This document shows, one piece after another, positions 1 through 64,000 of a stretch of DNA of 64,000 nucleotides. The DNA comes from Candidatus Caenarcanales bacterium. Its GTDB lineage: Bacteria > Cyanobacteriota > Vampirovibrionia > LMEP-6097. How positions within the stretch are numbered: position 1 is the stretch's first letter; every line of letters begins with the position of its first letter. The stretch lies in assembly GCA_013216135.1 (NCBI GenBank), contig JABSOS010000004.1:79939-143938 (forward strand). Direction: 5' to 3'. Both the position numbers and the translations under genes were made by a program. The notes below the pieces were generated by a model, which saw only the letters and a list, made by a program, of their open reading frames with translations, was not told where the DNA came from and searched no databases.

Positions 1-219
1 AGATTACTTACGATACCGATATGGGTGCTAAAGCAGTTAGATAGTGCTGGGATAGTGTCTCCAGATAGAATTAATACTGGTCAATCCCGCCTATACTCTA
101 AAAGAGAGCTCGCTAAGCTTAGTAAAATCTGGTATCTGATGAATCAGCGTAAGGTAAAAGTAGACGGCATCAAGGTCATATTGGAGATGGAAACAATAGG
201 CTACATAGAATACAGGTAG
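1..219 (+). CDS. MerR-family transcriptional regulator (HspR-like?), partial; ORF open to window start
   Basis: Frame open from nt 1. GIVSPDR..GQSRLYSKRELAKLSKIWYL resembles the MerR HTH / wing consensus. Sits directly upstream of Hsp20 genes. Confidence 0.4.
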   Translation, partial: RLLTIPIWVLKQLDSAGIVSPDRINTGQSRLYSKRELAKLSKIWYLMNQRKVKVDGIKVILEMETIGYIEYR

Positions 220-439
220 TCTGTGTAATTAGTAAGAAAAGGAGGTTGATGATGATTGCATTAGTTTCCAAATTTATTAAAAAACCAAAAAAACTATTGA
301 GTAAGCCACCTCCTTTGAGGTGAGCTTTATGATCTGCTAAAAGCAGAATATTTAATTATTAACTAGTTTTAACTCTGATATCTATCAAATTTTATTTGAT
401 TAGATTTTCAATGCTGTAAAAATTTCATGGAGGATAAAA

Positions 440-916
440 ATGAACTTAATACCATATAGAAAACGTAGAAATATATCTAGCTTAAGTCCTTTGAGCTTGA
501 TAGAAGATCTGCAAGCTGATTTGGATAGTTTCTTTGGAAACTCACTAGTCAGTTATTTACCAAGTAATCAAGGAGCTCTTACTAGTAACTGGCTACCTAG
601 TACTGATATTCATGATTTAGGGAATCAGCTTGTCGTGAAGACTGATTTACCAGGGATTGATAAGAAGGACCTTGATGTTTCTGTTGAAGGAAATACTTTA
701 TTTATTAGAGGTGAAAAGAAACATGAAGAGGCTACTAAAGATTTTGGTCATATAAGATCTGAACGGTTCTTTGGTAGCTTTGAAAGAGCGCTTCCCCTTA
801 CTGAAGATATAGATGCAAGTAAAATTGATGCATCGTATAAAGATGGAGTGCTGACTGTGACTGTTCCTCGTAAAGAAGAAGCTCAACAAAAACAAATCAA
901 AGTTAATATAAAGTAA
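440..916 (+). CDS. Small heat shock protein, Hsp20/alpha-crystallin family
   Basis: 158 aa. Alpha-crystallin domain hallmarks: DIHDLGNQLVVKTDLPGIDKKDLDVSVEGNTLFIRGEK ... ASYKDGVLTVTVPRKEE. Confidence 0.85.
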   Translation: MNLIPYRKRRNISSLSPLSLIEDLQADLDSFFGNSLVSYLPSNQGALTSNWLPSTDIHDLGNQLVVKTDLPGIDKKDLDVSVEGNTLFIRGEKKHEEATKDFGHIRSERFFGSFERALPLTEDIDASKIDASYKDGVLTVTVPRKEEAQQKQIKVNIK

Positions 917-943
917 TTTGTAATTAATCGATAGGAGTCTTAG

Positions 944-1525
944 ATGAGAAGTAAATTTCTTATATTCATTTTTTCTCTTGCATTCATCTTAAATATACCT
1001 ACAGGGCTTAAAGCCTATGCTTCAGACTTAATGTTAAATCAGTCTAAGGCTCCTTCAATTAATCATCCTTTTGCAGCTTTTGAGAATTACCGAAATAGAA
1101 TGCTAGAGATGTTTCAAGATTTTGACTCAGAGTTTAGTGATGATATGGGGTTTAGCTCTTTTAATCCTGATGTAAATATCGAAACAACAGATAGCGAGTA
1201 TATTGTTACTCTCGGTTTACCTGGCTCAGATGAAGAAAAAATCAATGTTGAACTTAAAAATAATCAATTAAGTATCTCTGGTCAAAGAGAGTTTGTTGAA
1301 GAAAATAAAAATAGCAATGGTTTTCATAGCACTAGAAGAAGTTTAGCTTCTTTTCATAAGTCTGTGACACTACCTAATGATGCTAGTGAAGATGACTTGA
1401 AGGCTGATTATGAAAATGAAGTTTTGAAAATTACTATTGGAAGACTTGGTGAGAATAGATCTAATAATAATATCAATAAAGAGCAAATCAATAATTATGA
1501 GGAGCTTGATGGAGAATGGTTATAA
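944..1525 (+). CDS. Hsp20-like (alpha-crystallin domain) protein with N-terminal signal peptide
   Basis: Signal-peptide-like N-terminus MRSKFLIFIFSLAFILNIPTGLKAYA. ACD-like core YIVTLGLPGSDEEKINVELKNNQLSISGQRE ... ADYENEVLKITIG. Confidence 0.6.
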   Translation: MRSKFLIFIFSLAFILNIPTGLKAYASDLMLNQSKAPSINHPFAAFENYRNRMLEMFQDFDSEFSDDMGFSSFNPDVNIETTDSEYIVTLGLPGSDEEKINVELKNNQLSISGQREFVEENKNSNGFHSTRRSLASFHKSVTLPNDASEDDLKADYENEVLKITIGRLGENRSNNNINKEQINNYEELDGEWL

Positions 1526-2637
1526 TGATGCAAAGTTTATTTTTTGTTAGAAGAGATACTACTAGAAAGCTGTTCCAAAGTATCGTAACTTCACTTTTAG
1601 TATTCATTCTATTACTTAGTAGTAGTTCCTGTGCTAAAGCTTCTATTGCTCCAGCATTAATTAATTCGTCTACTCCTAGCCTAGCACCTATCTTAGAGAA
1701 GGTTTTACCTGCTGTAGTTAATATATCTACTTCTAAAGTTGTTGGTGTTGAATACGAGGATTTATACTTTGATCCTTTCTGGAGAGGCTTTTATGGAGTT
1801 AACCCAAGAGAGAAAAGATCTCAAGGAATAGGTTCTGGGGTAATTATTGATAAAAATAATGGCTACATTTTAACTAATAATCATGTCATAAAAAAAGCTG
1901 ATGATATTTATGTAACTCTTAAAAGTGGTGAAAAGCTTGAAGCTGAATTAGTTGGAGCTGATGCTAGTACTGATATAGCAGTTTTAAAAATTAATACTGA
2001 TACACCTCTTACACAGATCCCAGTAGCTGATTCTGATCAGTTGAGAGTTGGTGATTTTGCTGTTTCTATTGGAAATCCTTTTGGTTTAAGTCATTCGGTA
2101 AGCTCAGGTATAGTAAGTGCGCTTGGTAGAAAAGGATTAGGCATTGAAGGCTATGAAGACTTTATTCAGACTGATGCCTCTATAAACCCTGGAAGCTCTG
2201 GTGGAGCTTTAATTAATCTTAGAGGTGAATTGATTGGAATTAATACAGCTATTCTTTCAAGGTCAGGGGGGAATATTGGTATCGCTTTTGCTATTCCTGT
2301 TAATATCGCAGAACAAGTTAAAGACCAGATCTTAAAATATGGTTCAGTTAAGCGCGGTGCCATTGGAATCAAGATTGTAGATCTTAAGAGTGAGATTGCT
2401 AAAAAGTTGAACTCTGATCTTAAGCAAGGTGCTCTAGTTGCAAAGATATTAAAGAATGGTCCAGCTTATCAAGCTGGTTTGAGACCAGGAGATATTATTA
2501 TTGCTATTGATGACAAGAAAGTTACTAATGCTTTAGATCTTAGAAATATTATTGGCTTAAAAGCTGTTGGAGATAAGCTACTAGTAAAGTATTCACGTGA
2601 TGGCAAGATTAGATCTTGTAATATCGAAGTTAAGTAG
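1516..2637 (+). CDS. HtrA/DegP-family periplasmic serine protease (trypsin-like domain + PDZ)
   Basis: GSGVIID..GYILTNNHV (His), DIAVLKI (Asp), GNPFGL, TDASINPGSSGGALINLRGELIGINTAI (Ser), then a PDZ-like C-terminus. Start overlaps the preceding gene. Confidence 0.85.
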   Translation: MVIMMQSLFFVRRDTTRKLFQSIVTSLLVFILLLSSSSCAKASIAPALINSSTPSLAPILEKVLPAVVNISTSKVVGVEYEDLYFDPFWRGFYGVNPREKRSQGIGSGVIIDKNNGYILTNNHVIKKADDIYVTLKSGEKLEAELVGADASTDIAVLKINTDTPLTQIPVADSDQLRVGDFAVSIGNPFGLSHSVSSGIVSALGRKGLGIEGYEDFIQTDASINPGSSGGALINLRGELIGINTAILSRSGGNIGIAFAIPVNIAEQVKDQILKYGSVKRGAIGIKIVDLKSEIAKKLNSDLKQGALVAKILKNGPAYQAGLRPGDIIIAIDDKKVTNALDLRNIIGLKAVGDKLLVKYSRDGKIRSCNIEVK

Positions 2638-2766
2638 AAAAATAGATAAAATCATCTAAATTAGTAAAATTAATGCTTTTTTACAAATAATTAGATCTTA
2701 ATATAAAAAAGGCATAATATAATTGTACATATAGATGTAAATGCTTTTTACATTCTTGAAACTAAA

Positions 2767-2979
2767 ATGAAAGATCAAGCGCTTAAATCTAATATAAAGA
2801 GAGAATCTTTGAGATTTAGAAAGATGGTTGTGAATAATGCCATTGCTCAACAAAGGATAGAAGGTAATAAATCTTCTCCGAGAGATACTTTACGTGATTT
2901 GAACTTGATAGCTAAAGGTGAAATGGACACTGAAACAGCTATACGTAATGTGAATAAATTTTATAAACTAAATGTCTAA
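2767..2979 (+). CDS. VbhA-like antitoxin of a class I Fic toxin
   Basis: 70 aa with AIAQQRIEGNK, resembling the [S/T]xxxE[G/N] inhibitory helix. Stop overlaps the Fic start (ATGTCTAA). A paralog lies at 31944-32126. Confidence 0.55.
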   Translation: MKDQALKSNIKRESLRFRKMVVNNAIAQQRIEGNKSSPRDTLRDLNLIAKGEMDTETAIRNVNKFYKLNV

Positions 2980-3568
2980 TAGGTATTCTGTTAATGATAA
3001 GTATACTTATCAAGATTCTGATGTATTAATTAATAGACTTAATATTAAGGATGCTCAGGCTTTGGAAGAAGCCGAATTTCGCTACTCTACTATTCGATCT
3101 GTTGAGCTAACTGAAAAATTTTTAAAGGTTCCATTTAATACTTATATTTTAAAAGATATTCATAAAAAGCTATTTAGTGATGTCTATGATTGGGCAGGTG
3201 AATATAGAACTGTTGATATATCCAAAGGTAATTCTCGCTTTTGTAATATGAATTTTATTGAATCTGAATTAGAGAGGGTTTATAAGGAAATAAAAAGTTT
3301 AAATTATCTTCAAAATCTAGATCAAAAAGAATTTAGTGAGCAAGTAGCGTATTTTATAGGTGAAATAAATGCTATTCACCCTTTTAGGGAAGGTAATGGA
3401 AGGACTCAGCGAGAGTTTATAAATCAGTTAGCTCTTAATTCTAATTATTACGTTAATTGGCATGATTGTTTGGTTGAAGATATACTGGAAGCCACTATCA
3501 AGAGCTTTGCTCAAGAATATGGTATGTTAAGTCAGTTGATTTTTGATAACTTAATTTTATTTGATTAG
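2972..3568 (+). CDS. fic: Fic-family protein (AMPylator/Doc-like toxin)
   Basis: Canonical Fic motif HPFREGNGRTQRE at about aa 145; 198 aa. Confidence 0.85.
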   Translation: MSNRYSVNDKYTYQDSDVLINRLNIKDAQALEEAEFRYSTIRSVELTEKFLKVPFNTYILKDIHKKLFSDVYDWAGEYRTVDISKGNSRFCNMNFIESELERVYKEIKSLNYLQNLDQKEFSEQVAYFIGEINAIHPFREGNGRTQREFINQLALNSNYYVNWHDCLVEDILEATIKSFAQEYGMLSQLIFDNLILFD

Positions 3569-3597
3569 GTTTTTAAAGTTATATATCTAAATGGAAC

Positions 3598-3642
3598 CTG
3601 TTAATCGATCGGTCACTGGTTCGAATCCAGTCTTGGGAGCCA
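3598..3642 (+). tRNA. tRNA-Asn(GTT) 3'-half fragment (anticodon loop CTGTTAA through T-arm, acceptor 3' strand and CCA); no 5' half, so att-site copy
   Basis: ctgttaa tcgat cggtc ACTGG TTCGAAT CCAGT CTTGGGA G CCA. Perfect T-arm and a GTT anticodon with U33/A37. No complementary acceptor strand TCCCAAG upstream. Near-identical copy at 25703-25752. Confidence 0.6.
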
Positions 3643-3737
3643 TTAAAAGAAAGCCCTGGTCGATTGATTGGGGCTTTTTTGTTTTTAAGGCTTTTAGTCA
3701 TTTTCAAAATATACCGTTAACACTATTAACACTAACT
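3635..3737 (+). repeat. About 100-bp direct repeat (tRNA 3' tip + terminator-like hairpin + flank), copy 1 of 2; partner 29521-29620
   Basis: gggagccattaaaagaaagccctgRtcgattgattggggcttttttgtttttaaggcttt, then catttYcaRcaaatatWccgtWaacaYtatWaacaYta, about 85% identical overall. Contains a GCCC..GGGC stem plus T-tract. Confidence 0.65.
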
Positions 3738-3778
3738 TTCAAAAATATATATTAACTGATATTTGGGTTTTGGAGGTG

Positions 3779-3804
3779 AATTATTATCCTGCGGGATAAT
3801 AATT
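3779..3804. repeat. 26-bp perfect palindrome aattattatccTGCGggataataatt (family copy P1)
   Basis: Exact inverted 11-nt arms. Identical to the copy at 18114-18139. Confidence 0.8.
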
Positions 3805-4148
3805 GAAATGTAATTTTATTTTTATTAGAATAAATGACTTACTTCTGGCTCTTCACCATTTAAGGGAAACTTATGTGAAGGTTTCTAATAAATTATCTAT
3901 GTATAAGCACTATAGGAATAGAAACTCATGGATTTTTTTTAAGCTCTTCCTCATCTGTTTTAAAGTTTCGTAATTGCAACACATTTTCAGCAGCACGGTA
4001 TCGATTATATAGAGATTCTCTTTATGTTTTTAAGGATATATATCCGTAAATTAAATAATTTTGTTTACCTAGCGTCAATGTGAAAGAGAGCAGTACCTAT
4101 AATTCCTCTGACTAAAGTAATTAATGCACCCGTTATATTTGAGCCCAT

Positions 4149-5369
4149 TTATTTTTTAATCTCTCCTTCTGTTGGAGACTTTTGATAAGCTCCCTCTTGA
4201 GAAGACACTTCTGAATCAGGGTCATTATTCTTATTAATGGTTTCATGAGACGAGGCTGGTTTATTATCTTTGTGAATATATTTGAAACTCTCATTACCTC
4301 TTTTTTGTTTCCCAAATAAAAAATGATAAATACCTTTAAAAGCCGAAGTTAAGATACCTTTCTTTTCCTCTTTCTTTTTAGGTAGATTATCTTCTCTTTC
4401 TTCACTTAGCTTTTTGTCTTTAAATAACTGGTAGTAACCTGAACTATTACCAAAAATTTGTGATTTTTGTACATAACCATTATTGTCAAACAAAGCGAAA
4501 CCAGAAATATGCCCACCTAAATACCATTCATTATTTCCTGCTATACGAGAAACCAAATTTTCTTTATGTTTTATTAGACCACCAGCTATAGACTTGTTTA
4601 TGTATAAAATTTTTACTTTTGAAGCTTTATCATCATCTTTTTTATCAGCTTTATAGACATAAGCTTGTGCTATTTCTAATAATATCTCAGAAAGCTTGGT
4701 TTTAACTAAGTCTTTGCTTTCTTGGCTTATATCTTGGCTTTCTGTAACTTTACTATTGATGCTAGACACTAGATCTAAAATACTTGATAATTCTCCCTTT
4801 GATAAAAAAATTATATTTTTTTTTGTAGAGTTAAGAACTTTAGCATTTAAATTTGTATTTTTATGTAATTGAGCTGCAACAATATAGGGAAGTAGATCTG
4901 CCTTAATATTTATTTCATTTGACTCAACAGTCTCTTTATTTATAACAATATCAAGAAGCTTATCTGATAAATCAATCGCTTTTTCAATCGCACCTAAACT
5001 AATAAAGGGTTCATTTATGTGAATTTGATCAAGAAATGGAAAATTTTTGGGTTCAATTTCTTCTACTGACTTTTTGAAAAGTTCTAACTTCTCAATAATA
5101 GATTGACCTTCAAATAAAGGCATTGAATTTGTTACTATTAAATCTTTGGTTTCTTTCAAACAATCTTCAAGAGACAAATTGATATCCTGGGCTGTTTTAC
5201 TTAAACTTTTATAAGCTAACATTTCCTGCATGATATTTTTGACATTAGTTTTTTGGATATTAATCTTTGGAGATTTTTTATTATCAGTAGATGCGTCTTC
5301 CTTATCTTTAGCCAAAGCATAAATAGGGGAACAAAAAAAGATTAATGTGAGGATAAATATAAATCTCAT
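4149..5369 (-). CDS. Secreted Lys/Glu-rich hypothetical protein (signal peptide)
   Basis: 406 aa. N-terminal MRFIFILTLIFFCSPIYALA. Charged low-complexity regions. Confidence 0.5.
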   Translation of the reverse strand: MRFIFILTLIFFCSPIYALAKDKEDASTDNKKSPKINIQKTNVKNIMQEMLAYKSLSKTAQDINLSLEDCLKETKDLIVTNSMPLFEGQSIIEKLELFKKSVEEIEPKNFPFLDQIHINEPFISLGAIEKAIDLSDKLLDIVINKETVESNEINIKADLLPYIVAAQLHKNTNLNAKVLNSTKKNIIFLSKGELSSILDLVSSINSKVTESQDISQESKDLVKTKLSEILLEIAQAYVYKADKKDDDKASKVKILYINKSIAGGLIKHKENLVSRIAGNNEWYLGGHISGFALFDNNGYVQKSQIFGNSSGYYQLFKDKKLSEEREDNLPKKKEEKKGILTSAFKGIYHFLFGKQKRGNESFKYIHKDNKPASSHETINKNNDPDSEVSSQEGAYQKSPTEGEIKK

Positions 5370-5523
5370 TAATATGTATTTTATCTAATAAGCTCTCTAA
5401 CTTATTTAAATATTGTGCTTATCTGGAGAACAATAGAGAAGTTATAATATCGCTTACGCTTTTATACAAATGTTTAAGTTATGTCTTGTGAGAAATCGTT
5501 CAATAATGTAAAATAATTCGATT

Positions 5524-5973
5524 ATGATACCTCTTTGTGAGTACGTCTGTGATACTTGTGGCGAGTTGATTGTTAGTCCTGATGAGGGCTACTTAGAATG
5601 GGTTGGTGGCGTAGGAATAAAAGACCATTCTTTTAAAATCATTCACCACAAACATGAATGTCAGAGGAAAGAAAAAGATCTACCTAATGGTTTTATAAAA
5701 GATGGAAGTTTGAGTCGCTATCTTGGTGTAGAAAATTTGCAAAACCTTTATACCTTACTCCATCCAGGACCTCTTTATGGTAAGGGAAAGGGGATTCTTG
5801 TTGAAGATATCAATGAATATATGGAAATACTCAGAAGGTTGACAATTCCTTACTACGAAGAAGCTCGTATCTATTGGCCATTAGCTGAAGAGGATGGTTT
5901 CTTTTGTGATGTAAATGAAGTATATCCATGCTTAGTTAGTACTCTGAAGTTGATAATAGAAAAATATAAATAA
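5524..5973 (+). CDS. Hypothetical protein with N-terminal CxxxCxxC zinc-ribbon-like motif
   Basis: 149 aa, CEYVCDTCG. No recognisable family. Confidence 0.45.
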   Translation: MIPLCEYVCDTCGELIVSPDEGYLEWVGGVGIKDHSFKIIHHKHECQRKEKDLPNGFIKDGSLSRYLGVENLQNLYTLLHPGPLYGKGKGILVEDINEYMEILRRLTIPYYEEARIYWPLAEEDGFFCDVNEVYPCLVSTLKLIIEKYK

Positions 5974-6014
5974 AATTGAACCTTAGAAGACTTGGAACTC
6001 AATATATCTTCTAC

Positions 6015-6929
6015 CTAAGAGTCAAAAAAATTAAGATTCTTTAGTTCACTATCTTCATCGAAGACATCAAATTTTTTATTAAGATTAAAGTAATTATGAA
6101 AGTGTTTGACGAGCTTGGTTTTTACTGGTTTTAACTTATTCTTATATATTTCTGTTGATAAATAAAAGTTTTCAGTATATAAGAAAATTAATTTTGAGAT
6201 TAGTTCTTTTTGTTGAACTTTATTCATTAATGGAAGTTCTTTTACTAGTAATGTATTAGCAGTCTTGTTGTTTTTTAAAAAAGAAATTGTCACAATCGTA
6301 TCATTATTAAGTGGTATTAAATTAAGTATTATTGGATCTAAATGTTTAAGGCTACATTTCTCTTGGAGTAAATTAACTGGCTCGTGATTGATATCATTTT
6401 CTAAAAAAAAAGCTCCAGAGGCTAAGCAGTGCAAAGAGTCATTAAATATTATTGACACAGAATCTAATACATTATATTTTTTTTGCCATATGCTAGTTAG
6501 TAGCAAATTTTTGTAATACTCTAATCTGTAATACGCAAAGCAGCTTCCAACATCAATAAAGCTTGGATTATGATGGGTATCAAATTTTTCAGCCTGTGAG
6601 TTTATACAATTCATTTTTAATAAGTATTCTTTAGATAGGGTTCTAAGGGATAATTTCTCAATATGTTCTGGATTTGTAAAATCAAAGTTATGATCTTCAA
6701 AGCATTTGAATAATTCTTTGTCGTGATAACCACAAAATCCTCTAAATGTAGATGCTTGCCTTATTCCTATTTCTTCAAAATCACCACTACTCGGGGCTAT
6801 ACTAATAACCCTTCCATTTTTTGCAATTTTTCTCAAAAATTTTTTTGAGATTGAATGAGCCTGGATTATATTATCTTCACAATTTTCTGATTTGGCGACA
6901 CAAAATTTAATTTCTTGGAGAAATCTCAT
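6015..6929 (-). CDS. Hypothetical protein (Cys/His-rich segment GFCGYHDKELFKCFEDHN)
   Basis: 304-aa ORF convergent with 5524-5973. Possible metal-binding or nuclease-like segment, but no confident family. Confidence 0.45.
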   Translation of the reverse strand: MRFLQEIKFCVAKSENCEDNIIQAHSISKKFLRKIAKNGRVISIAPSSGDFEEIGIRQASTFRGFCGYHDKELFKCFEDHNFDFTNPEHIEKLSLRTLSKEYLLKMNCINSQAEKFDTHHNPSFIDVGSCFAYYRLEYYKNLLLTSIWQKKYNVLDSVSIIFNDSLHCLASGAFFLENDINHEPVNLLQEKCSLKHLDPIILNLIPLNNDTIVTISFLKNNKTANTLLVKELPLMNKVQQKELISKLIFLYTENFYLSTEIYKNKLKPVKTKLVKHFHNYFNLNKKFDVFDEDSELKNLNFFDS

Positions 6930-6964
6930 ATAGTAAATTTTAAATCATGAATTTGAGAGAGTTG

Positions 6965-6990
6965 AATTATTATCCCACTGGATAATAATT
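6965..6990. repeat. 26-bp palindrome aattattatccCACTggataataatt (P2)
   Basis: Same 11-nt arms as P1/P6 with a different 4-nt centre. Confidence 0.8.
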
Positions 6991-7116
6991 TAGTAAGCAT
7001 TTGTATATTTGTTCATGATAGATTGCCTAGTTTCTTTCTAAAATGATTTGACAGAATTTTCCACTAAGCTTCTTAAGTCTTTAGGACGGGCTGGTTATTA
7101 TAATAATTAGATAGAT

Positions 7117-8091
7117 ATGCGACATTTTTTCTCTGAAGAAGATCTTTTCCAAATACTAACACCTTATGATTGGTTACACAGACCAGATAAAGAATGTACT
7201 TATTCTTTTAGTCCTAAACCTGGTGAAGGATTCCAAATCTCAATTAATTATTTAAGAGAGCATAAGTATAAGGACAGAGCAAATAAACTTATAGAAACTT
7301 CAAAAAACAATGGATTACCTAAAATTCATAATTTTTATCAATTAGATGATTTTGTCTCTAAAAATGGACTCATTTGTAGAATGTGGGTAAAGAAACAAGC
7401 ATCTAAATTTATTAAAGTTTCAATAACAGCCATGAATATTGATGAACATTTGGAACAAGTGAATAAATGCTTGGAAAGCTTTAGAATAGTAAAACCAAAT
7501 AAAGTTGACCACGTTAAAAGATGGTACAAGTTCGGCAAATTCCTAGAAGGAATGGCTGCAATGATGGCTGTTCTTAATAAATCATTGGAAAATAAATGCT
7601 ATATAGAAAGTGTGTGTGCATATACTAATTTGATAGATGCATATCTCAGATGTGCTCTTATTTTAAAGAATCAAATTAAGAATAGAAATAAAGACCTAGA
7701 TATTAGATGGATTTATCAAGGTATTGATGATAAGCCAATTTCTGAAAAAATGACTTACAAAGAAGCTTTTGAGGAAGGGATTATTAACGAAAAACAAAAA
7801 ACAACTTTAGACACATTATATAATGAGAGAAATAGAGTAATTCATAGATTCATTATTTCAGAAATAAGCTATTTTGATATTGAAGATATTTCATGCCAAC
7901 ACAACAAGTTATTTGAAGAGATTTGGCAAATTGTAAAAGATTTAGAAGATGAACAGATTGCTTTAAATGTTGGCATGACTAAACAAGTTGAGACAGATAT
8001 CAAAGATTTTGATTATCAAATGTTTATAAAAGAGAAATTGGAGTCTTTTACTTTACTAAAGCATTCTTCTAGTAACTATTCTAAAAAGTGA
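7117..8091 (+). CDS. HEPN-like (Abi-type) protein, partner of downstream reverse transcriptase
   Basis: 324 aa. ERNRVIHRF matches the HEPN Rx4-6H motif in the C-terminal third. Sits 96 bp upstream of RT1, co-oriented. Confidence 0.45.
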   Translation: MRHFFSEEDLFQILTPYDWLHRPDKECTYSFSPKPGEGFQISINYLREHKYKDRANKLIETSKNNGLPKIHNFYQLDDFVSKNGLICRMWVKKQASKFIKVSITAMNIDEHLEQVNKCLESFRIVKPNKVDHVKRWYKFGKFLEGMAAMMAVLNKSLENKCYIESVCAYTNLIDAYLRCALILKNQIKNRNKDLDIRWIYQGIDDKPISEKMTYKEAFEEGIINEKQKTTLDTLYNERNRVIHRFIISEISYFDIEDISCQHNKLFEEIWQIVKDLEDEQIALNVGMTKQVETDIKDFDYQMFIKEKLESFTLLKHSSSNYSKK

Positions 8092-8187
8092 AGCGACTAA
8101 TACTGTTTTTAATTGAAAGTTATTATAGCTGGCTTTTTAATAATTCTAAGCCTAGCTGTATAATAATTTTGAGTAAGTATAAATATT

Positions 8188-9594
8188 ATGACTGAGAATT
8201 CAATAACCATAGATGAGCAAGATATTGAATTATTTAACAGTGTATTTTCTAAGGAAAATTTAGAAAATACTTTTAAAAATAAGAAGAGCATATATTCAAA
8301 ACAATCATCTGGAATTGATAGAAAAAGCATTGAAAATTTTGAGAAAGAAACAAAAAATATTTTCCCAAAAATTTTAGAGAAAATAAAGGGTTCTGATTAT
8401 TATTTTTCCCCATATGTAGAAAGTTTATTTTTAAGAGGCCCAGATAAGCAACCACGAAGAATTTCTTTACCTACAATTCGAGATAAATTAACTCTAGACT
8501 TGGTTCGGCAATATTTAAATAAAAAGCTTGGTCAATCAGTAAAGAGGACTTTACCAAATATTTATATAAAGGAAATAAAAAAATTCTTTGAAGATAAGGA
8601 TACGAAATCTCTTAAATATAAAAGAATTGACATTTCAAGTTTTTATAAAAGTATCAATCACATAATTCTTTTGAACTTTCTTAGAAATATTAAAGTTCAT
8701 GATTCTGTTTATACTTTAATTAGAAGAGCTATAAAAACAAATACTTACAACAAATCAGTTTATTTAAGGAAAGACAAGGAAAATAACAATAAAGGTTTAC
8801 CAGAGGGACTTTCCATTTCAAATGTATTGGCTGAGTATTATTTACGTGAGATTGGTTTGATACCTATTCCTCAAGGTGTTTTATACCAACGCTACGTGGA
8901 TGATATTTTGATCTTGTATCAAGACGAACATGCTTTTCAGTCTTTCTATAATAAAATTGAAAGGAAATTCAAGAAACTTGATCTAAATATTTCGAAAGAT
9001 GAAGATAAGACGGGAGAGGGGAATCTTTCTAGTGATAAGGGCTTCAATTTTCTTGGTTATGATTTTAAAAAAGGTAAAATCTATGCAAAGCGAAGATCAC
9101 AGGTAAAGCTTATTAATACAATAATTAAATTGTTTACACAGTATAAGTATAGTACACAAAAAAATGAGTTGAAGAACCGAATATTGATAGAAGATGTTAA
9201 TGAAAAGCTTACTGGCGCTATGTCTGAAAGTATAAAGTATGGTTGGATATTTTTTTTCCGTGAAATAACTGATATTAACTTTTTGTACCAAGTTGATATT
9301 CTTGTGGAAAAGCTTCTTGATAGATATAAGCTTAGTGTTTCTAGTGAAGTGAAAAAAATAAAACAAATCTCAAAAGCTTATTATAAATTGAAAAAAAATG
9401 ACTATAGCTACTGTCATAATTATGATGCATATTCGACATTTTCAGATAAAATAAACTATCTTTCAGGAAGAGTAAAGGAATCTAGAGAAGATTTAAAAAC
9501 TAAGACATTTGAATATATTGATAGTCTATTTAAAGAGGTACGCAATAGAAATTTGAGTAATTTAGAAAAGGATAATGGGGTAGAATCATACTAG
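8188..9594 (+). CDS. Reverse transcriptase (RVT_1; retron/Abi/defense-associated-like, no endonuclease or maturase extension recognised)
   Basis: RT motifs: RRISLPTIRDKLTLDLV (1-2), LPEGLSISNVLAEYYL (4), YQRYVDDILIL (5, YVDD), KLDLNISKDEDKT (6), FNFLGYDF (7). Thumb-like KYGWIFFF. Confidence 0.85.
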   Translation: MTENSITIDEQDIELFNSVFSKENLENTFKNKKSIYSKQSSGIDRKSIENFEKETKNIFPKILEKIKGSDYYFSPYVESLFLRGPDKQPRRISLPTIRDKLTLDLVRQYLNKKLGQSVKRTLPNIYIKEIKKFFEDKDTKSLKYKRIDISSFYKSINHIILLNFLRNIKVHDSVYTLIRRAIKTNTYNKSVYLRKDKENNNKGLPEGLSISNVLAEYYLREIGLIPIPQGVLYQRYVDDILILYQDEHAFQSFYNKIERKFKKLDLNISKDEDKTGEGNLSSDKGFNFLGYDFKKGKIYAKRRSQVKLINTIIKLFTQYKYSTQKNELKNRILIEDVNEKLTGAMSESIKYGWIFFFREITDINFLYQVDILVEKLLDRYKLSVSSEVKKIKQISKAYYKLKKNDYSYCHNYDAYSTFSDKINYLSGRVKESREDLKTKTFEYIDSLFKEVRNRNLSNLEKDNGVESY

Positions 9595-9727
9595 AGTGCC
9601 TTCCTGTAAAATGGAACCAGTGTATTTTATTATACAAAGGGATATTGTTATTTTTGTGCTAGACACTACGAACCATATTCTTATCTAAGCAATATGGGAA
9701 CATCATTAAAAGTGGGCACTCAGATTT
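9594..9727 (+). ncRNA. Candidate structured non-coding element between RT1 and the TM protein, flanked by a 7-bp inverted repeat gagtgcc/ggcactc
   Basis: IR at 9594-9600 and 9715-9721 encloses about 114 nt. Reminiscent of the a1/a2 repeats that flank retron msr-msd, but in an atypical position (downstream of the RT). Confidence 0.2.
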
Positions 9728-10357
9728 ATGTTTAAAGCTATAAAGTCGGAAGTAGAGGATTTTCAAAGAAGAGTTAAAATTACACGTGGAGCCAGATATA
9801 ATGCTTTCAGAAGAAATGAAGCTAAAAGTATTTATTCTTCCTGTACTTTGATATTTTTATCAATATTTATTTTTGCTCTTAATTTACTTCCTTACTATAA
9901 TTTTTTGAATATTGATTTGTTAAAGGATAAGAACTCAAGTATTCAGTTTTCGGCACTAATACTTTCTGTTTTCTTGTTGGTTTTTTCTCTTCTAGAAGCC
10001 AATAATAGTTATAAGTATAATGCAGATAAATTTCATGGTTTTGCTATAGGTCTAGAAAATATTGTAAATGAATTAGATCGATGTTCTTCTGAAAATCAGT
10101 TAGAAAGAATAAAAACAGAGTATGTCGACCAGTTGGAAAAATCTTTTTTGAATCATTTAGAAATTGACTATTTGATTTCATCAGCAAGATACTACACACC
10201 AAGTAGTGATAGTAAATGTTTAGATAAAGTCCTTTATTGGTTGAAAATCATCATTTATGGTACGCGTAATTTTGTTTTTACTTTATTGCCCTATTTATTA
10301 CTTATCTCCCTGTCAGTATATTATGTTGCTTACTGTCAACTTAATATCATTAATTAA
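9728..10357 (+). CDS. Integral membrane protein (about 4 TM), possible effector of the RT cassette
   Basis: 209 aa. Hydrophobic segments IFLSIFIFALNLL, ALILSVFLLVFSLL, FVFTLLPYLLLISLSVYYVAY. Confidence 0.5.
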   Translation: MFKAIKSEVEDFQRRVKITRGARYNAFRRNEAKSIYSSCTLIFLSIFIFALNLLPYYNFLNIDLLKDKNSSIQFSALILSVFLLVFSLLEANNSYKYNADKFHGFAIGLENIVNELDRCSSENQLERIKTEYVDQLEKSFLNHLEIDYLISSARYYTPSSDSKCLDKVLYWLKIIIYGTRNFVFTLLPYLLLISLSVYYVAYCQLNIIN

Positions 10358-10402
10358 TCCTATTTTGACTTAATTGAAAAAATATACTTCAATATTCGTA
10401 AT

Positions 10403-10666
10403 ATGCAAAAGTTTATATTAACCTTGTTCATTTTGCTTGCAGGTTTGTCTTCCTCTGCAAATCTAGATTACTATCAGTCAACAGATAATGATAGATCTAT
10501 TCAACTGCAAGATCAAGTTCAAGAAACTGTTTTTTTCAATACTAAATCTCATAAGTTTCATAAAATGTCTTGTATCTGGGCTAAGAAATGTACTGTTAAC
10601 TGTGTGATAATGGAAAAAGCTGAAGCAATTTTAAAGGGTGTGCCTTGTAAAGTTTGTGGTGGCTGA
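10403..10666 (+). CDS. Small secreted Cys-containing protein
   Basis: 87 aa. Signal-like MQKFILTLFILLAGLSSSA; C-terminal CKVCGG. Confidence 0.35.
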   Translation: MQKFILTLFILLAGLSSSANLDYYQSTDNDRSIQLQDQVQETVFFNTKSHKFHKMSCIWAKKCTVNCVIMEKAEAILKGVPCKVCGG

Positions 10667-10916
10667 TTTTTTACGTAGATAACATCAATAATAATTGAAA
10701 TTTACAATAGCTTAACAGATGAATTTCCTCTGAGGGGATTATTATAATCTGCACCTATACTTAACATCAAACAAAGGTACAGATTCTTTTTTAAGCTTGT
10801 TTAGATTCAGTTATGCGATATTTTCTCTAAGTAAATTTACATAATTACAAAACTACAGACTATTTTTAAAACTTCTATATATTTTTTAAGAAAGAGAAGT
10901 AATAACTTAATCGTGT

Positions 10917-10942
10917 GATTATTATTCCTAAGGATAGAAAAC
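10917..10942. repeat. Palindrome-family copy P3 with hybrid arms (tgattattattcc TAA ggatagaaaacc)
   Basis: Left arm is ttattatcc-type; right arm is ggatagaaa-type as in P5. Confidence 0.6.
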
Positions 10943-11071
10943 CTTTTGTTTAATCAAACTCTTTTCCAGCTACTAGTAAAAATATTGAACAATTTAATTG
11001 AAAAATATGGTTCTAAGTATTGTGCTCGAAACCTTTATATTTTATAATCTGCCTATTAAGATCGTGGAACA

Positions 11072-11893
11072 TTGAAAATAACTCCTAATAAATTATATTC
11101 AAATTATCTAGTAGTATACTTTGACGTACTAGGTTGGAAAGATTTAACTTTAAATAGCCCGCTTGCCTGCAGTTTTGTGTCTAACCGGATTAATGGTCTT
11201 AGATATAAATTAAAATCGAGAAGTATCTTTAGTCGTGAAAAAGTAATATCATTCTTCTTCTCTGATTCCGTAATACTAACCCTTGAGCTTCCAATGGATA
11301 ATGAAAATAATTTAGAAAAACAAAAAATAATATTTTATCAAATTGCAGAATTGCAGTCAGAATTGTTTGAAAATTGGGGAGTGTTATTAAGAGGATTTAT
11401 CACTATTGGAGAATGTTTTATAGATCCTTTTGAACATGTTTGTTTTGGACCAGCAATTAATAAATCAGTATTGAAAGAGAAACTTATTTGTTTTCCAAAA
11501 ATAGTTTTAGATAAGGATCATTTTCCAGATAAGCTGATGGTTAATAATTCTAGGCAAAATTCTGTCCAAATTAATAGAAAAGATTCTTGGTGGAACAAAA
11601 AAGCACATAGAGGTGAATGTTATGAAGAATTTAAAGAAATTCAAGAATCTTTCTTCCTTGATTATATTAAGGTTCAAAAAAACTCATTAGATCGTTACGT
11701 TGGAGGATTCAATCAAGTCAACAACTTTCGTACATCCTTTAGAAGTAAATTAAATAAACAAATCACAAATGATGTGACAATGCAAAATGAGAAATTAAGC
11801 TTGAAATATATCTGGCTCACAAAATATTACGACAAGTGTTTTAGAAAAAATTCTTTTCATTTAGATTATAAAAATTTCACTAAATCCAATTAA
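11072..11893 (+). CDS. Class III nucleotidyl cyclase-like (CHD / palm fold) protein, tentative
   Basis: VVYFDVLGW resembles the cyclase FADIVGFT metal-binding motif. FFFSDSVILTL resembles the GD second-metal motif. LLRGFITIGECF ... FGPAINKSVLKE resembles RIGIHTG ... GDTVNxASRME. TTG start. Confidence 0.35.
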   Translation: MKITPNKLYSNYLVVYFDVLGWKDLTLNSPLACSFVSNRINGLRYKLKSRSIFSREKVISFFFSDSVILTLELPMDNENNLEKQKIIFYQIAELQSELFENWGVLLRGFITIGECFIDPFEHVCFGPAINKSVLKEKLICFPKIVLDKDHFPDKLMVNNSRQNSVQINRKDSWWNKKAHRGECYEEFKEIQESFFLDYIKVQKNSLDRYVGGFNQVNNFRTSFRSKLNKQITNDVTMQNEKLSLKYIWLTKYYDKCFRKNSFHLDYKNFTKSN

Positions 11894-11969
11894 TGATTTA
11901 TGTTGAACTTTTAATCAACCGTAAGTAATTACGTCTTGAATTACTTTCTAATGCTATTTTAATATATTA

Positions 11970-14900
11970 ATGTTTAGTGATAGCTATTTTTTAGAATTAC
12001 AATTTGAAAATAGGGTGTATAGTCTAAACTCTTATGAATTTCAGAAATTTTTTGAAGATATTATGCTAAAAAAATTTCCTGGACATTTTCAAAGAGTTAG
12101 ACCATATGGAAATAAAGGTGATGGTGGTAATGACGGTTTCATGAAAGAGGATGGGAAGTATTTTCAATCCTACGCACCTTTAAAAGTCAATGAAGACAAA
12201 GAAAAAGAAGCTATACAAAAGTTTAGAGATGACTTTCAAAAACTCTTATCAAGTGAATGGGGCAATTTTTCTAAAATTAAAGAATATTACTTTGTTTATA
12301 ACGATAAATTTTATGGCACTACTATCGAATTTGAGAAAGAACTTCACGTTTACCAAGAGGGTTACCCACAAATAAAATTTTATTTATTAGGAACAGATCA
12401 ACTTAAATCCATATTCAAAGAATTAAGTGAAGATGATTATAAAAGTCTAAATTTTAATACAGATAAATCAGCTTCTCATCTTATTGTAGAAGCATACCTT
12501 AATAATATTGAGAATCAAATAAAATTAAACAATGTTCATATTGCTGAAAATGCACTAGACTTATTAGACCAAATCCTTAATTCTGAGGAATTAAAAAAAA
12601 ATTCACAATATATTGATCTCTATATTAAGAACTCTGTCATGAAGTATAAGTATTTTTTACTAAAAGAGAGATTTCAAAATGCTATTGACACCTTAGAAAA
12701 ACTAACTGCAAGATATCCTGAACGTTGTGAACCACTTTTACATCTGGCTGATTATTACTGTAGCCAGGATGAGATAAACTTAGCTTCAAGCTTATATGAA
12801 AAAGCAACAACAAAAATAAATTTTGGTGATTATTGGCTTAATAAATATGTTCCAATATATATCAAAATTAAAAGTAATTTGTCCTTTGTTGAAGATGATT
12901 TTGTCTTATTGAGAAGCTTGAATGATAATCAAAGAGCATGTTTCTATAGATTATTTTCTATGTATTACTTAAATAAAGATATAGAAAAATCTCTTGAATA
13001 TATAGATAAAGCTATAGAGTTTGACCCAAAAAATCTCTCTTTTATTCTAACTAAACTCAATATATACAAAGCTCAGTTAGTGAATAACTATTCTGAAAAA
13101 CTGTATAGGCTTGAATTTGTAGATAATATGGAAAAAGTTATTATCTATATTGATGAATCTTTTTCTTTCATATCCGTTAGAAGTAAATTACTTTTACAGA
13201 TGAATAAACTCTGTATTCTCTGGTGTCAAGAGAAAATACAAAGCTGTATTCTGTTACTTGAAGGTATTTCAGAGTTACTGGTTGAATGTGATTTTAATAA
13301 AGGAATCGATTCTGTAATCTGTGAGCTATTAACTTCAGTTGTAACTCCAGACCTATTTGAAGTTATTCTTGATTATTGCCTAGATAATAAATCCAAACAA
13401 TTTTCTGATTTATTACTAAAATTAATTTTCAATCATGCGCTAAGGGATCAAAAATTAAAACAACAAGCTCAAGTTTTTTTTGAATCAATTTCAGCCAATC
13501 AGGGCTCTAAATATATAAAACTAATGAGCTTTATTAACTCTGGAGATGAAGAAGAATTTATTAAAATTGTTAGTGCTGACACTAATTTTCTTCTAATGCT
13601 GGCAGAAACATTAAAGATAAATCCTGAATTTAGGAAAAAAATAATTTTTCATTTGAGAGACTCTAATAATGAATATTCAAATATACTTTATACAATATTT
13701 TTATTTGATATTGGTGAAGATAAAGAGGCTTTTGAGTATTTAAAAAAAATTGATTTGAGAAACATAACAGTTCCCCAATATGATCCTTTACTCAGAGTTG
13801 CTTTGAAAAATGAAGCTTGGGATTTGGCTGAAATAATAATAGTGCAAATAATTGATAAAGAAGAAAATGATAAATATCGATATTTTTTAAATACACAGTT
13901 ATTAAACTGCTATGTTCATTTAGGAAAGCACCTTGAAGCAACAAAAGTTGGAAAAGCCTTATTAAAGTCGGAACAATTTAATAGTTCTGATACTGAAAAA
14001 ATTTTAGAGCTGTTACTATATTCTTACCTCAAACTGAGTCAACATTCTAATAGATATAAAAATGAGGTAAAAGAAATATATTATAGTTATCGTGAATATA
14101 ATTTTTCTTTGAATTTTCTTTTAAATATTGCTAGTTTTGTTCATGCATATCTTGGTACAGGTGATGACCTTGTAAGTTTAATAGTCAGATCTATATCCAA
14201 ATTAAATAAAAATCCAAATCCACTGGAGTATGCTCAAATATTTACGGTTCTAACTTTAAAAAACCAAGTCAAAATTGATATTGAGTCTAGTAAGAAAACT
14301 GTTACTGAAGATTCATTTGTGAAAATTATAGAAGATGATGACTGGTACTATATTGGTAACGGAAATTGTTTATGTGCTATTCCTCTTCAAGAAACACAAA
14401 CTAAATACCATCAACTATTCAATGCCTCTTTAGGTGACAAAAATATTGAAAAGATATTTGATTTAAGGCAATTTTTATACTATAAAGCTAGGGAAATATT
14501 TAATAAACAAATAGAAAAAGATAATTTGGACAATATGAAGAAATTCAACTTACTGGATTCTTCGGGTAATATTGATATAAATAGATTTAAAGATACAATA
14601 GCTGAGTTACAAAACTCTGAATCTACATTTTTTGATAAATATTCTGAAAATACATATCCATTAGCTATGCTTGCTTTATTTGAAGGAGGTTTAATACCTT
14701 CAATTGCAAAGATTCAGAGAGAAAATAAAGGCTACATTCACTCAAGTGATGGAAGTATTAATGAAATTGAAAGACAAAGCTCGCTTATTAAAGAGTTGAT
14801 TAAAGCTAAGTCTGAGCTTTACATTGATACAACATCAATTCTTTTCTTAAGTGAGGTGGGTATTTTTAACCACTTTATTAATTTATTTTCAAAGTACAAA

Positions 14901-15788
14901 ATAGTTCAGTCATCAATTAATTTTTTGTCTGACACTTTAGACACCTATAAATATAGGAAGGGAACATTGGGAACTGCAAGTGTCATAAATAATGAGCTTG
15001 TTTACTTACCTTTCAATAAAGCTCGAAAGAAGCAAATTCAAAAATTTGAGAAAAGGTTACTTGAATCAATTAAGTTTCTCAATAAGGATCTCAACAGGAT
15101 TGATTCATTATCAAAAGCTTCAAAGTCTTCTGTTCCTTCTGAACAGAGAATACCACCAGAACTCTGTGATGGAGCGATTATGGCTAAGAAAAATAAATTG
15201 CCAATTATGACAGATGACTATGTTTACCTTCACTGGAACGCTCTTGAGACAAACTTAGAACCACCTCAATATTTTTCATCTATAGCTTTTTTAGAGTATT
15301 TGTATGAGCAAAAAATAATAAATTTTGAAGAATACTTGGATTGCTTTTATTATTTCTCTTCATATAGATTTAGGTTTATGAGTATCAATAAACAGATTTT
15401 GTATAAAACTATATTTGGTGATGATCTTATAGTGTTGGTTAATCCAGGTAACATAAGGAAACTTAACCTTCATTTGATTTTATCAAGAGACTATGGTGTT
15501 TCACTTCAAAATTGTTTTAGATTAATTGGTGAGTTTGTTTATGATTTAGTAAAAAACAAATCAATAATATTTAGTGTACTGAATGATGTTTTAATCAGTT
15601 TATTAAATTATCTACCACTTGAATATAAATCCATCTTGTCTTATAAAATGATTGTTGACTATTGTACAAAGAGATACGAAGCTGAAAAAAAAGAAAGAAC
15701 AATTATTGACTTGAAAAATGACTTTCTAGAGAAGAGGTTAAGTCAATTACAAGATGTGTGTGGTTTAACCACTCTCTTGAAATTTTAG
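11970..15788 (+). CDS. 1272-aa protein: N-terminal Mrr-like PD-(D/E)xK nuclease motif + long alpha-helical/TPR-like repeat region; no Walker A
   Basis: YGNKGDGGNDGF ... YFQSYAPLKV resembles the Mrr_cat GxDGGxDG signature. The rest is predicted helical repeats. No GxxxxGK[ST]. Confidence 0.6.
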   Translation: MFSDSYFLELQFENRVYSLNSYEFQKFFEDIMLKKFPGHFQRVRPYGNKGDGGNDGFMKEDGKYFQSYAPLKVNEDKEKEAIQKFRDDFQKLLSSEWGNFSKIKEYYFVYNDKFYGTTIEFEKELHVYQEGYPQIKFYLLGTDQLKSIFKELSEDDYKSLNFNTDKSASHLIVEAYLNNIENQIKLNNVHIAENALDLLDQILNSEELKKNSQYIDLYIKNSVMKYKYFLLKERFQNAIDTLEKLTARYPERCEPLLHLADYYCSQDEINLASSLYEKATTKINFGDYWLNKYVPIYIKIKSNLSFVEDDFVLLRSLNDNQRACFYRLFSMYYLNKDIEKSLEYIDKAIEFDPKNLSFILTKLNIYKAQLVNNYSEKLYRLEFVDNMEKVIIYIDESFSFISVRSKLLLQMNKLCILWCQEKIQSCILLLEGISELLVECDFNKGIDSVICELLTSVVTPDLFEVILDYCLDNKSKQFSDLLLKLIFNHALRDQKLKQQAQVFFESISANQGSKYIKLMSFINSGDEEEFIKIVSADTNFLLMLAETLKINPEFRKKIIFHLRDSNNEYSNILYTIFLFDIGEDKEAFEYLKKIDLRNITVPQYDPLLRVALKNEAWDLAEIIIVQIIDKEENDKYRYFLNTQLLNCYVHLGKHLEATKVGKALLKSEQFNSSDTEKILELLLYSYLKLSQHSNRYKNEVKEIYYSYREYNFSLNFLLNIASFVHAYLGTGDDLVSLIVRSISKLNKNPNPLEYAQIFTVLTLKNQVKIDIESSKKTVTEDSFVKIIEDDDWYYIGNGNCLCAIPLQETQTKYHQLFNASLGDKNIEKIFDLRQFLYYKAREIFNKQIEKDNLDNMKKFNLLDSSGNIDINRFKDTIAELQNSESTFFDKYSENTYPLAMLALFEGGLIPSIAKIQRENKGYIHSSDGSINEIERQSSLIKELIKAKSELYIDTTSILFLSEVGIFNHFINLFSKYKIVQSSINFLSDTLDTYKYRKGTLGTASVINNELVYLPFNKARKKQIQKFEKRLLESIKFLNKDLNRIDSLSKASKSSVPSEQRIPPELCDGAIMAKKNKLPIMTDDYVYLHWNALETNLEPPQYFSSIAFLEYLYEQKIINFEEYLDCFYYFSSYRFRFMSINKQILYKTIFGDDLIVLVNPGNIRKLNLHLILSRDYGVSLQNCFRLIGEFVYDLVKNKSIIFSVLNDVLISLLNYLPLEYKSILSYKMIVDYCTKRYEAEKKERTIIDLKNDFLEKRLSQLQDVCGLTTLLKF

Positions 15789-15812
15789 ACTTAAACTAGA
15801 TATGAATAACGT

Positions 15813-15838
15813 AATTATTATCCCTAAGGATAGAAAAG
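15813..15838. repeat. Palindrome-family copy P4, hybrid arms (aattattatccc TAA ggatagaaaag)
   Basis: Same hybrid architecture as P3. Confidence 0.6.
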
Positions 15839-16010
15839 AAAGTATTTATTTTATGGGCTAAATACCAATTCTAAGATTTAGTCATCGTTTTCAATGAAGA
15901 TGTATATCTAAATTTTCTTAAGCTTTGCTTTCTAATACACATAAAAATATAATCTATTTATGGTCTATGTAGTAAATTCTCAGTCTGTAGATAAATTAAA
16001 CTTATAAGTT

Positions 16011-16517
16011 ATGAGATCAGTCTTATTTATAATTCTCACATTATTTGTTTTTGCTGGAGGTTATTATGCTGGTAAAAATTCCAAGAATCTAGAATTTACT
16101 GATTCAAAGCCAGAGCTTTTTGTTAAAGCTGAAACAAAGATGGAAAGTTATCAAAACACCTATCTAAAACCTCTAAGGGTAATTGATGGTGACACCATAG
16201 AATTTGAAATAGTTAATCTCCCATATCCAGAAATCTCTATTCTAAAGCTTAGAATCTTCGGAGTTGATACTCCTGAAAAGTCATGGCGTACAAAATGTGA
16301 ACAAGAGAAAAATCTAGCAAACCTAGCTTCATCTTTTACAGAAGACTTATTTAATAAAGCAGATCATAAAGAGATAAAGCTTATGAAGTGGGGTAAATAC
16401 GGTGGTAGGGTTTTAGGTGATATTTATTTAGATGGTAAATCTTTAAAAGAAGAGCTTTTAAGTAAAGGGTTAGCTAAAGAATACTTTGGTAAGGAAAAGG
16501 TATCTTGGTGTGAATAA
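16011..16517 (+). CDS. Secreted/membrane-anchored thermonuclease (staphylococcal nuclease, SNase family)
   Basis: N-terminal hydrophobic anchor. VIDGDTIEF, RIFGVDTPEK, KYGGRVLGDIY match the SNase Ca-binding and catalytic motifs. Confidence 0.8.
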   Translation: MRSVLFIILTLFVFAGGYYAGKNSKNLEFTDSKPELFVKAETKMESYQNTYLKPLRVIDGDTIEFEIVNLPYPEISILKLRIFGVDTPEKSWRTKCEQEKNLANLASSFTEDLFNKADHKEIKLMKWGKYGGRVLGDIYLDGKSLKEELLSKGLAKEYFGKEKVSWCE

Positions 16518-16519
16518 TG

Positions 16520-16545
16520 AATTTCTATCCCTCGGGATAGAAATT
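16520..16545. repeat. 26-bp perfect palindrome aatttctatccCTCGggatagaaatt (P5)
   Basis: Variant arm type (ttctatcc). Starts 3 nt after the nuclease stop. Confidence 0.8.
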
Positions 16546-16827
16546 AAGGTGCTATAAAAACCAAAATAAGTTAAAATTTCTTTGGGGTATATAGCACTAT
16601 ACCTCGGGGCTTCAAAACCTCTCAATCAGCAGTCGATAGAGATATACGACTGTTTAAATACGATATCTCCTGGCTAAAAGCTTCCTCTTTAGCCGGGAGA
16701 CTCTATTATGTCCAAAGCCTTTTGGCTTAAAAATAGAGTGGTCGTCTGATTGCGATTTTTGAACTCCCGGCTATATATTATTTATTTAATACATAGCTAA
16801 TCTAACAAAAAATAAAGGGAGATTAGT

Positions 16828-17994
16828 GTGCAAAACTCAGATAAGCAAGAGAATATCTTATATAAACTAGCGAAGCTCGCTTCAGGACCAAATATATTAC
16901 TAGTATCTAGTGTCTACTACTACATAGCTTTTAAATATTTAAGCTATTTTGAAGAGAGCGATGCTTTTAGAATTCTCACTTGTCTAATTTTAATCAGTAT
17001 CGCAACCATGATTTATGAGGCAGCGACAAATAAAGATCCTAAAGTTGTCTGTAATAGATTCGCCTGGTCTAATTTAGAAAAAACACTTGCTTATGCATTA
17101 ATTATCTGGGCTTTGTTTTGGGGATATGGGTTTATAGATAGAGTAATAAATCCAACTGAAAAAATTCCAGTCGAGATTAAAGAAGAAGAGCAAAGTAATG
17201 ATACTCAGAACTCAGTAAAACAAGAAGAGGATAAAATCGAAGAAAAACAGTGGGACTCTAATGAGCCTGTTAGTTTTGAAAACTTACTTGCAGAAAATAC
17301 AGAAGAAGGTGTTTTAGTTACCGGGGAAACAAATTTACCTGATGGAGCAATTTTAAGAGTAGGTCTAGAATTAAAATCTAACTGGAAAATTAGTACTCAT
17401 AATTCTGTAAAAATTGAAGATGGGAAATTTGAGGCTTTGCTTTGTTCATACCAGCCTTGTAGGTCTGGTCTATATATAGTTTCGGTATTACTCCCTATGC
17501 AACATGATGCAGAAATCGTTGAGATTCTAGGTAGGCTAAATAAAAAAATTAGGGGAGATTTAGTCAAAGGTAATGATGGTGATCTAAAAACTGCGAAGAA
17601 AGAATTTGATTTCCAGCTTAATAACTCAGCAGAGGATACTAAGCTGAAAGCAAAAAGACAGCTTGCAAGTGACTTATTAAATAAATATCAAAACTTATAT
17701 AATGAATTGATCTCTTTTAAAAATCAACCTAGCTTTCATAGACTTGGCTTTAGTCAAGGTTCTACCTATGCTAGTTGGAAAGCAAGAGTCGGAGAATTAG
17801 AACAAGAATTTAGAGATTCTGATATTTTTGTGCCTGGGAAAAAACCTATTATTGTTCAGCCAAGTACCTTAAAGGTTTTAGGTAATTCCTATATGAGAAG
17901 TCGGGGGCAAGAAACTTCGAATACTCTTCATAATCGTCACTTGTTTGAAGAACTCTTCGACGATAAGGGGAATATACTAAATCAGTTTTACTAA
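16828..17994 (+). CDS. Membrane-anchored hypothetical protein (2-3 N-terminal TM, large soluble C-terminal domain)
   Basis: 388-aa ORF. No family recognised. Confidence 0.5.
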   Translation: MQNSDKQENILYKLAKLASGPNILLVSSVYYYIAFKYLSYFEESDAFRILTCLILISIATMIYEAATNKDPKVVCNRFAWSNLEKTLAYALIIWALFWGYGFIDRVINPTEKIPVEIKEEEQSNDTQNSVKQEEDKIEEKQWDSNEPVSFENLLAENTEEGVLVTGETNLPDGAILRVGLELKSNWKISTHNSVKIEDGKFEALLCSYQPCRSGLYIVSVLLPMQHDAEIVEILGRLNKKIRGDLVKGNDGDLKTAKKEFDFQLNNSAEDTKLKAKRQLASDLLNKYQNLYNELISFKNQPSFHRLGFSQGSTYASWKARVGELEQEFRDSDIFVPGKKPIIVQPSTLKVLGNSYMRSRGQETSNTLHNRHLFEELFDDKGNILNQFY

Positions 17995-18113
17995 GATTTT
18001 GAAATACTCCGTCAGTTTAGCTATGGAGAAACTCCGTATTTATGATTTTCATTCGCGAGTGAAAGCAGAAAATAGCAAATCTCTATGCCACCTTGTATTA
18101 AGTAGTAGTGATT

Positions 18114-18139
18114 AATTATTATCCTGCGGGATAATAATT
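18114..18139. repeat. 26-bp perfect palindrome identical to P1 (P6)
   Basis: aattattatcctgcgggataataatt. Confidence 0.8.
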
Positions 18140-18578
18140 AGAAGTAAGGAAGTAAATAAAAAACTAATTATAAAAAGAGCATTTTAGAAGTTTATAAAAG
18201 ATGTACTAAAGCTTAATACCCTTATAAATACTCAAGTTCTGTGAATAGTCAATTGCTAATTTTGTTTTTAGTAGGTTGCAAAGCTGCTTGCAGAAGGATA
18301 TTTAAAAATAATGATTACGGTTAGATTAATTTTTTTTAACCTTTCTGCTGGTAAAATTTCTGAAAGTCTTATCAGTTTTGAGATCTGAATGAAGATTACT
18401 TTCAGTGAAAATTCACTTATTATTGATTTATTTTTCGTTCTTTTGGATAGTGGCTCTAGGACTTGGATATGAATATTTGCATTTTTTAGATTTTTAAAAA
18501 TAAATAAATATTCAAATGCTGAATTGGGTTTTACTAACATTTTTTTCTGTCTTATATCGAAGAGATAAATTAATTTTG

Positions 18579-18604
18579 ATTTATTATCCCGCGGGATAAT
18601 AAAT
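18579..18604. repeat. 26-bp perfect palindrome atttattatcccGCgggataataaat (P7)
   Basis: 12-nt perfect arms; lies 89 bp upstream of the tyrosine recombinase gene. Confidence 0.8.
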
Positions 18605-18692
18605 ACTCACCCCGAAAATTTTTTAAGAGCTGTCTCAAATTTGAGTTATTATCAAAAACACTCGGATTTGAAGAAATCCAAAGGAGCTGAAT

Positions 18693-28391: not shown

Positions 28392-28454
28392 CTTATCTAA
28401 TGTGGTTTTACCTTTTATGTGCAAAAGTCTACTAAAGCAAAAGGATGAAGTAAA

Positions 28455-29402
28455 ATGATAAATATTCAGGAATGTATGAAAGAAATTCATAATATCGACA
28501 CAAGCTCAATTCTAGAACGAATCCACTTTGAGATTATTGTGGCAGTAGAGGAGTTGGGTACAGTAACATCCGCTGCAAAGAAATTACATCTTAGCCAGTC
28601 AGCCCTAAGTCACAGTATGCGAAAACTTGAAAAATCACTGGGCTTAGAAATCTGGCAGAGACAGGGTCGTAGACTTGTTCTAACACAGGCAGGAGAATAT
28701 TTATTAGCAGTTGCTGAGCGCTCCCTCACACAGTTTAATCATGCTGAAGAGCGCCTTCGATTATTTGCCCAAGGGCAGAAGGGGATTCTTAGAGTCGGTA
28801 TGGAATGTCACCCTTGTTATCAATGGCTATTAAAGGTTGTGGCACCTTATTTAATATCATGGCCTTCTGTAGATATTGATATAAAACAAAAATTTCAATT
28901 TGGAGGGATAGGAGCACTGTTCGGTTACGAGATAGATATGCTTGTTACACCAGATCCTCTTTTTAAAAAGAAGTTGCTATTTGAGCCTGTGTTTGATTAC
29001 GAACAAGTGCTTGTGGTAGGGAAGTCGCATGAACTATATCAAGCAGATTTTATTAATCCAGAGGATTTATCACAAGAAATAGTGATCACTTATCCAGTGT
29101 CAATCGATAGATTAGATATATTCTCACAGTTCATGACTCCAGCCGGAATATACCCAAAAGAGCATAAGGTGATTGAAAATACCGATATCATGCTTCAGAT
29201 GGTTGAGAGTGGAAGAGGCGTGGCTGCTCTACCACGCTGGTTAGTTGAAGAGAGTTCTAAACACTTTCAAGTAGCTCCAGTAGCTCTTGGATCTAAAGGA
29301 ATTCAAAAACAAATATACCTAGGGATTCGTGAGGATGAAGTTAACATTGATTACATTAGTGCATTTCTTCAACTAGCTCGTGAACAGTGCTATGTTAAAT
29401 AA
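28455..29402 (+). CDS. metR: LysR-family transcriptional regulator, MetR-like
   Basis: N-terminal HTH (VTSAAKKLHLSQSALSHSMRKLE) and LysR substrate-binding domain. Divergent from metE across a 63-bp spacer. Confidence 0.75.
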   Translation: MINIQECMKEIHNIDTSSILERIHFEIIVAVEELGTVTSAAKKLHLSQSALSHSMRKLEKSLGLEIWQRQGRRLVLTQAGEYLLAVAERSLTQFNHAEERLRLFAQGQKGILRVGMECHPCYQWLLKVVAPYLISWPSVDIDIKQKFQFGGIGALFGYEIDMLVTPDPLFKKKLLFEPVFDYEQVLVVGKSHELYQADFINPEDLSQEIVITYPVSIDRLDIFSQFMTPAGIYPKEHKVIENTDIMLQMVESGRGVAALPRWLVEESSKHFQVAPVALGSKGIQKQIYLGIREDEVNIDYISAFLQLAREQCYVK

Positions 29403-29520
29403 TGAGGGTGTTTCATGCTTTAGCCTTTAGTTCAATATTTGATAATTTGCAAAAAACTTCATAATGAAAACCAAACCGGAATCAAATTCCACCTCCTTGT
29501 TGTGGAACGCGCCCACTAGG

Positions 29521-29620
29521 GGGAGCCATTAAAAGAAAGCCCTGATCGATTGATTGGGGCTTTTTTGTTTTTAAGGCTTTAAACATTTCAGCAAATATTC
29601 CGTAAACATTATAAACATTA
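29521..29620 (+). repeat. About 100-bp repeat copy 2 (partner of 3635-3737); shares only the last 10 nt of the tRNA fragment
   Basis: gggagccattaaaagaaagccctgatcgattgattggggcttttttgtttttaaggcttt ... Upstream sequence does not fold as a tRNA T-arm. Confidence 0.65.
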
Positions 29621-29677
29621 GACGACGTGGTTTATAGTACCTTATTTTTTGAGGAAAATGTAATTAGGATATTTTTA

Positions 29678-31456
29678 TCAGAATCCAACTTCGTCAATAT
29701 TACTATTTGAGTTTTCTATGATTAATTCAACTGGACCCACATTGTCAGATTGTCCATCGTAGAAATCACCTATATAATAGCCGGTGGTTTCAAAATCTTC
29801 TAAGTCACTTTGCCTTCTTATTCTAGATACAGACCCAGAAATGTTGGTATTGTAAACTTCAAGTGGAGTAAAAGTATTATTTGTTCTATTTGAAACAAAT
29901 AAACGCCCAACTATATAGCCAAAAGAACTACTTCCTCTTCCATCATCAAAATTAACTTTAATATTCGCATTATTTACTAGGATTGGATACTCTTTAATTT
30001 TATCAATCTCGTCAACAGTAATCGATGCAGTGGAGATGAGTCCTCCAGCCCTTACATCAGCTGAAATAGAACCGAGTTTATGATTAACTTTGAGACTAAC
30101 ATCAATATCAATATTATTAAATTTAAGTCCAGGTGATGCACTATTAGCTATTATAGCAAGGGAATTCCTTGCTATGTTTTGTCTCTCAGATTGATAATTC
30201 CAGTCTACTGTTTTTAGGTTTATATTTCCTGTGATTTTAACATTCGTAAAATTGGTTCTCCCTATTTCATTTGCAAATACTGCAACTGAGTTCTCACCTG
30301 ATATATTAATATTTTCAAGAGTTAAGTTTTTAATTTCTGCTGCTCCTTTTAAACTGCCGATTAGTTCAAATATCGCAGCTTCTGAATTACGGTTCATGTA
30401 TAATCCTGAAATTTTGTGTCCTCTCCCATCAAAATGAAATAAGCCATGAGTATAAAAAAAACGAATGGGTGGAAACCCTTCTCCATCATGCCAGTTCTTT
30501 GTTTCTGAGCAGTCAATATCGTTAAGCAACTCAATATGTAAATTGTCGTGAACTAAATGTGTACTATTGTATGATCTATTTAGTTTTTGAAGATCCACAC
30601 AATTTTCTATTTTAAAAGGGTTATTAATTGTACCTTTTCCCTTAGGCTTTTCGTTAGCCTCAGTTTTTCTTAGTTCTTCTTGAAAATCAAATTCACTTGC
30701 TTTTATAAAAGTCATCTCAAAATTACCTTTCAAATAAGGTCTAGTCCACAAATATATAATTTGTGAATTACTTTTTGGTATTGGTAAACTATCAAAAATA
30801 TTACCTTTAACTGTTACCAGATTTGGATTCTCTGAAGATTTCTCAATCGTGATTTTACGTAAGTAAGAGCTATACCAAATATAATCTTCATTAAAAGAGC
30901 CATCATTAAGCCCTGAATTAAATCCAGAATTACTATTCTCTAATCTTGAGTATAATTCTTTAAAATCTGGTATATATTCATCTGGGATTACTTCACTCGA
31001 GAATGAAATGACGAGAGAAGTATCAAATTTGTCTCTTAAGGACTTTCTTTTCTCAAGATTAATAGTCTTTATATAGTCATTTTTAGAAGAAGCAAATGCT
31101 TTATCTACTTCATTAATTAAATCAATATTTGATAATGAAAAAAAATATTTTTTATCATTTGTATTATCAATATTCGTTTCTTCAATAGTAAATCCACCTA
31201 TACCTGAGTTAACCTGACCTAGAAAAACTATTTTTTTTTCTCTTGGTATATTTTCACTATTAGCTTGGAGAAATTTGTTTCTTTTATTAATCAAAGTTCG
31301 GTATTTAGCTCCCCTCCTTTTCTGGTTAAATGCTTCTAAGGAAACTTGAGTAATGACTTCATATTTCAGCTCATTTTCAGCATTTGCAGGAACTTGTATA
31401 GAAAATATTACTAACAATGCAATATATAGTTTTAATATAATATGCTTGTGTATCAT
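29678..31456 (-). CDS. Secreted hypothetical protein (signal peptide), 592 aa
   Basis: MIHKHIILKLYIALLVIFSIQVPANA. Asn/Ser-rich; no family recognised. Confidence 0.5.
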   Translation of the reverse strand: MIHKHIILKLYIALLVIFSIQVPANAENELKYEVITQVSLEAFNQKRRGAKYRTLINKRNKFLQANSENIPREKKIVFLGQVNSGIGGFTIEETNIDNTNDKKYFFSLSNIDLINEVDKAFASSKNDYIKTINLEKRKSLRDKFDTSLVISFSSEVIPDEYIPDFKELYSRLENSNSGFNSGLNDGSFNEDYIWYSSYLRKITIEKSSENPNLVTVKGNIFDSLPIPKSNSQIIYLWTRPYLKGNFEMTFIKASEFDFQEELRKTEANEKPKGKGTINNPFKIENCVDLQKLNRSYNSTHLVHDNLHIELLNDIDCSETKNWHDGEGFPPIRFFYTHGLFHFDGRGHKISGLYMNRNSEAAIFELIGSLKGAAEIKNLTLENINISGENSVAVFANEIGRTNFTNVKITGNINLKTVDWNYQSERQNIARNSLAIIANSASPGLKFNNIDIDVSLKVNHKLGSISADVRAGGLISTASITVDEIDKIKEYPILVNNANIKVNFDDGRGSSSFGYIVGRLFVSNRTNNTFTPLEVYNTNISGSVSRIRRQSDLEDFETTGYYIGDFYDGQSDNVGPVELIIENSNSNIDEVGF

Positions 31457-31600
31457 AGTTGTATTGATTCCAAAGTTGAATTAATTGAAGGTTAAAGCAA
31501 TACCAACTTTGGATAAAAAATAAAAATATTTTCTATAAAAATGTTTAAAACATTTCAAATCTGGGCATAATATATTTATCAAACAAAATATTTGAATTAA

Positions 31601-31627
31601 TTGATCCAAGAAATTGGGTCTTTTTTG
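31601..31627 (+). terminator. Hairpin + T-tract element ttgatccaagaaattgggtcttttttg (copy 2)
   Basis: Same element as 23525-23550, with one G-U pair in the stem. Confidence 0.4.
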
Positions 31628-31702
31628 TTTATAAGACTAAGTTTTCTTCAGCGTCACATTTATGCCAATAAATATAGAATCCCTTGTTTAAAGCTAACTG
31701 AT

Positions 31703-31938
31703 TTAAAATTCTCTTTGAGTTCTACCATTACCTTCTCTGAAAGGGTGTATTGCATTGATTGCACCCATATAGTAAGCAGATCTCATATTGAACTCTTTTT
31801 TCTCTAAATTTTGAAGAAAATGCTCTTCATGTAATGTATTTATTATTGACTTAACTTATCATGGTCATAAATCTCTAATTTATTCTTGAAAACATTGTTA
31901 TTAGAGTATTTTTAGTTATCCTCTGATGAGTACTTATC
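31703..31938 (-). pseudogene. Decayed Fic toxin pseudogene (paralog of 2972-3568), internally deleted with premature stops
   Basis: Minus-strand translation gives MSDKYSSEDN* ... LHEEHFLQNLEKKEFNMRSAYYMGAINAIHPFREGNGRTQREF*. This collinear with Fic1 MSNRYSVNDKY ... LNYLQNLDQKEFSEQVAYFIGEINAIHPFREGNGRTQREF, but about 230 bp remain of about 600. Confidence 0.6.
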
Positions 31939-31943
31939 AGACA

Positions 31944-32126
31944 TTAACTATATCTCTTGGTGATGTTTGATAAAGCTTGAGGAACATCTAGGTTTCCTTT
32001 CAAAATCAAACTAAGATCTTTCAGAAATGCTCGTGAAGTTTTTAATCCCTCTAATCGTTGTTGAGCAATAGCTATTTTAGCAGCAATTTTTGAAAATTCA
32101 AATTCTTTAGTTTTAAGGTCTTTCAA
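31944..32126 (-). CDS. VbhA-like antitoxin paralog (intact), partner of the decayed Fic
   Basis: IAIAQQRLEGLK ... LILKGNLDVPQALSNITKRY parallels 2767-2979 (AIAQQRIEGNK ... LIAKGEMDTETAIRNVNKFY). Confidence 0.55.
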   Translation of the reverse strand: MKDLKTKEFEFSKIAAKIAIAQQRLEGLKTSRAFLKDLSLILKGNLDVPQALSNITKRYS

Positions 32127-32231
32127 GTTGATTTCCTTTTTAACTAATTCTAATCATAATATGCCTTGATATTATTAAGGTTTATCTGTCTTCCAGACTT
32201 TTTTCTACTATGACTATATTGGCTTACCCTT

Positions 32232-34169
32232 CTATTGAAAAATTGGAGCAAGGTAATGCTCAAGCAATGTGTCAGAAGCTGAGTTGAAAAACTCTCGGAA
32301 TTGTCCCAAAAGATTTTTATTCTCTTCATCATCTTCATTATTTTTAAAAAACTCAGTATCAAGATCAAAGAGTTTAGATGCCATATCTAATGAAACCCAG
32401 GCTCTATCTTGGGTCTCAACACAAAATAAATCTCTTATTTTATAAAGTTTAAAACCATTATTTTCAAGTAATGGTCCATCTTCTAAAGTTCTCATAAGCT
32501 CCATCTTACTTAGACGGTTTTTTTGAAGCTGCTGATGCTCACGCTTATTGATGATAAGTGAAAATTCAGTATCATCAATCAAATGAGTTTCATATGTATA
32601 ATCCCAAAAGTTTGTGTCAATTGAGTTTAAGTCAAGGATATATGCAAAATCATTTTCATTAGATTTTTTAACTAAGTAAAGATTTTCACTGGGATTGAAT
32701 GCAATAATATCTACATTGGAGTCATTTTTTAATTGAACTCTTATAGGTTTTTCTATATCATGGAAATGATCAAATGTGTGTGAATCATTCAAATCTACTT
32801 TTTGATGTATAAAAGTTTCAATATTAAAAAATCCTTCTTCCATAAACGTATTTAGGCGATTATCATTACTATCCTTTATTTCTAATACTTTATCTTTCAT
32901 TGCTGTTATTAAAAATGAATTAGTTCCTTCAGCTACAGCTGTTGCTAATGATTCAAACATAAGAGAGTACATGGTAAGACTCGTTGCGGCTAGATAACTT
33001 GAAAATTTTTTAAATTTTGATTCAGCTATAGGTGTTATTAGCTCTAGAAGAGGTAGTGCTTGAGAACAATGAAGAAGATACCTGGGACTTCCAGTGGCAA
33101 GTGCTATGGGCAAACTTGTAAGTGCAGCAATACCTGAATTTTTATACTTTTTGAGAAATTGCTTTTTCCAGCCAATACTTTCATTCGATAAGTCTTGATC
33201 TGTTTTTTCATTATTATTTAAAAAATTATATGAATAGAGATAGGTCAACATTGTAAAAGCTCTATTCTTAGTTGGTGAGATTTCTGGATTCGTTGAATCT
33301 AAGGCAAGCTTATTTAAGTCAACATTATTAATCAAGGGGTTAATAATATCTATTAGGTGTTGAACAGTATGTGTTTCATTTAAAGCAATCATTGACATGG
33401 TTAGTAGTGAGAGTTGACTTATTTTTTTGAGCATTTGGCGTGATTTGTTGTGTGACTCTTCAATTGCAAGAAAAGCCTCATTTAAACTTATCTTGTAGTC
33501 ATTCGTTAACTTAGGATTCTCTCTAGTATTGATTATTAGATTTTTAGTTGGGATAAAATTATTGAAATCAGACTTGTTTGTTTCTGCACATGTGTTCCTA
33601 CACTTAAACTCATTTTCAAAATCTTTATTTAATTGATTGTTTAAACTTCTTAAATGATCAAGTGATAATGATAGTGCTTGGAAACGTTTTACTTTGACAC
33701 TTCTATTGCTTAAATTAGGTTCAACAGGTTTGCATGAATTGACTTCTTTAAAACATAATTTCAATTTTTTTTGGAATTCTCTAAGTTCAATGTTATTAGT
33801 CGTAAATTGTTTTTGTTGTAAATTCTCCCAGTTCATCAATAAATCATCTAATTTTTGACTATGATCTGATTCTGAGATTTTGTGAATATTGGTAACAGTT
33901 TCTATAAACTTTGTTACGGTATTTTTCAATTTGAATGTTAAAGCAAAATCTTTTTTGTCAATTTGTTGTTGATTGGCGATCAGAGTTGCAGCTTTATTGT
34001 AAATGGGATTAACTTTTATAGAAGCCTCTACTGTATTATCTATGGGATCATTATTGCAAGGTTTTTTCTTTTTATGTTCTGATTTAGATTCACTTACATC
34101 AGTTGCAGCATTTATATTATCTCTTCTATCTTTTAACGGATCATTATAAGAACCTCGAAAATTTATCAT
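32232..34169 (-). CDS. Hypothetical protein, 645 aa
   Basis: Long ORF. No family recognised. Confidence 0.5.
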   Translation of the reverse strand: MINFRGSYNDPLKDRRDNINAATDVSESKSEHKKKKPCNNDPIDNTVEASIKVNPIYNKAATLIANQQQIDKKDFALTFKLKNTVTKFIETVTNIHKISESDHSQKLDDLLMNWENLQQKQFTTNNIELREFQKKLKLCFKEVNSCKPVEPNLSNRSVKVKRFQALSLSLDHLRSLNNQLNKDFENEFKCRNTCAETNKSDFNNFIPTKNLIINTRENPKLTNDYKISLNEAFLAIEESHNKSRQMLKKISQLSLLTMSMIALNETHTVQHLIDIINPLINNVDLNKLALDSTNPEISPTKNRAFTMLTYLYSYNFLNNNEKTDQDLSNESIGWKKQFLKKYKNSGIAALTSLPIALATGSPRYLLHCSQALPLLELITPIAESKFKKFSSYLAATSLTMYSLMFESLATAVAEGTNSFLITAMKDKVLEIKDSNDNRLNTFMEEGFFNIETFIHQKVDLNDSHTFDHFHDIEKPIRVQLKNDSNVDIIAFNPSENLYLVKKSNENDFAYILDLNSIDTNFWDYTYETHLIDDTEFSLIINKREHQQLQKNRLSKMELMRTLEDGPLLENNGFKLYKIRDLFCVETQDRAWVSLDMASKLFDLDTEFFKNNEDDEENKNLLGQFREFFNSASDTLLEHYLAPIFQ

Positions 34170-34264
34170 AGGTATCTAACTTTTATTACAAAGTAGAAAA
34201 TGGGAATTATTTTACTTGGTAATGAAAGAAGAATGTAGATGGCAATTAAGCTAATATAAAAACA

Positions 34265-34759
34265 ATGCTGAACAAAGCTTTACTAATATTTTCAATACTC
34301 ATTTTTTCAGTGAACAATACTCAAGCTTTAACACTCCCTAATGACACTATGGTGAAAATTGCTTATCTCTCACCTCTAACAGCAAAGTATGGTGATACTT
34401 TAGATATCTATGTTCGAAGATCTGTCTTTCAAAAAGATGAAAATGATAGAAGAGTCCTGGTAATTCCAGCTGGGACTAAGGGGCAGTTAACTATTACTAA
34501 AATTGGTGGTTTGAATAACGATATAGTTATGGACTCTAAAGGTTTTTTGATTTTAGGTGAGAAAAAAGTTTGTTTGAAGCATTATAAGGATAAACGAAAA
34601 GCTTTGAGGAAAATTTATAAAGTCGGTAAGTATGCTGGAATTGGTTCTGTCTTTGGTGTGGCTAGTACCATAGCAGGCTCTGCTATTAAGCGTAAAACTA
34701 ATAAACTAAATTTACCTAAAAAAATGTTTACTACTCAAAACTTAATCTTCTCTATATAA
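34265..34759 (+). CDS. Secreted hypothetical protein
   Basis: 164-aa ORF with an N-terminal signal-like segment. Confidence 0.4.
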   Translation: MLNKALLIFSILIFSVNNTQALTLPNDTMVKIAYLSPLTAKYGDTLDIYVRRSVFQKDENDRRVLVIPAGTKGQLTITKIGGLNNDIVMDSKGFLILGEKKVCLKHYKDKRKALRKIYKVGKYAGIGSVFGVASTIAGSAIKRKTNKLNLPKKMFTTQNLIFSI

Positions 34760-34809
34760 ATTTATGAATATAAATTCCTCAACTAACTTTAGTATCTGGA
34801 GTGAATATG

Positions 34810-35286
34810 TTATAACTCAGGAAAGGATTTCAACATTTTATCTTTCCAATGCTCATTGAAGTTTGTAATTGAAGTAAGTGTTTCTGGTTGTGTTCTGTCT
34901 TCTCCATACTTAGCTTCATAGCTACTCTCTCCAAACTCCATCTGCGCAGCATAGTTTAGTAAGTTATCTAAAAAATTAAGTATGTTGATTCTAGTATCAT
35001 CTGGCATTTTGGGATAAGCAATAGTTATTGATTTTGAGTTATCTTCTTGATCTTCAATTGAAAATTCAAGTTCAGCCCCAGCGCTTTCTGGACCTGTATA
35101 TTTGCCAATTAAAACTCCATTTTCACGATTACCATTCCTGACTTCGTTAAACTCTAAAATCCCATTAGTCATAGATTCTTCTATTTCTACTATCCCATCC
35201 GTATCTTGTTTTTGTGCATCTTTAATTAGGTCAGAAATTTGACCTAAGAAAAAACTGGTATCGGTGTTCGTAATAATTTTTGGCAT
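34810..35286 (-). CDS. Acidic hypothetical protein
   Basis: 158-aa ORF. Confidence 0.4.
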   Translation of the reverse strand: MPKIITNTDTSFFLGQISDLIKDAQKQDTDGIVEIEESMTNGILEFNEVRNGNRENGVLIGKYTGPESAGAELEFSIEDQEDNSKSITIAYPKMPDDTRINILNFLDNLLNYAAQMEFGESSYEAKYGEDRTQPETLTSITNFNEHWKDKMLKSFPEL

Positions 35287-35361
35287 ATTGTTTTTATGTA
35301 TTATAACTATTTTGCTAACTATAATTTACTTTAAAACAAAGAAGTGGTGGTAATTTAAATT

Positions 35362-36279
35362 ATGTTTTTAAATCAATTTTCATCAATTGTAAATGAGCAG
35401 TTAGGTTTTGACCTTAACTCTCAAGTGAAAATTTTAAAGACTTTTTCTTTTATATTGATACTTTGGTTTTCTAATGCTTTTTTAGTAAAACTCGCTTTAA
35501 TAAAAGTCACTGATCCTAAGTCTAAATATAAAGCTCGAAAGATTTTCGGTTATATCAGTTCTGTTTTAGGGGTAATAATAATTGGGCGAATTTGGTTTGA
35601 AGGTTTTACATCTATTGCAACTTACTTAGGCTTAGTCTCAGCTGGACTTACGATTGCACTGAAAGACTTAATTAATGATCTGGCAGCTTGGCTCTTTATT
35701 ATTGGAAAACAACCATTTAAGTTAGGTGATCGAATTGAGATTGGTGAAAATAAAGGAGATGTTATTGATATTGATTCATTACAGTTTACTTTAATGGAAG
35801 TAGGTGCTGGAAGGATTGATGCAGAGCAGAGTACTGGCCGGATGATTCATATTCCTAATGCACAAGTCTTTACTACCCCACTTGCAAACTTCACTAAAGG
35901 TTTTGAGTATATTTGGAATGAAATCCCAATTTTGGTTACCTTTGAAAGTGATAGGAAGAAAGTGAAAAGTATTTTAAACGGAGTGCTTGATAAGCACGTT
36001 AAAGATGTCGTCGCAAGAGCGAAAAGAAGAATTGATCAAGCTTCCCAAAGGTTTTTAATTAATACTTCTAAATTGAGTCCTCGGGTGTATACTGACGTGA
36101 AGGATAGTGGTGTTCTTTACACTTTAAGATATTTATGTCACCCTCATCAGAAAAGAGATACTGTAGAGAAAATTATTGAGGATGTTTTAGAAGAGTTTGA
36201 TAAACATAAAGATATTGACTTTGCTTACAATACTACAAGGGTTTTTCGTAATAATGAAGAAGGGAAGCACTTAGATTAA
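35362..36279 (+). CDS. MscS-family mechanosensitive channel
   Basis: TM helices, then LGDRIEIGENKGDVIDIDSLQFTLMEVGAG..IHIPNAQVFTTPLANFT (MscS beta-domain). Confidence 0.75.
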   Translation: MFLNQFSSIVNEQLGFDLNSQVKILKTFSFILILWFSNAFLVKLALIKVTDPKSKYKARKIFGYISSVLGVIIIGRIWFEGFTSIATYLGLVSAGLTIALKDLINDLAAWLFIIGKQPFKLGDRIEIGENKGDVIDIDSLQFTLMEVGAGRIDAEQSTGRMIHIPNAQVFTTPLANFTKGFEYIWNEIPILVTFESDRKKVKSILNGVLDKHVKDVVARAKRRIDQASQRFLINTSKLSPRVYTDVKDSGVLYTLRYLCHPHQKRDTVEKIIEDVLEEFDKHKDIDFAYNTTRVFRNNEEGKHLD

Positions 36280-36692
36280 TGTATCCTATGATATTGCAGT
36301 TTGATTTTTATACTTTAATGATATTGGGGTTGATAACTTTAGCTGTATTTGTCACTGTATATATCTTATTAAGAAAAAAATATTTAAGTAAAGAGCAAGC
36401 CAAGCTTTACTGTAAGCAAATCCAAACAACAAGCAAGCTTGTTCCAAGCCACTCTCTAATAGAATCTCACAAAATTCTAGTTTCAGCTGTCTCTGAGATG
36501 CAAGGCAAAAAAGCAAATGCAGCCAAGCTTTTAAATAGAATTAAATCGAGGGTACTTGATGAAAAAGAAATGTGGTTCTATCACAGTATGCGTAACCGTG
36601 CAGCACACGAAGTGAATTTCAAAGTGTCTGAAAATGATGCTAAAAAGGCACGTAAAGTTTTCAAGAATGTTCTTGAGGCTTTAGTTAAATAA
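36279..36692 (+). CDS. Membrane-anchored hypothetical protein
   Basis: 137 aa. N-terminal TM. Start overlaps the MscS stop. Confidence 0.4.
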   Translation: MYPMILQFDFYTLMILGLITLAVFVTVYILLRKKYLSKEQAKLYCKQIQTTSKLVPSHSLIESHKILVSAVSEMQGKKANAAKLLNRIKSRVLDEKEMWFYHSMRNRAAHEVNFKVSENDAKKARKVFKNVLEALVK

Positions 36693-36696
36693 CTAA

Positions 36697-36835
36697 TTTC
36701 AGTCTTTCTTCAATAACGAAATTACTAAAGCAAATAAACTCACAAACGCCATAAGACCAAGAATTATCGTAGAAATTAACTTTTCAGCATTCCCTCTCCC
36801 AGAAAATGCCATTAAAGCAAGTGTGAACCTCTTGT
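36697..36835 (-). pseudogene. C-terminal fragment copy (about 45 codons) of the small membrane protein gene at 39372-39713
   Basis: Minus-strand translation *DKRFTLALMAFSGRGNAEKLISTIILGLMAFVSLFALVISLLKKD* versus intact ...TWRFTLALMAFSGGNAEKLTPTIILGLMAFVSLFTLVISLFKKETN*. About 85% nt identity over about 130 bp. Confidence 0.55.
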
Positions 36836-36881
36836 CTCAGGAATATGAGAATATAAAGAATAATATAAAGTTTTATGTCTC

Positions 36882-37670
36882 TTGTTTGTAAACAATAAAC
36901 CTTCTCAAGATAAAAGCGTACGGTCTTGTTATTATAAAGCCATGGATATAAATATTAATGCTTTTAATAGGAATGACTTAAGGGGCATAAATAGGGCTAC
37001 TGGTGAAGATACAAATATCCCAATAAATGAATCACAAAATATAGTTAAAGATTTAAATCATATTGTTGACCAGGGCAAATTTAAAACAGGTTTACAGAAG
37101 ATGCTTTCAAAAATACTTCATTCACAAAATTTTGATCAAGCCTTTGATGTTGCATTTCGACTTCTCATGAGTCCTGTTGAAACGATAGATTTGCTAAATA
37201 TCGGTATTAGAAAAGACTTCCCTTTTATTTTTAATATTTTACAGTCAGCCTCTAGAGAAGGTAAATTTAAAGATCTACAACTTAACTTAAAGCCTTTTGC
37301 TAAAGACTTTTCTGCTTATTTTAAGGATAAAATTATTAACTCTAAAAATAAAAATGAAATTATTCGTGAGATTGTTAATCTTACAACTAATATAATTACT
37401 TTAAATGCAACTAATCTCGAAGAGGCATCTGATTCTCTAAAAAAGTTTATTCGGTCTATTAATAATTCTGTTAAGCATCAAAACCTTAAATCAATTTTCA
37501 TAAGTGGTGATTATGCAATAAAAAATACATTAATCCTTGATGAAGCCTTATCAGACTGGAAAAAATTTAGCCATAGTTTCGGCATCCACATGGACCCTAT
37601 GTCTGAGATAGGAATATCAATGCTAGGAGTTCTTGTAAAAGTAAGGAATGGCTTTTCAACAAATCACTAA
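36882..37670 (+). CDS. Hypothetical protein
   Basis: 262-aa ORF. Confidence 0.4.
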   Translation: MFVNNKPSQDKSVRSCYYKAMDININAFNRNDLRGINRATGEDTNIPINESQNIVKDLNHIVDQGKFKTGLQKMLSKILHSQNFDQAFDVAFRLLMSPVETIDLLNIGIRKDFPFIFNILQSASREGKFKDLQLNLKPFAKDFSAYFKDKIINSKNKNEIIREIVNLTTNIITLNATNLEEASDSLKKFIRSINNSVKHQNLKSIFISGDYAIKNTLILDEALSDWKKFSHSFGIHMDPMSEIGISMLGVLVKVRNGFSTNH

Positions 37671-38581
37671 GATAACTCTTTATTTAAGAACTCGGTTAAA
37701 TCTTGATCTTTGAAAACAAAGCCTGAATCTTCTAATTTTTTACTTGATACATTAACATCATTTAGAAGTAACTCTTGACCTTTTTCCCCCATTGTTGTCT
37801 TAATTGCTACTTCTGGAACTGGAAGTGGGCAGGCAATTCTATTCAGAGCTTTTGATAGAGATTGAGTGAACTCTTTGTTATCAACGGTTTGAGGGCTTGC
37901 TACATTAATTGCACCTTGAAGGTTTGGGTTATCTTCATTTTTAATTACATGTACTATTGAATCCACTACATCTCTTAAACTTACCCAAGGCATTTTTTGT
38001 TTACCACTACCGAGTGGAGAAGTCATACCAATCTGAAATAAAGGTTTTAACTTCGCAATAATACCTCCGTCTTTACTGAGTATATTCGCAAATCTCAGTG
38101 AACTAACTTTTATCCCTGAATCTTTAGCTTTTTGGGTTGCAGATTCCCATTTTTGAACTAAGTTCGGTAGAAAGCCAGAGCCTGGCTTCGAGTTTTCTGA
38201 TAAATCAGCTTCACTCGGTCTATTTCCGTAATAACCAACAGCTGAAGCATTAATCATTAAACTAGGCTTATTTTCTGTTTCTGACATTTTCTCAGCTAGT
38301 AATCTTGTAGTATTAACTCTACTATTAATTAAATTTTCTTTACCAGCAGAATCCCAGTTTGTTTCTGCAATTGGTGAACCAGATAGGTTTATGACAGCAT
38401 CAATATGTTCAAAGACACTTGAGTCTAATTTGTTATTGGCTGGATCCCATTTAACTTCACTGCTGTTAATTGGGGTTCTTCTTACTAAGGATTTAACATT
38501 ATATCCAGCCTCTTTTAATTCAGATTTTAGTCTGGAACCAACTAGTCCAGAGGATCCGGCAATTAAAATATTCTGAACCAT
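37667..38581 (-). CDS. NAD-dependent epimerase/dehydratase family protein (YfcH/SDR39U1-like)
   Basis: N-terminal ILIAGSSGLVGSRL Rossmann motif. 304 aa, C-terminal DUF1731-like region. Confidence 0.7.
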   Translation of the reverse strand: MVQNILIAGSSGLVGSRLKSELKEAGYNVKSLVRRTPINSSEVKWDPANNKLDSSVFEHIDAVINLSGSPIAETNWDSAGKENLINSRVNTTRLLAEKMSETENKPSLMINASAVGYYGNRPSEADLSENSKPGSGFLPNLVQKWESATQKAKDSGIKVSSLRFANILSKDGGIIAKLKPLFQIGMTSPLGSGKQKMPWVSLRDVVDSIVHVIKNEDNPNLQGAINVASPQTVDNKEFTQSLSKALNRIACPLPVPEVAIKTTMGEKGQELLLNDVNVSSKKLEDSGFVFKDQDLTEFLNKELS

Positions 38582-38863
38582 AATAACAAGGTTAACACAC
38601 TAGCTGTCTTAACGTATTTGTTATAGAATCTTATGTTGCATGTCTAACTTGATAAATAAATTAAATCATTACTCTGATGTTTTTGATAGATACTCACAGT
38701 TCTTGAATGAATTGATTGAAAGAGAGAAAATTGACAAGAAAGGGGAAAACCCACATTCTCCTGAAAAAAGGTATCTTCACCTCCCTTTGTAACCGATCAA
38801 AATGCTTTTAATACAATCACGTCTAATTATAGTGATATTCAAAGAGCTTTATCAAAAGAAGGT

Positions 38864-39298
38864 TTGTATGAAGATAAAAATAAAAGGCAACTTGTTAGAC
38901 TTTTAAGCGTCAATAGTCTTCAGAATGAATTCTCAGAAAAGTATAATATTAGTAAAGAAAATATCTCAGAGTGGATTGAGCAGCTTAAAGATTATGGAGT
39001 CTGTAAAGAAATTAGTTCAAGGGAATGGCTTTTAATGCAGATGATAAAGAAAAGGCATGAAATTAAACATGGGTCAAGGAAGGTTGTTCCATTAGTTGAA
39101 GGAACAGCATTAGCTGGATTATTGCGTGAGAATGCTCTTCTCGTAAACCCTCCGTGGCTTGGTTATAGATACTTGAAAAATAAAGATACATGGCTTCTTA
39201 GTCTTGCACAATTCCTGGAAAAAAATTTCCTGGTTAAACCTTCAAAGCATTTATCAAAGGGATTATCAGATATCTCCTCTAAATTAAGTAAGGAATAA
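38864..39298 (+). CDS. Hypothetical protein
   Basis: 144-aa ORF. Confidence 0.4.
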   Translation: MYEDKNKRQLVRLLSVNSLQNEFSEKYNISKENISEWIEQLKDYGVCKEISSREWLLMQMIKKRHEIKHGSRKVVPLVEGTALAGLLRENALLVNPPWLGYRYLKNKDTWLLSLAQFLEKNFLVKPSKHLSKGLSDISSKLSKE

Positions 39299-39371
39299 AA
39301 TTTTTTAACTATGGAAGCATTTTTTGATTGATAGTAATTATTTAGTAATAGTTGAGTCTTTAATCTGATAA

Positions 39372-39713
39372 TTAATTAGTCTCTTTTTTAAATAATGAAA
39401 TTACTAAAGTAAATAGACTTACAAATGCCATAAGACCAAGAATTATTGTAGGGGTTAACTTTTCAGCATTGCCTCCTGAAAAAGCCATTAAAGCAAGAGT
39501 AAACCTCCAGGTGAAAACTCCTAAGAAAGCTAAAGTTAATCCTTTTGAGATATAGTTGACAAAAGTCTTTTCAATAAAAAAGGACAAACTTAGAATAATA
39601 GTTCCACTAGCTACACCACTTATTAATGCTGATTTAGCGTGTGTTAAGAAGAAGCCTATTAAGCCCATTGAAATTAAAAATAAGCCGTATGATGTGAAAA
39701 TTTTTTTATCCAT
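39372..39713 (-). CDS. Small integral membrane protein (3-4 TM)
   Basis: 113 aa, strongly hydrophobic. Its 3' end is duplicated at 36697-36835. Confidence 0.5.
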   Translation of the reverse strand: MDKKIFTSYGLFLISMGLIGFFLTHAKSALISGVASGTIILSLSFFIEKTFVNYISKGLTLAFLGVFTWRFTLALMAFSGGNAEKLTPTIILGLMAFVSLFTLVISLFKKETN

Positions 39714-39819
39714 GCTTCTGCTTATTTTAGCAAGGCTTTAAATGTTTAAGAGTGCTGAGTGATCAATGGCAGAAATTTGTAGTGTGATAATGTTACATTA
39801 GGACTCTATAAGAAATTAA

Positions 39820-40440
39820 ATGAGTATCTTTAGAACTAACAGTATTGAAGAATTAAAAGAATTTTCTGAACGTTCTGACCAGTTAACTATTCTAGAACGT
39901 AGCCCTGTAAGAGGTGCGGAAGCTTTTTTTGAGGAGCTGATGATAAAGCCTTTTGGCTTTACGGGTGAAGTCTTTGGAGCTGATGCTGAAAAGAATGTTC
40001 GCGAGATTTTAGAAGAAAAATTTTCCTCTGAAATAGAAAGTAATCCATTTTATGATAGCTGGGTTTTAGATATGGTAAAGCTCTGTGAAGCTTTCTGCGA
40101 AATGCAAAACAGTGATTCTATTAGTTTTAAGCTTGGATCACAGCGTGGCTGTCGCCGCTATCATGTTGATTTCGTTCCACTACGTTTACTAGTTACTTAT
40201 GGAGGGAAAGGTACTGAGTTACTTCCAGATGAAGCTGCTGATCGTGATGCCTTTGAGAATGGAGAAGCTAATGAAAAGATTGTTAAGGATAGCTCTGTAA
40301 TAGAATTTATGAAACCTTGGGAAGTCGCTGTTTTTCATGGAGGTCCTAAGGGTATTTTGCATCGTACTCCAGATGATGCGCTTAACGGTCCTTCTGTGAT
40401 GATGCGACTTGATCATTCTACTTTTGGTTCGATGAAATGA
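39820..40440 (+). CDS. Hypothetical protein
   Basis: 206-aa ORF. Its last 25 nt plus downstream 30 nt are directly repeated at 40896-40960. Confidence 0.45.
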   Translation: MSIFRTNSIEELKEFSERSDQLTILERSPVRGAEAFFEELMIKPFGFTGEVFGADAEKNVREILEEKFSSEIESNPFYDSWVLDMVKLCEAFCEMQNSDSISFKLGSQRGCRRYHVDFVPLRLLVTYGGKGTELLPDEAADRDAFENGEANEKIVKDSSVIEFMKPWEVAVFHGGPKGILHRTPDDALNGPSVMMRLDHSTFGSMK

Positions 40441-40495
40441 AAGATTTCATTTGCGGAAAAATGACCCCTTAAAATTTTTCTCTGGGATTGCTAAC
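40432..40495 (+). repeat. About 60-bp direct repeat copy 1 (catgaaatgaaagatttcatttgcggaaaaatgaccccttaaa...ttctctg); copy 2 at 40896-40960
   Basis: Near-identical copies flank a 460-bp segment that carries two tiny hydrophobic ORFs. Confidence 0.6.
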
Positions 40496-40940
40496 TTCAT
40501 TTTTAATGTCTTCTAAAAACATTAAAGAAGAGAATAAGTATAAAGCTGAAACCTTTAGGACATTTGGTTTTGCCGTTATGGTTCCTTTTGCAAAAGCCTT
40601 TCTTGCATTTATTGAGGACTTTGAGATTATAAATGAGATTCACTTTCAAGTTAATGGTGTAATTTCTTTTTTACTTATATTTTTAGGTGTGAGGTTAATT
40701 GATATGGGAAGGCAAGTGATAGAATTTAACTAGGGTAAGCATTTTACTATGGAGATTGATACAACATTATTTGGTGCTTTATTTGCTTTTTTTATAGCAT
40801 TTTCTTTTAGTTCTTTTATCTTTTATCGTTTTGCTTTCCTGTGGGGAAAGCTTGATGGGAGAGTTCCTAAAGATGCTCGTTTTTGGAAATTTTTCTATCA
40901 TGAAATGAAAGATTTCATTTGCGGAAAAATGACCCCTTAA
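40488..40940 (+). CDS. Two tandem small hydrophobic ORFs (81 aa at 40488-40733; 63 aa at 40749-40940), doubtful
   Basis: Both are TM-like and bounded by the 60-bp direct repeat. The second ORF ends with the duplicated ...KDFICGKMTP tail. Confidence 0.25.
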
Positions 40941-41101
40941 ATTTTTTCTCTGAGATTGATAATTTTAATAAAGTGCTTAGAGCTTTTATGGGCTTCCTCA
41001 CATTAGAGCTCTAGGTGCACCTTAATTCAAGATAAAAATAAAAACATAGGAAAATTAGATCATGTTTATGTAAAATTGACATGACACATTGAAGCTCGGT
41101 A

Positions 41102-43393
41102 ATGTTGTGGCAAATTCTATCAGCAATAATTTTGACAGTAGTATTAGGTCTATCATCTATCCTGATACAGACGAACCTTGCTCAGCGTAAGATGGCGTTA
41201 GTTGAGTTTGCAAGTCATGATTATGTAGAAATTACTAAAGGCGCGAGTGCTTACATCGCTGATGAGTCAGCAGCACTACTTAAAGCTGTTAAAAGTTTTA
41301 TTTACTCGACAGAAAACTCAGAGACATCCTTAGAGAATTTAGAAAATCAATTTAATCAATTCCACAGTGACATGAACTCCTCTGCTTCTTCTTCCATTCG
41401 TGAGTTTTTAGATTACTATATTCAAAAGTCTACTTTTATTAATAAGCTTGAACTTAAAGCTAAAAAAGAGTTTAAAGAAGATTTGGATTTGAATCATAAT
41501 TTTAATCTTGCTAGAAGTGAGTTTCATGAAATTAAAAATATTGATTCTCAGCCTGATTACAAAACATCTTTAATTACAGAAGATAGACTGAGTTATTATA
41601 ATCCTAGACTTGTTTCTTCATATTTTAATTTTGCTGTTGAATTTGTGAGTGATGATAAGTTAATGATTGCTGATAATCTTTTACAGAAGATTGTGACTGA
41701 TAGTGCAGACTATGACGCGATTGTAGCGAATCCTGAAAATTTTAATTTGGATATAGATATCTCTGGACTTTCTGAAAGTGACTTTCCGAATACTTTAGTG
41801 CTTAATACTAAGTATCCAGTCTTTAAGTTTGATAATAAAGATGAAGAAGAAAGCTCTAGTAAAGAAATAAGAGAAATTAGTTTTATCAGTACTGCTCAGA
41901 TAAATACTACCAGTGATATTGAACTTAGACCTATAGTTTTCCCTAAGGTTCCTAAAATCAATCAATCACCGACTTTTCCCCCTTTACCTATCATTGAAAT
42001 TGAAAATATCCCTATTTCACCTCCATCTGCTCCAATCGCTGAAAACAATAATTTAACTAACTTCGATTTAGGGATTCGTAGCTTGCCAGCTAATAGTCAT
42101 GGGATCTTTGTCGATTCAGACAAAGTAGTTTCTGCTGATAACCCTTTACGGATAGCGAGTTCTAAAAGTAATGGACTTTCTACTTTATTCATAGATGAAA
42201 ATGGACATATAGTTATGTCTATCGGAAAAGCTTTTGAGGGTAATTCTAGATTGGGTTTGCCTGATAATTCACTAAACTTTAATCATGAAGGGATAGAAGT
42301 TTTAGACACTTTTAGTGATCAGCACGGAAAACAAAGTTTAGGCTCTAAAGACTCTTTATCTGGACTTAGTTTTCAAAATTCAGAATCAAATTCTGTTAAT
42401 AATAATTCTGAAATTAACTCAGGTGCTGAGATCTTAGCTGAAAACCCAAGTGTCGTACTCGATATTCTGCCGAGACAGCATAATCGCTATGGTACGGTAA
42501 ATGAAAGTTTTAAAGTAAATGGTGTTGAGATTCCAGCTGGAGCTGTAGTGGTGGCTACCAAGTCTGAGAACACGAAAAATCGTATCGATAAAAACTCTGA
42601 CTTTAACTACTTTAAAGTCTATGATGCAAGTGGCGCGCTTATAACTAAATTCCATCAGGGTTCAATTCAAAGTAATAAAAAACTTAAGAATATTGATTTG
42701 CAGAGTTTTAATACAGAAAAGGGTTTTGAGGATGCAGATGGTTCAAGTATTTATCAGAGTTTTTCTACTGCTGATCTGTTTAATGGGCAGGATGCAGAAA
42801 CAGCAGTGAAGTCTTTTCTGAATATTCAGGCAGATCTCGGGGATAGTCTTCAGTTAAATATTAATGAGAAGAATAAAAAGTGGCATAAGGATCTTTACAG
42901 GAATTTTAAATCTCAAGGGATTTCTTATACAGGGTCTACTTTAGAGGTTAATGATAAAGAAGCGGCTGCGGAGCTTTATATAGCTGAGAAGGTTTACGTG
43001 GATGATACTGCAAAAAGTTTGGATAAAGCGCAGTTTACTGCGCTGGTGGATTTGGAAGATGCTCGGGGGAAGGTTGAGAGTGCTAAGGATAAGTTGGTTG
43101 CTACTAAAAGTGATTTGAAGAAACAAGGTTACTCAAAAGCAAAGATTGATAAAAAGCTTAAGGAGCAAGTGAAAGAAATTAAAGTAGCTAAAAAGGAGAG
43201 AAAAGCTGTAGAAAAATCTTTTACAAAAACTAGGAAAGATTATGATAATTATATAAAGAATAGAGCTGTGCCTAAAGCTAAAATTAAGGCAGCTCTAGCA
43301 AAGCCTGTTGTAGTTAAAGCAGCCCCTAAAGTGTTTAAAGTTGCTCCTAAGAAATCAGCTCCGAAACCTAAAAAGAGAAAAAGAAGAAGATGA
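41102..43393 (+). CDS. Large membrane-anchored/secreted protein with Lys/Ala/Pro-rich histone-H1-like C-terminal tail
   Basis: 763 aa. N-terminal TM. C-terminus KAKIKAALAKPVVVKAAPKVFKVAPKKSAPKPKKRKRRR. Stop overlaps the LRR gene start. Confidence 0.55.
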   Translation: MLWQILSAIILTVVLGLSSILIQTNLAQRKMALVEFASHDYVEITKGASAYIADESAALLKAVKSFIYSTENSETSLENLENQFNQFHSDMNSSASSSIREFLDYYIQKSTFINKLELKAKKEFKEDLDLNHNFNLARSEFHEIKNIDSQPDYKTSLITEDRLSYYNPRLVSSYFNFAVEFVSDDKLMIADNLLQKIVTDSADYDAIVANPENFNLDIDISGLSESDFPNTLVLNTKYPVFKFDNKDEEESSSKEIREISFISTAQINTTSDIELRPIVFPKVPKINQSPTFPPLPIIEIENIPISPPSAPIAENNNLTNFDLGIRSLPANSHGIFVDSDKVVSADNPLRIASSKSNGLSTLFIDENGHIVMSIGKAFEGNSRLGLPDNSLNFNHEGIEVLDTFSDQHGKQSLGSKDSLSGLSFQNSESNSVNNNSEINSGAEILAENPSVVLDILPRQHNRYGTVNESFKVNGVEIPAGAVVVATKSENTKNRIDKNSDFNYFKVYDASGALITKFHQGSIQSNKKLKNIDLQSFNTEKGFEDADGSSIYQSFSTADLFNGQDAETAVKSFLNIQADLGDSLQLNINEKNKKWHKDLYRNFKSQGISYTGSTLEVNDKEAAAELYIAEKVYVDDTAKSLDKAQFTALVDLEDARGKVESAKDKLVATKSDLKKQGYSKAKIDKKLKEQVKEIKVAKKERKAVEKSFTKTRKDYDNYIKNRAVPKAKIKAALAKPVVVKAAPKVFKVAPKKSAPKPKKRKRRR

Positions 43394-44475
43394 AATCATT
43401 AAATAAGTTAGTTATTGTTTTTTTAATAGTATTGAGTTCACTATTTATCTATGCTGTAAACGCCAAGAAGGTAAAAAGAAATCGTAATTTATCTGGTCGA
43501 AAAATTACTGATCTTAGTAGATTTAATTTTAAGGAAGGTCTGGAGATCCTAGATTTAGGAAGAAATAGGATTGTAGATTTATCTACTTTGGTTTTGCCTA
43601 GTACTTTAAAGGAACTATACCTCGACAATAATCCAATTTCTAACTTATCTCAATTAAATTTAAATCAAGGTCTAGAAACCTTATTTTTAGTTCGTAATGA
43701 AATTTCAAATGTTTCTAATTTAACTTTACCTGAATCTCTTGAAAGTCTAACCTTAGATTCAAACCAAATTTCCTCAATTGATGATTTGATTTTAAATGAG
43801 AATCTAAAAGAACTTAGTATCAGTAGAAACAACATAACCGACCTCTCAAACGTAACTTTTCCTTCGAGTCTCCGTAACTTAGAATTCGGCAACGCCGAAT
43901 TCACCAACACCGAAAATTATAACTTCAACGAAGGCTTAGAGCGCTTACTTATCAGTGGTACAAATATTAGCTCTATTGATGATATGCAATTCCCAAGTTC
44001 ATTAAAACAATTGATTCTGCTTAGCTCACAACTCACAACAATAAATGGAGAAAATCTCCCAGCGACACTAGAAGAAATAAATTTTAATAACAATTTCTTC
44101 AATGAATTCGAAAACGCCAAATTTCCTTCAGGTTTAAAAAAACTCAGCTTAGAATTCAATAACATCGACGGCGACAATTTCGCGGACTTAGTCTTACCAG
44201 AAGGACTTGAAGAATTAAGCCTATCACGCAATCTTTTATTTAACCCTAAAGCCTCAAACTCCCCATTCCAATTTCCAGACGCTTTAGAAAATTTAAGCTT
44301 ACCTGATTCGATTAAAGTCTTAGACTTAAGTGACAACTCACTAAACAATTTAGACAATCTTGATGTCCCTACTTCACTTGAAGTTTTGAAATTGAAGAAA
44401 AATTTCTTTTCTAGAAAAGAAAAACGAAGAGTTAGAAAAAGATTTAAAGCCCTAGGAGTTAAAGTTCGGATTTAG
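43390..44475 (+). CDS. Leucine-rich repeat (LRR) protein with signal peptide
   Basis: Tandem 22-aa LxxLxLxxNxIxxLxxL repeats (LKELYLDNNPISNLSQLNL, LETLFLVRNEISNVSNLTL, ...). Confidence 0.7.
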   Translation: MKSLNKLVIVFLIVLSSLFIYAVNAKKVKRNRNLSGRKITDLSRFNFKEGLEILDLGRNRIVDLSTLVLPSTLKELYLDNNPISNLSQLNLNQGLETLFLVRNEISNVSNLTLPESLESLTLDSNQISSIDDLILNENLKELSISRNNITDLSNVTFPSSLRNLEFGNAEFTNTENYNFNEGLERLLISGTNISSIDDMQFPSSLKQLILLSSQLTTINGENLPATLEEINFNNNFFNEFENAKFPSGLKKLSLEFNNIDGDNFADLVLPEGLEELSLSRNLLFNPKASNSPFQFPDALENLSLPDSIKVLDLSDNSLNNLDNLDVPTSLEVLKLKKNFFSRKEKRRVRKRFKALGVKVRI

Positions 44476-44869
44476 CTTTATACCAGGACCTAAACATCCA
44501 TAAAATTAAAAGCAGCTGCACAAAAACTCTAGCTATAAAGAAAACCACAGGCTGATCAGTAATCAGATCTAATTTATAAGCATCAACATAAACTTTGTAA
44601 TCAAGTAACATCTCAATATGAACTGAAAGAAAAACTGTGACTAAAAATGTCATAGCTAAAGCAGCAATCTTTCTAAAACTTTCAAATAAAAACAAAGCCC
44701 CTAATATGATTTCAGCGATACCTGTGAGATAAACTAATAATACTTTCATCGGGAAAATCGCTGGCACAACTGAAGCTAAGAGGTCAGTGTAGAAAAAGTG
44801 AGATAAACCAGCGAACATAAAAAATACGCCAGTATAGGTTACATCTAAGTTCTTAAAAAACTTTTCCAT
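44459..44869 (-). CDS. DoxX-family-like small membrane protein
   Basis: 136 aa, 4 TM, GVFFMFAGLSHFF. Confidence 0.45.
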   Translation of the reverse strand: MEKFFKNLDVTYTGVFFMFAGLSHFFYTDLLASVVPAIFPMKVLLVYLTGIAEIILGALFLFESFRKIAALAMTFLVTVFLSVHIEMLLDYKVYVDAYKLDLITDQPVVFFIARVFVQLLLILWMFRSWYKAKSEL

Positions 44870-44958
44870 CTCTTTTTAATATACCTTTGTAAATCTACTA
44901 ATATCATGGCTATGCTCTAAAACGCTGTTTCCTGTTCCATATAAGCATTTTGTTGATT

Positions 44959-45621
44959 TTAGATTACACTAAAACTTTTAACCTTAACTTTTAATTCTTT
45001 TGCAAAGTGACACAGGTACTTATCGGAGATAGCTTCAATTTGATATTTTTCTAAATAGTTTTCTTCAATACTCTCTAAATTTACCTTTTTTAGTTTCCAT
45101 GGAGAATGCTCAAGCTTTCCTTGAAAAACTTTTCCATGTTTACTTTCTAAATATGAATATCTCTCAGTGAGCCATTTACTTAAGTCACTATGATCTTCAG
45201 TTTTATGGTCTACATTAAATTTAGCGTTAAACCTTACTTGATAATCTCTGTCATCGTACCTGATGCATTCGATGGACTTTGTCGGCTGATAGTCTATATT
45301 TGCTTTAAGATAGTTTAATTTGAAAAATAATCTTGCTACTTCTATATGCAGACTTTTATTTGCATCTAAGCTAAAAAAATAGACAGCTTTTTGTCCTTTG
45401 TAGCGAACGTAAGTTCTCAGGTTAAACTCAAGTATCGAAGAGAAATAAGGGATAAGAGGTAGATCTAAGACTTTAATGTCTTTCATCTTAAATGGTACAA
45501 AACTTATATAAGCTTTACCATCTAAGAGATCAAGCTCAAGTGGAGCAGGAATGATTTTCATTAAACTCTGCGGATCTACCTCTTGATGAATGAAAATCAA
45601 ATTTGACCATGTTTGCTGCAT
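44959..45621 (-). CDS. DUF2071-family protein
   Basis: WSNLIFIHQEVDPQSLMKIIPAPLELDLLDGKAYISFVPFKM ... LRTYVRY ... VYFFSLDA matches the DUF2071 pattern. Confidence 0.5.
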   Translation of the reverse strand: MQQTWSNLIFIHQEVDPQSLMKIIPAPLELDLLDGKAYISFVPFKMKDIKVLDLPLIPYFSSILEFNLRTYVRYKGQKAVYFFSLDANKSLHIEVARLFFKLNYLKANIDYQPTKSIECIRYDDRDYQVRFNAKFNVDHKTEDHSDLSKWLTERYSYLESKHGKVFQGKLEHSPWKLKKVNLESIEENYLEKYQIEAISDKYLCHFAKELKVKVKSFSVI

Positions 45622-45623
45622 AA

Positions 45624-45926
45624 CTAATCTTGCACTTGTTTCGTATCAGTTTCTGATACAGAATTTGCCACTGGACAAGTTTCCATAGTTGCGGTAATTC
45701 CATGGAAACTTAAAATACCAGGGCAAACTTTTGTGAAACTTAAAGTGTTATACATTAGCCCTAAAAAGAGAATGGTAAATATTGAAAGAGCCATGAAATT
45801 TTCTCTTTTTAGGGAGCTAACTTTTACTACATTTGCCTCTAAGTCACGGGTATCAGCTTTTAATATCGAATAGACAAATGCGATTAGTAATGAAACTGAA
45901 ACTAGTATAGTTAAAGTTGTTACCAT
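45624..45926 (-). CDS. Small membrane protein
   Basis: 100-aa ORF with 2 TM. Confidence 0.35.
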   Translation of the reverse strand: MVTTLTILVSVSLLIAFVYSILKADTRDLEANVVKVSSLKRENFMALSIFTILFLGLMYNTLSFTKVCPGILSFHGITATMETCPVANSVSETDTKQVQD

Positions 45927-45972
45927 ATTTTTATAATACCCAGCCCTGTATTACCTTATCGTCTAACTGAAG

Positions 45973-46896
45973 CTAAGTGAGGAATTGTGTCTTCAAATGC
46001 CAAAGTCTGACAAAAATCACGTGTGGAATGGTAAGTCCAGCAAGGCTGATGAACACTACTTTAAAGATTTGTAAATTGATATTTTCAATACTTAAACCAT
46101 TTATGTAAAGAAATATTAGGAACATAAAAATAACTGACACTATAGTTCCTATTAAAAGCTTAGTGAAAAACTTTTCTGGTACATCACCTTTTTCGAAAAA
46201 ATCTAAGATATGTTTCGGTGAATGAAGAAAACAAAAATAAATAATAAAACCTATAAGTGGCTCACAGTAGAGCATCGCGAGTGTGACTAGTAGGATCTCA
46301 ACAGCTTTGTTGATTTTACCTCTAAATGAATAGTAGTTAAGGAGAAGGAATGAGAAAAATATTATTAAGTAACTGAGACTATTAAGTATGTTTACTAGAT
46401 TTGTCGCTGTAGCCTGGTTACTAAGTATCGAAAAAAGATTTATTAAAGTCTCTCTATGAAATACACTCGTTAATGAAATTAGAGCTGTGCCGTAAAAAGA
46501 AAATTCGATTAGATATCTGGCTAATTCTAAGCATGATGAATTTTTTGGAGCTCTAGCATCGCTTTCTCCCCAGTGATAGACTGATGTTAATAGGAAAAAG
46601 CTTAATGCAAAGGAAGGCACTCCTAGCCAAATGAGGGCTAGGAGTGCTGCAAGGACTAAATATGATAATCCAAACCTATTGCTGGATTTGAAGAAGTTTG
46701 CGATTAATTTATTTGATTTGATTAATTCAAAATCAAACGTTCCATGTGGTATTCCAAAAATCGATACAGAAATGGCTGTTAAGATTATTTGGACATATAG
46801 GTTGGATAATAATTCAGTCCTTGAAAGGGATATAGTAATTATCGTTGATAAGATGAAAAACCAACGATGATAAGATCTAAATCTCTTTAGCATCAC
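45973..46896 (-). CDS. blh: Brp/Blh-family beta-carotene 15,15'-dioxygenase (retinal synthesis)
   Basis: 307-aa polytopic membrane protein with several conserved His (IPHGTFD, YHWGESD, FLHSPKH, IPHVIF). Sits immediately downstream of the rhodopsin gene. Confidence 0.7.
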   Translation of the reverse strand: MMLKRFRSYHRWFFILSTIITISLSRTELLSNLYVQIILTAISVSIFGIPHGTFDFELIKSNKLIANFFKSSNRFGLSYLVLAALLALIWLGVPSFALSFFLLTSVYHWGESDARAPKNSSCLELARYLIEFSFYGTALISLTSVFHRETLINLFSILSNQATATNLVNILNSLSYLIIFFSFLLLNYYSFRGKINKAVEILLVTLAMLYCEPLIGFIIYFCFLHSPKHILDFFEKGDVPEKFFTKLLIGTIVSVIFMFLIFLYINGLSIENINLQIFKVVFISLAGLTIPHVIFVRLWHLKTQFLT

Positions 46897-47662
46897 TTGC
46901 TGCTTTTACAGCGAGTACTGCGACTAATCCAAATCCAACCTTGTTGATTAAGTCTGCAATATTATAGATTAATTCTCTAAGAACAATCGTTAACTGAGCT
47001 GCTTCTCCACCTGAACTTGTCAGACTTAAGAAATAGCCGATTGGGTATATAGCCCAACCTATGAAAATGAAGGTTCTCATGCTGAGTAAGCCTTCACCAA
47101 TTGATTTCGGTGCTGCTTTAGCACTTTCAGTTACTTCAGTGAATAGAACGCCTAAAATATAGACCCATGCGAGCATACTTATTAAAAATGCTACCCATCC
47201 AGTTTGCGTTGCAGCTCCTGCACTGTTGATAGATGTCTCACCGACATAACCAGCAACAATCATCACGATATCTGCTAATACTAAATTTTTGAGTAGTTGA
47301 CGTCCCTTTTCTTTTCCTAATCTAAGTAAAGCTGGGAATTTAACAAGTAATAACGGTGTAGTTACTAACCAATCTATATATCTAATTTCAGTAGGGAAGG
47401 TTAGTAGTGTATCAATGGAACCGTCAGTTCCTACGTAGTGTTTCATTGCTTGATAGTGAATAGCTGCAACAAATGTTACTAATGCAGCAACTGTTGCAGT
47501 GGATCTATATTTCTCTGGAAGCGAATTTCGCTCTACTAAGAAATATAGTGTACCTGCAGCCATGCCTACAAAGCCTACCCAGAACATGTATTGGGTAGCT
47601 AGTACTAGTGTATCCATGATTAAATACCTCCATTTATAGCTTGCCACGATTGATACAAACAA
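46877..47662 (-). CDS. Proteorhodopsin-family microbial rhodopsin, D-T-K motif (Lys at proton-donor position, Leu at tuning position)
   Basis: Helix C RYIDWLVTTPLLLVKF versus PR RYIDWLLTVPLLICEF. Helix G Schiff-base Lys in IYNIADLINKVGFGL. IGWAIYPIGYF. His in AAIHYQAM. The true start may be the internal MDTLVL ATG at about 47617. Confidence 0.85.
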   Translation of the reverse strand: MFVSIVASYKWRYLIMDTLVLATQYMFWVGFVGMAAGTLYFLVERNSLPEKYRSTATVAALVTFVAAIHYQAMKHYVGTDGSIDTLLTFPTEIRYIDWLVTTPLLLVKFPALLRLGKEKGRQLLKNLVLADIVMIVAGYVGETSINSAGAATQTGWVAFLISMLAWVYILGVLFTEVTESAKAAPKSIGEGLLSMRTFIFIGWAIYPIGYFLSLTSSGGEAAQLTIVLRELIYNIADLINKVGFGLVAVLAVKAASDAKEI

Positions 47663-47753
47663 TACCGGGCCTTTGCACTCACTTAAATATTCCTGTTGTT
47701 AATTTCGTTTTTTGGTTAAAAATATTTAATCTTCACTAGGCTTTGATTTGTTT

Positions 47754-48794
47754 CTAGTAACTATCCTTCGTGATTTTCACTTTGCCTCTAAACACATAAT
47801 AGATACAGCTTGTATACGCTAAAACTAGTGGCACACCTATAAGAGCTATGTTTAGCATGATTGCAAGAGTTTTCTGCGAGGATGATGAATTATATATATC
47901 CATAGTCCACTCTGGATTATTTGTACAATGAATTATTTCTGGAAATAGCCCTATGCCTACAAGCGAGGTTAAAGCTGCAATTGCAAAGCAGGATGATAGA
48001 AAAGCTCTGAATTCTCTTCCGTGATATATCTCTCTTGGAATATTTGCTATAGCAAGGATTCCAGAGAACGGTAATAGTAGCCATATGACATTTTCTTTGA
48101 AATGTTCATTAATATGAGGGACGTAGAGAAGAGTTATTACTGATACGAAAATGAAACTTAATGCAAAGAAAACCATGGAATAATGAAACCATTTCCTAGC
48201 TTTGTTTTGAAGTTTGCCCTCGTTCTTTAAGACTAAATAAATTGAACCATGCATCATAAAAAGTGCAAGAGTAAGTATCCCGGTACTGATGGAATATGGA
48301 TTTATTAAATCTGTAAAACCCATGGATAGTATCTTTGTTTTTGAAAATTGTACTCCCCAGATTATATTTCCCATTGAAATTCCTATTAGTAAAGCTGAGC
48401 TGATACTAGAGACGCTAAAACTAATATCCCAAAACTCTCTTGCCCAAGCTGCTTTGAATTTAGATCTAAATTCAATTGCAACTGCTCTAAAAATTAAGCT
48501 GAGTAAAAGAAGCATAAAGGCTGTATAGAAGCCAGAAAAGACTGATGCGTAAATTTCAGGGAAAGCGGCAAATGTAGCTCCCCCTCCGGTTACTAACCAA
48601 ACTTCGTTTCCATCCCATACTGGACCTATTGAATTTATCATTAACCTACGTTCGTGATCTGTCTTCGAAAAGAGGTGTAAGGCGCCTACTCCTAAGTCAA
48701 AGCCATCAAGAATGACATAACCTGTGAAAAGTGAGCCTACAATAATAAACCAAGTCAGGTTTAAATTTAAATTGTTCATGAAAAAATCTATCAT
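47754..48794 (-). CDS. cydB: Cytochrome bd ubiquinol oxidase subunit II
   Basis: N-terminus MIDFF..WFIIVGSLFTGYVILDGFDLGVGALHLF is typical of CydB. Immediately downstream of cydA. Confidence 0.8.
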   Translation of the reverse strand: MIDFFMNNLNLNLTWFIIVGSLFTGYVILDGFDLGVGALHLFSKTDHERRLMINSIGPVWDGNEVWLVTGGGATFAAFPEIYASVFSGFYTAFMLLLLSLIFRAVAIEFRSKFKAAWAREFWDISFSVSSISSALLIGISMGNIIWGVQFSKTKILSMGFTDLINPYSISTGILTLALFMMHGSIYLVLKNEGKLQNKARKWFHYSMVFFALSFIFVSVITLLYVPHINEHFKENVIWLLLPFSGILAIANIPREIYHGREFRAFLSSCFAIAALTSLVGIGLFPEIIHCTNNPEWTMDIYNSSSSQKTLAIMLNIALIGVPLVLAYTSCIYYVFRGKVKITKDSY

Positions 48795-50141
48795 TTAAAT
48801 TTTCTCCTTTAGGCTCTCTAAACTTTCAGGACCTGCTTTTATTTTTCTATTGAGAAGGAAAATAAACAAGAAAAATAACAAAATGTAAACTAGTGCAAAC
48901 ATAATTAGTGATGATAAAACCATATTCGACGTGACAGCTTCTGAAATTCCATCACTTGTTTTTAATAAGCCGTATACTATCCATGGTTGTCTACCTACTT
49001 CTGCTGTATACCAACCAACTTGATTTGCGATCTGTGGACCGAGTACAGAACTTATAAGTAAAGCGAGTAATATTTTATTGGTAAATAAAAAACCTTTAAA
49101 CCAAGCAAAGCAACTAAATACCGCAAGTCCAAACAGTCCCATACCTATAGCAACCATGATGTGATAGTACTGGAAAGTTAAATTTATTGGTGGTCTAAGT
49201 TCTTTAGGGAAAGCTTTTATTCCAGTTACTTCTTTATTGAAATCTCCTGAAAGTAAAAAACCAAGCATGCCAGGTATCCCAATCGCGTATGTTTTTTCTT
49301 TTTCTTCATCCACCCAACCTACTAAAGTTAAATCTGCTTTTGCTTTCTCTGGGAAATGACCTTCCATAGCTGCTAATTTTACGGGCTGATACTTACTTAC
49401 ATAGAGAGCACTTTCATGTCCAGAGAGGATTTGAGCGAACGAGCATATTAAAGCTATACACAGAGAAATCTTTAAGGACTTTCTAGCAAATTCTGTATGT
49501 ATTTTTTTGAATAAATAGAAAGCTGAAACACTAATAACTAACCAAGCACCTGCCTGCCAAGCTCCTAGAAGTACGTGAATTAATCTGTCTACTGATGATG
49601 GGTTAAATACCATTTGCCAGAAATCTAATATCTCGGCACGCGCGTTTATTCCTTCACCTACTATGTGATATCCAGTAGGGGTTTGCTGCCATGAATTTGC
49701 AACAACAATCCAGATTGCGCTAAATATTGAACCTAGTGCTACCATGCAGGTGGAAAAAAAATGTATCTCTTTACTTACTTTATCCCAGCCGAATAATAAA
49801 ATCGCTAGAAAGCCTGATTCTAAGAAGAAAGCAAAGACTCCTTCTGAGGCGAGGGCACTGCCAAATATGTCTCCCACGAACCTCGAATAAAATGCCCAGT
49901 TCGTTCCGAACTCAAATTCCATCACAATTCCCGTGGCGACCCCGATGGCAAAAGTTAAGGCAAATATTTTTACCCAGAATCTGGTCATTTGAAAATATAT
50001 AAGATCTTTAGTGCGTAAATATTGTGCTTCCATTATTACTAGTACTAGTCCAATACCAATACTGAGTGGTGGGTAAATATAGTGAAAAGCTATAGTTAAA
50101 GCGAACTGTAATCTAGATAAACTAAGAACATCTATGTCCAT
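48795..50141 (-). CDS. cydA: Cytochrome bd ubiquinol oxidase subunit I
   Basis: [25 protein letters not shown]-terminus and the Q-loop region KLAAMEGHF. Confidence 0.85.
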
Positions 50142-50266
50142 ATATTAAACTTACTCTTTTGAAATACTTCATTATCCTCCTATGTCCTTTCAGGTATATT
50201 TGAGGTGCTGAATATCAGTGTTTTGCAATGATTTTCACTAAAATGTAATGCTAAAATAATATTCTC

Positions 50267-52114
50267 ATGTTACTCACTGGAGCAAGACCAAAAGCAAGAG
50301 CAATGAAAAATAAACCTCTTCCTGATGAGCTTATGTTCGATAGTTCTGGTACAGCTTTATTAACAGCTATCGAATATCTTCTCGCTAGACCTCAGTATGA
50401 AAAAGATTTTGATGATGATTTTTCTGAGAATGAGATAAATCTTAACCGTGCCTTAGCAGCTACAGCCTCTTTATTAAAATCGAAGGATTATTCAGAAGCT
50501 ACGGTAAAAAAACTAATCGAGGATAACAGCTTAAATGCTTTAATCCAAAATCTATTAATTAAAGGAATAGACGATTCTATAAACTCAGGTGACCATAATG
50601 GTTCTGTTGATATGATGAAGGCTTACTTTAGACTTAGCCTTGATTTCTATAGTATGGGCTTTGAAGACTTTTTAAAGCTTGGAGATAGTTTGTTTAAGAC
50701 TTATACTGGCACCAGTAAAGAGCATAAGAGAATTATACAGGCTATAGTTAAATCTAGAAGTATAGCTCCTGATTTTGAAAAGGATTATGAGGAAAGACAA
50801 ACAGCTGGCTTTGGTACAGCAAGGGTTTTCCAAAAAGGTATAGTGAAAGCTATGAGAGGCTTACTTAATTACACTACTGATAAAAAGTTTCTCGCCACTA
50901 AAATTTTAATTCTAGGAGCAGGTCCAGCAGGGATGTTGACAGCAAGAACCCTTGCTGAAGTTGGTTTTACAAACATTCAGATACTGGATGAAAGTGGAAA
51001 GTTTAATGGTGTCTGGAAAATGAATTCTTTAAGTAAAGGTACTATTAATAATCCTTTTAATATTAACTTCCTTGGGATTAGGCTTCCAGCCTCCACCGGT
51101 CAGCAAGGTTCAGGAGCTAAACTTATTAATTTTTTAGAGCAAGTTGTAAATGGTAAGAAAGATATAAATGGTGAAAGAATAAAAAACTATTTTTGGTCTC
51201 TAATGCCTGAGCTTATTAAAGCGAAGATTAAAACTGTTAAAGCTGGAAACCTAGAACATGAAGTGCAGTATTTAGACGAAAATTTAGAGCTGAAATCTGT
51301 TGAAGCACCTATAGTTATTAACGCTTTAGGCTTAGGGCAACCGCTGGATCTCTGTGCCAAAGATGCTCCTATGAAAACATCTACACCTAAATTATCTGGT
51401 TCTAGATGGCAGATTCAAATCTCAGATAAGCAAGCTGAAAATTTAAATGATAAACATTTGACTTTAATCGGGCTTGGGAATAGTACTATCGAAATGCTGA
51501 TGCAAATTCATGAGTGTAACAGTAAGGGCTGCAATATTAAATATAAAGTTCTTACTCATTATCCAGAAGCAAGTGTGCAAAATCCTGATCAATACATTGA
51601 ATATGAAGGAAGAGAGTATCGAGTTTTTAGAGATTTGAAAAAGTCAAACTTAGTTGATTTAGAGGGAGATATAGCTCCAGCTAGAGAAGCTTATATGAAA
51701 GCATTAGAGGATAATAATATAATCTCAGATGTAGTTGAGTGGAAGCGAAGTCTGGAAGGTAAAGTAACTTTTGTGAAGTTAAGAAATGGAAATGCTATTG
51801 AAGTTCCAACTGATAAACAGCTTACCTTAACCGGTTATAAGCCGAGTAAAGAACTTTACCAGCAGATGAATATTCATCTAGATAGTGATAGCTGTCCATT
51901 ATATGACTATGATGGTGAAATCCAAAGGCTTGAAAATGAACAAGAAAATGACGGTAGAACTTATAAAGGTTACTCATTAATCGGTGCTGTTAGAGCAAAT
52001 AATCATGAGCCAAATGCACTTGTTATTCCAGGAATTATGGATTCTTTGCCTAAGCTAGTTTTTAACACCATTTTAAGAACCATAGATTTTAGCTATTCCG
52101 CAAAAAACAAGTAG
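50267..52114 (+). CDS. Hypothetical protein with FAD/NAD(P)-binding Rossmann domain (flavin-dependent oxidoreductase/monooxygenase-like)
   Basis: 615 aa. KILILGAGPAGMLTARTL ... ILDESGKFNGVW dinucleotide-binding motif in the middle. Confidence 0.5.
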   Translation: MLLTGARPKARAMKNKPLPDELMFDSSGTALLTAIEYLLARPQYEKDFDDDFSENEINLNRALAATASLLKSKDYSEATVKKLIEDNSLNALIQNLLIKGIDDSINSGDHNGSVDMMKAYFRLSLDFYSMGFEDFLKLGDSLFKTYTGTSKEHKRIIQAIVKSRSIAPDFEKDYEERQTAGFGTARVFQKGIVKAMRGLLNYTTDKKFLATKILILGAGPAGMLTARTLAEVGFTNIQILDESGKFNGVWKMNSLSKGTINNPFNINFLGIRLPASTGQQGSGAKLINFLEQVVNGKKDINGERIKNYFWSLMPELIKAKIKTVKAGNLEHEVQYLDENLELKSVEAPIVINALGLGQPLDLCAKDAPMKTSTPKLSGSRWQIQISDKQAENLNDKHLTLIGLGNSTIEMLMQIHECNSKGCNIKYKVLTHYPEASVQNPDQYIEYEGREYRVFRDLKKSNLVDLEGDIAPAREAYMKALEDNNIISDVVEWKRSLEGKVTFVKLRNGNAIEVPTDKQLTLTGYKPSKELYQQMNIHLDSDSCPLYDYDGEIQRLENEQENDGRTYKGYSLIGAVRANNHEPNALVIPGIMDSLPKLVFNTILRTIDFSYSAKNK

Positions 52115-52661
52115 TTAAATGATCATCAACTAAGCCAACTGCTTGCATGTAAGCGTAAATAATAGTTGAACCGACAAAACTCATACCTCGTTTCTTTAAA
52201 TCCTTTGATATAGCATCACTGATCTCTGTTGTGACTGGAACATCTTCAAACTTTTCCCAGTAATTATAAATTTGTTTTCCTGAGACATAAGCCCATAAGT
52301 ATTTATCAAATGAACCAAATTCTTTTTGGATATTTAAAAATACCAGCGCGTTTTTTCTTGTACTGTAGATTTTTAATCTGTTACGAATAATTCCTTCATC
52401 TTCTCTTAGGGCTTCTAGCTCTTCGTCACTCATCTTTGCAACTTTTTTCGGATCAAAACCTTTAAATGCTCTGCGGTAGCCTTCTCTTTTTTTTAAAACG
52501 GTTTCCCAGCTTAAACCTGCTTGAGCACCTTCTAGAATAAGCATCTCGAAAAGCTTTATGTCATCATGAACGGGCACTCCCCACTCTGTATCATGATATT
52601 CAGCGTAAAGTTCTTGACCTGGTTTATTACCAAAGCATCTATTTTTAACTACTTCTTCCAC
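52089..52661 (-). CDS. tag: DNA-3-methyladenine glycosylase I
   Basis: RCFGNKPGQELYAEYHDTEWGVPVHDD..LFEMLILEGAQAGLSWETVLKKRE matches the Tag family. Confidence 0.8.
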   Translation of the reverse strand: MEEVVKNRCFGNKPGQELYAEYHDTEWGVPVHDDIKLFEMLILEGAQAGLSWETVLKKREGYRRAFKGFDPKKVAKMSDEELEALREDEGIIRNRLKIYSTRKNALVFLNIQKEFGSFDKYLWAYVSGKQIYNYWEKFEDVPVTTEISDAISKDLKKRGMSFVGSTIIYAYMQAVGLVDDHLTTCFLRNS

Positions 52662-52664
52662 GAT

Positions 52665-53291
52665 TTATTTCTCAAAACTCTTATAAAAAATATTTACTAC
52701 TTTCTCAGCAAGTTCATCTTTGTATTTGTTACTAGCAGTAACCTTAAAACCAAGCATTGTTTGGAAATGTTTCTTTGTTTTTAACATTGTGTAGAAAATA
52801 TCAGCTGCAAATTCGGGGTCATTGACTTTTAGATATTTCTTTACATGCTTCTTCTTGAAATAATCTTCAAGCATAGTCAGCATTGCTTGAGGACCGCTCT
52901 TGTAGAAAAGCTTAGGGATGTCACTTTCACCTGAGATTGCTTCACTCATAACAAGTGTATGCATATGTATAACATCCTCGCTAAATAAAAGGTCTAAAAA
53001 ACTTATTGCCAGAATTTTCAAGAATTTCTTTGGGTGGAGGTTAGTGTCTTCGATCATTTCTACACTGGGTTTATGTTCAAGACACTTATCTGTAATGATT
53101 GATGAGAATAATTCGTCTTTATTCTTAAAATATCTGTATATAGTTTGTTTTGTTACAGAAGCAGCCTTAGCGATTTGATCTAAGCTTACTTTCGTATAGC
53201 CTTTTTCCATAAAGAGTTCTGCTGCGCAATCTTTTATCGCTTCTACTTTAGCGGGATCAATTGGTCTTCCTCTTTTTTTAGCTTCTATCAT
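52665..53291 (-). CDS. TetR-family transcriptional regulator (likely efflux operon repressor)
   Basis: HTH GYTKVSLDQIAKAASVTKQTIYRYFKNKDELF. Stop overlaps the start of the RND pump gene. Confidence 0.8.
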   Translation of the reverse strand: MIEAKKRGRPIDPAKVEAIKDCAAELFMEKGYTKVSLDQIAKAASVTKQTIYRYFKNKDELFSSIITDKCLEHKPSVEMIEDTNLHPKKFLKILAISFLDLLFSEDVIHMHTLVMSEAISGESDIPKLFYKSGPQAMLTMLEDYFKKKHVKKYLKVNDPEFAADIFYTMLKTKKHFQTMLGFKVTASNKYKDELAEKVVNIFYKSFEK

Positions 53292-56200
53292 GCAAACCTT
53301 TTAGCTTTAGTAAAAATTAAAAACAGTGCTGGACTAAAATAGAATGAAATAACTGTCGATAATACTATACCACCTGCTATTGCTATTGAAAATGAGTCCC
53401 AGAAATCTCCTTCTGATAGCAGTAATGGCATAAAACCTACAAAAGTGGTTAATGTAGTAGAAACTATATGAGTACTTGATTCCATTACTATATCTTGGAT
53501 ACTTTTTATATCTCCATCTTTAGCTTTTTCTTCTTCTTTTAGTAGGCTGAGAATTATGATACTTGCATTGATTGCTATACCTAAAAGTCCCATGCTGGCA
53601 ATTATTGCTGTAAAGCCTAAGTTCTGATTGAAGGTGAATAGACTTAAGAAGGCAAGCCCAAAAGATAAGCCAGCGACAAGGAAAATTATTAAAGCAAGCC
53701 TAATGGAGCTAAAACTTAGTATTACTATGCTTAGCATTATAGTCATTAAAATATTGATTTTTGAAGTTAAGCCGCCTACGGCTTCTCCTCTTTCTTCCTC
53801 TTCACCACCATATTTAAGTTCAAAGCCATAAGGAAGCAAGTCTTGGTCACATTCAATTATCTTTTTGATTTTGCCAAAGACAGTTGCAGGCAGTACCCCA
53901 TACTCTAAGTAGCCTTGGACTAGGTTGTACCTTTTAAGGTTTTTTCTGGAGATATTCTCTAGCGCTGGCTCTAAGCTAAATGTTCCAATAGATGAGAGTG
54001 GAATATTATTAAGTTTTTCATCGAAGGATAGATTTGTGGTTCTGAGATCACTAAGTTTTGATCTTTCAAGCGCACTTAGTCTAACTCTAATTGGTATGCT
54101 TTCATTTTCTTCAAGTACGGAACCTGCTTCTAAACCTAGAAATCTTGATCTAACTAGATTCACTACAGTGTTTAAATCAAAGCCTAGTGCTTTGATCTTT
54201 TCTTCGTTAGGAATAAATACAATCTTCTTTTCACCTGCTTGAATTGATGCTTCTGAAAATATTATTTCTGGAACAGTAGAGAGTTTCAGCCTAATCCTTT
54301 CTCCAACTTCTCTAAGTTTTTCGATATCACTACCGAAGACTTGAATTTCGATTGGAGCTTTAAATGGTGGACCTTGTTCAAGTTTATTTACTTGAACTTT
54401 AATTTCAGGAAATTTTTCACTGAGTTTATTTTGTAAAAGAGGAATAAGGTTTTTTACATCTTGTATGCTTTTAGCTGTAACCATAGCTTGGGCATAGTGT
54501 GGGCTTAAATCTCTATCCGCTATTAGATTGTAGTAAAAAGATGGAATACTCTTCCCTATTTGCCAGTCGATATTCTTAATCTTTTTATACTCTTCTAATT
54601 CTTTATTAATAAGCTTTGTATATTTTTCAGTTTCTGCGATTGATGTCTGAGTAAGAAGCTTAAGCTCAATGTGGAATTGATTCCTATCAGCTGGTGGGAA
54701 GAACTGAACAGGTAGTTGTGTTACGGTTATAAAACCGAGAATTGCTATTAAAGAGCTTAGAGCTATAGAAAGTATAGGTCTTTTTAAGCTTGATTCTAAG
54801 CTTTTGTAGAATAATTCTTTAAGCTTTTTGAATCTTGTTCCCAGGTTGATTTTGAAACTGTATCTTGAAAGTTTTAATTTGTTTATTTCAATAAAAATAG
54901 GTGGGATTAAAATTATGGAGATTATATAAGAACTGATAAGTGAGCAGATTACACTTATCGCGATAGCTCCTACAAATTCTCCAGCAGGTCCTGGTAGCAA
55001 AGCTATAGGAGCAAAAGCAAGTATAGTCGTTAATGTGGAACTCAGTAGTGGTACCCATAATATTGTCATGGGTTTGAGAATATAATTTTCTCCAGGCTTT
55101 GAACGTTTTTTCTCGAGGGCGATAGCATCGACAATTACTATCGCATTATCTACTAGTAAACCAAGGGCAACGATTAAGCCTGTGACAGACATTTGGTGGA
55201 TTGGAATGCCTAGTAAACTTAGCATAAACATAGTCAGTAAGACTGTAAGTGGAATACTGAGTGAAACTATTACTGCTGGCTCTAAGCCTAGTGTTATGAA
55301 AAGTATGGCTATGACTGCTATAGCACCTATAAGTAAATTGCCGATAAGACTACTTAGTCTATCTTTGATATAGTTGTTTTGATCAAAGATTATTTCCAGT
55401 TCAATAGGCTTAGAAAAATTATTTTTGAATTTATCTAACTTTTCATAGATTTTTTCAGACCAACGCTCAACTCTTTGATCAGCATTAACTCTAATTGCAA
55501 TGAATATTGCTTTGTCATCATTCCTATAGGATATTTCATCTTTAGGTTCTTTAATACTTTTATAGACTTTAGCCAAGTCTGTAACTCTTATTTGATTATT
55601 ATTGCTATCGCTGAATACTGGAACCTCTTTTACTCTTGAGATTGAATCAAGTTCACCCTGAAGGTCTAAGAGTTTATTTTGGTAAGAATATAACTGTCCA
55701 GCTGTTTTTTTTGTATCTGCTGCTAGTAAAGCATTTGCAATTGAGTTGATATTGGTATTATATTTATCTAGCTTAGCTTTATTTACTTCGACTAAAATTT
55801 CTTCCTCCGCTGCACCGAAGACTCTGACTATATCCGTGCCACTAACTTTTCTTAGGGAGTCACTTAAATCTTTTGCAAGTCTACCTAAGATTCTTTCATT
55901 AACGTTAGTTTCATCTGTCCACTTTAAAGCTGTAATAATAGTATATGCATAGCCTCTTTCATCATCAAAGATTGGATCAAAAGCGTCTTGGGGGAGTTTA
56001 GGTTTAGCATTGTCTAATTTATCTCTGAGTTTAGAAAAGACTAAGTCTGTGTCATTGACAGTATCCTCAAGGGCTATATTGATGAAAGAAAAACCTGTTC
56101 TTGAATTTGAGGTAATTTCTTTTACTTCTGAAACTTCTGCTAATTCTTTTTCAATCGGTTCTGTGATTAAAGATTCAATTTTTTCAGCGCTGACTCCTGG

Positions 56201-56347
56201 ATATCTGGTGATAACTATTGCTTGACGATTTGTTATTACTGGGTCTTCTAATATCGGTAAATTTAGTATGGAATTAATTCCAGTGACTATGATAAGTGAT
56301 ATTACTAGATACATTAGGTATCTATTTTTGATGATGAATTTTTCCAT
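53288..56347 (-). CDS. RND-family efflux transporter permease (HAE1/AcrB-like)
   Basis: 1019 aa. 12-TM architecture with two large periplasmic loops. Confidence 0.9.
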   Translation of the reverse strand: MEKFIIKNRYLMYLVISLIIVTGINSILNLPILEDPVITNRQAIVITRYPGVSAEKIESLITEPIEKELAEVSEVKEITSNSRTGFSFINIALEDTVNDTDLVFSKLRDKLDNAKPKLPQDAFDPIFDDERGYAYTIITALKWTDETNVNERILGRLAKDLSDSLRKVSGTDIVRVFGAAEEEILVEVNKAKLDKYNTNINSIANALLAADTKKTAGQLYSYQNKLLDLQGELDSISRVKEVPVFSDSNNNQIRVTDLAKVYKSIKEPKDEISYRNDDKAIFIAIRVNADQRVERWSEKIYEKLDKFKNNFSKPIELEIIFDQNNYIKDRLSSLIGNLLIGAIAVIAILFITLGLEPAVIVSLSIPLTVLLTMFMLSLLGIPIHQMSVTGLIVALGLLVDNAIVIVDAIALEKKRSKPGENYILKPMTILWVPLLSSTLTTILAFAPIALLPGPAGEFVGAIAISVICSLISSYIISIILIPPIFIEINKLKLSRYSFKINLGTRFKKLKELFYKSLESSLKRPILSIALSSLIAILGFITVTQLPVQFFPPADRNQFHIELKLLTQTSIAETEKYTKLINKELEEYKKIKNIDWQIGKSIPSFYYNLIADRDLSPHYAQAMVTAKSIQDVKNLIPLLQNKLSEKFPEIKVQVNKLEQGPPFKAPIEIQVFGSDIEKLREVGERIRLKLSTVPEIIFSEASIQAGEKKIVFIPNEEKIKALGFDLNTVVNLVRSRFLGLEAGSVLEENESIPIRVRLSALERSKLSDLRTTNLSFDEKLNNIPLSSIGTFSLEPALENISRKNLKRYNLVQGYLEYGVLPATVFGKIKKIIECDQDLLPYGFELKYGGEEEERGEAVGGLTSKINILMTIMLSIVILSFSSIRLALIIFLVAGLSFGLAFLSLFTFNQNLGFTAIIASMGLLGIAINASIIILSLLKEEEKAKDGDIKSIQDIVMESSTHIVSTTLTTFVGFMPLLLSEGDFWDSFSIAIAGGIVLSTVISFYFSPALFLIFTKAKRFA

Positions 56348-57477
56348 TATGAATTCTTTAATTTAACTCTTTGTCCGGGTACTAATTTATGAGTGCCATG
56401 CTTTACGATAAGATCTCCATTCTTGATAGGTCCTTTTACGTAAGCACCTGTATCGCTGAGGTGAATTATTTCGACTGGAAGATTTGTAATTTGATATTGA
56501 GTATCATCTTCACTGTTTAATTTCATAAGATTCCACAATCCTCTCACCCCTTGTGATAAAGCTTCTTGTGGGATGTAAAACACATCATCAAGAACTGATT
56601 TGCTGAGTTTCAGATAGACAAACTCTCCTTCACTAAACTCTATCTTTGGATTTAAACCGAAGACTGCTGTTACTGTTCTTTGACTGGGATCTAGATTTGG
56701 TAAAAATGAATTTAAGCGAGCTTCGAAGTTTTGATTTTCTAAACTAAAATTGTAAATTCCACCTTGTTTGAAAATGAGTTTTTGATTAGATGGGATGCCG
56801 ACTCTGATTTCAGGTTGATTGTTTTCAAAAATTGAAATTACTGGTGTTCCTGGATTAATAATCGCTCCATCATCTAAGACTTTGTTACTAAGCTTGCCGC
56901 TAAAAGGAGCAACGATATACGCTTTGCTGATATCACTATCAATAATATCTATTTGTGCATTTAGACTATCTAATTCAGAAAACTTGGATTGATAGTTAAA
57001 GTTACTCTCATCGTATTCCTGTCTTGAAATTGCACCTTGAGCTTCAAGTTTTTTTGCTCTATCCTTAGTGACTTTAAGTAGTTTCATTTGGTATTCCACT
57101 TGATTCTTTTGAGCAATTATTTTTCTTCTTTGCGCTTCTAATTTTTCAGTATTTAAAGCTGCAATTGTAGTTCCCTTATTAACAAAATCACCATCGTCGT
57201 AATAAAATTCTGCTATAGTTCCAGCAAGCTCAAAGCTTAAATCTGTTTTACGTTTTGAGTAGACTCTACCGGGGTAACTAAATTCGATAGGATATGAGCT
57301 TTGCTCTTTTAACTCTAGTCCTTCAATTATTTCTAAGTTCCTATCCGTTTCAACTTTCCTTCCTTTGAAGAAAAATACCCCTACGAGTAGTGGGATTAGA
57401 AGGATTATTGCGATTAATTTAATAAATTTGTTTTTCATGGGTTTATCATACCGTTTAGTATGGTATATAATTATCAT
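56347..57477 (-). CDS. RND efflux periplasmic adaptor (membrane fusion protein)
   Basis: N-terminal TM, then coiled-coil, lipoyl and beta-barrel signature. Precedes the pump gene. Confidence 0.8.
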   Translation of the reverse strand: MIIIYHTKRYDKPMKNKFIKLIAIILLIPLLVGVFFFKGRKVETDRNLEIIEGLELKEQSSYPIEFSYPGRVYSKRKTDLSFELAGTIAEFYYDDGDFVNKGTTIAALNTEKLEAQRRKIIAQKNQVEYQMKLLKVTKDRAKKLEAQGAISRQEYDESNFNYQSKFSELDSLNAQIDIIDSDISKAYIVAPFSGKLSNKVLDDGAIINPGTPVISIFENNQPEIRVGIPSNQKLIFKQGGIYNFSLENQNFEARLNSFLPNLDPSQRTVTAVFGLNPKIEFSEGEFVYLKLSKSVLDDVFYIPQEALSQGVRGLWNLMKLNSEDDTQYQITNLPVEIIHLSDTGAYVKGPIKNGDLIVKHGTHKLVPGQRVKLKNS

Positions 57478-57487
57478 ACCACTTAGT

Positions 57488-58864
57488 ATGAATTTTAAAC
57501 TCCTAAATTTAAGAATCTTCCAAGTCGTTTTGATTTTATGCTTTTTTACTGTAAATTCAGCTATAGCTAGTGAATTTGATATGGCTAATGCTGATAAAGA
57601 GGTAATAGGCTTAACTTATATTCTTGAAAGGTCTATAGAAAGAAACCTTGAGTTAATAATTAAAGATTTAGATACAGATACTGCTAAATGGGACTTTATT
57701 GAAGAGTTTTCAAATGCTTTACCCGATATTAAATTAACTGCCACTAAGCAAGATTTAGATGGAACCTTTTTCTTGAATCCTCAGTTTCAGGGTAATATCG
57801 ATACCACTCAAGCAAATTTTACTTTAGGTATAAGTTATAGAGCTTTTAATGGTGGACAGACCACTTTTGCGATTATGGCTGATAATTATTTCCGTAAAGC
57901 TGCTAAAGAAGATTACCGCAGGCAATATAACCAAGTAGTCTTTGATTCGATTAAACTTTTTAATAACTTAATTCAAAACCAATCAGCTTTAATTAGTAAA
58001 AGTAAAACTGTAGATGAAGCTACTTTGAATTTGAAATTAGCAGAAGATAAATTAGAAGTAGGTGAAGGTACTCTATATGAGGTTTTACTTGCTAAGTCTA
58101 GACTTGCTATAACTAAGCAAGATTTGATGGATCAAAAAGCGAGGCTAAGAGTGGTGCAGATTGACCTTGCAAGACATTTAAACCTACCTTTAGACTCTCC
58201 ATTATTTGCAGATAAAGACCGCTTGAATAACTTTCATATAATTAATGACGATCTCAGCCCTGAAAACCTTATAGAAATTAGTTATGAAAATAACCCAGAG
58301 ATTAAAATGGCACTGGATCAAAAGAAAGCTATTCTTAGACAAGAGCTTGCTAGCTATGGACGTTTCTTACCAGCATTAGACTTATATGCAAACATTGCGG
58401 CTAATGGAACGGAATTTGATGATTTGAATCAATTAAATACTATCGGTTTCCAGCTATCCTATGAATTTGGGGAGAACTCAGGTTTAAGCTCTGTTTCTTC
58501 CATTAGGAAAGCAAAGATAGAAACTAAAAAAGCAAAAATTAGATTAGAAGATACGACTAAAGAAATAGAAGCTAGGTTGAGAAGGTCATATGTAGAGTAT
58601 AAGAGAACTGAAGCTAATATTGATACTGCTAAAGCTAGTTTAGATGCTGCAAATGAAGCTCTGAAGCTTTCTAAGTTACGCTATGAAAATGGTAGAGAGA
58701 TCTTAAAAGATCTTATCGATAATGAATCGAAGCAAAGTATTGCTGAAATTAGCCTGATTGATAGTATAGCTTTGCATAATATCGCTCAGGCTAATTTAGC
58801 ATTTGATTTAGGTAACTTTTCTGTTGAGAATATTGTTGGGACTAACTTTAAAGAAAGTCATTAA
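57488..58864 (+). CDS. Outer membrane efflux protein (TolC-like OMF)
   Basis: Signal peptide MNFKLLNLRIFQVVLILCFFTVNSAIA and two OEP repeats. Start set at 57488; the track ORF start at 57365 would overlap the adaptor gene. Confidence 0.7.
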   Translation: MNFKLLNLRIFQVVLILCFFTVNSAIASEFDMANADKEVIGLTYILERSIERNLELIIKDLDTDTAKWDFIEEFSNALPDIKLTATKQDLDGTFFLNPQFQGNIDTTQANFTLGISYRAFNGGQTTFAIMADNYFRKAAKEDYRRQYNQVVFDSIKLFNNLIQNQSALISKSKTVDEATLNLKLAEDKLEVGEGTLYEVLLAKSRLAITKQDLMDQKARLRVVQIDLARHLNLPLDSPLFADKDRLNNFHIINDDLSPENLIEISYENNPEIKMALDQKKAILRQELASYGRFLPALDLYANIAANGTEFDDLNQLNTIGFQLSYEFGENSGLSSVSSIRKAKIETKKAKIRLEDTTKEIEARLRRSYVEYKRTEANIDTAKASLDAANEALKLSKLRYENGREILKDLIDNESKQSIAEISLIDSIALHNIAQANLAFDLGNFSVENIVGTNFKESH

Positions 58865-60237
58865 TGTTTAAAAGCCTTATCCATAAAACGTGAAAGTGTT
58901 CTAAATAAAAGGCTTGATTCATTACTAAGGGTTTCCATTCTGTGTTCTGAGCTATAGTCTTGATTAAGTTTTTCTTTGATATTTTCAAAAATCTTACCAG
59001 AACAAAATGAAGCTTCAGGATCATATATATCCTTTTCTCTATGGTAAATATGACCTAATTTTTTATCATTAATTATATTTAAACCTGTGCAGTTAACTAG
59101 TTTTAAGTTATCAGGGTTCGCTGCTGGGATTGAGCAGCTAGGGACTAGGCTGCCATGTTCAGTGCACATCCCTTTTAAAGCTACTTGTCCTAAGCTTGGC
59201 TTTGCATTTTTGATTCTTATTACCGAGGAAGCCATGATCAGTAATTCATGAGGTTTCGATTTTAATAGTGTTAGTAGAGGAAGAAGTAAATCAATGAATT
59301 TTGATTTTTGACAATGCTTATTTCCTTTTAGAAAGTGACTAAAGACTTTTGCGTTGTCTTTAATATTTAAGCCAAGCTTCATATACTCACCTGCTGAATC
59401 AAAGAATCTCTGGATTAAATCTTTTTCATCATCATTTGTAAATTCATACTCTTTTCCTATTAAGGACATAGTGAGTGCAATGTCATTGAGTGCAAAATAT
59501 AAGTAGAAATTTTTAGCTAAGCCAGCTAAGCTATAGCCAGGCTTTCCCTTCTCTAGCTCATCGTAATCTAGTTCTGGAGCTACTAAAAATATATTGTCAA
59601 AGACTTGAGGTGGATTTTCTTCTTTCGAGAAATTTTTTAATACATTGTACATAGAGTATGTAAGCATCCTGCATCCTGCTGAATGAGCAAGTATGCTGAT
59701 GTTTTTTGATAATTTGAATTCTTCAGAATCAGGATTTTGCTCTTTTTTCCAGTGAACAAAGTCACTAATAAATTTTGTGAATGGTTGGTAACTAATTTCT
59801 GCTTTTTCTCTATCTGACTGATAAATCTTTTGAAAGCGCATAACTTTGTGAGAGATTATTTGTTCTATTGGTAGATCTTTAATCTCATTCTCTGAGTGAC
59901 TGGACTTTGCAGATGGCCAGACTATAGGAACTAATTGATAGTTGATATCATCAAGAAAATTTTGTAGTTTCTTTGCATCTTCTAAGGTTCTTTCAGGAAG
60001 CGTGTTAAAGCCATGTATGTAAAATAATATATTTTTGCAAGGATCTTGTTTTAAGCTATTGAAGAAATCTTCAGGGCTAACTTCAAGCTTAGAGCCATCT
60101 TCTTGAATTTTTACACAATAAAATATTTCACTAGAAGCTGGATTCTCAACTCCACATTGGAAGTGGAACTTAAATTCCTTTCCTGGTTCGCGATCATTAA
60201 CACCAGATTCTTTTAGGAAATTGGTTAGAAAGTACAT
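58861..60237 (-). CDS. Alpha/beta-hydrolase-fold protein (DUF900/lipase-like)
   Basis: ILFYIHGFNT and ILAHSAGCRM (GxSxG nucleophile elbow). 458 aa. Confidence 0.45.
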   Translation of the reverse strand: MYFLTNFLKESGVNDREPGKEFKFHFQCGVENPASSEIFYCVKIQEDGSKLEVSPEDFFNSLKQDPCKNILFYIHGFNTLPERTLEDAKKLQNFLDDINYQLVPIVWPSAKSSHSENEIKDLPIEQIISHKVMRFQKIYQSDREKAEISYQPFTKFISDFVHWKKEQNPDSEEFKLSKNISILAHSAGCRMLTYSMYNVLKNFSKEENPPQVFDNIFLVAPELDYDELEKGKPGYSLAGLAKNFYLYFALNDIALTMSLIGKEYEFTNDDEKDLIQRFFDSAGEYMKLGLNIKDNAKVFSHFLKGNKHCQKSKFIDLLLPLLTLLKSKPHELLIMASSVIRIKNAKPSLGQVALKGMCTEHGSLVPSCSIPAANPDNLKLVNCTGLNIINDKKLGHIYHREKDIYDPEASFCSGKIFENIKEKLNQDYSSEHRMETLSNESSLLFRTLSRFMDKAFKH

Positions 60238-60269
60238 ATCTTCAATGATAAATGATATTAATAAATAAC

Positions 60270-61109
60270 TTAGACTCTTGTTGAAGTTTTCATGTGAAGT
60301 GCTTCTTGAATATTTGTTCTCATTTTAGGTCTTAAAACATTGAAAAATTGGTCATCTTTAAAGTCACTAGGGAATTTGATATCAAACTCTTGATTTGGTC
60401 TTCTTACTAATATGGCGACTTTTTTAGCAAGATCTTTTTTCAGCTCTGGTTGATTAAAATGTTCTACCCATTCTGGTTCTCGAATATTTATGAATTTAAC
60501 ATCAGCTAAGTTACTGCCATTTTCCATAATCGTACTTTGAGCTATGTCTAAAGCTAATTTATCCATCCACTCATGCATTTGCAATTTGGCATTAGGATCT
60601 CCTTCTAAAGCTTTTTTTGCTGTTTCTTCAAGGTTTTCGACTGGGCATTCTTGATTAGCTTTTTCATTAAGCTGCTCTTGACTCGCTCTTACATAGTTAG
60701 CTTTTTGAAGCTCAGCTGATAATTTTTTAGTATTTTTTTTAATTGAATCAATTATTTGATTTTCAATATCGCTTCTTTTAGTAAGTGGATCTTTTTTTGA
60801 TCTATTTGGTTTAAAGGATTTTAGTTCTGTTAGATCATCTGGGCATCCCATTACTACAGGTAGTCTATAATTAATGTGATTTTTTTTATTTTCTTTCTCT
60901 TGAAGTTTTGCGACTTCTCCTATTATTGAAACTAGTTTCTTTACCGCTTGTTTGATAGGTTGCTTTGCTGATACTGTTGAGCTAAGCTTATTATCTTTGG
61001 TAACTTCTTCACTTGAACCTTTTTGTTTACCCACCGTGATACTTAAGCCATGATCTCCAAAAGATGCTGCAACACCATAAAAGTTTGGATTAGAATTATT
61101 GATAACCAT
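60270..61109 (-). CDS. Hypothetical protein
   Basis: 279-aa ORF. Confidence 0.4.
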   Translation of the reverse strand: MVINNSNPNFYGVAASFGDHGLSITVGKQKGSSEEVTKDNKLSSTVSAKQPIKQAVKKLVSIIGEVAKLQEKENKKNHINYRLPVVMGCPDDLTELKSFKPNRSKKDPLTKRSDIENQIIDSIKKNTKKLSAELQKANYVRASQEQLNEKANQECPVENLEETAKKALEGDPNAKLQMHEWMDKLALDIAQSTIMENGSNLADVKFINIREPEWVEHFNQPELKKDLAKKVAILVRRPNQEFDIKFPSDFKDDQFFNVLRPKMRTNIQEALHMKTSTRV

Positions 61110-61214
61110 GAAATATATTGTATTAATGTAATCGCAACGCGAGGGTTATCTTAAGCAATGTTTAATTTTTGTCAAAATAATAGGTTAAGGTTCGTTTAAT
61201 TATATACAGCGAGT

Positions 61215-63815
61215 ATGAAAATAGGTGATGAGTTAAAATTCATAAAATCATTAATTAAATCTTCCAGAAAAAAAGAGAACAAGCAAAATAATGGAGTTGC
61301 TAATAGTGGTGTTAAAAAAAATAGTCCGAGTTTAAGTTATAGAATTACACGATATCTTGGTATGACTGTAGCGATGCCATCACTGATCTTAGCGAATTTC
61401 CCACCTGAGCTTTTTGGTTATGGGCAAAATACAGGCTTAGATTATGGTGAACCTCAAATTAGCTCCAGGAAAGCTCTAAAACCAGAATGTCCTGATTTTC
61501 TTCACTTAAGTATTGATAACTATATTACTGATGATTTAAGAAATATCAGAGATAATTATTTTTATAAAGCGGATATTCCAGCTCATATGGAATACCAAGA
61601 TGTTTTAAATACTTATAATGAATCTCAGCTTAAAGAACTAAGGGGGAAATCTTCAGACCGAGAACTGAATTTTGTTTATAGCTTAATGCATTTTTTCTCT
61701 GAATCATATACTAGTGGTGTTAAGCATATAGGTTCACAAAAAAAGACTATTTTTATACCTAAAGATATAGAGCCACTTTTAAAGATCAAAGAATCATTAA
61801 TTAAAAACAGTTCTAAGAAGATAGACTCTCCTATTATCGACCCTATATGGATTGTTATGAACAAAGACAGGCTTCTTCATGACTCTGAAGATAGTGAGAT
61901 GAAGTTTTGTGATTTGATGAGAAAAGCGTACCCTGAAATAGATTTAAAGGAATTTCGGGATGAATATTTTATTAAAGCTTCTAATATCCTTGAATTAGAG
62001 CCTCTAGATATTTTAAGAATAAATCCAAGTTTAAAGGCAGAGCTTGATGAATTAAATTTAAAAATTGATAGTAAAGAAGTTCGTCAGATTATTATGCTTA
62101 TGGAGCTGTTTTCACAAAGCTATCTCGATGAGAGTACGAACCTTGATGAAAAAGAAGCTAAGGTACTTTTTGTGCCTAAAAATTTAAAAGATTTATTAAA
62201 CGCTACAGATGAATTAAGTAAGTTCCCTCAGGCAATTAACAGTCCTAAAGGACTTAAGACTCCTTTAGCTGATGTTTATTGGCTTGCGAAAAATAGGGAC
62301 GATGTTTTTAATGGTTTAGATGAACTTGAAATGAAAAAAGCAATAGAAATTTTCTTCGAGATTAATAGTCCAAATATTAACTATGCTCCGATGTTTCAAC
62401 CGAGCTTTAACTCTCGAGAGAATAATGCTGAAGCTGCAAAGCTTCTTGTGAAAAAGTATCCAGGTTTAAGTTCTAAAGAAATATCAAGTAAGTTTGAACT
62501 AAAAGAAATCTTTAATGAAGATATTGTCCTGCATATAAATGCACCTGAAATTATTTATGGAGACGGAGTGATCTTTTCAACTAGACCTGGTCTTAGCTTA
62601 AATTTTTACAATAAGGGAGATTTGAAGAGTCCATCATTTTATTGGACGCCTGAAAATAATTACCCGATGCCTCCCCTTCTTTTCCAAAATCAGACTCTAC
62701 AGTTAACTGGGCATCATATTCTTGATAATTTCAGTGATGATGTGGATCGATATGTTATTTATGTCGTGCACAACGATAGTGATGAAGATGCCACTGTGAA
62801 GATAATAAAAAGAGCTGATCAAGGTGGTGAGGAAACTTCTTTTCAAGATCTTGAAGGACCAGATGTGAGAGATACTATTAATGAATCATTTAATTCTGGT
62901 CCTGGAAGTGCTGTCTCAGAAGAGTTTTTAGATCCATCTTATGCTGAGGAAAATAATTGGGGTGAAGAGATTTCTGTTCCAGCAAATTCCAGTCAGATAG
63001 TATACCTAAGGCAGCGTAAATTAAATGGAAGTGTCTTAAGTACAAATATGTCTCTTGAGGTTACTGGAGGTCCAGTCAGCTTTTCTATGGGAGTTGTGAC
63101 TAATCCTGTAGATGAGCCTGCTGATAATAAGGTTTTACTTAATTCATTTCTTAATTTAATAGAAGCTAAGAAAGGGGTTGATAGATTTGAATTTACTGGA
63201 CCCATGACGAGTGGACGCGCTACTGGTGCTTACTATACTACTGAAGTTAATAAAAGTGAAACTCTTTTTCTGACTGATATTGATGCTGAACTAAGTACTA
63301 CTATTATTGCTGCAACTGGAGCATATGGTATTGAAGATCCTAAAAATATTAAGCCTGGTGAGTATCGTAATCGAGATCAAAGTGGAGATGTTGTAAGAAC
63401 TAAAGCAGGAAATAATGCTGACTTGGGCATTTATTCAGCAGGTGGAGGAGTTAATCCTAGAAATTTAGGTAATTTTAATACACCTAATAGTGTTACTTAT
63501 AATTTTGAAAATTTATCTCCTGATAATTCAAAGTATCTAGAATTTAGTTTTGCGAGTATAGCTGTTGGGGATCACTTATCAAAATCTTTTCGAGGTAATT
63601 TACATTTTGAATTTATCGATTCGAAGGGGAACCTTGTTCCTGACCTGTATAAGAAAGTATATGTTGGGATTTCACCGCAAGAGTCTGTTCCAATTCTTCA
63701 AATAGATAAACAGCTTTTGATTGAAAATGATATCAAAGAATTTAGAGTTTTATTGTCTAATACTGGTGACTCGACTCCACCTTTTGCTTTGAGAGTATCC
63801 CAAAAGAGTAAGTAG
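61215..63815 (+). CDS. Large hypothetical protein (866 aa)
   Basis: Long ORF. No family recognised. Confidence 0.5.
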   Translation: MKIGDELKFIKSLIKSSRKKENKQNNGVANSGVKKNSPSLSYRITRYLGMTVAMPSLILANFPPELFGYGQNTGLDYGEPQISSRKALKPECPDFLHLSIDNYITDDLRNIRDNYFYKADIPAHMEYQDVLNTYNESQLKELRGKSSDRELNFVYSLMHFFSESYTSGVKHIGSQKKTIFIPKDIEPLLKIKESLIKNSSKKIDSPIIDPIWIVMNKDRLLHDSEDSEMKFCDLMRKAYPEIDLKEFRDEYFIKASNILELEPLDILRINPSLKAELDELNLKIDSKEVRQIIMLMELFSQSYLDESTNLDEKEAKVLFVPKNLKDLLNATDELSKFPQAINSPKGLKTPLADVYWLAKNRDDVFNGLDELEMKKAIEIFFEINSPNINYAPMFQPSFNSRENNAEAAKLLVKKYPGLSSKEISSKFELKEIFNEDIVLHINAPEIIYGDGVIFSTRPGLSLNFYNKGDLKSPSFYWTPENNYPMPPLLFQNQTLQLTGHHILDNFSDDVDRYVIYVVHNDSDEDATVKIIKRADQGGEETSFQDLEGPDVRDTINESFNSGPGSAVSEEFLDPSYAEENNWGEEISVPANSSQIVYLRQRKLNGSVLSTNMSLEVTGGPVSFSMGVVTNPVDEPADNKVLLNSFLNLIEAKKGVDRFEFTGPMTSGRATGAYYTTEVNKSETLFLTDIDAELSTTIIAATGAYGIEDPKNIKPGEYRNRDQSGDVVRTKAGNNADLGIYSAGGGVNPRNLGNFNTPNSVTYNFENLSPDNSKYLEFSFASIAVGDHLSKSFRGNLHFEFIDSKGNLVPDLYKKVYVGISPQESVPILQIDKQLLIENDIKEFRVLLSNTGDSTPPFALRVSQKSK

Positions 63816-63850
63816 TAACTATATATTTAATTAGCTTGTAAAATATCAAT

Positions 63851-64000
63851 ATGCTGACTTTACGTGTGAAACTCCCTTTGACCATAATAGCTTTGTTAGT
63901 AGGTCTCTTTAGTGTTGATAGTGTTTCAGCAGAAGATCACAGCAAGGAAACAGTTAATTATGTTCACATGGTTCAGAATATTATTAAAGCCCATTGGTCT
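63851..64000 (+). CDS. Secreted protein, 5' partial (runs off window end)
   Basis: ATG at 63851; signal-like MLTLRVKLPLTIIALLVGLFSVDSVSA; open to 64000. Confidence 0.3.
   Translation, partial: MLTLRVKLPLTIIALLVGLFSVDSVSAEDHSKETVNYVHMVQNIIKAHWS

What the first reader, a model, noticed from the sequence alone, without database searches (positions are those of the whole stretch)
3779..18604. Family of seven 26-bp perfect or near-perfect palindromes that partition the island into cassettes, including hybrid-arm copies
Seen: 26-bp palindromes at 3779, 6965, 10917, 15813, 16520, 18114 and 18579. Two arm types occur, ttattatcc and ttctatcc. The 4-nt centres vary (TGCG, CACT, TAA, CTCG, GC). Copies 3779 and 18114 are identical. 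Copies 10917 and 15813 combine a left arm of one type with a right arm of the other (ggatagaaa), as expected from crossover between sites. All seven lie in intergenic gaps and each bounds a functional module (Lys-rich protein; HEPN-RT-TM; cyclase-giant; SNase; membrane protein; recombinase-RT). None were noticed outside the island. They lack T-tracts, so they are unlikely to be terminators. Inference: they may be recombination sites for cassette gain or shuffling, possibly used by the internal tyrosine recombinase at 18693 that sits 89 bp from the last copy. Alternatively they may be operator sites of an island-encoded dimeric regulator.
Basis: seen in the sequence. Interest (0 to 1): 0.75.

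Follow-up and report, generated by a model that had tools for sequence, protein, structure and literature searches.

The report
Palindromic sites bounding mobile-element cargo modules
A family of eight near-identical 26-bp palindromes sits only at the boundaries of gene modules in a mobile element inserted at a tRNA-Asn gene of a marine Melainabacteria genome; they look most like recombinase sites for swapping defence-gene modules, but this is unproven.

Summary
Seven 26-bp palindromes lie at the stated coordinates: five perfect, and two hybrid copies that are 23/26 identical to each other. An eighth copy lies 3.8 kb left of the window. The invariant core is TATCC-N4-GGATA. None occurs in about 60 kb of adjoining sequence. 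Scans of GTDB genomes, JGI metagenomes and IMG/VR give only scattered single hits, apart from one orthologous copy beside tRNA-Asn in a related MAG.

The "island" is a tandem array of elements integrated at tRNA-Asn in a Candidatus Caenarcaniphilales MAG. There are three tRNA 3' fragments, arm-type repeats at both ends, and an integrase at the right end. The palindromes fill every large intergenic gap between the left att arm and a second, Xer-like recombinase (YR2, 18693).

Best reading (about 0.4): simple lox/dif-like core sites at which cargo modules were joined or exchanged, as with Acinetobacter pdif modules. The evidence is exchangeable arm types, homology that stops exactly at a palindrome edge, and matched-centre pairs flanking segments.

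Rivals are operator/promoter sites (about 0.27) and hairpin elements (about 0.12). Related elements lack such palindromes, the centres mostly differ, and no cassette polymorphism could be found. The sites are not integron attC sites, genome-wide REPs or canonical terminators.

The parts
3598..3642 (+). tRNA-Asn(GUU) 3' fragment B (anticodon loop to CCA). It is the left attachment site of element E2.
   Evidence: It matches the intact tRNA-Asn found by ARAGORN in relative L006. ARAGORN finds no whole tRNA in the window.
3647..3680 (+). Canonical intrinsic terminator (hairpin plus T-run) after the tRNA fragment, upstream of P1.
   Evidence: It is conserved in copy A and in L006.
3717..3734 (+). 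Tandem TTAACACTA x2. Inferred to be arm-type integrase sites of the left (P') att arm.
   Evidence: The inverted counterpart lies at 25622-25646.
3779..3804 (+). Palindrome P1 (A/A arms, centre TGCG), at the inner edge of the conserved att arm.
   Evidence: Its 205-bp left flank is duplicated at copy A, and the homology ends at 3804.
3805..6964 (.). Module M1: three genes in -,+,- orientation (406, 149 and 304 aa, unknown function). There is no palindrome in its internal gaps.
6965..6990 (+). Palindrome P2 (A/A arms, centre CACT), in a divergent intergenic region.
   Evidence: It also reads as the promoter-like match TTGAAT-16-AATAAT.
6991..10916 (+). Module M2: 324-aa protein, UG17 reverse transcriptase, SLATT effector and 87-aa protein (a DRT-type defence system).
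10917..10942 (+). Palindrome P3 (hybrid: A-type left arm, B-type right arm). It does not fold as a hairpin.
10943..15812 (+). Module M3: 273-aa and 1272-aa proteins (weak TPR and PIN-like matches).
15813..15838 (+). Palindrome P4 (hybrid A/B; 23/26 identical to P3), 25 nt after a stop codon.
15839..16519 (+). Module M4: a single staphylococcal-nuclease-like gene.
16520..16545 (+). Palindrome P5 (B/B arms, centre CTCG), 3 nt after a stop codon.
16546..18113 (+). Module M5: 388-aa membrane protein with its own terminator-like hairpin at 18022-18038.
18114..18139 (+). Palindrome P6, identical to P1 and to copy A.
18140..18578 (.). M6: 439 bp, probably non-coding. The 90-aa ORF on the minus strand looks spurious.
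   Evidence: No Pfam, PADLOC or NCBIfam hit.
18579..18604 (+). Palindrome P7, fully symmetric with both arms carrying the same outer change. It lies 88 nt upstream of YR2.
18693..19709 (+). YR2: 338-aa Xer-like simple tyrosine recombinase. It is the candidate enzyme for the palindromes.
   Evidence: The catalytic R, K, H, R, H and Y are invariant in alignment A2. It is homologous to the second recombinase of related elements.
24477..25682 (-). YR1: the tRNA-Asn-targeting integrase of the element. The true start is probably near 25601.
25622..25646 (-). TGGTRTTAA x2.8, the reverse complement of TTAAYACCA. Inferred arm-type repeats of the right (P) att arm.
25702..25751 (+). tRNA-Asn 3' fragment C, the right attachment site and original chromosomal tRNA end.
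   Evidence: Relative L116 has the same layout.
25752..25791 (+). Perfect hairpin with an 18-bp stem, the native terminator after the tRNA end. It is not a member of the palindrome family.

Best explanation
The 26-bp palindromes are most likely simple core-type sites for a tyrosine recombinase: two inverted binding arms of 9-11 bp around a short crossover centre, of the lox/dif kind. YR2 at 18693 is the most probable enzyme, and a host Xer is an alternative.

**Shown.**
- The window holds a tandem array of elements integrated at tRNA-Asn.
- Element E2 (3598-25751) has both att arms and an integrase at its right end.
- All cargo between the left att arm and YR2 is cut into modules by the palindromes.

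**Inferred.**
- Circular or linear segments carrying a matching site were joined at these sites, so defence systems and other cargo accumulated and can be exchanged as units.
- Sites with the same centre could still recombine. These are copy A, P1 and P6 (TGCG), and P3 with P4 (CTAA). Recombination would excise 7.6 kb, 14.3 kb or 4.9 kb.
- Sites with unique centres would be fixed junctions.
For: 1. **Anatomy.** The inner core TATCC/GGATA is invariant and the 4-nt centre is free. The outer arms occur as discrete types that assort as units: A/A (copy A, P1, P2, P6), a symmetric variant (P7), B/B (P5) and A/B (P3, P4).
2. **Half-sites, not pairing, are conserved.** The A/B hybrids keep both half-sites but lose hairpin stability: -1.2 and -2.5 kcal/mol, against -7.1 to -8.6 for the others.
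3. **Placement.** Every intergenic gap of at least 187 bp between 3.5 and 18.7 kb holds a copy.
   - One is in a divergent promoter region (P2).
   - One is in a convergent region (P1).
   - The promoter and terminator gaps inside three-gene module M1 have none.
4. **Homology break.** The 205-bp left ends of two adjacent elements are 97-98% identical, and the similarity stops at the last base of the palindrome.
5. **Matched pairs.** Identical or near-identical sites flank segments as direct repeats (P1/P6, copy A/P1, P3/P4).
6. **Candidate proteins.**
   - The only recognisable sequence-specific DNA-binding proteins in E2 are two tyrosine recombinases.
   - YR1 has its own arm-type repeats and a tRNA core site.
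   - YR2 is Xer-like, intact, has all catalytic residues and starts 88 nt from P7.
7. **Specificity.**
   - There are no copies in about 60 kb of adjoining sequence.
   - The nearest relative's genome has one copy, at tRNA-Asn.
   - No palindrome family of this kind appears in 1.6 Mb of other fetched loci.
Against: - The centres differ between most sites (TGCG, CACT, CTAA, CTCG, CGCG). Classical tyrosine recombinases need matching crossover regions.
- No reciprocal B/A hybrid exists.
- P7, next to YR2, has two identical variant arms. That is not what repeated insertion at that site would leave.
- YR2 homologues in related Melainabacteria elements (L115, L116, L119, L122, L123) have no comparable palindromes nearby. 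In three of these loci (L115, L116, L119) the gene is split into 2-3 ORFs.
- No alternative junctions or module polymorphism were found. Near-identical strains show the same order.
- Five of seven independent copies carry TG just 5' of the palindrome, and a + strand gene starts 88-282 nt downstream in six of eight. That fits a promoter/operator reading equally well.
Confidence: 0.4

Rival explanations
1. The palindromes are operator or promoter sites. An element-encoded dimeric regulator binds them to co-regulate or silence each cargo module. Precedents I recall from the literature are the KorA/KorB operators scattered over IncP plasmids and the repressor 'stoperators' of cluster A mycobacteriophages.
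For: - The half-sites are dyad-symmetric with a free centre. The core has 5-N4-5 geometry, like CRP/FNR-type sites.
- The hybrid sites keep both half-sites.
- Six of eight copies have a + strand gene starting 88-282 nt downstream. Three of those gaps are 121, 126 and 129 nt.
- Canonical terminators of the upstream unit precede P1, P3 and P6, as expected if the palindrome belongs to the next unit.
- The 5' TG plus the left arm gives a -35-like TGAAT, and the right arm a -10-like AATAAT at 16 nt. P2 scores 9/12.
Against: - No HTH or other regulator was detectable in E2 by Pfam, PADLOC, NCBIfam or PHROGs.
- P1 faces the 3' end of a convergent gene, and P6 faces 439 bp of non-coding DNA.
- Promoters inside M1 and in the 7 kb right of P7 have no copy.
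- Discrete arm types with both-arm changes are not expected for one regulator.
- The promoter scan finds no more matches than in shuffled sequence in this AT-rich DNA (85 against 88.5).
- The 5' TG is absent in the orthologous copy of the relative.
Confidence: 0.27
2. The palindromes are hairpin-forming elements that act in RNA or single-stranded DNA. They could be unconventional terminators, 3' mRNA stabilisers, or a small REP-like repeat that spread inside the element.
For: - Six of eight copies are perfect 11-13-bp stems, with z-scores of -3.6 to -8.2.
- Changes in P5 (two positions) and P7 (one position) occur on both arms and keep pairing.
- P5 and P4 lie 3 and 25 nt after stop codons.
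- Several loops fit UNCG/YNMG tetraloop patterns (my reading of the sequences).
Against: - There is no T-run after any copy, and the stems are AT-rich with only 2-4 G:C pairs.
- Canonical terminators already sit between the upstream gene and P1, P3 and P6.
- P2 lies between divergent gene starts.
- P3 and P4 have lost pairing yet keep their half-sites.
- The copies are confined to 22 kb of one element, with one copy in the relative's genome. There is no genome-wide spread.
- Independent terminators would not share one sequence.
Confidence: 0.12
3. The palindromes are passive junction or linker sequences. Each copy is a relic of the conserved att-arm end of a formerly separate element. Alternatively it is a 26-bp patch of identity used only by general homologous recombination, with no dedicated protein and no present function.
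For: - The palindrome is the last conserved element of the att arm in copy A, in P1 and in the relative's copy.
- Tandem accretion at this tRNA is evident from three tRNA fragments.
- A 26-bp identity is near the minimum length for RecA-dependent exchange (my own knowledge).
Against: - The interior copies have no trace of the tRNA fragment, terminator or arm repeats beside them. Deletions would have had to end exactly at the palindrome each time, which itself implies site-specific breakage.
- Relics would be expected to decay, yet five of seven copies in the window are perfect.
Confidence: 0.1

Closest known systems
pdif sites and dif modules of Acinetobacter plasmids (Xer-dependent modules; PMC6449649, PMC13141974, PMC7399989)
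   Same: - Many copies of a short recombinase core-like site (inverted arms around a short centre) lie in intergenic DNA and cut the accessory region of a mobile element into discrete gene modules.
- The arms occur in different combinations.
- The mechanism of module movement is inferred mainly from comparative structure.
   Different: - pdif sites are 28 bp (11-6-11) with distinct XerC and XerD arms, and they flank modules in alternating orientation.
- They are used by the host XerC/XerD and sit on plasmids.
- Here the sites are 26 bp, with nearly identical arms, and all lie in one orientation.
- They sit on a chromosomally integrated tRNA element in Melainabacteria. A single element-encoded Xer-like recombinase is the candidate enzyme.
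- Module mobility is documented for dif modules but not here.
Integrons (IntI, attI, attC cassette arrays)
   Same: - A tyrosine recombinase gene lies next to an array of gene units, each ending in a palindromic site.
- Some units are single genes (M4, M5).
- The cargo is rich in defence genes, as I recall for Vibrio chromosomal integrons.
   Different: - attC sites are 55-141 bp imperfect hairpins with R/L boxes and extrahelical bases, and they are recombined as folded single strands. These sites are 26 bp and the hybrids do not fold.
- YR2 scores far below the integron-integrase models.
- The modules can hold several genes in both orientations, with their own terminators.
- The recombinase is co-oriented with the array and downstream of it.
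Single-recombinase Xer systems with the site beside the gene (XerS/difSL, XerH/difH, archaeal XerA/dif)
   Same: - YR2's best family and structure matches are XerA, XerC/D and XerH.
- A palindromic site (P7) lies just upstream of the gene. That is the layout I recall for difSL/xerS.
   Different: - Those systems have one chromosomal site used for dimer resolution.
- Here there are eight sites in a mobile element, and the scores are below every family cut-off.
- There is no sequence similarity to known dif sites.
tRNA-targeting cargo elements in tandem arrays (tycheposons of Prochlorococcus; bioRxiv 10.1101/2020.12.28.424599)
   Same: - The context matches: integrase-bearing elements integrate at a tRNA and leave partial tRNAs.
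- They stack in tandem and carry defence or niche cargo plus a replication module. Relatives L115, L116, L122 and L123 carry a primase next to YR2.
   Different: - That paper mentions no palindromes or hairpins.
- A palindrome-partitioned cargo region is not a described feature of tycheposons.
- The host here is a non-photosynthetic relative of cyanobacteria.
REP/BIME elements with RAYT transposases
   Same: Short palindromes in intergenic DNA, with a conserved short motif just 5' of the hairpin.
   Different: - REPs are present in tens to hundreds of copies genome-wide and are linked to a RAYT gene.
- Here there are eight copies confined to one element, none in the adjoining core genome, and one in the relative's genome.

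Membership tests
Integron | An IntI-type integrase with the integron-specific extra domain, scoring above the family cut-off | tested here: not met
   TIGR02249 gives 50.6 bits against a cut-off of 265. NF011946 gives 27.7 against 435. Only residues 186-248 match.
Integron | attC sites of 55-141 bp with R''/L''/L'/R' boxes that fold as imperfect hairpins | tested here: not met
   The sites are 26 bp and have no RYYYAAC/GTTRRRY pair. P3 and P4 do not fold.
Integron | An array of mostly single, promoterless, co-oriented ORF cassettes downstream of attI and Pc, with intI divergent | tested here: not met
   M1 has three genes in -,+,- orientation. M2 and M3 are multi-gene. Terminators lie inside modules. 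YR2 is co-oriented with the array and downstream of it.
Xer/dif and pdif-module systems | A core site of two inverted arms of about 11 bp around a 6-8-bp centre | tested here: inconclusive
   The sites can be read as 11-4-11, 10-6-10 or 9-8-9. There is no sequence similarity to E. coli dif by my inspection.
Xer/dif and pdif-module systems | A recombinase that is a member of XerC, XerD, XerA, XerS or XerH | tested here: not met
   The best hit is XerA at 112.7 bits against a cut-off of 220. XerC gives 84 against 335 and XerD 78 against 330. PDB sequence hits to XerA/XerC-like chains reach 3e-15. YR2 is Xer-like but not a member.
Xer/dif and pdif-module systems | Multiple sites that bound discrete accessory modules of a mobile element | tested here: met
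   Eight sites bound modules M0-M7.
Xer/dif and pdif-module systems | The same module found in different contexts, flanked by the sites | tested here: inconclusive
   The island proteins occur only in this MAG population. Variant contigs are 99.8% identical with the same order. No informative relatives were available.
REP/BIME | Many copies dispersed through the intergenic DNA of the genome | tested here: not met
   There are no copies in window 18.6-64 kb, or in 15.8 kb further left and 3.2 kb further right. There is one strict match in the related GTDB genome. The rest of this MAG could not be read.
REP/BIME | An associated RAYT (Y1 HUH) transposase | not tested
   No such domain occurs among the island ORFs. 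ORFs of the rest of the window and genome were not scanned.
Intrinsic terminator | A G+C-rich stem followed by a T-run at the end of a transcription unit | tested here: not met
   None of the seven is listed by the terminator scan. Canonical terminators lie upstream of P1, P3 and P6. P2 lies between divergent starts.
tRNA-integrated element (context) | Direct repeats of a tRNA 3' part at both ends, an integrase next to one end, and arm-type repeats | tested here: met
   There are tRNA-Asn fragments at 3598-3642 and 25702-25751, plus copy A. The integrase is at 24477-25682. Inverted TTAAYAC repeats lie at both arms. Relatives L115 and L116 have the same layout with an intact tRNA-Asn.

The most novel reading that the evidence does not exclude
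A previously undescribed cargo-capture platform inside tRNA-integrating elements of Melainabacteria. A Xer-like second recombinase (YR2) would use 26-bp lox/dif-like palindromes to gain, lose and shuffle whole defence systems as cassettes. It would be functionally like an integron or a dif-module system but built from different parts.
Probability: 0.25. Interest if true: 0.8.

Novelty: new variant of a known kind. Interest (0 to 1): 0.55.

Why it matters
How defence islands are assembled and reshuffled is an open question. Known modular platforms are few: integrons, Acinetobacter dif modules and phage or satellite hotspots.

If these palindromes are recombinase sites, they would show a third, independently built cassette system. 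It would sit in a poorly studied phylum, inside a tycheposon-like element. It would also provide a small, testable recombinase-and-site pair (338 aa and 26 bp).

If they turn out to be operators, they would still define a compact regulon that co-controls several defence systems on one element.

Tried and rejected
- **Genome-wide REP or donor-genome repeat: rejected.**
  - The scan of 185,579 GTDB genomes gave 36 scattered single hits, near my chance estimate. The only multi-hit genome (BP7.bin44) has a different 38-bp palindrome.
  - The JGI metagenome scan gave 68 single hits, none homologous to the window.
  - Two IMG/VR scans gave 4 and 22 single hits.
- **Integron attC: rejected** on site length, fold and integrase score.
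- **Canonical terminators: rejected**.
- **Known RNA family:** no Rfam match at gathering score in the window.
- **Conserved flanks, MITE or target duplication:** flanks are unrelated except copy A against P1.
- **Cassette polymorphism:** exact-protein look-ups found only the same arrangement.
- **A conserved YR2 site in relatives:** none found near YR2 or integrase homologues. The 48 IMG/VR loci of distant recombinases were uninformative.
- **Other Caenarcaniphilales elements:** the P0063 integrase loci map to a different hotspot and have no palindromes.
- **An element-encoded regulator:** none detected.
- **Structured RNA:** none in the non-coding stretches after P1 and P6.
- **Similarity of P1 plus its right flank to E. 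coli dif:** judged coincidental, because it is absent at the other copies.

Full report
**1. The observation**

Reading the sequence confirms seven 26-bp palindromes at 3779, 6965, 10917, 15813, 16520, 18114 and 18579. I call them P1 to P7.

- P1, P2, P5, P6 and P7 are perfect, with stems of 11-13 bp.
- P1 and P6 are identical.
- P3 and P4 have an A-type left arm (ATTATTATCC) and a B-type right arm (GGATAGAAAA). They align with each other without a gap and differ at three positions.

The family is far beyond chance.

- TATCC-N1-8-GGATA occurs 6 times against 0.42 expected.
- The 26-mer with up to 3 mismatches occurs 4 times against 0 expected.
- A weight-matrix scan finds no further copy, even a degenerate one.
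- All seven are intergenic in a region that is about 80% coding. My arithmetic gives p of about 1e-5.

**2. Where the window comes from, and what the "island" is**

The window is part of a 300-kb scaffold of a marine MAG named Candidatus Caenarcaniphilales, a member of the Melainabacteria. The runs are ocean metagenomes.

Extending the sequence to the left (L039) revealed an eighth copy. I call it copy A.

- It is identical to P1 and P6 and lies at window position -3785.
- About 205 bp to its left are 97-98% identical to the left flank of P1, and the similarity ends at the last base of the palindrome.

That shared stretch has four parts:

- the 3' part of tRNA-Asn(GUU), from the anticodon loop to CCA;
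- a canonical terminator;
- a spacer with tandem TTAACACTA repeats;
- the palindrome.

A third tRNA-Asn fragment lies at 25702-25751. On one side is an integrase (24477-25682, minus strand). On the other is an 18-bp-stem hairpin, followed by metE.

Inverted copies of the TTAAYAC repeat lie between that integrase and the fragment. So 3598-25751 is a complete integrated element, E2, with both att arms.

The flanking segments are as follows.

- To the left of E2 is a 7.5-kb segment, E1. It carries CorA, two MscS genes, MerR, two HSP20 genes, HtrA and VbhA-Fic, and begins with copy A.
- Further left is a prophage-like region with DnaB, ERF and SSB.

Homologous integrases in other Melainabacteria sit in 9-10-kb elements at an intact tRNA-Asn. 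Their att layout matches that of E2. This is the tandem accretion at a tRNA described for tycheposons.

**3. Distribution**

All eight copies lie between -3785 and 18604.

- The next 45 kb of the window has none, and neither does the 3.2 kb beyond its right end.
- The prophage-like region to the left also has none.
- The nearest relative in GTDB (ALOHA_ZT_4) has exactly one strict match. It follows the intact tRNA-Asn, terminator and spacer, and is orthologous to copy A.
- All other hits in GTDB genomes, JGI metagenomes and IMG/VR are single, scattered and unrelated.

The rest of this MAG could not be read.

**4. Anatomy relative to genes**

Between 3.5 and 18.7 kb, every intergenic gap of 187 bp or more has a palindrome and every shorter gap has none.

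| Module | Content |
|---|---|
| M1 | three genes in -,+,- orientation, unknown function |
| M2 | 324-aa protein, UG17 reverse transcriptase, SLATT effector and 87-aa protein |
| M3 | 273-aa and 1272-aa proteins |
| M4 | an SNase-like gene |
| M5 | a membrane protein |
| M6 | 439 bp with only a doubtful ORF |
| right of P7 | YR2, a SIR2-like protein, a second reverse transcriptase, DUF3800 and the integrase |

Several placements bear on function.

- P2 lies between divergent gene starts.
- P1 faces the 3' end of a convergent gene.
- The divergent and convergent gaps inside M1 have no copy.
- Canonical terminators lie between the upstream gene and P1, P3 and P6.

The palindromes therefore mark module boundaries. 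They are not found at every promoter or every terminator.

**5. What the sequence variation says**

- The inner core TATCC/GGATA is invariant and the 4-nt centre is free.
- The outer arms occur as discrete types that behave as units: A/A, B/B, A/B and a symmetric variant in P7.
- P5 and P7 carry the same change on both arms.
- P3 and P4 mix arm types and lose hairpin stability: -1.2 and -2.5 kcal/mol, against -7.1 to -8.6 for the others.

This pattern fits double-stranded half-site recognition with exchange of arms. It fits selection for a hairpin less well.

Five of seven independent copies have TG directly 5' of the palindrome. My estimate for that is p of about 3e-4, so the sites are oriented. 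The orthologous copy in the relative lacks the TG.

**6. Candidate proteins**

Searches with Pfam, PADLOC, NCBIfam and PHROGs find no regulator in E2.

The two tyrosine recombinases are paralogues with 31% identity.

- **YR1** is the tRNA integrase and has its own arm repeats.
- **YR2** is 338 aa and starts 88 nt after P7.
  - It is Xer-like but below every family cut-off.
  - It has R, K, H, R, H and Y invariant in an alignment with its nearest relatives.
  - Those relatives share 33-35% identity with it.
  - They sit next to a primase in elements of the same family.

None of these related elements has a comparable palindrome family.

**7. Explanation**

I rank a recombination-site reading first, at about 0.4. 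On this reading the palindromes are simple lox/dif-like core sites, most likely for YR2, at which cargo modules were joined and could be exchanged.

It is the only reading that accounts for all of the following together:

- the arm-type assortment;
- the homology break at the palindrome edge;
- the matched-centre direct repeats that flank segments (copy A/P1/P6, and P3/P4);
- the placement in both divergent and convergent gaps;
- the presence of a simple recombinase that otherwise has no site.

It has real weaknesses.

- Most centres are unlike one another.
- There is no reciprocal hybrid.
- There is no conserved site in relatives.
- There is no polymorphism evidence.

The ranked readings are:

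| Reading | Confidence | Main point for or against |
|---|---|---|
| recombination sites | about 0.40 | see the lists above |
| operator/promoter | about 0.27 | downstream-gene bias, -35/-10-like features and upstream terminators fit; no regulator found, and two orphan copies |
| hairpin, terminator or REP-like | about 0.12 | weakened by the non-folding hybrids, the missing T-runs, P2's position and the confinement to one element |
| passive relic or linker | about 0.10 | would need deletions ending exactly at each palindrome |

**8. Comparison with known systems**

The closest analogue in how it would work is the pdif/dif-module system of Acinetobacter plasmids. It differs in site length, symmetry, orientation, recombinase and host.

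It is not an integron, because the integrase score, the site length and fold, and the cassette layout all fail. It is not a Xer family member by score. The context is a tycheposon-like tRNA element.

I rate it a new variant of a known kind, with function unproven.

**9. Limits**

- The rest of the source genome could not be scanned.
- The island's proteins exist only in this population, so module mobility could not be tested.
- Every functional statement about the palindromes is inference from sequence.

Noticed in passing
L039 5592-5801 (window about -3970 to -3760): An eighth palindrome copy lies outside the window. It sits with a second tRNA-Asn fragment, terminator and arm repeats, upstream of CorA. 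The 7.5-kb segment it heads (CorA, two MscS genes, MerR, two HSP20 genes, HtrA, VbhA-Fic) has no integrase.
   Followed up: yes
L127 1-9600 (left of L039): A prophage-like region (DnaB helicase, ERF, SSB and many small ORFs) lies left of tRNA fragment A. The intact tRNA-Asn of this genome was not reached.
   Followed up: partly
window 29521-29620: A second copy (83% identical) of the tRNA-Asn terminator lies here. It is preceded by GGGGGAGCCA and followed by tandem TAAACATTA x2, like an att arm. ARAGORN finds no tRNA and Rfam gives no hit reaching a gathering score. It may be a remnant attachment site.
   Followed up: partly
window 31524-32187: This region is 90-95% identical to loci of another Caenarcaniphilales population (L177-L186) that carry an intact Fic gene followed by an integrase (P0063). 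The window keeps only a gapped remnant, so this looks like a second integration hotspot.
   Followed up: partly
window 35321-36278: The core-genome MscS gene is 82% identical at DNA level to the MscS gene carried in segment E1. The element cargo therefore includes a paralogue of a host gene.
   Followed up: no
window 19742-22020: A SIR2-like protein is followed by a reverse transcriptase that scores 146 bits on the group II intron RT model (cut-off 300). No intron RNA was found by Rfam. In relatives a primase occupies this position next to YR2.
   Followed up: no
L116 17885-18840; L119 19451-20316; L115 16837-17893: YR2 homologues in three related elements are split into two or three overlapping ORFs. 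This could be frameshift, decay or assembly error. The copies in the window and in L122 and L123 are intact.
   Followed up: no
window 18268-18540 (minus strand): The 90-aa ORF between P6 and P7 has a junk-like composition and no family match. The 698 bp between the M5 gene and YR2 is probably non-coding.
   Followed up: partly
L018, L030, L033, L036 (MAG BP7.bin44): An unrelated MAG has at least four copies of a 38-bp perfect palindrome, CTCTTACATTATTATCCGATCGGATAATAATGTAAGAG. It contains the searched 22-mer and appears to be a separate repeat family.
   Followed up: no
L010, L017, L026 (Paenibacillus species): The same site, GCAAGGTG-TTATTATCCATGAGGATAATAA, recurs once each in three Paenibacillus genomes with similar flanks. 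It is probably a conserved regulatory or terminator site unrelated to this finding.
   Followed up: no

What the first reader, a model, noticed from the sequence alone, without database searches (positions are those of the whole stretch)
7117..10357. Split HEPN-like protein + reverse transcriptase (YVDD) + IR-flanked spacer + TM protein: candidate Abi/DRT-type RT defense module
Seen: a 324-aa protein carries an Rx4H motif (ERNRVIH) of the HEPN type. Ninety-six bp downstream is a 468-aa RT with all seven RT motifs and a thumb, but no endonuclease, maturase or C-terminal effector domain. A 133-bp spacer follows, enclosed by a 7-bp inverted repeat (gagtgcc/ggcactc). Then comes a 4-TM protein and a small secreted protein. 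Established: AbiA is an RT-HEPN fusion. Retrons pair an RT with an a1/a2-flanked ncRNA and an effector that is often a 2TM protein. Defense-associated RTs of the unknown groups sit with small unknown partners. Inference: this cassette looks like a split or novel arrangement, with HEPN upstream, the RT in the middle, and a putative ncRNA downstream rather than upstream.
Basis: partly seen in the sequence, partly recalled or inferred. Interest (0 to 1): 0.8.

Follow-up and report, generated by a model that had tools for sequence, protein, structure and literature searches.

The report
DRT10 reverse-transcriptase defence module, HEPN neighbour
The reverse transcriptase, the spacer after it and the membrane protein form a divergent copy of DRT10, a published anti-phage system that makes telomerase-like repeat DNA, and the HEPN gene upstream is an unrelated neighbour.

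Summary
In detail: all ORFs, YVDD, RNRVIH, the 96-bp and 133-bp gaps and the 7-bp inverted repeat are where stated.

- **RT (8188-9594):** a UG17 reverse transcriptase (PADLOC 9.5e-107; next family 1.5e-31).
- **Membrane protein (9728-10357):** a SLATT_5 effector.
- **System:** RT, then spacer, then SLATT is the published DRT10/UG17 "B" layout, whose ncRNA lies between the two genes. It is not a new arrangement.
- **Spacer:** its inverted repeat sits where related loci have a basal stem. In 59 such spacers, 88% have a flanking stem (26% of shuffles), often starting in the RT stop codon, as here. My three covariance models still do not detect the window's spacer (4 bits), so its ncRNA is inferred, not shown.

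Verdict: new member of a known kind; modest interest.

The parts
8188..9594 (+). UG17 (DRT10) reverse transcriptase, 468 aa. YVDD is at residues 236-239 (8893-8904). The C-terminus ends ...LEKDNGVESY* (S467/Y468 at 9586-9591), the position of the protein-priming Ser/Tyr in characterised DRT10 RTs.
   Evidence: PADLOC RT_UG17 9.5e-107 over residues 13-464; next best Drt3a 1.5e-31. Pfam RVT_1 4.5e-16. NCBIfam group II RT/maturase 106.6 bits against a cut-off of 300. 48 of 57 RT-then-SLATT RTs and 59 of 61 SLATT-then-RT RTs end in Y or S. Priming residues S456/Y444 are from PMC12632851.
9594..9721 (+). Candidate DRT10 ncRNA, 128 nt. Basal stem 9594-9600/9715-9721 (plus a U9601-G9714 pair). Hairpins at 9601-9616, 9617-9640 and 9673-9697. 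The middle region 9641-9672 is less certain.
   Evidence: Pair probabilities are 0.99 for the basal stem and 0.99 for the 9673-9697 hairpin. MFE z-scores are -2.0 and -2.75. Position, span and start at the stop codon match the basal stems of related RT-then-SLATT spacers. Not detected by covariance models R1-R3 or by nhmmer. Rfam has no match.
9698..9714 (+). Putative template loop ('loop B'), GAACAUCAUUAAAAGU(G), between the last strong hairpin and the 3' arm of the basal stem. A-B-A' candidates are CAU-CAU (3-nt repeat) and AA-CAUCAUU-AA (9-nt repeat).
   Evidence: Mostly unpaired in the ensemble. Length is within the 14-24 nt seen in 23 related ncRNAs, where A-B-A' patterns are enriched: 20 of 23 against 13.9 +/- 2.2 in shuffles. 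In the window alone the pattern carries no weight, since 57% of shuffles have one. The template role is inferred from PMC12632851 and 10.64898/2026.06.29.735271.
9728..10357 (+). SLATT_5 membrane effector, 209 aa. The start codon lies 6 nt after the basal stem.
   Evidence: Pfam SLATT_5 4.7e-32. PADLOC RTasSLATT 1.2e-30. NCBIfam SLATT_5 6.8e-30. Hydrophobic segments at about 32-60, 69-94 and 182-208. Scores 109 bits on an HMM of SLATTs from RT-then-SLATT loci against 73 bits on SLATT-then-RT ones.
7117..8091 (+). Adjacent gene, NOT part of the DRT10 module. It has an N-terminal PsbP/Mog1/BT_1490-like domain (about 1-125) and a C-terminal HepT-like HEPN domain (about 127-290; RNRVIH at 7828-7845).
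8092..8187 (+). 96-bp gap upstream of the RT. It holds an imperfect hairpin (8127-8135/8148-8157) and a promoter-like TTAATA-16-TATAAT (8137-8164).
   Evidence: Sequence and the promoter scan, which is not enriched over shuffles (24 found against 25.4 expected). Too short and too occupied to hold a DRT-type ncRNA. Role not tested.
10403..10666 (+). 87-aa signal-peptide protein with a C-terminal Cys/His motif. A neighbour, not a conserved DRT10 component.
   Evidence: No Pfam, PADLOC, NCBIfam or PHROGs family. Weak homologues near only 1 of 160 UG17 loci (L038).

Best explanation
Window 8188-10357 is a DRT10 (UG17, class 2 UG/Abi) anti-phage system in the RT, ncRNA, SLATT gene order (the UG17-B layout). 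It sits in a defence island of a MAG that NCBI names Candidatus Caenarcaniphilales.

Shown here: the RT is a UG17 RT with an intact YVDD and a terminal Ser-Tyr. The next gene is a SLATT_5 membrane protein. The spacer between them is bounded by a stem at the position where related loci have a covarying basal stem.

Inferred from the characterised E. coli systems:
1. The roughly 128-nt spacer RNA folds into a multi-hairpin scaffold that binds the RT.
2. The RT primes on its own C-terminal Tyr468 or Ser467.
3. It copies a short template in the 3' loop (9698-9714) over and over by slipping back on an A-B-A' repeat. This makes single-stranded tandem-repeat DNA, predicted (ATG)n or (AATGATGTT)n.
4. 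A change in the amount or state of that cDNA during infection activates the SLATT protein, which damages the membrane and aborts the infection.

The 324-aa PsbP-like/HEPN gene upstream is a separate, independently mobile gene. It is probably a stand-alone HepT-type RNase toxin or defence gene, not a DRT10 component.
For: - RT assignment: PADLOC RT_UG17 9.5e-107 against 1.5e-31 for the next family.
- SLATT_5 effector.
- Layout: 66 of 128 classifiable UG17 loci are RT-then-SLATT, most with gaps of about 100-240 bp. The nearest homologue, P0008 (48% identity), has the same order with a 134-bp gap.
- Basal stem in related loci: in 59 such spacers, 88% have a flanking stem of at least 7 bp, against 26% of shuffles. 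The 5' arm starts at offset -1 or 0 from the last base of the stop codon in 22 of 52. The window is at offset 0 with a span of 128 nt, inside the family range of 104-175.
- Family structure: the five-helix family structure covaries strongly. 94% of cells pair, 25 of 27 pairs change on both sides, and 0 of 500 shuffles reach this (the alignment was fitted to the model).
- Template signature: A-B-A' patterns are enriched in the family's 3' loop.
- RT C-terminus: Y or S is conserved as the last residue.
- Published mechanism: PMC12632851, 10.64898/2026.04.29.721553 and 10.64898/2026.06.29.735271.
- HEPN gene unlinked.
Against: - The window's spacer is not recognised by any of my three covariance models (best 4.0 bits) or by nhmmer. 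The last model does recognise 38 of 60 related loci.
- On its own the window's stem (P about 0.03-0.09), fold z-score (-2 to -2.75) and CAU-CAU repeat (57% of shuffles) are weak.
- The RT's place inside UG17 is unresolved. It is a deep lone branch in a crude NJ tree, with only a 17-bit preference for the RT-then-SLATT group.
- No relative closer than about 38% identity has DNA available, so the window's own fold could not be tested by covariation.
- Defence and cDNA synthesis have been shown experimentally only for SLATT-then-RT E. coli-type systems, not for this layout.
- Every mechanistic step is inferred.
Confidence: 0.85

Rival explanations
1. One reading: a four-part system in which the upstream HEPN protein is a split-off AbiA-like effector working with the RT, the ncRNA and the membrane protein.
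Against: - No member of the protein's family, by single-sequence or profile search, lies within 3-4 kb of the RT in 160 UG17 loci.
- Its homologues in seven other loci have no RT or SLATT nearby.
- In the 65%-identical homologue, DNA similarity stops at the gene ends and no RT ORF follows.
- The nearest RT homologue has a different, 129-aa upstream gene.
- The RT is UG17, not AbiA-type.
- Published DRT10 needs only RT, ncRNA and SLATT (PMC12632851).
Confidence: 0.05
2. A decayed or incomplete DRT10: RT and SLATT are present, but the spacer is only an untranslated gap with a chance inverted repeat and no functional ncRNA.
For: No covariance-model or sequence-profile match to the spacer. The stem alone arises in 3-9% of shuffles.
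Against: - Both ORFs are intact and keep their catalytic and family-invariant residues.
- The stem sits exactly at the family-typical position and span.
- The first 23 nt (GCCUUCC, a loop, then GGAAC) resemble the family consensus for the end of the basal stem and the first hairpin.
- 22 of 60 clearly related loci also escape the model, so non-detection is not specific to this locus.
Confidence: 0.08
3. A retron: an RT with an msr/msd ncRNA flanked by a1/a2 repeats and a 2TM effector.
For: Superficial likeness: an RT, a repeat-flanked non-coding stretch and a membrane protein.
Against: - Retron RT models are not among the 25 best PADLOC matches, whereas UG17 scores 355 bits.
- The non-coding element is downstream of the RT, not upstream.
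- The effector is SLATT_5, the UG17 partner.
- Rfam has no RNA family match.
Confidence: 0.01
4. A group II intron or other mobile retroelement RT.
For: NCBIfam group II RT/maturase gives a sub-threshold hit of 106.6 bits, as expected for any RT.
Against: The score is far below the cut-off of 300. There is no maturase or endonuclease domain. No intron RNA is found in Rfam at either threshold. The RT has a UG17-specific full-length match.
Confidence: 0.01

Closest known systems
DRT10 (UG17 RT + ncRNA + SLATT), as characterised in E. coli (Eco1/Eco2/Eco3DRT10, Tang et al. 2025, PMC12632851; Escherichia sp. E3659, Sanchez-Nieto et al. 2026)
   Same: UG17-clade RT with YVDD and a terminal Ser/Tyr. 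SLATT_5 partner on the same strand. A non-coding stretch of about 130 nt directly upstream of the SLATT gene, closed by a basal stem. A 16-17-nt 3' loop after a strong hairpin that contains short direct repeats.
   Different: Gene order is RT, ncRNA, SLATT rather than ncRNA, SLATT, RT. The RT is at most about 38% identical to any relative whose DNA was available here (48% to P0008, no DNA). The ncRNA has no detectable sequence or model similarity. The host is a MAG that NCBI names Candidatus Caenarcaniphilales (by my own knowledge a non-photosynthetic cyanobacterial lineage), not Pseudomonadota. Nothing has been tested experimentally.
UG17-B subtype (RT then SLATT, about 200-bp gap, ncRNA in the gap; e.g. 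Methylotenera mobilis JLW8; 10.64898/2026.04.29.721553)
   Same: Gene order, gap size, ncRNA position and a SLATT closer to this group (109 against 73 bits).
   Different: Described mainly from Pseudomonadota and Bacteroidota. The window's RT branches deep. Its spacer is not matched by models I built from Bacteroidota, cyanobacterial and other members. The published subtype model was not available to test.
DRT9 (UG28) and DRT2 (UG2), class 2 UG systems with ncRNA-templated cDNA
   Same: An RT without extra domains plus a structured ncRNA that holds a short internal template. DRT9 is also protein-primed.
   Different: Those ncRNAs lie upstream of the RT. The products differ (poly-dA; a concatenated gene). 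PADLOC Drt9 and Drt2 scores are about 1e-9 against 1e-107 for UG17.
AbiA (RT-HEPN fusion)
   Different: Here they are separate genes with no co-occurrence elsewhere. The RT is not AbiA-type, and the effector of this RT family is SLATT.
HepT/HepN toxins of MNT-HEPN toxin-antitoxin systems (e.g. SO_3166, PDB 5yep), and BT_1490 (PDB 3hlz), for the 324-aa protein
   Same: The C-terminal domain has the RNxxxH(R/x)(F/Y) motif aligned on RX4HXY, and relatives reach Pfam HepT-like. The N-terminal domain matches BT_1490 and PsbP folds.
   Different: It is a two-domain fusion of about 320 aa, no MNT antitoxin gene is adjacent, and the window protein itself has no Pfam hit.

Membership tests
DRT10 / UG17 system | RT belongs to the UG17 clade of UG/Abi RTs | tested here: met
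   PADLOC RT_UG17 9.5e-107, 355.5 bits, residues 13-464 on profile 4-426 of 429; next best Drt3a 1.5e-31.
DRT10 / UG17 system | Intact catalytic YxDD | tested here: met
   YVDD at residues 236-239, invariant in 35 aligned UG17 RTs.
DRT10 / UG17 system | Adjacent SLATT_5 membrane effector on the same strand | tested here: met
   Pfam SLATT_5 4.7e-32, PADLOC RTasSLATT 1.2e-30, NCBIfam SLATT_5 6.8e-30.
DRT10 / UG17 system | [quoted passage not shown] | tested here: inconclusive
   A 128-nt stretch bounded by a 7-8-bp stem at the family-typical position, with fold z-scores of -2.0 and -2.75. No covariance-model or nhmmer match, and no close relative available for covariation.
DRT10 / UG17 system | C-terminal Ser/Tyr priming residue on the RT | tested here: met
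   The RT ends ...EKDNGVESY*. The last residue is Y or S in 107 of 118 UG17 RTs examined. The priming role itself is taken from PMC12632851 and was not tested.
DRT10 / UG17 system | A-B-A' template pattern in the loop after the last stem-loop | tested here: inconclusive
   CAU-CAU and AA-N7-AA are present at 9698-9714, but 57% of shuffled loops have an equivalent pattern. Enrichment is significant only across the family.
DRT10 / UG17 system | RT-dependent tandem-repeat cDNA and phage defence | not testable with these tools
   Needs expression, miniprep-seq or cDIP-seq, and plaque assays.
UG17-B subtype | Gene order RT then SLATT with an intergenic gap of about 100-240 bp | tested here: met
   133-bp gap. 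66 of 128 classified UG17 loci share the order, most with gaps of about 100-240 bp.
UG17-B subtype | RT clusters with the subtype in a phylogeny | tested here: inconclusive
   371 against 354 bits on group HMMs. In the NJ tree it is a deep lone branch next to the SLATT-then-RT clade.
UG17-B subtype | Subtype-specific ncRNA covariance model matches | tested here: not met
   My models R1-R3, built from RT-then-SLATT loci, give at most 4.0 bits, although R3 detects 38 of 60 such loci. The published model was not available.
AbiA-type RT-HEPN | HEPN domain fused to, or obligatorily linked with, the RT | tested here: not met
   Separate gene. None of 160 UG17 loci has a family member. Homologues occur without an RT.
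HEPN superfamily (324-aa protein, C-terminal domain) | Conserved Rx4-6H motif | tested here: met
   R238 and H243 are invariant in 6 close homologues. R238, N239, H243 and R244 are at least 90% conserved in 62 diverse members.
HEPN superfamily (324-aa protein, C-terminal domain) | Helical-bundle HEPN fold | tested here: met
HEPN superfamily (324-aa protein, C-terminal domain) | Sequence-profile link to a curated HEPN family | tested here: inconclusive
   The window protein has no Pfam hit. Relatives do: P0246 hits HepT-like at 3.5e-8, above the cut-off. The family profile hits only HepN toxins in the PDB, at E 0.1 with the motif in register.
Retron | Retron-clade RT with an upstream msr/msd ncRNA | tested here: not met
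   No retron RT model is among the 25 best PADLOC hits. The upstream gap is 96 bp. Rfam finds nothing.
Group II intron | RT/maturase above the family cut-off, inside an intron RNA | tested here: not met
   106.6 bits against a cut-off of 300. No intron RNA in Rfam.

The most novel reading that the evidence does not exclude
In this lineage the PsbP-like/HepT-HEPN protein has been recruited as an extra, lineage-specific arm of DRT10. For example, it could be an RNase switched on by the RT's tandem-repeat cDNA, alongside or instead of the SLATT pore. That would make this a four-part DRT10 variant. The evidence shows no conserved linkage, but it cannot exclude a recent local association.
Probability: 0.05. 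Interest if true: 0.6.

Novelty: new member of a known kind. Interest (0 to 1): 0.3.

Why it matters
DRT10 is of current interest because it makes protein-primed, telomerase-like tandem-repeat DNA. This locus adds a divergent member in the less-studied RT, ncRNA, SLATT order, from a MAG that NCBI names Candidatus Caenarcaniphilales. The papers read here describe this layout mainly from Pseudomonadota and Bacteroidota.

Its ncRNA escapes models built from other members. It would therefore be a useful test of how much of the RNA is really required, and of whether template choice follows the geometric rule reported for E. coli systems.

The comparison across 59 loci gave two general points:
- The basal stem very often begins inside the RT stop codon and ends a few bases before the SLATT start. 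This suggests that the three parts are read from one transcript and that the stem could gate SLATT translation.
- The A-B-A' template signature also holds in RT-then-SLATT systems.

The neighbouring PsbP-like/HEPN family has at least 323 cluster representatives and no curated family of its own. It is a candidate stand-alone RNase toxin or defence gene.

Tried and rejected
- **Single-protein genome scan.** Scanning genome contigs with the RT alone found nothing. An alignment query was needed.
- **MAFFT plus RNAalifold on all spacers.** This recovered only the basal stem. Subgroup alignments and three rounds of covariance models were needed to get five helices.
- **Covariance models and nhmmer on the window.** Models R1, R2 and R3 and an nhmmer profile all failed to detect the spacer. 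I do not claim RNA-family membership.
- **Closest RT relative.** The contig of P0008 (48% identity) has no retrievable DNA. No closer relative turned up in the metagenome scan. Covariation for the window's own fold could not be tested.
- **Size of the 324-aa family.** The word-indexed search suggested only 6 members. The exhaustive search corrected this to at least 323 representatives.
- **NJ tree.** It did not place the RT clearly inside the RT-then-SLATT clade. I treat the subtype phylogeny as unresolved.
- **Promoter scan.** It is uninformative in this AT-rich DNA (24 found against 25.4 expected).
- **Other look-ups.** The afdb50 fold library was not available. A taxonomy look-up of the organism name failed. 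The locus was not found in the supplements of the two DRT10 papers.
- **Rejected readings.** Retron, group II intron and AbiA-like split were considered and rejected (see rival explanations).


Full report
**Observation.** The four ORFs are as described: 7117-8091 (324 aa), 8188-9594 (468 aa), 9728-10357 (209 aa) and 10403-10666 (87 aa), all on the + strand. The gaps are 96 bp and 133 bp. RNRVIH is encoded at 7828-7845 and YVDD at 8893-8904. The 7-bp inverted repeat is GAGTGCC at 9594-9600 and GGCACTC at 9715-9721. Its 5' arm starts on the last base of the RT's TAG codon. A U-G pair extends it to 8 bp.

The repeat alone is only marginally unusual. A comparable stem arises in 9% of dinucleotide shuffles, or 3% if it must start at the stop codon. 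The fold z-scores are -2.0 and -2.75. The '4-TM' protein shows three hydrophobic segments.

**What the RT and the membrane protein are.** The RT matches the PADLOC RT_UG17 model end to end at 9.5e-107. The next family, Drt3a, is at 1.5e-31. No retron RT model is among the 25 best matches listed. Pfam sees only RVT_1. The group II RT/maturase model scores 106.6 bits against a cut-off of 300. Rfam finds no RNA family in the region or in the whole window. The 209-aa protein is a SLATT_5 protein by Pfam (4.7e-32), PADLOC RTasSLATT (1.2e-30) and NCBIfam.

UG17 plus SLATT was described as a conserved pair in 2022 (PMC9226505). [quoted passage not shown] The RT makes protein-primed, kilobase-long single-stranded tandem-repeat DNA. 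It uses a short A-B-A' template in a loop after the last stem-loop, and it primes on a C-terminal Ser or Tyr.

A 2026 preprint splits UG17 into three subtypes. One has the order RT then SLATT, with a gap of about 200 bp that holds the ncRNA (10.64898/2026.04.29.721553). A cryo-EM preprint shows two RTs on one pseudo-symmetric ncRNA, with template boundaries set by distance from two stem anchors (10.64898/2026.06.29.735271). So the 'novel arrangement' is the published B layout.

**Comparative check.** I collected 160 UG17 loci from genome and metagenome contigs. Of 128 that could be classified, 66 are RT then SLATT, most with gaps of about 100-240 bp, and 62 are SLATT then RT, tightly coupled. 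The nearest RT homologue (P0008, 48% identity) has the same order with a 134-bp gap, but its DNA was not retrievable.

The window's RT scores 371 bits on an HMM of RT-then-SLATT RTs and 354 on the other group. Its SLATT scores 109 against 73 bits. A crude NJ tree puts the RT on a deep lone branch. The layout and the SLATT therefore say 'B', and the RT phylogeny is unresolved.

The RT ends ...EKDNGVESY*. The last residue is Y or S in 48 of 57 and 59 of 61 RTs of the two groups. This is where the priming residue lies in the E. coli enzymes.

**The spacer.** In 59 RT-then-SLATT spacers, 88% have a flanking Watson-Crick stem of at least 7 bp (80% at least 8 bp), against 26% (8%) of shuffles. The stem spans 104-175 nt. 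Its 5' arm starts at offset -1 or 0 from the last base of the RT stop codon in 22 of 52 cases. The window's stem has offset 0 and a span of 128 nt, and it ends 6 nt before the SLATT start. So it sits exactly where the family's basal stem sits.

Starting from ten Bacteroidota-type spacers, I built three successive covariance models. The five-helix structure covaries strongly. 94% of cells pair, 25 of 27 pairs change on both sides, 0 of 500 shuffles reach this, and slid controls pair at 41-55%. The alignment was fitted to the model, which favours it.

The third model recognises 38 of 60 related loci, including nine loci that were not in its seed alignment. Loops after the last hairpin are 14-24 nt long. 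They are enriched for A-B-A' repeats starting within 4 nt of the hairpin: 20 of 23 against 13.9 +/- 2.2 in shuffles, and 13 of 23 against 4.5 for A of at least 4 nt. Some rows are close relatives, so these counts are not independent.

The window's spacer, however, is not detected by any model (at most 4.0 bits on the correct strand and span) or by nhmmer. Its predicted fold has:
- a basal stem and a strong hairpin at 9673-9697, both with pair probability 0.99;
- two 5' hairpins with probability about 0.8;
- a mostly unpaired 3' loop, GAACAUCAUUAAAAGU.

That loop contains CAU-CAU and AA-N7-AA. Equivalent repeats occur in 57% of shuffled loops. I therefore rate the ncRNA as probable from position and architecture, but not demonstrated.

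**The 324-aa protein.** The exact protein and the exact RT are annotated 'hypothetical protein' (HRT47_01785 and HRT47_01790) in a MAG named Candidatus Caenarcaniphilales. The AlphaFold model (pLDDT 82) has two domains.

An exhaustive profile search found 323 cluster representatives, 127 of them at E of 1e-30 or better. Many are stand-alone versions of the C-terminal domain of about 190 aa. Some relatives hit Pfam HepT-like; P0246 does so at 3.5e-8, above the cut-off. A 62-member profile hits only HepN toxins in the PDB, at E 0.1, with the family's RNxVVHRY aligned on their RNiavHdY. The HEPN call therefore stands.

The link to the RT does not. No family member, by sequence or by profile, lies in any of the 160 UG17 loci. 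Seven loci with homologues have no RT or SLATT hit in the DNA held for them. In the 65%-identical homologue, DNA similarity (72.5%) stops at the gene ends and no RT ORF follows.

**Context.** The region from about 3 to 23 kb looks like a defence island:
- a Fic protein of the PDC-S04 type;
- the HEPN gene and DRT10;
- a 1272-aa TPR protein with a sub-threshold match to a PIN domain;
- an SNase-like protein;
- a tyrosine integrase;
- a SIR2-like protein followed by a second, unclassified RT.

A GC trough of 26-29% lies over about 6-16 kb.

**Mechanism.** The most likely mechanism is that of DRT10, and every step here is inferred. The spacer RNA scaffolds the RT. The RT primes on Tyr468 or Ser467 and reiteratively copies a short template in 9698-9714. 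The resulting repeat DNA, or its change on infection, activates the SLATT membrane effector.

The stem begins in the RT stop codon and ends 6 nt before the SLATT start. This suggests co-transcription and possibly control of SLATT translation. That is a hypothesis only.

**Verdict.** This is a new, divergent member of a known system (DRT10, RT, ncRNA, SLATT layout) beside an unrelated PsbP-like/HepT-HEPN gene. Interest is modest.

Noticed in passing
window 18693-22020 (+): A tyrosine integrase (18693-19709) is followed by a 337-aa protein with weak SIR2-like PADLOC hits (19742-20755, 5e-8). Then comes a second RT (20749-22020, 423 aa) whose start overlaps the previous stop by 7 nt. That RT fits no DRT or retron family well: generic RT 1.2e-36, UG26 5.5e-25, group II model 146 bits against a cut-off of 300. 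It may be a second, unclassified RT-based defence module.
   Followed up: partly
window about 3000-23000: The region looks like a defence island. It holds Fic/PDC-S04 (2972-3568, 6.7e-73), the HEPN gene, DRT10, a 1272-aa TPR protein with a sub-threshold match to a PIN domain (11970-15788), an SNase-like protein (16011-16517) and an integrase. GC drops to 26-29% over about 6-16 kb, against 30-39% elsewhere.
   Followed up: partly
window 10403-10666 (+); L038 6809-7045 and 7281-7517: The 87-aa protein has a signal-peptide-like start and a C-terminal FHxxxC...C..N...EA...G.PC..C motif. By eye it resembles an Ada-type zinc-binding motif, but no library matches it. Two weak homologues (E 4e-5) lie downstream of the SLATT gene in one other UG17 locus (L038), out of 160.
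   Followed up: partly
window 9715-9730 and 59 related loci: Across RT-then-SLATT loci the basal stem of the ncRNA very often starts inside the RT stop codon and ends within about 3-25 nt of the SLATT start (6 nt here). The three parts are packed as if on one transcript. The stem could occlude SLATT translation initiation. I did not see this discussed in the papers I read.
   Followed up: partly
window 8127-8164: The 96-bp gap before the RT holds an imperfect 9-bp hairpin (8127-8135/8148-8157). It overlaps a promoter-like TTAATA-16-TATAAT (8137-8164). It could be a terminator for the HEPN gene or an operator for the RT promoter.
   Followed up: no
L086/L087 4281-9688: In one UG17 locus (RT P0009) the RT is preceded by an mSLOG/DUF4326 gene. 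It is followed, after a 595-bp gap, by a 138-aa ORF with no SLATT hit and then by Mu-type transposase and IstB genes. The SLATT gene may have been disrupted or replaced.
   Followed up: no
L001 6001-9259; L002 5012-8900: Homologues of the 324-aa HEPN protein sit in two other contexts. In L001 the homologue is next to a TPR protein and an FRG-domain protein, in a region that also carries ClpP, DUF5906 and D12-methyltransferase genes. In L002 the homologue is next to a DUF3368 (PIN-like) gene and an HTH/M78 peptidase gene. I read these as possible mobile-element or toxin-antitoxin contexts; this was not tested.
   Followed up: partly
window 5524-5973 (+) and 11072-11893 (+): Two flanking ORFs match phage protein families of unknown function: phrog_35745 at 1.6e-8 and phrog_23933 at 4.4e-9.
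   Followed up: no

What the first reader, a model, noticed from the sequence alone, without database searches (positions are those of the whole stretch)
11072..15788. Two-gene cassette: cyclase-like protein plus a 1272-aa Mrr-like nuclease/helical-repeat giant (candidate novel signalling-type defense system)
Seen: the 273-aa protein has FDVLGW, SDSV and RGFITIG ... GPAINKSV segments. These are positioned like the two metal-binding Asp motifs and the GDTVNxASR substrate motif of class III nucleotidyl cyclases. Twenty-six bp downstream is a 1272-aa ORF. Its N-terminus (YGNKGDGGNDGF ... QSY) matches the Mrr_cat GxDGGxDG nuclease signature. The remainder is alpha-helical/TPR-like, with no P-loop and no obvious cNMP-binding beta-barrel. 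The pair sits between two palindrome sites in a defense island. Established: cyclase plus nucleotide-activated effector is the logic of Pycsar and CBASS, and Mrr-like domains are common defense effectors. Inference: this is a cyclase/giant-effector pair of a configuration I do not recognise as a described family. Both the cyclase call and the nuclease call rest on short motifs only.
Basis: partly seen in the sequence, partly recalled or inferred. Interest (0 to 1): 0.8.

Follow-up and report, generated by a model that had tools for sequence, protein, structure and literature searches.

The report
Two neighbouring but independent defence genes
A cyclase-shaped protein from an unstudied family sits next to a giant nuclease–TPR–PIN protein from a known single-gene anti-phage family, but the two are paired almost nowhere else, so they are most likely separate immune genes and not a new signalling system.

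Summary

The two-gene signalling-system reading is not supported. ORF B belongs to the TPR–GreA/B-C–PIN ("TGP") architecture predicted by Kaur et al. 2021 as a mostly stand-alone conflict gene with a variable N-terminal effector, REase included. One member, Agp, was validated in 2024.

ORF A belongs to a large, unnamed family of about 260-aa stand-alone proteins (479 cluster representatives). None of 80 ORF A-family loci holds an ORF B relative. Only 1 of 88 ORF B-family loci holds an ORF A relative. That one is non-adjacent and is not a close relative of ORF A. Neither family has a conserved neighbour.

The pair lies in a defence island (UG17 RT + SLATT, SNase, integrase, SIR2 + RT). A 24-bp direct repeat brackets it, which hints at joint insertion.

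The most interesting residue is the uncharacterised ORF A family. It often lies beside defence genes and once sits inside a BREX locus.

The parts
11072..11893 (+). ORF A, 273 aa: divergent member of a large unnamed family of about 260-aa stand-alone proteins with a cyclase fold
   Evidence: (479 representatives at E<=1e-3)
11096..11521 (+). ORF A aa 9-150: class III nucleotidyl-cyclase-fold (palm) domain. It holds metal-binding Asp D18 and D65, R107-G108, and G126-P127 in place of the cyclase GD motif. N130 is present, but the canonical transition-state Arg is absent.
11621..11845 (+). ORF A aa 184-258: family-specific helical C-terminal domain (DY-L and K245-Y-x-W248-L motifs). No structural or sequence match was found for it.
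11970..15788 (+). ORF B, 1272 aa: REase-fold + TPR + GreA/B-C-like + PIN protein (TGP architecture)
   Evidence: PMC8195603
11970..12449 (+). ORF B aa 1-160: restriction-endonuclease (PD-(D/E)xK, Mrr/FokI-like) fold. Motif is E29 ... D51/D55 ... Q66-S-Y68, with invariant Tyr where the catalytic Lys normally sits. K84 on the next helix is invariant.
12507..14249 (+). ORF B aa ~180-760: TPR / alpha-solenoid region (boundaries approximate)
   Evidence: TPR_1/2/19; MamA E 1.3e-5 over aa 232-356; TPR families in 13-19 of 21 homologs
14307..14489 (+). ORF B aa ~780-840: conserved FVK..W.[YF].G...L.A segment at the position of the GreA/B-C domain of TGP proteins. It is about 16 aa shorter than in homologs. 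Its identity as GreA/B-C was not established here.
   Evidence: alignment columns 812-880; no PDB sequence hit; hhalign to E. coli GreA 101-144, probability 0.9%
14820..15230 (+). ORF B aa 951-1087: PIN nuclease domain of the TGP type. Acidic residues D953, E1058, D1067 and D1083 are conserved.
   Evidence: PF20698, E 3.7e-4, model positions 1-133 of 138; 20 of 21 homologs, best 2e-11
10918..10941 (+). Left copy of the 24-bp direct repeat ATTATTATTCCTAAGGATAGAAAA, 131 bp upstream of ORF A
15814..15837 (+). Right copy of the 24-bp direct repeat ATTATTATCCCTAAGGATAGAAAA, 26 bp after the ORF B stop

Best explanation
The interval contains two separate, self-contained defence-island genes that happen to be neighbours in this genome. 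They are not a cyclase-to-effector signalling pair.

ORF B is a single-protein TGP system (TPR + GreA/B-C-like + PIN) that carries an N-terminal restriction-endonuclease-fold effector. The mechanism below is inferred from Kaur et al. 2021 and from the Bab/Agp work. The TPR/GreA/B-C module senses infection, either through phage-hijacked RNA polymerase or a phage protein. The PIN domain then cleaves RNA. The REase-fold domain serves as a second, DNA-directed or suicide effector.

ORF A is a divergent member of a large, unnamed family of stand-alone proteins of about 260 aa. Each has a class III cyclase-fold catalytic domain with an intact two-Asp metal site, fused to a family-specific helical domain. 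By inference, it acts on its own as a nucleotide-converting enzyme. The C-terminal domain would gate the palm domain, which then makes a nucleotide product or consumes NTPs.

Shown: the folds, the conserved residues, family membership, the lack of co-conservation and the defence-island contexts. Inferred: all biochemical activities and triggers.
For: ORF B:
- It has 20 full-length homologs at 27-33% identity.
- PF20698 'PIN domain associated with the TPR-GreAB-C-PIN system' hits 20 of 21, best 2e-11, and hits ORF B at aa 951-1087.
- Kaur et al. list REase among the variable N-terminal effectors and say these genes are mostly stand-alone.
- Agp, a TGP protein, is required for anti-T5 defence.

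ORF A:
- Exhaustive phmmer finds 479 representatives.
- The family profile's best PDB hits are nearly all class III cyclases.
- Eight of 79 members hit Pfam Guanylate_cyc.

Independence of the two genes:
- tblastn of ORF B finds nothing in 80 ORF A-family genome loci.
- The ORF A-family HMM hits 1 of 88 ORF B-family loci (L108). There it lies downstream with a 143-aa gene between, and that protein is not detectably close to ORF A.
- Neighbour clustering finds no partner recurring in more than 6 loci for either family.
- No Pfam family occurs in more than 2 of 150 immediate neighbours of ORF A relatives.
- ORF A's closest relatives lack a TGP neighbour.
- ORF A and ORF B share no terminal motif.

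Defence context of the ORF A family:
- Neighbours include SIR2, DrmC/PLD, DinG, HmaC, MkoC, AbiEii, a type I MTase, Dsr1 and PDC/HEC candidates.
- One relative sits directly upstream of PglZ-BrxL, apparently inside a BREX locus.
- Sixty plasmids carry the family and no phage does.
Against: In this genome the two genes are on the same strand and 76 bp apart, with no predicted terminator between them. One 24-bp direct repeat found nowhere else in the 64 kb brackets them exactly. They may therefore have arrived together and may be co-transcribed.

The 80 ORF A-family loci were retrieved with motifs of the central clade, mostly Proteobacteria and Acidobacteria, so ORF A's own sub-clade is sampled by only four contexts.

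ORF A's family lacks the canonical cyclase Arg, so its chemistry is unknown.

The REase-fold domain has Tyr in place of the catalytic Lys, so nuclease activity is not assured.

The GreA/B-C domain could not be confirmed here. ORF B's own PF20698 score (21.2 bits) is below Pfam's cut-off (27.8).
Confidence: 0.75

Rival explanations
1. This is a lineage-specific functional pair. ORF A and ORF B were acquired as one cassette and work together. The cyclase-fold protein would produce a nucleotide signal, or bind directly, to switch on the nuclease domains of the TGP giant. This would parallel the Bab/Agp case, in which a small neighbour is coupled to a TGP protein.
For: The genes share a strand with a 76-bp gap and no terminator-like site between them. 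A 24-bp direct repeat brackets exactly the two genes and occurs nowhere else in the window. At least one TGP protein, Agp, does work with an adjacent small partner. One further locus, L108, has both families within about 1 kb.
Against: The pair is not conserved: 0 of 80 and 1 of 88 loci, and that one has a different order, an intervening gene and a distant paralogue. No cNMP-binding, CARF, SAVED or other sensor domain was detected in ORF B. The two proteins share no adaptor or amyloid-like motif. Both families are otherwise stand-alone.
Confidence: 0.12
2. ORF A belongs functionally to the upstream UG17 reverse transcriptase + SLATT pair. It would make a nucleotide signal that opens the SLATT membrane effector. 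SLATT domains were named for their association with nucleotide-signal generators.
For: RT_UG17 (E 9.5e-107) and SLATT_5 / RTasSLATT (E 4.7e-32 / 1.2e-30) lie 0.7-2.9 kb upstream on the same strand.
Against: ORF A is separated from them by an 87-aa ORF, a terminator-like hairpin at 10726-10738 and a 405-bp spacer that contains the left repeat. No RT, SLATT, 87-aa or SNase homolog occurs among 627 neighbour proteins of 77 ORF A-family loci. PADLOC models UG17 systems as RT + SLATT only.
Confidence: 0.04
3. ORF A is not a defence gene. It would be a housekeeping or plasmid-maintenance nucleotide-binding protein with a cyclase-like fold that sits by chance in variable regions.
For: Some neighbours of family members are housekeeping genes such as IlvD, RecA, DnaA and NAD synthase. 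On rhizobial repABC plasmids the gene lies directly after repC. There is no PADLOC hit. Cyclase-fold ATP-binding proteins without cyclase activity exist (PDB 6yii).
Against: Recognised defence genes are frequent immediate neighbours, and one member sits directly upstream of PglZ-BrxL, apparently embedded in a BREX locus. The family has a patchy distribution, variable context and plasmid carriage, as defence and addiction genes do. Both metal-binding Asp are invariant, which argues for catalysis.
Confidence: 0.2

Closest known systems
TPR-GreA/B-C-PIN ('TGP') conflict systems (Kaur, Iyer, Burroughs & Aravind 2021, eLife, PMC8195603); experimentally studied example Agp of the Bab/Agp system of E. 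coli ECOR25 (bioRxiv 10.1101/2024.11.07.622273)
   Same: ORF B has the constant region: TPR repeats followed by a PIN domain of the PF20698 type. It has a variable N-terminal effector of a class the authors list (REase). Like most TGP genes, it has no conserved neighbour.
   Different: The GreA/B-C domain could not be confirmed with the tools here, and that segment is about 16 aa shorter in ORF B. The REase-fold domain has an invariant Tyr at the catalytic Lys position. Agp instead has an N-terminal amyloid motif and needs the partner Bab; ORF B shows no such motif and no such partner.
Class III adenylyl/guanylyl cyclase catalytic domain (Pfam PF00211), including the Pycsar cyclases PycC
   Different: Neither ORF A nor most relatives score above Pfam's cut-off. 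The GD motif is GP. The transition-state Arg is absent family-wide, and the Asn is kept in only 26 of 79 members (ORF A has it). A unique helical domain of about 100 aa follows. No effector gene is linked, unlike Pycsar's conserved cyclase + effector operon.
Mrr-like / type IIS PD-(D/E)xK nuclease domains (FokI cleavage domain, N.BspD6I, LlaBIII nuclease, AF1548; the effector domains of Avs4 and HamA)
   Same: ORF B aa 1-160 has the alpha-beta-beta-beta-alpha-beta core. It has the GDGGxDG loop before strand 2 and a Q-x-[KY] strand 3, as in Mrr-type QxK enzymes.
   Different: There is no Pfam Mrr_cat hit. The Lys is replaced by invariant Tyr68. An invariant Lys (K84) sits on the following helix, which suggests a relocated catalytic residue or a non-canonical or inactive site.

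Membership tests
TGP (TPR-GreA/B-C-PIN) system | C-terminal PIN domain of the PF20698 type with conserved acidic residues | tested here: met
   ORF B aa 951-1087 covers model positions 1-133 of 138 at E 3.7e-4. Its 21.2 bits are below the 27.8 cut-off. Twenty of 21 full-length homologs hit, best 2e-11. D953, E1058, D1067 and D1083 are conserved.
TGP (TPR-GreA/B-C-PIN) system | TPR repeat region preceding the PIN domain | tested here: met
   ORF B hits TPR_1/2/19 and NCBIfam MamA (E 1.3e-5). TPR families hit 13-19 of 21 homologs.
TGP (TPR-GreA/B-C-PIN) system | GreA/B C-terminal-like domain between the TPR region and the PIN domain | tested here: inconclusive
   A conserved segment lies at the right place. 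The profile gives no PDB sequence hit. hhalign against E. coli GreA aligns the expected residues 101-144, but at probability 0.9%.
TGP (TPR-GreA/B-C-PIN) system | Variable N-terminal effector or adaptor domain; gene mostly stand-alone | tested here: met
   The N-terminus has an REase fold. No neighbour recurs in more than 6 of 86 loci. Five annotated contexts all differ.
Class III nucleotidyl cyclase (PF00211) | Cyclase-homology palm fold | tested here: met
Class III nucleotidyl cyclase (PF00211) | Two metal-binding aspartates | tested here: met
   D18 and D65 are invariant in 79 sequences. They align with the F-x-D-I-x-G-F and G-D aspartates of GC-C and Rv1900c.
Class III nucleotidyl cyclase (PF00211) | Transition-state Asn and Arg of the GDxVNxAsR helix | tested here: not met
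   The Arg position aligns with E/L/K. The Asn is present in ORF A (N130) but in only 26 of 79 family members. The GD motif is GP.
Class III nucleotidyl cyclase (PF00211) | Score above Pfam's curated threshold | tested here: not met
   ORF A has no Pfam hit at E<=1. Only 8 of 79 relatives hit Guanylate_cyc at E<=0.1.
Class III nucleotidyl cyclase (PF00211) | Cyclase activity; homodimeric active site | not testable with these tools
   This needs enzymology or a multimer prediction.
Pycsar | Cyclase gene in a conserved operon with a cNMP-sensing effector (TM, TIR or similar) | tested here: not met
   ORF A has no PADLOC PycC hit, and 1 of 79 relatives hits at E 0.0098. No neighbour is conserved in 77 loci. 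ORF B has no cNMP-binding hit.
CBASS | CD-NTase (cGAS/DncV-like) nucleotidyltransferase plus a Cap effector | tested here: not met
   ORF A has a class III cyclase palm fold, not a CD-NTase fold. There are no PADLOC CBASS hits.
Mrr_cat / PD-(D/E)xK nuclease | Restriction-endonuclease core fold | tested here: met
Mrr_cat / PD-(D/E)xK nuclease | Catalytic D ... (D/E/Q)-x-K triad | tested here: not met
   D55 and Q66 are present, but position 68 is an invariant Tyr in all 21 homologs. There is no Pfam Mrr_cat hit.

The most novel reading that the evidence does not exclude
The ORF A family could be a new kind of single-gene immune or addiction module. In it, a class III cyclase-fold enzyme that lacks the canonical Arg would be gated by its own helical C-terminal domain. 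On infection it would make an unusual nucleotide product or deplete NTPs, with no dedicated effector gene.

The family has at least 479 clusters at 50% identity, no Pfam, NCBIfam or PADLOC model, and is annotated 'hypothetical protein'.

A rarer sub-case has roughly 0.1 probability. In this Caenarcaniphilales lineage, the repeat-bracketed cassette would couple that enzyme to the TGP giant.
Probability: 0.3. Interest if true: 0.6.

Novelty: new variant of a known kind. Interest (0 to 1): 0.38.

Why it matters
If the verdict holds, this locus should not be added to the catalogue of cyclic-nucleotide defence systems. It shows how adjacency inside a defence island can mimic an operon.

Two things remain useful. 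The first is a clean example of the REase-bearing TGP variant with an unusual Q-x-Y active-site strand. It could test whether TGP proteins use their N-terminal effector independently of the PIN domain.

The second is a widespread, unnamed cyclase-fold family that travels alone on chromosomes and plasmids, often next to defence genes. Its chemistry cannot be read off from the canonical cyclase residues: the metal site is intact but the transition-state Arg is missing. Identifying its product would extend the known range of the class III cyclase fold in bacteria.

Tried and rejected
- Word-indexed homolog search with ORF A found only ORF A itself. The same search with the ORF B N-terminus found only three fragments. 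The exhaustive phmmer search was needed.
- The search for related loci with the 79-sequence alignment failed because it was too divergent. It worked with a 21-sequence subset.
- PADLOC and NCBIfam have no model for ORF A or its family.
- Profiles of the GreA/B-C-like and PIN segments gave no significant PDB sequence hits.
- The afdb50 fold library was unavailable. The viral fold library gave only weak cyclase-domain matches.
- No empty site could be found for the repeat-bracketed cassette. The SNase protein is not on record, and the SLATT protein occurs only on contigs with the same arrangement.
- I looked for an adaptor or amyloid motif shared by ORF A and ORF B, as in Bab/Agp. None was found.
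- I tested whether ORF A is a third component of the UG17 RT + SLATT system and rejected it.
- I tested for a TGP-associated sub-clade of the ORF A family and rejected it. ORF A and the L108 protein do not detect each other.
- Promoter-like hits in the region are no more frequent than in shuffled sequence.
Full report
OBSERVATION. The window comes from a low-GC (27-33%) Candidatus Caenarcaniphilales MAG. ORF A (11072-11893, +, 273 aa, TTG start) and ORF B (11970-15788, +, 1272 aa) exist as described. The gap between the genes is 76 bp, not 26 bp. The "two palindrome sites" are two copies of one 24-bp direct repeat, ATTATTATYCCTAAGGATAGAAAA, at 10918-10941 and 15814-15837. The copies are 23/24 identical. 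They are the only two in the 64 kb, and none is expected by chance.

ORF A. Pfam, PADLOC and NCBIfam return nothing for ORF A. The word-indexed search finds only ORF A itself. An exhaustive phmmer search of 1.84 billion representatives finds 479 proteins at E<=1e-3. Nearly all are 240-300 aa, and the best is 37% identical. An alignment of 79 of them has invariant D18, D65, R107, G108, G126 and P142. Its consensus is F-x-D-I-L-G-F-K / F-S-D-S / L-x-R-G-G-I-T-x-G / F-G-P-A-L-x-x-A-Y-x-L-E / Y-P-R-I-I-I-D / K-Y-x-W-L. A profile of this alignment hits the PDB almost only at class III adenylyl/guanylyl cyclases. Examples are guanylyl cyclase C at E 2.7e-6 and Rv1900c at 3.3e-5. D18 and D65 fall on the two metal-binding Asp, and R107-G108 fall on the R-x-G strand. 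Eight of 79 members also hit Pfam Guanylate_cyc.

The fit to cyclases is incomplete in three ways. The cyclase "GD" is "GP". The transition-state Arg has no counterpart. The Asn is kept in only 26 of 79 members, although ORF A has N130. ORF A is itself an outlier in its family, with a one-residue deletion in that helix and K for the near-invariant R143. The C-terminal 100 or so residues form a family-specific helical domain with no match.

ORF B. It has 20 full-length homologs at 27-33% identity. PF20698, "PIN domain associated with the TPR-GreAB-C-PIN system", hits ORF B at aa 951-1087. The E-value is 3.7e-4 and the score is below Pfam's cut-off. The model hits 20 of 21 family members, best 2e-11. 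The acidic residues D953, E1058, D1067 and D1083 are conserved. TPR models hit aa 232-368.

This architecture is the "TGP" system of Kaur et al. 2021. [quoted passage not shown] A TGP protein, Agp, has been shown to be needed for anti-T5 defence together with its partner Bab. I could not confirm the GreA/B-C domain. A conserved segment lies at the right position, but it gives no PDB sequence hit. Its alignment to E. coli GreA residues 101-144 is in the expected register but not significant. ORF B is about 16 aa shorter there than its homologs.

ARE THEY A PAIR? Seen from the ORF A side, 80 genome loci were retrieved with family motifs. None contains an ORF B relative by tblastn. Clustering of the four genes on each side finds no neighbour shared by more than 3 loci. 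No Pfam family occurs in more than 2 of the 150 immediate neighbours. ORF A's closest relatives also lack a TGP gene. P0023 follows a trypsin-like gene. P0024 precedes a 111-aa gene and an HNH gene. P0029 lies directly upstream of PglZ-BrxL, apparently inside a BREX locus.

Seen from the ORF B side, five annotated contexts all differ. In 88 loci, 65 of which have at least 900 bp upstream, the ORF A-family HMM hits once, in L108. There the 233-aa relative lies downstream of the TGP gene with a 143-aa gene between them, in an island that also carries TIR and CHAT proteins. ORF A and that protein do not even detect each other by phmmer, so no TGP-linked sub-clade exists. No neighbour of the ORF B family recurs in more than 6 of 86 loci. 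ORF A and ORF B share no terminal motif of the Bab/Agp kind. Nothing from the local context (RT, SLATT, 87-aa ORF, SNase) recurs near either family.

WHAT SPEAKS FOR A LOCAL LINK. The genes share a strand, have a short gap and have no terminator-like site between them. The 24-bp direct repeat brackets exactly these two genes. This fits en-bloc insertion, or a shared operator in front of ORF A and the SNase gene. I could not find an empty site to decide between these. Joint arrival does not show joint function, so I give the local-pair reading about 0.12.

CONTEXT. The window from about 3 to 24 kb is a mobile defence island. It carries:
- VbhA/Fic;
- four unknown ORFs;
- UG17 RT + SLATT_5;
- ORF A and ORF B;
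- a secreted-type SNase;
- a tyrosine integrase;
- a SIR2-like gene overlapping a second, unclassified RT;
- a DUF3800 gene.

THE ORF A FAMILY. It is annotated "hypothetical protein". Sixty plasmids carry it, including 30 from Bacillus and many rhizobial repABC plasmids, where it directly follows repC. No phage genome carries it. Its immediate neighbours include many recognised defence proteins: SIR2, DrmC/PLD, type IV DinG, HmaC, MkoC, AbiEii, a type I MTase, Dsr1, HEC-06 and several PDC candidates. Housekeeping genes also occur among them. I did not compute a background-corrected enrichment. A defence or addiction role is plausible but unproven.

VERDICT. The proposed two-gene cyclase/effector system is not supported. 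ORF B is a new member of a described, partly validated single-gene family. ORF A is a divergent member of an uncharacterised cyclase-fold family, and that family deserves study in its own right.

Noticed in passing
window 10918-10941 and 15814-15837: A 24-bp direct repeat (23/24 identical, core TCCT-A-AGGA) brackets exactly ORF A + ORF B and occurs nowhere else in the 64 kb. It could be an att-like scar of en-bloc insertion or a shared operator. No empty site was found.
   Followed up: partly
window 8188-10666: A UG17-class defence reverse transcriptase (E 9.5e-107) is followed by a SLATT_5 two-TM protein. Next comes an 87-aa ORF with a signal-peptide-like N-terminus and a Cys-rich C-terminus. 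A 405-bp non-coding stretch with a terminator-like hairpin (10726-10738) follows.
   Followed up: partly
window 18693-22020: A tyrosine integrase (18693-19709) is followed by a SIR2-like protein (19742-20755; PADLOC Aga_SIR2, E 5e-8). Its end overlaps the start of a 423-aa reverse transcriptase (20749-22020) that fits no specific UG/retron class well (best specific match RT_UG26, 5.5e-25). This may be a SIR2 + RT defence pair.
   Followed up: no
window 16011-16517 and 16828-17994: A staphylococcal-nuclease-like protein with an N-terminal signal/TM segment lies directly after the right repeat. A 388-aa protein with no family hit follows it.
   Followed up: no
window 4149-8091: Four ORFs (406, 149, 304 and 324 aa) lie between the Fic toxin gene and the UG17 RT. 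None has a Pfam or PADLOC hit. They are unexamined candidates in the same island.
   Followed up: no
L176 490-6291: An ORF A-family gene (P0029, 34% identical to ORF A) lies directly upstream of PglZ and BrxL, apparently in a BREX locus. It overlaps the end of the preceding gene by one base. By my recollection this position often holds embedded accessory defence genes.
   Followed up: partly
L108 2393-11455: A metagenomic island carries a TIR-domain protein, a TGP giant, a 143-aa protein, a 233-aa ORF A-family protein and a CHAT-like fragment. It is the only other locus with both families.
   Followed up: yes
L170 5848-6837; L171 5815-6840: On Agrobacterium and Pseudorhizobium repABC plasmids the ORF A-family gene lies directly downstream of repC. 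It is annotated with an N-terminal extension of about 60-80 aa and sits near VapBC and integrase genes.
   Followed up: partly
window 14400-14480 (ORF B aa ~820-835): ORF B lacks about 16 residues that all 20 homologs have in the second half of the presumed GreA/B-C segment.
   Followed up: no
window 23654-24466 (-): A DUF3800-family protein (PADLOC DUF3800_VII, E 8e-20) lies at the far edge of the island.
   Followed up: no

What the first reader, a model, noticed from the sequence alone, without database searches (positions are those of the whole stretch)
16550..16827. Highly structured 270-bp non-coding leader upstream of the 388-aa membrane protein
Seen: between palindrome P5 and the 16828 start codon there are nested long-range inverted repeats. 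AGCCGGGAG (16691-16699) pairs with CTCCCGGCT (16765-16773). Inside them ACTCTATT pairs with AATAGAGT, and AAGCC-TTTT-GGCTT forms an apical hairpin. There is an asymmetric internal loop of about 25 nt. A separate hairpin CAGTCG..CGACTG lies at 16630-16652. GC content is higher than in the surrounding DNA. Inference: possibly a cis-regulatory RNA (riboswitch-like or thermosensor), an sRNA, or a template ncRNA associated with the neighbouring RT systems.
Basis: seen in the sequence. Interest (0 to 1): 0.5.

Follow-up and report, generated by a model that had tools for sequence, protein, structure and literature searches.

The report
Phage-style antisense RNA control cassette
The structured stretch is a real, conserved small-RNA cassette of the kind phages and mobile elements use to control a neighbouring gene by RNA-RNA base-pairing; this copy is an uncatalogued variant in an unusual bacterial group, so it is moderately interesting, not revolutionary.

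Summary
The region folds far better than shuffles (z -9.1). Its core, 16691-16772 on the + strand, is a three-way-junction RNA.

The core is a weak, sub-threshold match to Rfam sRNA-Xcc1 (34 bits, cut-off 53). A covariance model built from 16 viral sequences, without the window, hits it at 69.8 bits (E 7e-13). It therefore belongs to an uncurated sister subclass, marked by AUGUCCAR / YAAAR in the P2 internal loop.

Across 54 relatives, the P3 loop and the junction strand are complementary to sites upstream, and this complementarity covaries. In many relatives they also match sites at the downstream ribosome-binding site. Phage P4's CI RNA (Rfam C4), with its seqA/IsrK-like and seqC sites, has the same layout.

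Its downstream site is only weak.

Best reading: a C4/CI-like antisense control cassette in front of an orphan membrane protein, inside a defence island of a Caenarcaniphilales genome. It is not a riboswitch, a thermosensor or an RT template. The mechanism is inferred, not shown.

The parts
16548..16598 (+). 5' hairpin (GGUGCUAUA...UAUAGCACU) just before module 1. It is possibly the start of the unit, or it holds the -10 box (TATATA 16588-93). Whether it belongs to the cassette is uncertain.
   Evidence: It is paired in the MFE fold. Closest relatives also carry a small hairpin just before hairpin 1; this was read by eye. No promoter was found by the scan.
16606..16621 (+). Module 1, hairpin 1: GGGG / CCUC stem with loop CUUCAAAA. 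UUCAAAA 16611-16617 is the exact complement of the junction strand UUUUGAA 16757-16763.
   Evidence: CTCGGGGCTTCAAAACCTCT is identical over 20 nt to locus L135 (alignment A4). Family-wide covariation of this loop with the junction: 7.33 against 5.60 +/- 0.18 in permutations.
16623..16629 (+). Module 1, site 1: CAAUCAG, the exact complement of the P3 loop CUGAUUG 16746-16752. It is the counterpart of seqA of phage P4.
   Evidence: The duplex of 16606-16652 with 16740-16766 is -21.0 kcal/mol, and 1% of shuffles do as well. Family-wide: 7.39 against 5.25 +/- 0.14.
16630..16652 (+). Module 1, hairpin 2: CAGUCG-11 nt-CGACUG, followed by UUUAAA. It sits where relatives have a hairpin, which in many is a full intrinsic terminator.
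16667..16675 (+). Anti-P1 element CUCCUGGCU. It can pair with the 5' strand of P1 (AGCCGGGAG 16691-99) in place of the 3' strand.
   Evidence: It is paired this way in the MFE folds of the long transcript. Relatives have a pyrimidine-rich CUUYCCG element at the same place. The partner is invariant, so covariation cannot be tested.
16691..16772 (+). Three-way-junction RNA, the class-2 relative of sRNA-Xcc1. P1 is 16691-99/16764-72. P2a is 16700-07/16732-39. The P2 internal loop is AUGUCCA 16708-14 and AAA 16729-31. P2b is 16715-19/16724-28 with loop UUUU. P3 is 16740-45/16752-57 with loop CUGAUU. The junction J3/1 is UUUGAA 16758-63.
   Evidence: Model R1, built without the window, gives 69.8 bits and E 6.8e-13; it is the only hit in 64 kb and every modelled pair is standard. 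Rfam RF02221 gives 34.2 bits, below its cut-off of 53. The MFE of the isolated RNA equals this structure. Covariation across 38 sequences: 96.8% of cells paired, and 213 compensatory cells against 62 in shuffles.
16806..16847 (+). Possible but weak downstream target region around the ribosome-binding site. It contains CAAAAA 16806-11, SD AAGGGAG 16815-21, GAUUAG 16821-26, the GUG start at 16828, and CAAAA-C-UCAGA 16831-41.
   Evidence: The best duplex with 16740-16766 is -14.1 kcal/mol at 16818-16847, and 12% of shuffles do as well, so it is not significant. The longest exact complements are only 5 and 6 nt.
16828..17994 (+). Downstream gene: a 388-aa orphan membrane protein. It has N-terminal helices, an Ig/FN3-like beta-sandwich and a C-terminal helical bundle. 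It is the presumed cargo of the cassette.
   Evidence: in the word-index search it matches only itself; that record is named as from a Candidatus Caenarcaniphilales MAG. One search gives remote homologues of residues 150-380 only. Searches find no Pfam family. Searches give a model with pLDDT 81 and only generic beta-sandwich matches.

Best explanation
Window 16606-16772 is one conserved two-part RNA cassette.

- The 5' part, module 1, has a small hairpin whose loop is UUCAAAA, then the 7-nt site CAAUCAG, then a second hairpin.
- The 3' part is an 82-nt three-way-junction RNA. Its two exposed elements, the P3 loop CUGAUUG and the junction strand UUUUGAA, are the exact complements of those two module-1 elements.

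The junction RNA belongs to an uncurated sister subclass of Rfam sRNA-Xcc1.

The cassette has the same layout as the immunity region of satellite phage P4: a seqA/IsrK-like leader, the CI RNA of the C4 family, then seqC at the next gene's ribosome-binding site.

Proposed mechanism, by analogy. Transcription starts just upstream of module 1 and runs through the junction RNA into the 388-aa gene. The junction RNA, once released or folded, pairs with module 1 of nascent transcripts. Where a downstream copy of the target exists, it pairs with that too. This pairing lowers read-through and/or translation. The result is tight, self-limiting expression of the cargo gene, addressed by a private, hypervariable 'code'.

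Shown here: the structure, family membership, covariation within the RNA, covariation between the RNA and its flanking sites, and the identical layout in P4.

Inferred: that pairing happens in vivo, that it causes termination or translational block, that the RNA is processed, and that the 388-aa gene is the regulated target.
For: (1) The fold is far beyond chance: z -9.1, -6.5 and -4.75.

(2) Model R1, built from 16 viral sequences without the window, hits 16692-16771 at 69.8 bits, E 6.8e-13. This lies in the middle of the class-2 range of 50-91 bits.

(3) Covariation of P2a, P2b and P3 on a 38-sequence alignment fitted to the model: 96.8% of cells paired, and a covariation score of 0.612 against 0.04-0.16 for slid controls.

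(4) Across 54 relatives, the P3 loop and the junction strand each have complements in the flanks that are specific to their own locus. The longest complement was compared with 1000 permutations.
- P3 loop, upstream: 7.39 against 5.25 +/- 0.14.
- Junction strand, upstream: 7.33 against 5.60 +/- 0.18.
- P3 loop, downstream: 6.13 against 5.03 +/- 0.14.
- Junction strand, downstream: 6.0 against 4.78 +/- 0.18.
Clear swaps are seen, such as UUUAGAG with CUCUAAA and UUUCAAC with UUGAAA.

(5) The window has both upstream elements as exact 7-mers, in the family's order and spacing. The duplex is -21 kcal/mol.

(6) In P4, Rfam finds C4 (the CI RNA) as a junction of the same topology, with isrK upstream. 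The P3-loop complement UUCACAGG lies at -144 and at +35, the latter over the SD. The junction complement GUGAGAA lies at -160 and +4.

(7) PMC4825925 states that the P4 CI RNA is processed from an untranslated transcript. It causes termination by pairing with seqA upstream and seqC downstream. IsrK is described there as a structural homologue of seqA RNA.

(8) In many relatives the downstream gene starts 35-60 nt after P1, and the target overlaps its SD. Many of these genes resemble phage antirepressors, judged by eye from their N-terminal sequences; no domain search was run on them.
Against: - The window lacks a convincing downstream target. The best duplex is -14.1 kcal/mol, and 12% of shuffles do as well.
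- 14 of the 15 closest relatives lack the downstream target too. So control of the 388-aa gene by pairing at its RBS is not supported.
- 13-14 of the 15 closest relatives have a hairpin with a U-rich tail right after P1, and 13 have RCCA there. The window has neither. Homology therefore stops at the 3' end of P1, and the link to the ORF could be a recombination accident.
- No promoter could be placed upstream of module 1. A sigma-70-like match, TTGCGA-18-TATATT at 16750-16779, could give the ORF its own promoter.
- In the full-length leader the predicted MFE form is not the junction but a module-1:junction duplex.
- Neither C4 nor isrK models hit the window, even at E up to 10.
- There are no expression data.
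Confidence: 0.6

Rival explanations
1. It is a stand-alone trans-acting small RNA, as was proposed for sRNA-Xcc1 in Xanthomonas. Its targets lie elsewhere in the genome or in invading phages. The 388-aa gene merely lies next to it and is expressed from its own promoter.
For: - The founding member is a discrete 88-nt RNA with mapped ends (PMC2996969).
- The closest relatives end in a terminator-like hairpin and lack a downstream target.
- A promoter-like match at 16750-16779 could drive the ORF separately.
- One further exact bipartite target-like match lies at 57972-57986.
Against: - The only significant complement in the window is the cassette's own module 1.
- The 57972 match lies inside a coding region, and about 0.05 such matches are expected by chance.
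- The window copy has no terminator between P1 and the ORF, which starts 55 nt after P1.
- In 32 of 54 relatives the target is the adjacent gene's RBS.
Confidence: 0.2
2. It is a decaying remnant. The cassette arrived with a mobile element and lost its 3' end (RCCA, terminator, downstream target). It no longer does anything for the neighbouring gene.
For: - Homology with relatives ends exactly at P1.
- The downstream target is missing.
- The host, which is AT-rich, is far from the proteobacterial hosts of all the other genome hits.
Against: - Every modelled base pair is intact, and all invariant positions are kept.
- Both 7-nt upstream targets are still exact complements.
- GC is held at 0.46 in a 0.3 background.
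- These points together argue for continued selection or very recent arrival.
Confidence: 0.12
3. It is a riboswitch or thermosensor: a ligand- or temperature-sensing leader that controls the membrane protein.
For: - It has a three-way junction with invariant internal-loop bases (AUGUCCAR / YAAAR) whose role is unexplained.
- An alternative pairing of P1 with CUCCUGGCU exists.
- A weak hairpin overlaps the SD.
Against: - Downstream genes across the family share no function.
- The most variable parts covary with flanking RNA sites, which a ligand pocket would not do.
- No Rfam riboswitch model hits the region.
Confidence: 0.04
4. It is a template or scaffold ncRNA for one of the reverse transcriptases of the island (DRT UG17 at 8188-9594, or the RT at 20749-22020).
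For: Two RT systems lie in the same island.
Against: - The RTs are 6 kb and 4 kb away, with other genes between.
- No RT homologue occurs in any of the 54 related loci.
- The family is found in phages next to antirepressor-like genes.
Confidence: 0.02
5. It is a DNA-level site, such as an integron attC-like or integrase recombination site, or a REP-type palindrome, and not an RNA.
For: - Members of the family occur in integron cassettes.
- Two integrases lie nearby.
Against: - Three of the six P3 pairs are G-U and exist only on the + strand RNA.
- The model score is 69.8 bits on + and 12.9 on -.
- Compensatory changes include G-U intermediates.
- The element is not at an island boundary.
Confidence: 0.02

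Closest known systems
sRNA-Xcc1 (Rfam RF02221). It is an 88-nt sRNA of Xanthomonas campestris. It is found in integron cassettes upstream of symE, in APSE phages upstream of an ORF6N protein, and in Stx phages.
   Same: - Same three-way-junction topology.
- Same invariant P1 (GCCGGG...CCCGGC).
- Same junction strand UUUYGAR.
- The P3 loop is of the same type: CGUCUGAUUGCG is identical in the window and in viral locus L100.
- Same flanking modules with complementary sites.
   Different: - The P2 internal loop is AUGUCCAR / YAAAR instead of AAUACAAN / GGAAUA.
- The window scores 34.2 bits against a cut-off of 53.
- None of 14 class-2 loci reaches the cut-off, while class-1 loci score 68-82 bits.
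- Conversely, my class-2 model gives class-1 loci only 27-34 bits.
- In the papers I could search, sRNA-Xcc1 is treated as a trans-acting virulence sRNA. None describes it as a C4-like cis cassette.
C4 antisense RNA family (Rfam RF01695), which holds the CI RNA of satellite phage P4 and c4 of phages P1/P7. It comes with the upstream seqA/IsrK module (RF01394).
   Same: - Same order of helices: P1, P2, P3, then a single-stranded junction.
- The P3 loop and the junction strand are each complementary to one site upstream and one downstream.
- The downstream site overlaps the SD of the next gene.
- The upstream site lies in a small structured leader with a terminator.
All of this was shown for P4 with the same script. 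PMC4825925 describes CI pairing with seqA and seqC to terminate transcription. PMC8198154 describes the c4-icd-ant operon of P1. PMC5499578 lists CI and C4 as RNase P substrates.
   Different: - No detectable sequence or model similarity: C4, c4-2 and isrK do not hit the window at E up to 10, nor 16 related loci at gathering score.
- P1 is 9 bp instead of 17.
- P2 has a conserved internal loop.
- The window lacks the downstream site and the RCCA tail.
- The cargo is a membrane protein, not an antirepressor or a replication operon.
The IsrK / STnc1160 locus of the Salmonella Gifsy-1 prophage.
   Same: - The leader RNA terminates early to give a short RNA, or reads through.
- The read-through transcript folds into an inactive form in which the leader pairs with about 30 nt further downstream (PMC4825925).
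- This parallels the predicted module-1:junction duplex in the window's long transcript.
   Different: - In Gifsy-1 the short leader RNA activates translation in trans.
- For the window, no short form, no terminator after hairpin 2 and no small upstream ORF are evident.
- The isrK model does not hit the window.

Membership tests
sRNA-Xcc1 (Rfam RF02221) | Score at or above the curated gathering cut-off (53 bits) | tested here: not met
   34.2 bits. E is 3.9e-4 on 701 nt and 0.036 on the whole window. There is no hit at gathering threshold.
sRNA-Xcc1 (Rfam RF02221) | Three-way junction: a 9-bp P1 (GCCGG...CCGGC), a P2 with an internal loop, a P3 hairpin, and the junction UUUUGA | tested here: met
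   The full-length alignment to the model, positions 1-87, has all helices in place. The MFE of the isolated RNA gives the same structure.
sRNA-Xcc1 (Rfam RF02221) | Conserved P2 internal-loop sequence AAUACAAnA...GGGGAAUA | tested here: not met
   The window has AUGUCCAA ... UAAAAA, as do all class-2 members.
sRNA-Xcc1 (Rfam RF02221) | Discrete RNA of about 88 nt, with 5' and 3' ends at the base of P1 | not testable with these tools
   Known for X. campestris only (PMC2996969). There are no expression data for this genome.
Class-2 'AUGUCCAR' sister subclass (defined here, model R1) | Significant score with a model built without the window | tested here: met
   69.8 bits, E 6.8e-13. It is the only + strand hit in the window, and the score lies within the range of the other 31 members.
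Class-2 'AUGUCCAR' sister subclass (defined here, model R1) | An upstream module whose hairpin loop is complementary to the junction strand and whose adjacent site is complementary to the P3 loop | tested here: met
   UUCAAAA 16611-17 and CAAUCAG 16623-29 are both exact 7-mers. 47 of 54 relatives have both elements upstream.
Class-2 'AUGUCCAR' sister subclass (defined here, model R1) | A downstream copy of the bipartite target at the RBS of the next gene | tested here: inconclusive
   The window has 5- and 6-nt matches only, and its duplex is not better than shuffles. The downstream target is present in 32 of 54 relatives, but in only 1 of the 15 closest.
C4 antisense RNA (Rfam RF01695; P4 CI, P1/P7 c4) | Match to the covariance model | tested here: not met
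   No C4, c4-2 or isrK match in 16300-17000 at E up to 10. The same models find P4's CI RNA at 74.9 bits and isrK at 60.8 bits.
C4 antisense RNA (Rfam RF01695; P4 CI, P1/P7 c4) | Antisense elements complementary to sites both upstream and downstream on the same transcript | tested here: inconclusive
   Upstream: met. Downstream: weak. The P4 layout was verified with the same method.
C4 antisense RNA (Rfam RF01695; P4 CI, P1/P7 c4) | Released from a longer transcript by RNase P, through an acceptor-like stem followed by RCCA | not testable with these tools
   13 of the 15 closest relatives have N-R-CCA right after P1. The window has AUAUAUU. Cleavage itself needs an experiment.
Riboswitch | A conserved aptamer linked to genes of one pathway or function | tested here: not met
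   The downstream genes are unrelated to one another. They include genes with antirepressor-like N-termini (read by eye), lipoprotein-like and pilin-like genes, small proteins and the orphan here. No riboswitch model hits the region.
Retron / DRT reverse-transcriptase ncRNA | Encoded next to its RT and conserved together with it | tested here: not met
   The nearest RTs are 4-6 kb away. No RT is found by tblastn in the 54 related loci.

The most novel reading that the evidence does not exclude
sRNA-Xcc1-type RNAs, both the curated class and the uncurated class found here, may not be ordinary trans-acting virulence sRNAs. They may be a large, cross-phylum branch of C4/CI-like 'immunity' RNAs. 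Each cassette would carry a private, hypervariable address: the P3 loop plus the junction strand, paired with its own leader and often with the next gene's RBS. The cassette would serve as a portable, self-limiting expression switch for toxic or defence cargo. It would have spread from phages into integrons, proteobacterial chromosomes and even a non-photosynthetic cyanobacterial relative (Caenarcaniphilales).
Probability: 0.35. Interest if true: 0.6.

Novelty: new variant of a known kind. Interest (0 to 1): 0.45.

Why it matters
The result matters in four ways.

- It gives a concrete, testable function to a structured leader that looked anonymous.
- It shows that a widely annotated Rfam family (sRNA-Xcc1) has an uncurated sister class that the curated model misses.
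- It shows that both classes share the architecture of the P4 CI / P1 c4 immunity RNAs. That changes how hundreds of 'sRNA-Xcc1' annotations in phages, integrons and plant pathogens should be read. None of the papers I could search makes this link, but most of the older literature is not in that library.
- For the window, it suggests that the orphan membrane protein in this defence island is kept under tight RNA-based control, as toxic cargo usually is.

The covarying address pairs are also a natural set of orthogonal RNA-RNA interactions.

Tried and rejected
- BLAST of the leader against plasmids found nothing.
- Homologues of the 388-aa protein were meant to provide homologous loci. The word-index search found only the protein itself. 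The exhaustive search found only remote C-terminal relatives with no named domain. The covariation test therefore had to be anchored on the RNA and not on the gene.
- MAFFT plus RNAalifold on class-1 sequences gave a poor consensus because the helices were misaligned. I replaced it with a hand-written structure and a covariance model.
- I looked for a second, trans target in the 64-kb window. Only one extra exact match turned up, inside a TolC-like gene, and it is compatible with chance.
- I looked for a downstream RBS target in the window with duplex energies. The result was not significant.
- The promoter scan found no + strand promoter upstream of module 1.
- I checked whether module 1 is an isrK or c4-a1b1 family member. 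It gave no hit in the window or in L088, even at permissive thresholds.
- RT association was rejected.
- The structure prediction of the 388-aa protein gave a confident model but only generic Ig/FN3-like matches. The afdb50 library was not available.
- The papers by Chen et al. 2011 and Hartmann et al. 1995 could not be read. The details of P1 c4 (a1/b1, a2/b2) rest on my own recollection; the 3'-CCA detail does too, apart from the base-pairing of substrate 3' ends with RNase P's L15 loop mentioned in PMC5499578.
Full report
**1. The observation**

- AGCCGGGAG 16691-99 pairs with CTCCCGGCT. The latter lies at 16764-72, one base to the left of the stated coordinates.
- ACTCTATT 16700-07 pairs with AATAGAGT 16732-39.
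- AAGCC-TTTT-GGCTT lies at 16715-28.
- The hairpin CAGTCG/CGACTG lies at 16630-52.

The intergenic 313 nt fold at -106.8 kcal/mol, against -64.2 +/- 4.7 for shuffles (z -9.1). The opposite strand folds less well (z -6.8). The 83-nt core alone folds into a single dominant structure at -33.5 kcal/mol (z -4.75).

That structure is a three-way junction. Half of the P3 pairs are G-U, so the structure exists only in + strand RNA.

**2. What the core is**

At curated thresholds Rfam finds nothing in the whole window. With permissive thresholds the only notable match is sRNA-Xcc1 (RF02221), over its full length at 16691-16780. It scores 34.2 bits against a cut-off of 53.

I scanned viral contigs with a loose pattern of the invariant bases. 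This recovered about 25 classical sRNA-Xcc1 members, together with a few sequences that share the window's peculiar P2 internal loop, AUGUCCAA...UAAAA. A second scan for that loop gave 16 loci.

A covariance model built from those 16 loci, without the window, hits the window at 16692-16771. The score is 69.8 bits, E 6.8e-13, and every modelled pair is standard. There is no other + strand hit in 64 kb.

The two classes barely see each other.
- The class-2 model gives other class-2 loci 50-91 bits and classical members only 27-34 bits.
- RF02221 gives classical members 68-82 bits, but none of 14 class-2 loci reaches its cut-off.

The window's RNA is therefore a clear member of an uncurated sister class of sRNA-Xcc1. 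On the alignment of 38 sequences fitted to the model, 96.8% of cells pair. Compensatory cells number 213, against 62 +/- 7 in shuffles. The covariation score is 0.612, against 0.04-0.16 when partners are slid. An alignment fitted to a model leans towards that model's structure. However, the MAFFT alignment already gave 86.5% paired cells and a score of 0.431 against 0.07-0.16.

**3. The surroundings belong to it**

I printed the flanks of all members side by side. This showed that the P3 loop has a complement of 6-10 nt upstream of the RNA, 15-100 nt away and mostly 45-100. In most members there is a second complement 30-45 nt downstream, directly in front of or over the Shine-Dalgarno sequence of the next gene.

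Each of these sites is preceded by a small hairpin whose loop (YUCRAAA) is the complement of the junction strand J3/1 (UUUYGAR). Both complementarities are locus-specific. For 54 members, with the window excluded, I compared the mean longest complement in the true flanks with the value when flanks are exchanged between members (1000 permutations; earlier versions).

| Element | Flank | Observed | Permuted |
|---|---|---|---|
| P3 loop | upstream | 7.39 | 5.25 +/- 0.14 |
| P3 loop | downstream | 6.13 | 5.03 +/- 0.14 |
| Junction strand | upstream | 7.33 | 5.60 +/- 0.18 |
| Junction strand | downstream | 6.0 | 4.78 +/- 0.18 |

Individual swaps are obvious: UUUAGAG with CUCUAAA, UUUCAAC with UUGAAA, and UUUCGAC with GUCGAAA.

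The window has the complete upstream module.
- Hairpin GGGG-CUUCAAAA-CCUC lies at 16606-21.
- The site CAAUCAG lies at 16623-29.

The two recognition elements are exact 7-mers. The predicted duplex with 16740-66 is -21.0 kcal/mol, reached by 1% of shuffles.

**4. Closest relatives**

A strict, window-like pattern found 15 loci in species-representative genomes. All are Proteobacteria or relatives, with locus GC of 0.38-0.64:
- Rickettsiales, Micavibrio, Hyphomicrobiales and Bdellovibrionales MAGs;
- Sorlinia.

Their module 1 is nearly identical to the window's; 20 nt are shared with L135. Each has its own site, matched by its own P3 loop. One Rickettsiales MAG has four cassettes with four different addresses.

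In this subgroup both upstream elements are present in 13 of 15 loci, but a downstream target in only 1 of 15. Instead, 13-14 of the 15 have a hairpin with a U-rich tail immediately after P1, and 13 have N-R-CCA there.

The window has none of these. After P1 comes AUAUAUUAUUU, and then 55 nt further on the GUG of the 388-aa ORF. The best downstream duplex in the window, at 16818-47 across the SD and start codon, is -14.1 kcal/mol. Twelve percent of shuffles match it, so it is not evidence.

**5. How it most likely works**

The layout is a target copy in a structured leader, then a junction RNA, then a second target copy at the next RBS. This is the layout of the immunity region of satellite phage P4.

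I fetched P4. Rfam places C4 (the CI RNA) at 8420-8507 on the - strand, with the same helix order: P1, P2, P3 with a large loop, then a single-stranded junction. It places isrK 110 nt upstream. My script finds the P3-loop complement UUCACAGG at -144, inside the isrK-type module, and at +35 as UUCACAGGAGG. It finds the junction complement GUGAGAA at -160 and +4.

According to PMC4825925:
- the CI RNA is processed from an untranslated primary transcript;
- it causes premature termination by pairing with seqA and seqC, upstream and downstream of itself;
- IsrK is a structural homologue of seqA RNA.

In the Gifsy-1 locus the read-through transcript is locked in an inactive fold, in which the leader pairs with about 30 nt further downstream. 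The window's long transcript is predicted to do the same. At -64.7 kcal/mol (z -6.5), module 1 pairs with the 3' half of the junction RNA, and CUCCUGGCU (16667-75) pairs with the 5' strand of P1.

CI and c4 are RNase P substrates (PMC5499578). In phage P1, c4 sits in an operon with icd and ant and is needed to keep the antirepressor off (PMC8198154). The a1/b1 and a2/b2 nomenclature for P1 is from my own memory of Citron and Schuster 1990.

My reading is that the window's cassette is a C4/CI-like self-addressed antisense switch. Structure, membership and covariation are shown. Pairing in vivo, termination or translational block, processing, and the 388-aa gene being the target are all inferred.

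**6. Context**

The cassette lies in a genomic island that contains the following:
- a DRT-type RT (UG17) with a SLATT effector, 8188-10357;
- a 1272-aa TPR/PIN-like protein;
- a staphylococcal-type nuclease, 16011-16517;
- a tyrosine integrase, 18693-19709;
- a SIR2-like protein overlapping a second RT, 19742-22020;
- a DUF3800 protein;
- a second integrase, 24477-25682, abutting metE.

There is no tRNA in the window.

The word-index search finds only the 388-aa protein itself, in a record named as from a Candidatus Caenarcaniphilales MAG. The exhaustive search finds only remote relatives of its C-terminal 230 residues. Its model (pLDDT 81) shows N-terminal helices, a disordered linker, an Ig/FN3-like sandwich and a helical bundle. 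It has no informative structural neighbour.

In the viral relatives, many downstream genes resemble phage antirepressors (Rha-, Bro-N- or AntA-like N-termini). I read this by eye from the translations; no domain search was run on them. In Stx phages the classical cassette lies in the early region, under a short ORF annotated antB. In the chromosomal relatives the cargo is diverse and often membrane or secreted proteins.

**7. Rivals**

- A purely trans-acting sRNA, with the ORF expressed from the promoter-like match at 16750-79, cannot be excluded.
- A recently acquired remnant that has lost its 3' part cannot be excluded either.
- Riboswitch, thermosensor, RT template and DNA-site readings each fail a test they should pass.

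**8. Novelty**

The family (sRNA-Xcc1) and the mechanism type (C4/CI) are known. Three things are not in Rfam or in the papers I could search:
- the sister class itself;
- the recognition that sRNA-Xcc1-type cassettes share the C4/CI layout;
- their presence outside Proteobacteria.

I rate it a new variant of a known kind, of moderate interest.

Noticed in passing
window 57972-57986 (+): TTCAAAACCAATCAG is an exact match to both recognition targets of the junction RNA, with a 1-nt spacer. It lies inside the TolC/OEP-like ORF 57365-58864. About 0.05 such matches are expected by chance in the window, so it is probably coincidence.
   Followed up: partly
window 8188-10357 (+): A reverse transcriptase that best matches PADLOC RT_UG17 (E 1e-106), followed by a SLATT_5 two-TM effector. 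This is a DRT-type defence pair.
   Followed up: partly
window 19742-22020 (+): A 337-aa protein with a weak SIR2-like match overlaps by 7 nt the start of a 423-aa reverse transcriptase that has no clear UG or retron class. It may be an unclassified SIR2+RT defence pair, sitting just after an integrase (18693-19709).
   Followed up: no
window 11072-15788 (+): A 273-aa protein with no family match is followed by a 1272-aa protein with weak TPR and PIN (PIN-TPR-GreABC) matches. There is no PADLOC hit.
   Followed up: no
window 23654-25682 (-) and 26043-28490 (-): A DUF3800 protein and a second tyrosine integrase abut metE. This is the likely right-hand end of the island. No tRNA gene occurs anywhere in the window.
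   Followed up: partly
window 25865-25930 (-) and 3566-3684 (+): Two Rfam matches fall below their cut-offs: fluoride riboswitch at 19.9 bits (cut-off 34), upstream of the integrase, and SpF41 sRNA at 32 bits (cut-off 52). Both are probably chance.
   Followed up: no
L140, L141, L147, L148 (one Rickettsiales MAG, CAZJFC01); L100:6541-7696: One genome carries four class-2 cassettes, each with a different P3-loop/site pair. One viral contig carries two classical copies 1 kb apart. This fits the idea of private, non-cross-reacting addresses.
   Followed up: partly
L135-L149, first 5 nt after P1: 13 of the 15 closest relatives have N-R-CCA directly after the P1 stem, like the 3' end of a tRNA acceptor arm. 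The P4 CI RNA ends in ...GCCA. This hints at RNase P processing. The window copy lacks it.
   Followed up: partly
window 16636-16641 vs 16733-16738: The loop of hairpin 2 contains AUAGAG, the same sequence as the 3' strand of P2a. It could therefore compete for the P2a 5' strand. In this AT-rich DNA that may be chance.
   Followed up: no
L150 (Escherichia phage P13374) 2558-2704: The 48-aa CDS annotated 'antirepressor antB' lies under the BLAST match to the classical sRNA-Xcc1-type cassette (match 2501-2712 of the locus). It may be a mis-called ORF.
   Followed up: no

Follow-up and report, generated by a model that had tools for sequence, protein, structure and literature searches.

At positions 31944-32126 on the minus strand of the window, by which we mean the whole 64,000-nt stretch of DNA analysed (G+C 32%), there is an open reading frame of 60 amino acids, MKDLKTKEFEFSKIAAKIAIAQQRLEGLKTSRAFLKDLSLILKGNLDVPQALSNITKRYS, which encodes a VbhA/FicA-like antitoxin. 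The frame runs from a TTG start at 32126-32124 to a TAA stop at 31946-31944; the TTG start is common to all orthologs, and the 60-aa product contains no internal Met. An AAGGA ribosome-binding site is located 7 nt 5' of the TTG start, at 32134-32138 on the same strand, and is conserved in the related loci L004, L009 and L005-7. The only sigma-70-like match upstream of the gene (32241-32213) was at chance level, the scan giving 6 matches against 5.3 expected.

BLASTP showed 45% identity (E 2e-15) between this protein and a second antitoxin of the window, encoded at 2767-2979. It also aligned end to end with VbhA in PDB 3SHG/3ZC7, with an E value of 5e-3 as a single sequence and of 8e-5 when a profile of seven antitoxin alleles was used. 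With the Pfam VbhA model PF18495 it scored 14.3 bits (E 0.041), under the curated cut-off of 25.9 bits; the homology to VbhA is nevertheless upheld by the BLASTP match to the paralog and by the profile match. Antitoxins of the FicA type have three helices, attach to helix alpha-1 of their toxin and carry the motif (S/T)xxxE(G/N) (PMC8401265). Here the inhibitory-helix motif reads AQQRLEG (Q22-Q-R-L-E26-G27), in which Glu26 and the Glu-Gly pair are kept and Gln stands in the place of Ser/Thr. The AQQxxEG helix with Gln was invariant in 7 of 7 alleles, including those paired with intact toxins, and when 1.84 billion representative proteins were searched, 25 of the 28 relatives read had it too, indicating that the Gln is no defect of this protein. 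When the 60-aa antitoxin was scanned against collections of genomes and of metagenomes, at least one relative was confirmed in each; one relative, on contig JAKVAO010000153.1 of assembly GCA_022447685.1, is annotated as 'MAG: antitoxin VbhA family protein [Candidatus Caenarcaniphilales bacterium]'. The product is probably still able to fold as a VbhA-like protein, one that could bind Fic toxins of the same subtype.

Through tblastn searches with Fic proteins, we found three Fic pieces in three different frames 3' of the antitoxin gene, all on the minus strand. The N-terminal fragment (31852-31944, about aa 1-31) begins with an ATG at 31944-31942, and the antitoxin stop and the Fic start overlap in the sequence TAATG (31942-31946), as they do in the orthologs L004 and L009. 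The small antitoxin frame thus lies directly upstream of Fic, co-oriented and overlapping with it, which is the FicTA gene order. The middle fragment (31706-31855, about aa 100-149) contains the Fic motif HPFREGNGRTQR at 31715-31750, and a frame-shifted fragment (31649-31708) corresponds to aa 150-172. With the lesion junctions as limits, the three pieces are 31855-31944 (codons 1-30), 31709-31854 (about codons 100-148) and 31649-31708 (about codons 150-169, LNQLALNKGFYIYWHKCDA).

The lesions were mapped by DNA alignment of the window locus to the intact ortholog in L004, another Caenarcaniphilales MAG. Lesion 1 is a TAA stop at codon 11 (31912-31914, minus strand), where L004, L009 and L011 have TAC for Tyr11. 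Lesion 2, at the junction 31854/31855, is an out-of-frame deletion of 208 nt (nt 412-619 of L004, about codons 31-99) that takes out the part from alpha-1 through the flap and core, with a short TTA microhomology at the junction. Lesion 3, at 31708/31709, is the deletion of 1 nt in a T run (TTTTT>TTTT), which shifts the frame past ...TQREF. Lesion 4, at 31648/31649, is a deletion of 130 nt, by which the last 29 codons, the stop and 41 nt beyond were lost. In L004 the 130-nt segment is flanked by 12-nt direct repeats, AAGAAATCTTAG and AAGAAAACTTAG, which in their arrangement are the signature of a putative slippage or short-repeat recombination event.

The motif region left in the relic reads ...YYMGAINAIHPFREGNGRTQREF, and its Ala replaces a Glu found in 19 of the 19 intact homologs read. 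Although HPFREGNGRTQR, which fits the Fic-motif requirement HxFx(D/E)GNGRxxR, survives, the relic does not encode an intact toxin, whereas fold and motif are both present in L004 and in the window's other pair. The antitoxin gene is therefore an orphan, left with no working toxin partner. An earlier note on this DNA had described the same arrangement, an intact 60-aa paralog of the 2767-2979 antitoxin beside a Fic frame that survives only as fragments with large internal deletions. The open frame and the 45% identity confirm the first part; for the second, the peptide strings it gave are exact and the deletions amount to 208 and 130 nt. The extent that it gave, 31703-32126, places the locus correctly, but the relic reaches 31649 and not 31703. 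The same note had also considered that closer frame analysis might yield an intact Fic. We examined and rejected this possibility, since 338 nt are missing in addition to the stop and the frameshift, and the correction of one frameshift does not restore the frame.

We also asked how far the relic can be trusted as a real sequence. Its source is a metagenome-assembled scaffold (the window is identical to part of the 299.8-kb metagenome scaffold ENA ERZ23488275 of sample SAMN09765683) and one of its four lesions is a homopolymer indel, both of which would suit a mis-assembly or sequencing error that hides an intact Fic. Such an artefact is nonetheless extremely improbable, because the two deletions remove 338 nt in total and the stop arose by substitution. 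Moreover, L003, which was assembled from a different sample, has the identical relic without gaps, the sequence is also identical in L002, a Logan assembly made from a public sequencing run, and L007 shares the codon-11 stop. The presence of the same sequence in an independent sample indicates that the locus is a real pseudogene and no assembly artefact.

The orthologs of the decayed pair, L004, L009 and L011-14, share 78-92% nucleotide identity with it, and both genes are kept in L004 and L011-14. In L004, which was located through look-ups by exact sequence and by homology, the antitoxin is 85% identical, its gene overlaps that of a complete 197-aa Fic, and an integrase gene comes next. The L004 and window modules are about 92% identical at the nucleotide level overall, and by segment 91.8% in the antitoxin, 85.4% in the N-terminal Fic fragment and 93.7% in the middle fragment. 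The Fic of L004, taken as the ancestral form, carries the canonical motif HPFREGNGRTQR and matched the FIC domain of VbhT in PDB 3ZCB over residues 6-194 (E 3e-43) and the E. coli Fic structure PDB 5JFF (E 1.5e-34). In L009 (SPKZ01010743.1), the antitoxin is 90% identical and the Fic frame has its full length but is broken by one additional A in an A5 run; taking out this A restores a 197-aa protein, and the frameshift may be either a real pseudogene mutation or an assembly error.

The second pair of the window lies on the plus strand and is intact. It consists of a 70-aa antitoxin (2767-2979), which scored 26.1 bits with Pfam VbhA against the cut-off of 25.9, and an overlapping class I Fic toxin gene (2972-3568) that encodes 198 aa with the motif HPFREGNGRTQR. 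The 198-aa protein matched Pfam Fic (E 5e-20), the NCBIfam VbhT and E. coli Fic models and the PADLOC candidate PDC-S04; its match to NCBIfam PRK10347 (E 4e-45, 153.9 bits) is below the cut-off of 181 bits. A relative of this pair, L010, is 95% identical to it in nucleotides and has the same order of HtrA-like protease gene, antitoxin, Fic and att as window 1516-3650. The Fic of L010, ortholog of the intact one in the window, has a 216-nt in-frame deletion that removes residues 61-132, and its 70-aa antitoxin is whole. L009 and L010 thus have separate Fic disruptions with the antitoxin intact in both. Three toxin-first losses (window, L009 and L010) have a probability of 0.45 from target size alone, a figure that is illustrative and not significant.

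Three att copies lie on the plus strand between the two pairs. Copy A (3598-3734) consists of a 45-nt tRNA 3' half and a 92-nt downstream terminator region, and the anticodon loop of the tRNA half, read by eye, is CTGTTAA, i.e. GUU, Asn-like. Copy B (25707-25757) is a tRNA 3' half that adjoins an integrase gene (24477-25682, minus strand). Copy C (29521-29620) retains no more of the tRNA end than its final 8 nt, together with the downstream region, and shares 85% identity with copy A. Searches of the window for an intact tRNA or for Rfam families found neither. The layout given by the earlier note largely stands: the orphan and the Fic relic are inverted relative to the intact pair 28 kb away, and the intact pair is just left of copy A, its Fic ending 30 nt before it. 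For the decayed pair, "right of att copy C" names the correct side and overstates the proximity, as it is 2 kb off with a 592-aa ORF between.

L009 shows the arrangement att, integrase, antitoxin, Fic, and L004 the arrangement antitoxin, Fic, 19-nt att core, integrase. The integrases of L004 and L009 are 46-50% identical to the window integrase encoded at 24477-25682, and the att core is the same. The position of the module beside an integrase and att core in these relatives suggests that FicTA modules of this type move along with tRNA-targeting elements of one family. The decayed copy in the window has no integrase adjoining it and looks like the remnant of an old insertion.

The earlier note had further suggested that the mirror-image pairs may go back to an old duplication or inversion linked with the integration. 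The comparison of the two pairs does not support this proposal. The antitoxins are 45% identical and the Fic proteins about 55%, and each pair has its own orthologs in other genomes, indicating that both lineages are older than the island array of this genome. A recent duplication was rejected: in the DNA alignment of both pairs the mean column identity was 67% and only the Fic-motif region aligned well, and from the Fic tree and the identities, unrelated database Fic proteins were as close to each type as the types were to one another. With the integrase and att core beside the module in relatives also taken into account, the two pairs are more likely to be separately acquired, independent island cargo. 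The tblastn searches found no third Fic or antitoxin copy within the window, and the 16 nt at 388-403 that match the 3' end of Fic, considered as a further copy, were dismissed as chance on the negative tblastn result.

We think it fairly probable that the locus is a decaying type II FicTA module (VbhTA-like, class I Fic), once carried on a tRNA-targeting element, in which the antitoxin lingers through toxin-first loss; we found no sign that selection now keeps it. The ancestor, in the state seen in L004, would have had a 60-aa antitoxin gene overlapping by one base the gene of a 197-aa Fic adenylyltransferase. By homology to VbhA/VbhT, the first helix of the antitoxin would set Glu26 against the second Arg of the Fic motif and block productive ATP binding; in FicA antitoxins, the Glu forms a salt bridge with this Arg and forces ATP into a non-reactive pose (PMC8401265). 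Free toxin would, as expected from its family, AMPylate gyrase and topoisomerase IV, the proteins that released FicT toxins modify (PMC8401265). Only one order of loss is open to such a pair: loss of the antitoxin while the toxin still works poisons the cell, so inactivation of the toxin has to come before it. The toxin gene would thus have been inactivated first, by the codon-11 stop and the 208-nt, 1-nt and repeat-mediated 130-nt deletions. After the death of the toxin, the 183-nt antitoxin gene would drift, and too little time would have passed for it to be hit.

Given four lesions in the 594-nt toxin gene, the probability of none in 183 nt is 0.29, so the retention of the antitoxin needs no special explanation. 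Compared with L004, the antitoxin showed 10 nonsynonymous and 5 synonymous differences (dN/dS 0.56), and the Fic fragments showed 9 and 16, respectively (dN/dS 0.09), a signature of purifying selection. The low ratio of the Fic fragments suggests that most of the divergence built up while Fic worked and that the death of the toxin is recent on that timescale. The codon-11 stop and the Glu>Ala replacement both belong to the changes of the window lineage. When the changes were polarised with L009 and L011, the window antitoxin lineage had 2 conservative nonsynonymous changes (I9F and I48V) and 4 synonymous ones (binomial test against neutrality, P 0.026), and the window Fic-fragment lineage had 5 and 4 (P 0.054); with only 6-15 substitutions, the dN/dS and polarised tests are underpowered. 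The value of 0.026 hints at constraint on the antitoxin. Both segments bear earlier constraint and much of the branch predates the death of the toxin, so the test cannot isolate the period after the loss. All four lesions lie in the toxin gene, and the antitoxin gene and its ribosome-binding site have been spared, a distribution that is at least compatible with selection for the antitoxin. The data do not require that the antitoxin was retained by selection, and the established toxin-first reading is the simplest one.

The orphan might instead have been kept because it neutralises same-subtype FicT toxins on incoming related integrative elements, which the host could then shed or resist without being poisoned. 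Elements of this kind are carried by the relatives L004, L009 and L011-14, with antitoxins 85-92% identical, intact toxins and neighbouring integrases with the same att core, and the antitoxin core is invariant across alleles, which makes cross-neutralisation within the subtype plausible. The few nonsynonymous changes in the window lineage (2 versus 4 synonymous) point the same way, and anti-addiction as a concept is established in the literature (PMC7354431, PMC5675462). However, the tests that we ran do not separate selection from recent drift, and a nonsynonymous polymorphism segregates in the orphan itself, namely F11L, the sole difference in the 516-nt sister-sample contig of L007. Anti-addiction therefore seems to us an unlikely, though not a far-fetched, cause of the retention.

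A different target was proposed in the earlier note, namely the resident paralogous Fic encoded at 2972-3568, against which the orphan may cross-protect; a buffering of this toxin can be considered along with it. The two antitoxins do share the inhibitory helix A-I-A-Q-Q-R-(L/I)-E-G and 24 invariant columns, and the promiscuous FicA homolog BiaA binds many Bep FIC domains (PMC8401265). However, the resident Fic already has its own cognate, overlapping antitoxin, and the two systems have moved apart, with antitoxins only 45% and toxins about 55% identical. In the alpha-1 segment of the toxin, which FicA binds, about 6 of 19 residues are identical between the types, as read by eye from the alignment with assumed helix limits. 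In addition, the resident-type Fic is deleted in the sister strain L010, suggesting that there is no stable need for a back-up. Protection against the resident Fic appears very doubtful on these grounds. If the orphan has any function, incoming toxins of its own subtype would be a more plausible target than the resident Fic, to judge by the sequence relationships.

A broader version of selection on the orphan can also be put forward. FicTA would be cargo of tRNA-targeting islands beside defence islands, the host would repeatedly kill the toxin, as in the window, L009 and L010, and would keep the antitoxin as a heritable immunity against re-addiction, so that the orphan would be selected and not debris. 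We consider this quite unlikely. The locus as such is an ordinary case of a known phenomenon and follows a common, expected decay route for such pairs. The earlier note had likewise taken toxin loss with the antitoxin retained as a common fate of TA loci, and our results agree with it.

An experimental precedent for anti-addiction comes from another system: the chromosomal ccd of Erwinia chrysanthemi, for which this function has reportedly been shown by experiment. The ccd pair is intact and belongs to another family, whereas the gene described here is an orphan whose possible function is read from its sequence. The general concept, a chromosomal antitoxin that neutralises the homologous toxin of an incoming element, is cited in PMC7354431. 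Proof of selection on the orphan antitoxin would bring a member of the Fic family into the small set of anti-addiction systems that have been tested.

The closest known system is VbhA/VbhT of the Bartonella schoenbuchensis plasmid pVbh (3SHG, 3ZC7 and 3ZCB), which likewise has a small three-helix antitoxin directly upstream of a class I Fic. The orphan aligns over residues 4-58 of VbhA with the inhibitory Glu-Gly conserved, and has Gln where VbhA has Ser20. Unlike VbhT, the ancestral toxin here is a stand-alone Fic of about 197 aa without the BID domain. The pVbh module is located on a conjugative plasmid, whereas the module described here is chromosomal or island-borne in Caenarcaniphilales, with its toxin gene dead. 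E. coli FicT/FicA (Fic/YhfG) and other FicTA systems share the stand-alone FicT of about 200 aa and the type II organisation. Measured against the curated cut-off, the window's intact Fic does not qualify as an equivalog of E. coli Fic, and gyrase and topoisomerase IV are its presumed targets from family membership (PMC8401265). BiaA of Bartonella, a promiscuous FicA homolog that binds several non-identical FIC domains, is a precedent for cross-neutralisation (PMC8401265), but its partners are secreted effectors.

Orphan antitoxins are abundant, Fic-associated ones included, and many come from degraded pairs (PMC7192599); they have been recognised as common, often as derivatives of such pairs, in several reports (PMC7192599, PMC5675462, PMC7354431). 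The degraded-pair orphans from the Klebsiella pneumoniae survey and the four orphans of pVbh resemble the present locus in that an antitoxin ORF remains in its original context next to a disrupted toxin. They differ in the host phylum, and here the decay steps could be rebuilt base by base against an intact ortholog. Beyond annotation the locus is of little import, but toxin-first decay can be followed in it cleanly and at base resolution, with an intact ortholog to compare. FicTA modules are also documented here as a cargo that tRNA-targeting islands carry in Caenarcaniphilales, poorly studied, non-photosynthetic relatives of cyanobacteria that are represented here by an uncultured member. 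For annotation, the 60-aa ORF should be named a VbhA/FicA-family antitoxin and 31649-31944 a Fic pseudogene, instead of hypothetical ORFs.

The 3' flank of the module (31522-31648, minus strand) is also conserved, being about 94% identical (93.7%) to L004 and kept in L009 too. When this flank was folded as a candidate structured RNA, the z-score was -0.15, which gives no signal. A terminator-like hairpin lies within it at 31603-31620 on the plus strand; in L009 this hairpin closes a convergent gene, one that is absent from the window.

The segment of the window holding the decayed Fic gene and its intact antitoxin ORF (31522-32126) was aligned with the orthologous modules of the relatives L004, L009 and L011. 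In this alignment, the antitoxin gene was 88-92% identical at the nucleotide level between the two Fic sub-clades, whereas the Fic sites were just 77-78% identical between the same two sub-clades. On inspection of the alignment, the 3' flank likewise showed high conservation between the sub-clades, indicating that the toxin diverged much faster than the sequences on either side of it. Diversifying selection or recombination is a possible cause of this faster divergence.

Disrupted Fic genes beside intact antitoxins were also found in two relatives. The ortholog of the intact Fic of the window (2972-3568) in L010, a 95% identical relative, carries a 216-nt in-frame deletion (L010 821-1201), so that its product is 126 aa long and lacks residues 61-132; the antitoxin gene of L010 is intact. 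In L009, the Fic gene (6183-6777) is frameshifted by an additional A within an A5 run and is otherwise full-length, and the antitoxin is again intact; this antitoxin-Fic locus directly follows an integrase gene and an att site. The L009 frameshift could mark a real pseudogene or could be an assembly error in the homopolymer. On the antitoxin side, the published inhibitory motif of FicA antitoxins is (S/T)xxxE(G/N) (PMC8401265). At this site, QxxxEG was found in 25 of the 28 sequences read from the VbhA-like subfamily (relatives P0123-P0169), showing that the Ser/Thr position is not universal.

The small intact Fic of the window (2972-3568) matched the PADLOC phage-defence candidate family PDC-S04 with an E value of 7e-73. 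These FicTA pairs border a defence island and may be candidate defence systems instead of simple addiction modules. By its gene content, the region between att copies A and B (window 3600-25760) resembles an island of defence and mobile elements. At 8188-9594 it encodes a defence reverse transcriptase of the RT_UG17 type (PADLOC E 1e-106), accompanied at 9728-10357 by an RT-associated SLATT effector. A protein of 1272 aa (11970-15788) matched PIN-TPR weakly and is followed by a protein with an SNase domain (16011-16517) and an integrase (18693-19709). Next come a SIR2-like protein (19742-20755), whose gene overlaps that of a second reverse transcriptase (20749-22020), then a DUF3800 protein (23654-24466) and a further integrase (24477-25682). 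A palindromic element, TTATTATCCYGCGGGATAATAA, occurs four times (3773-3804, 6959-6990, 18108-18139 and 18573-18604), in each case within the island.

The att core corresponds to the 3' half of a tRNA, present in the window at 3598-3642, 25707-25751 and 29521-29528, in L009 at 4628-4706 and in L004 at approximately 1127-1145. It begins at the anticodon loop CTGTTAA (GUU, Asn-like; the loop was assigned by eye), and a search of the window, L001, L004 and L009 gave no complete tRNA. Copies A and C of the att site and L009 also have in common a downstream stretch of about 90 nt with the terminator, and the islands thus seem to bring the region downstream of the tRNA along with them.

The decayed pair is flanked by two large ORFs on the minus strand, of 592 aa (29678-31456) and 645 aa (32232-34169), neither of which matched Pfam at the curated cut-off or PADLOC; the 592-aa ORF matched Peptidase_M26_N only weakly and below the threshold. 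In L003, an assembly from another sample, the 645-aa gene is broken into parts of 45 and 565 aa on either side of a short stretch, close to the 5' end of the gene, that differs in sequence. Two direct repeat pairs unrelated to the decayed pair were also observed in the window, one of 124 nt with 82% identity (36673-36796 and 39352-39475) and the other of 66 nt with 94% identity (40432-40497 and 40900-40965).
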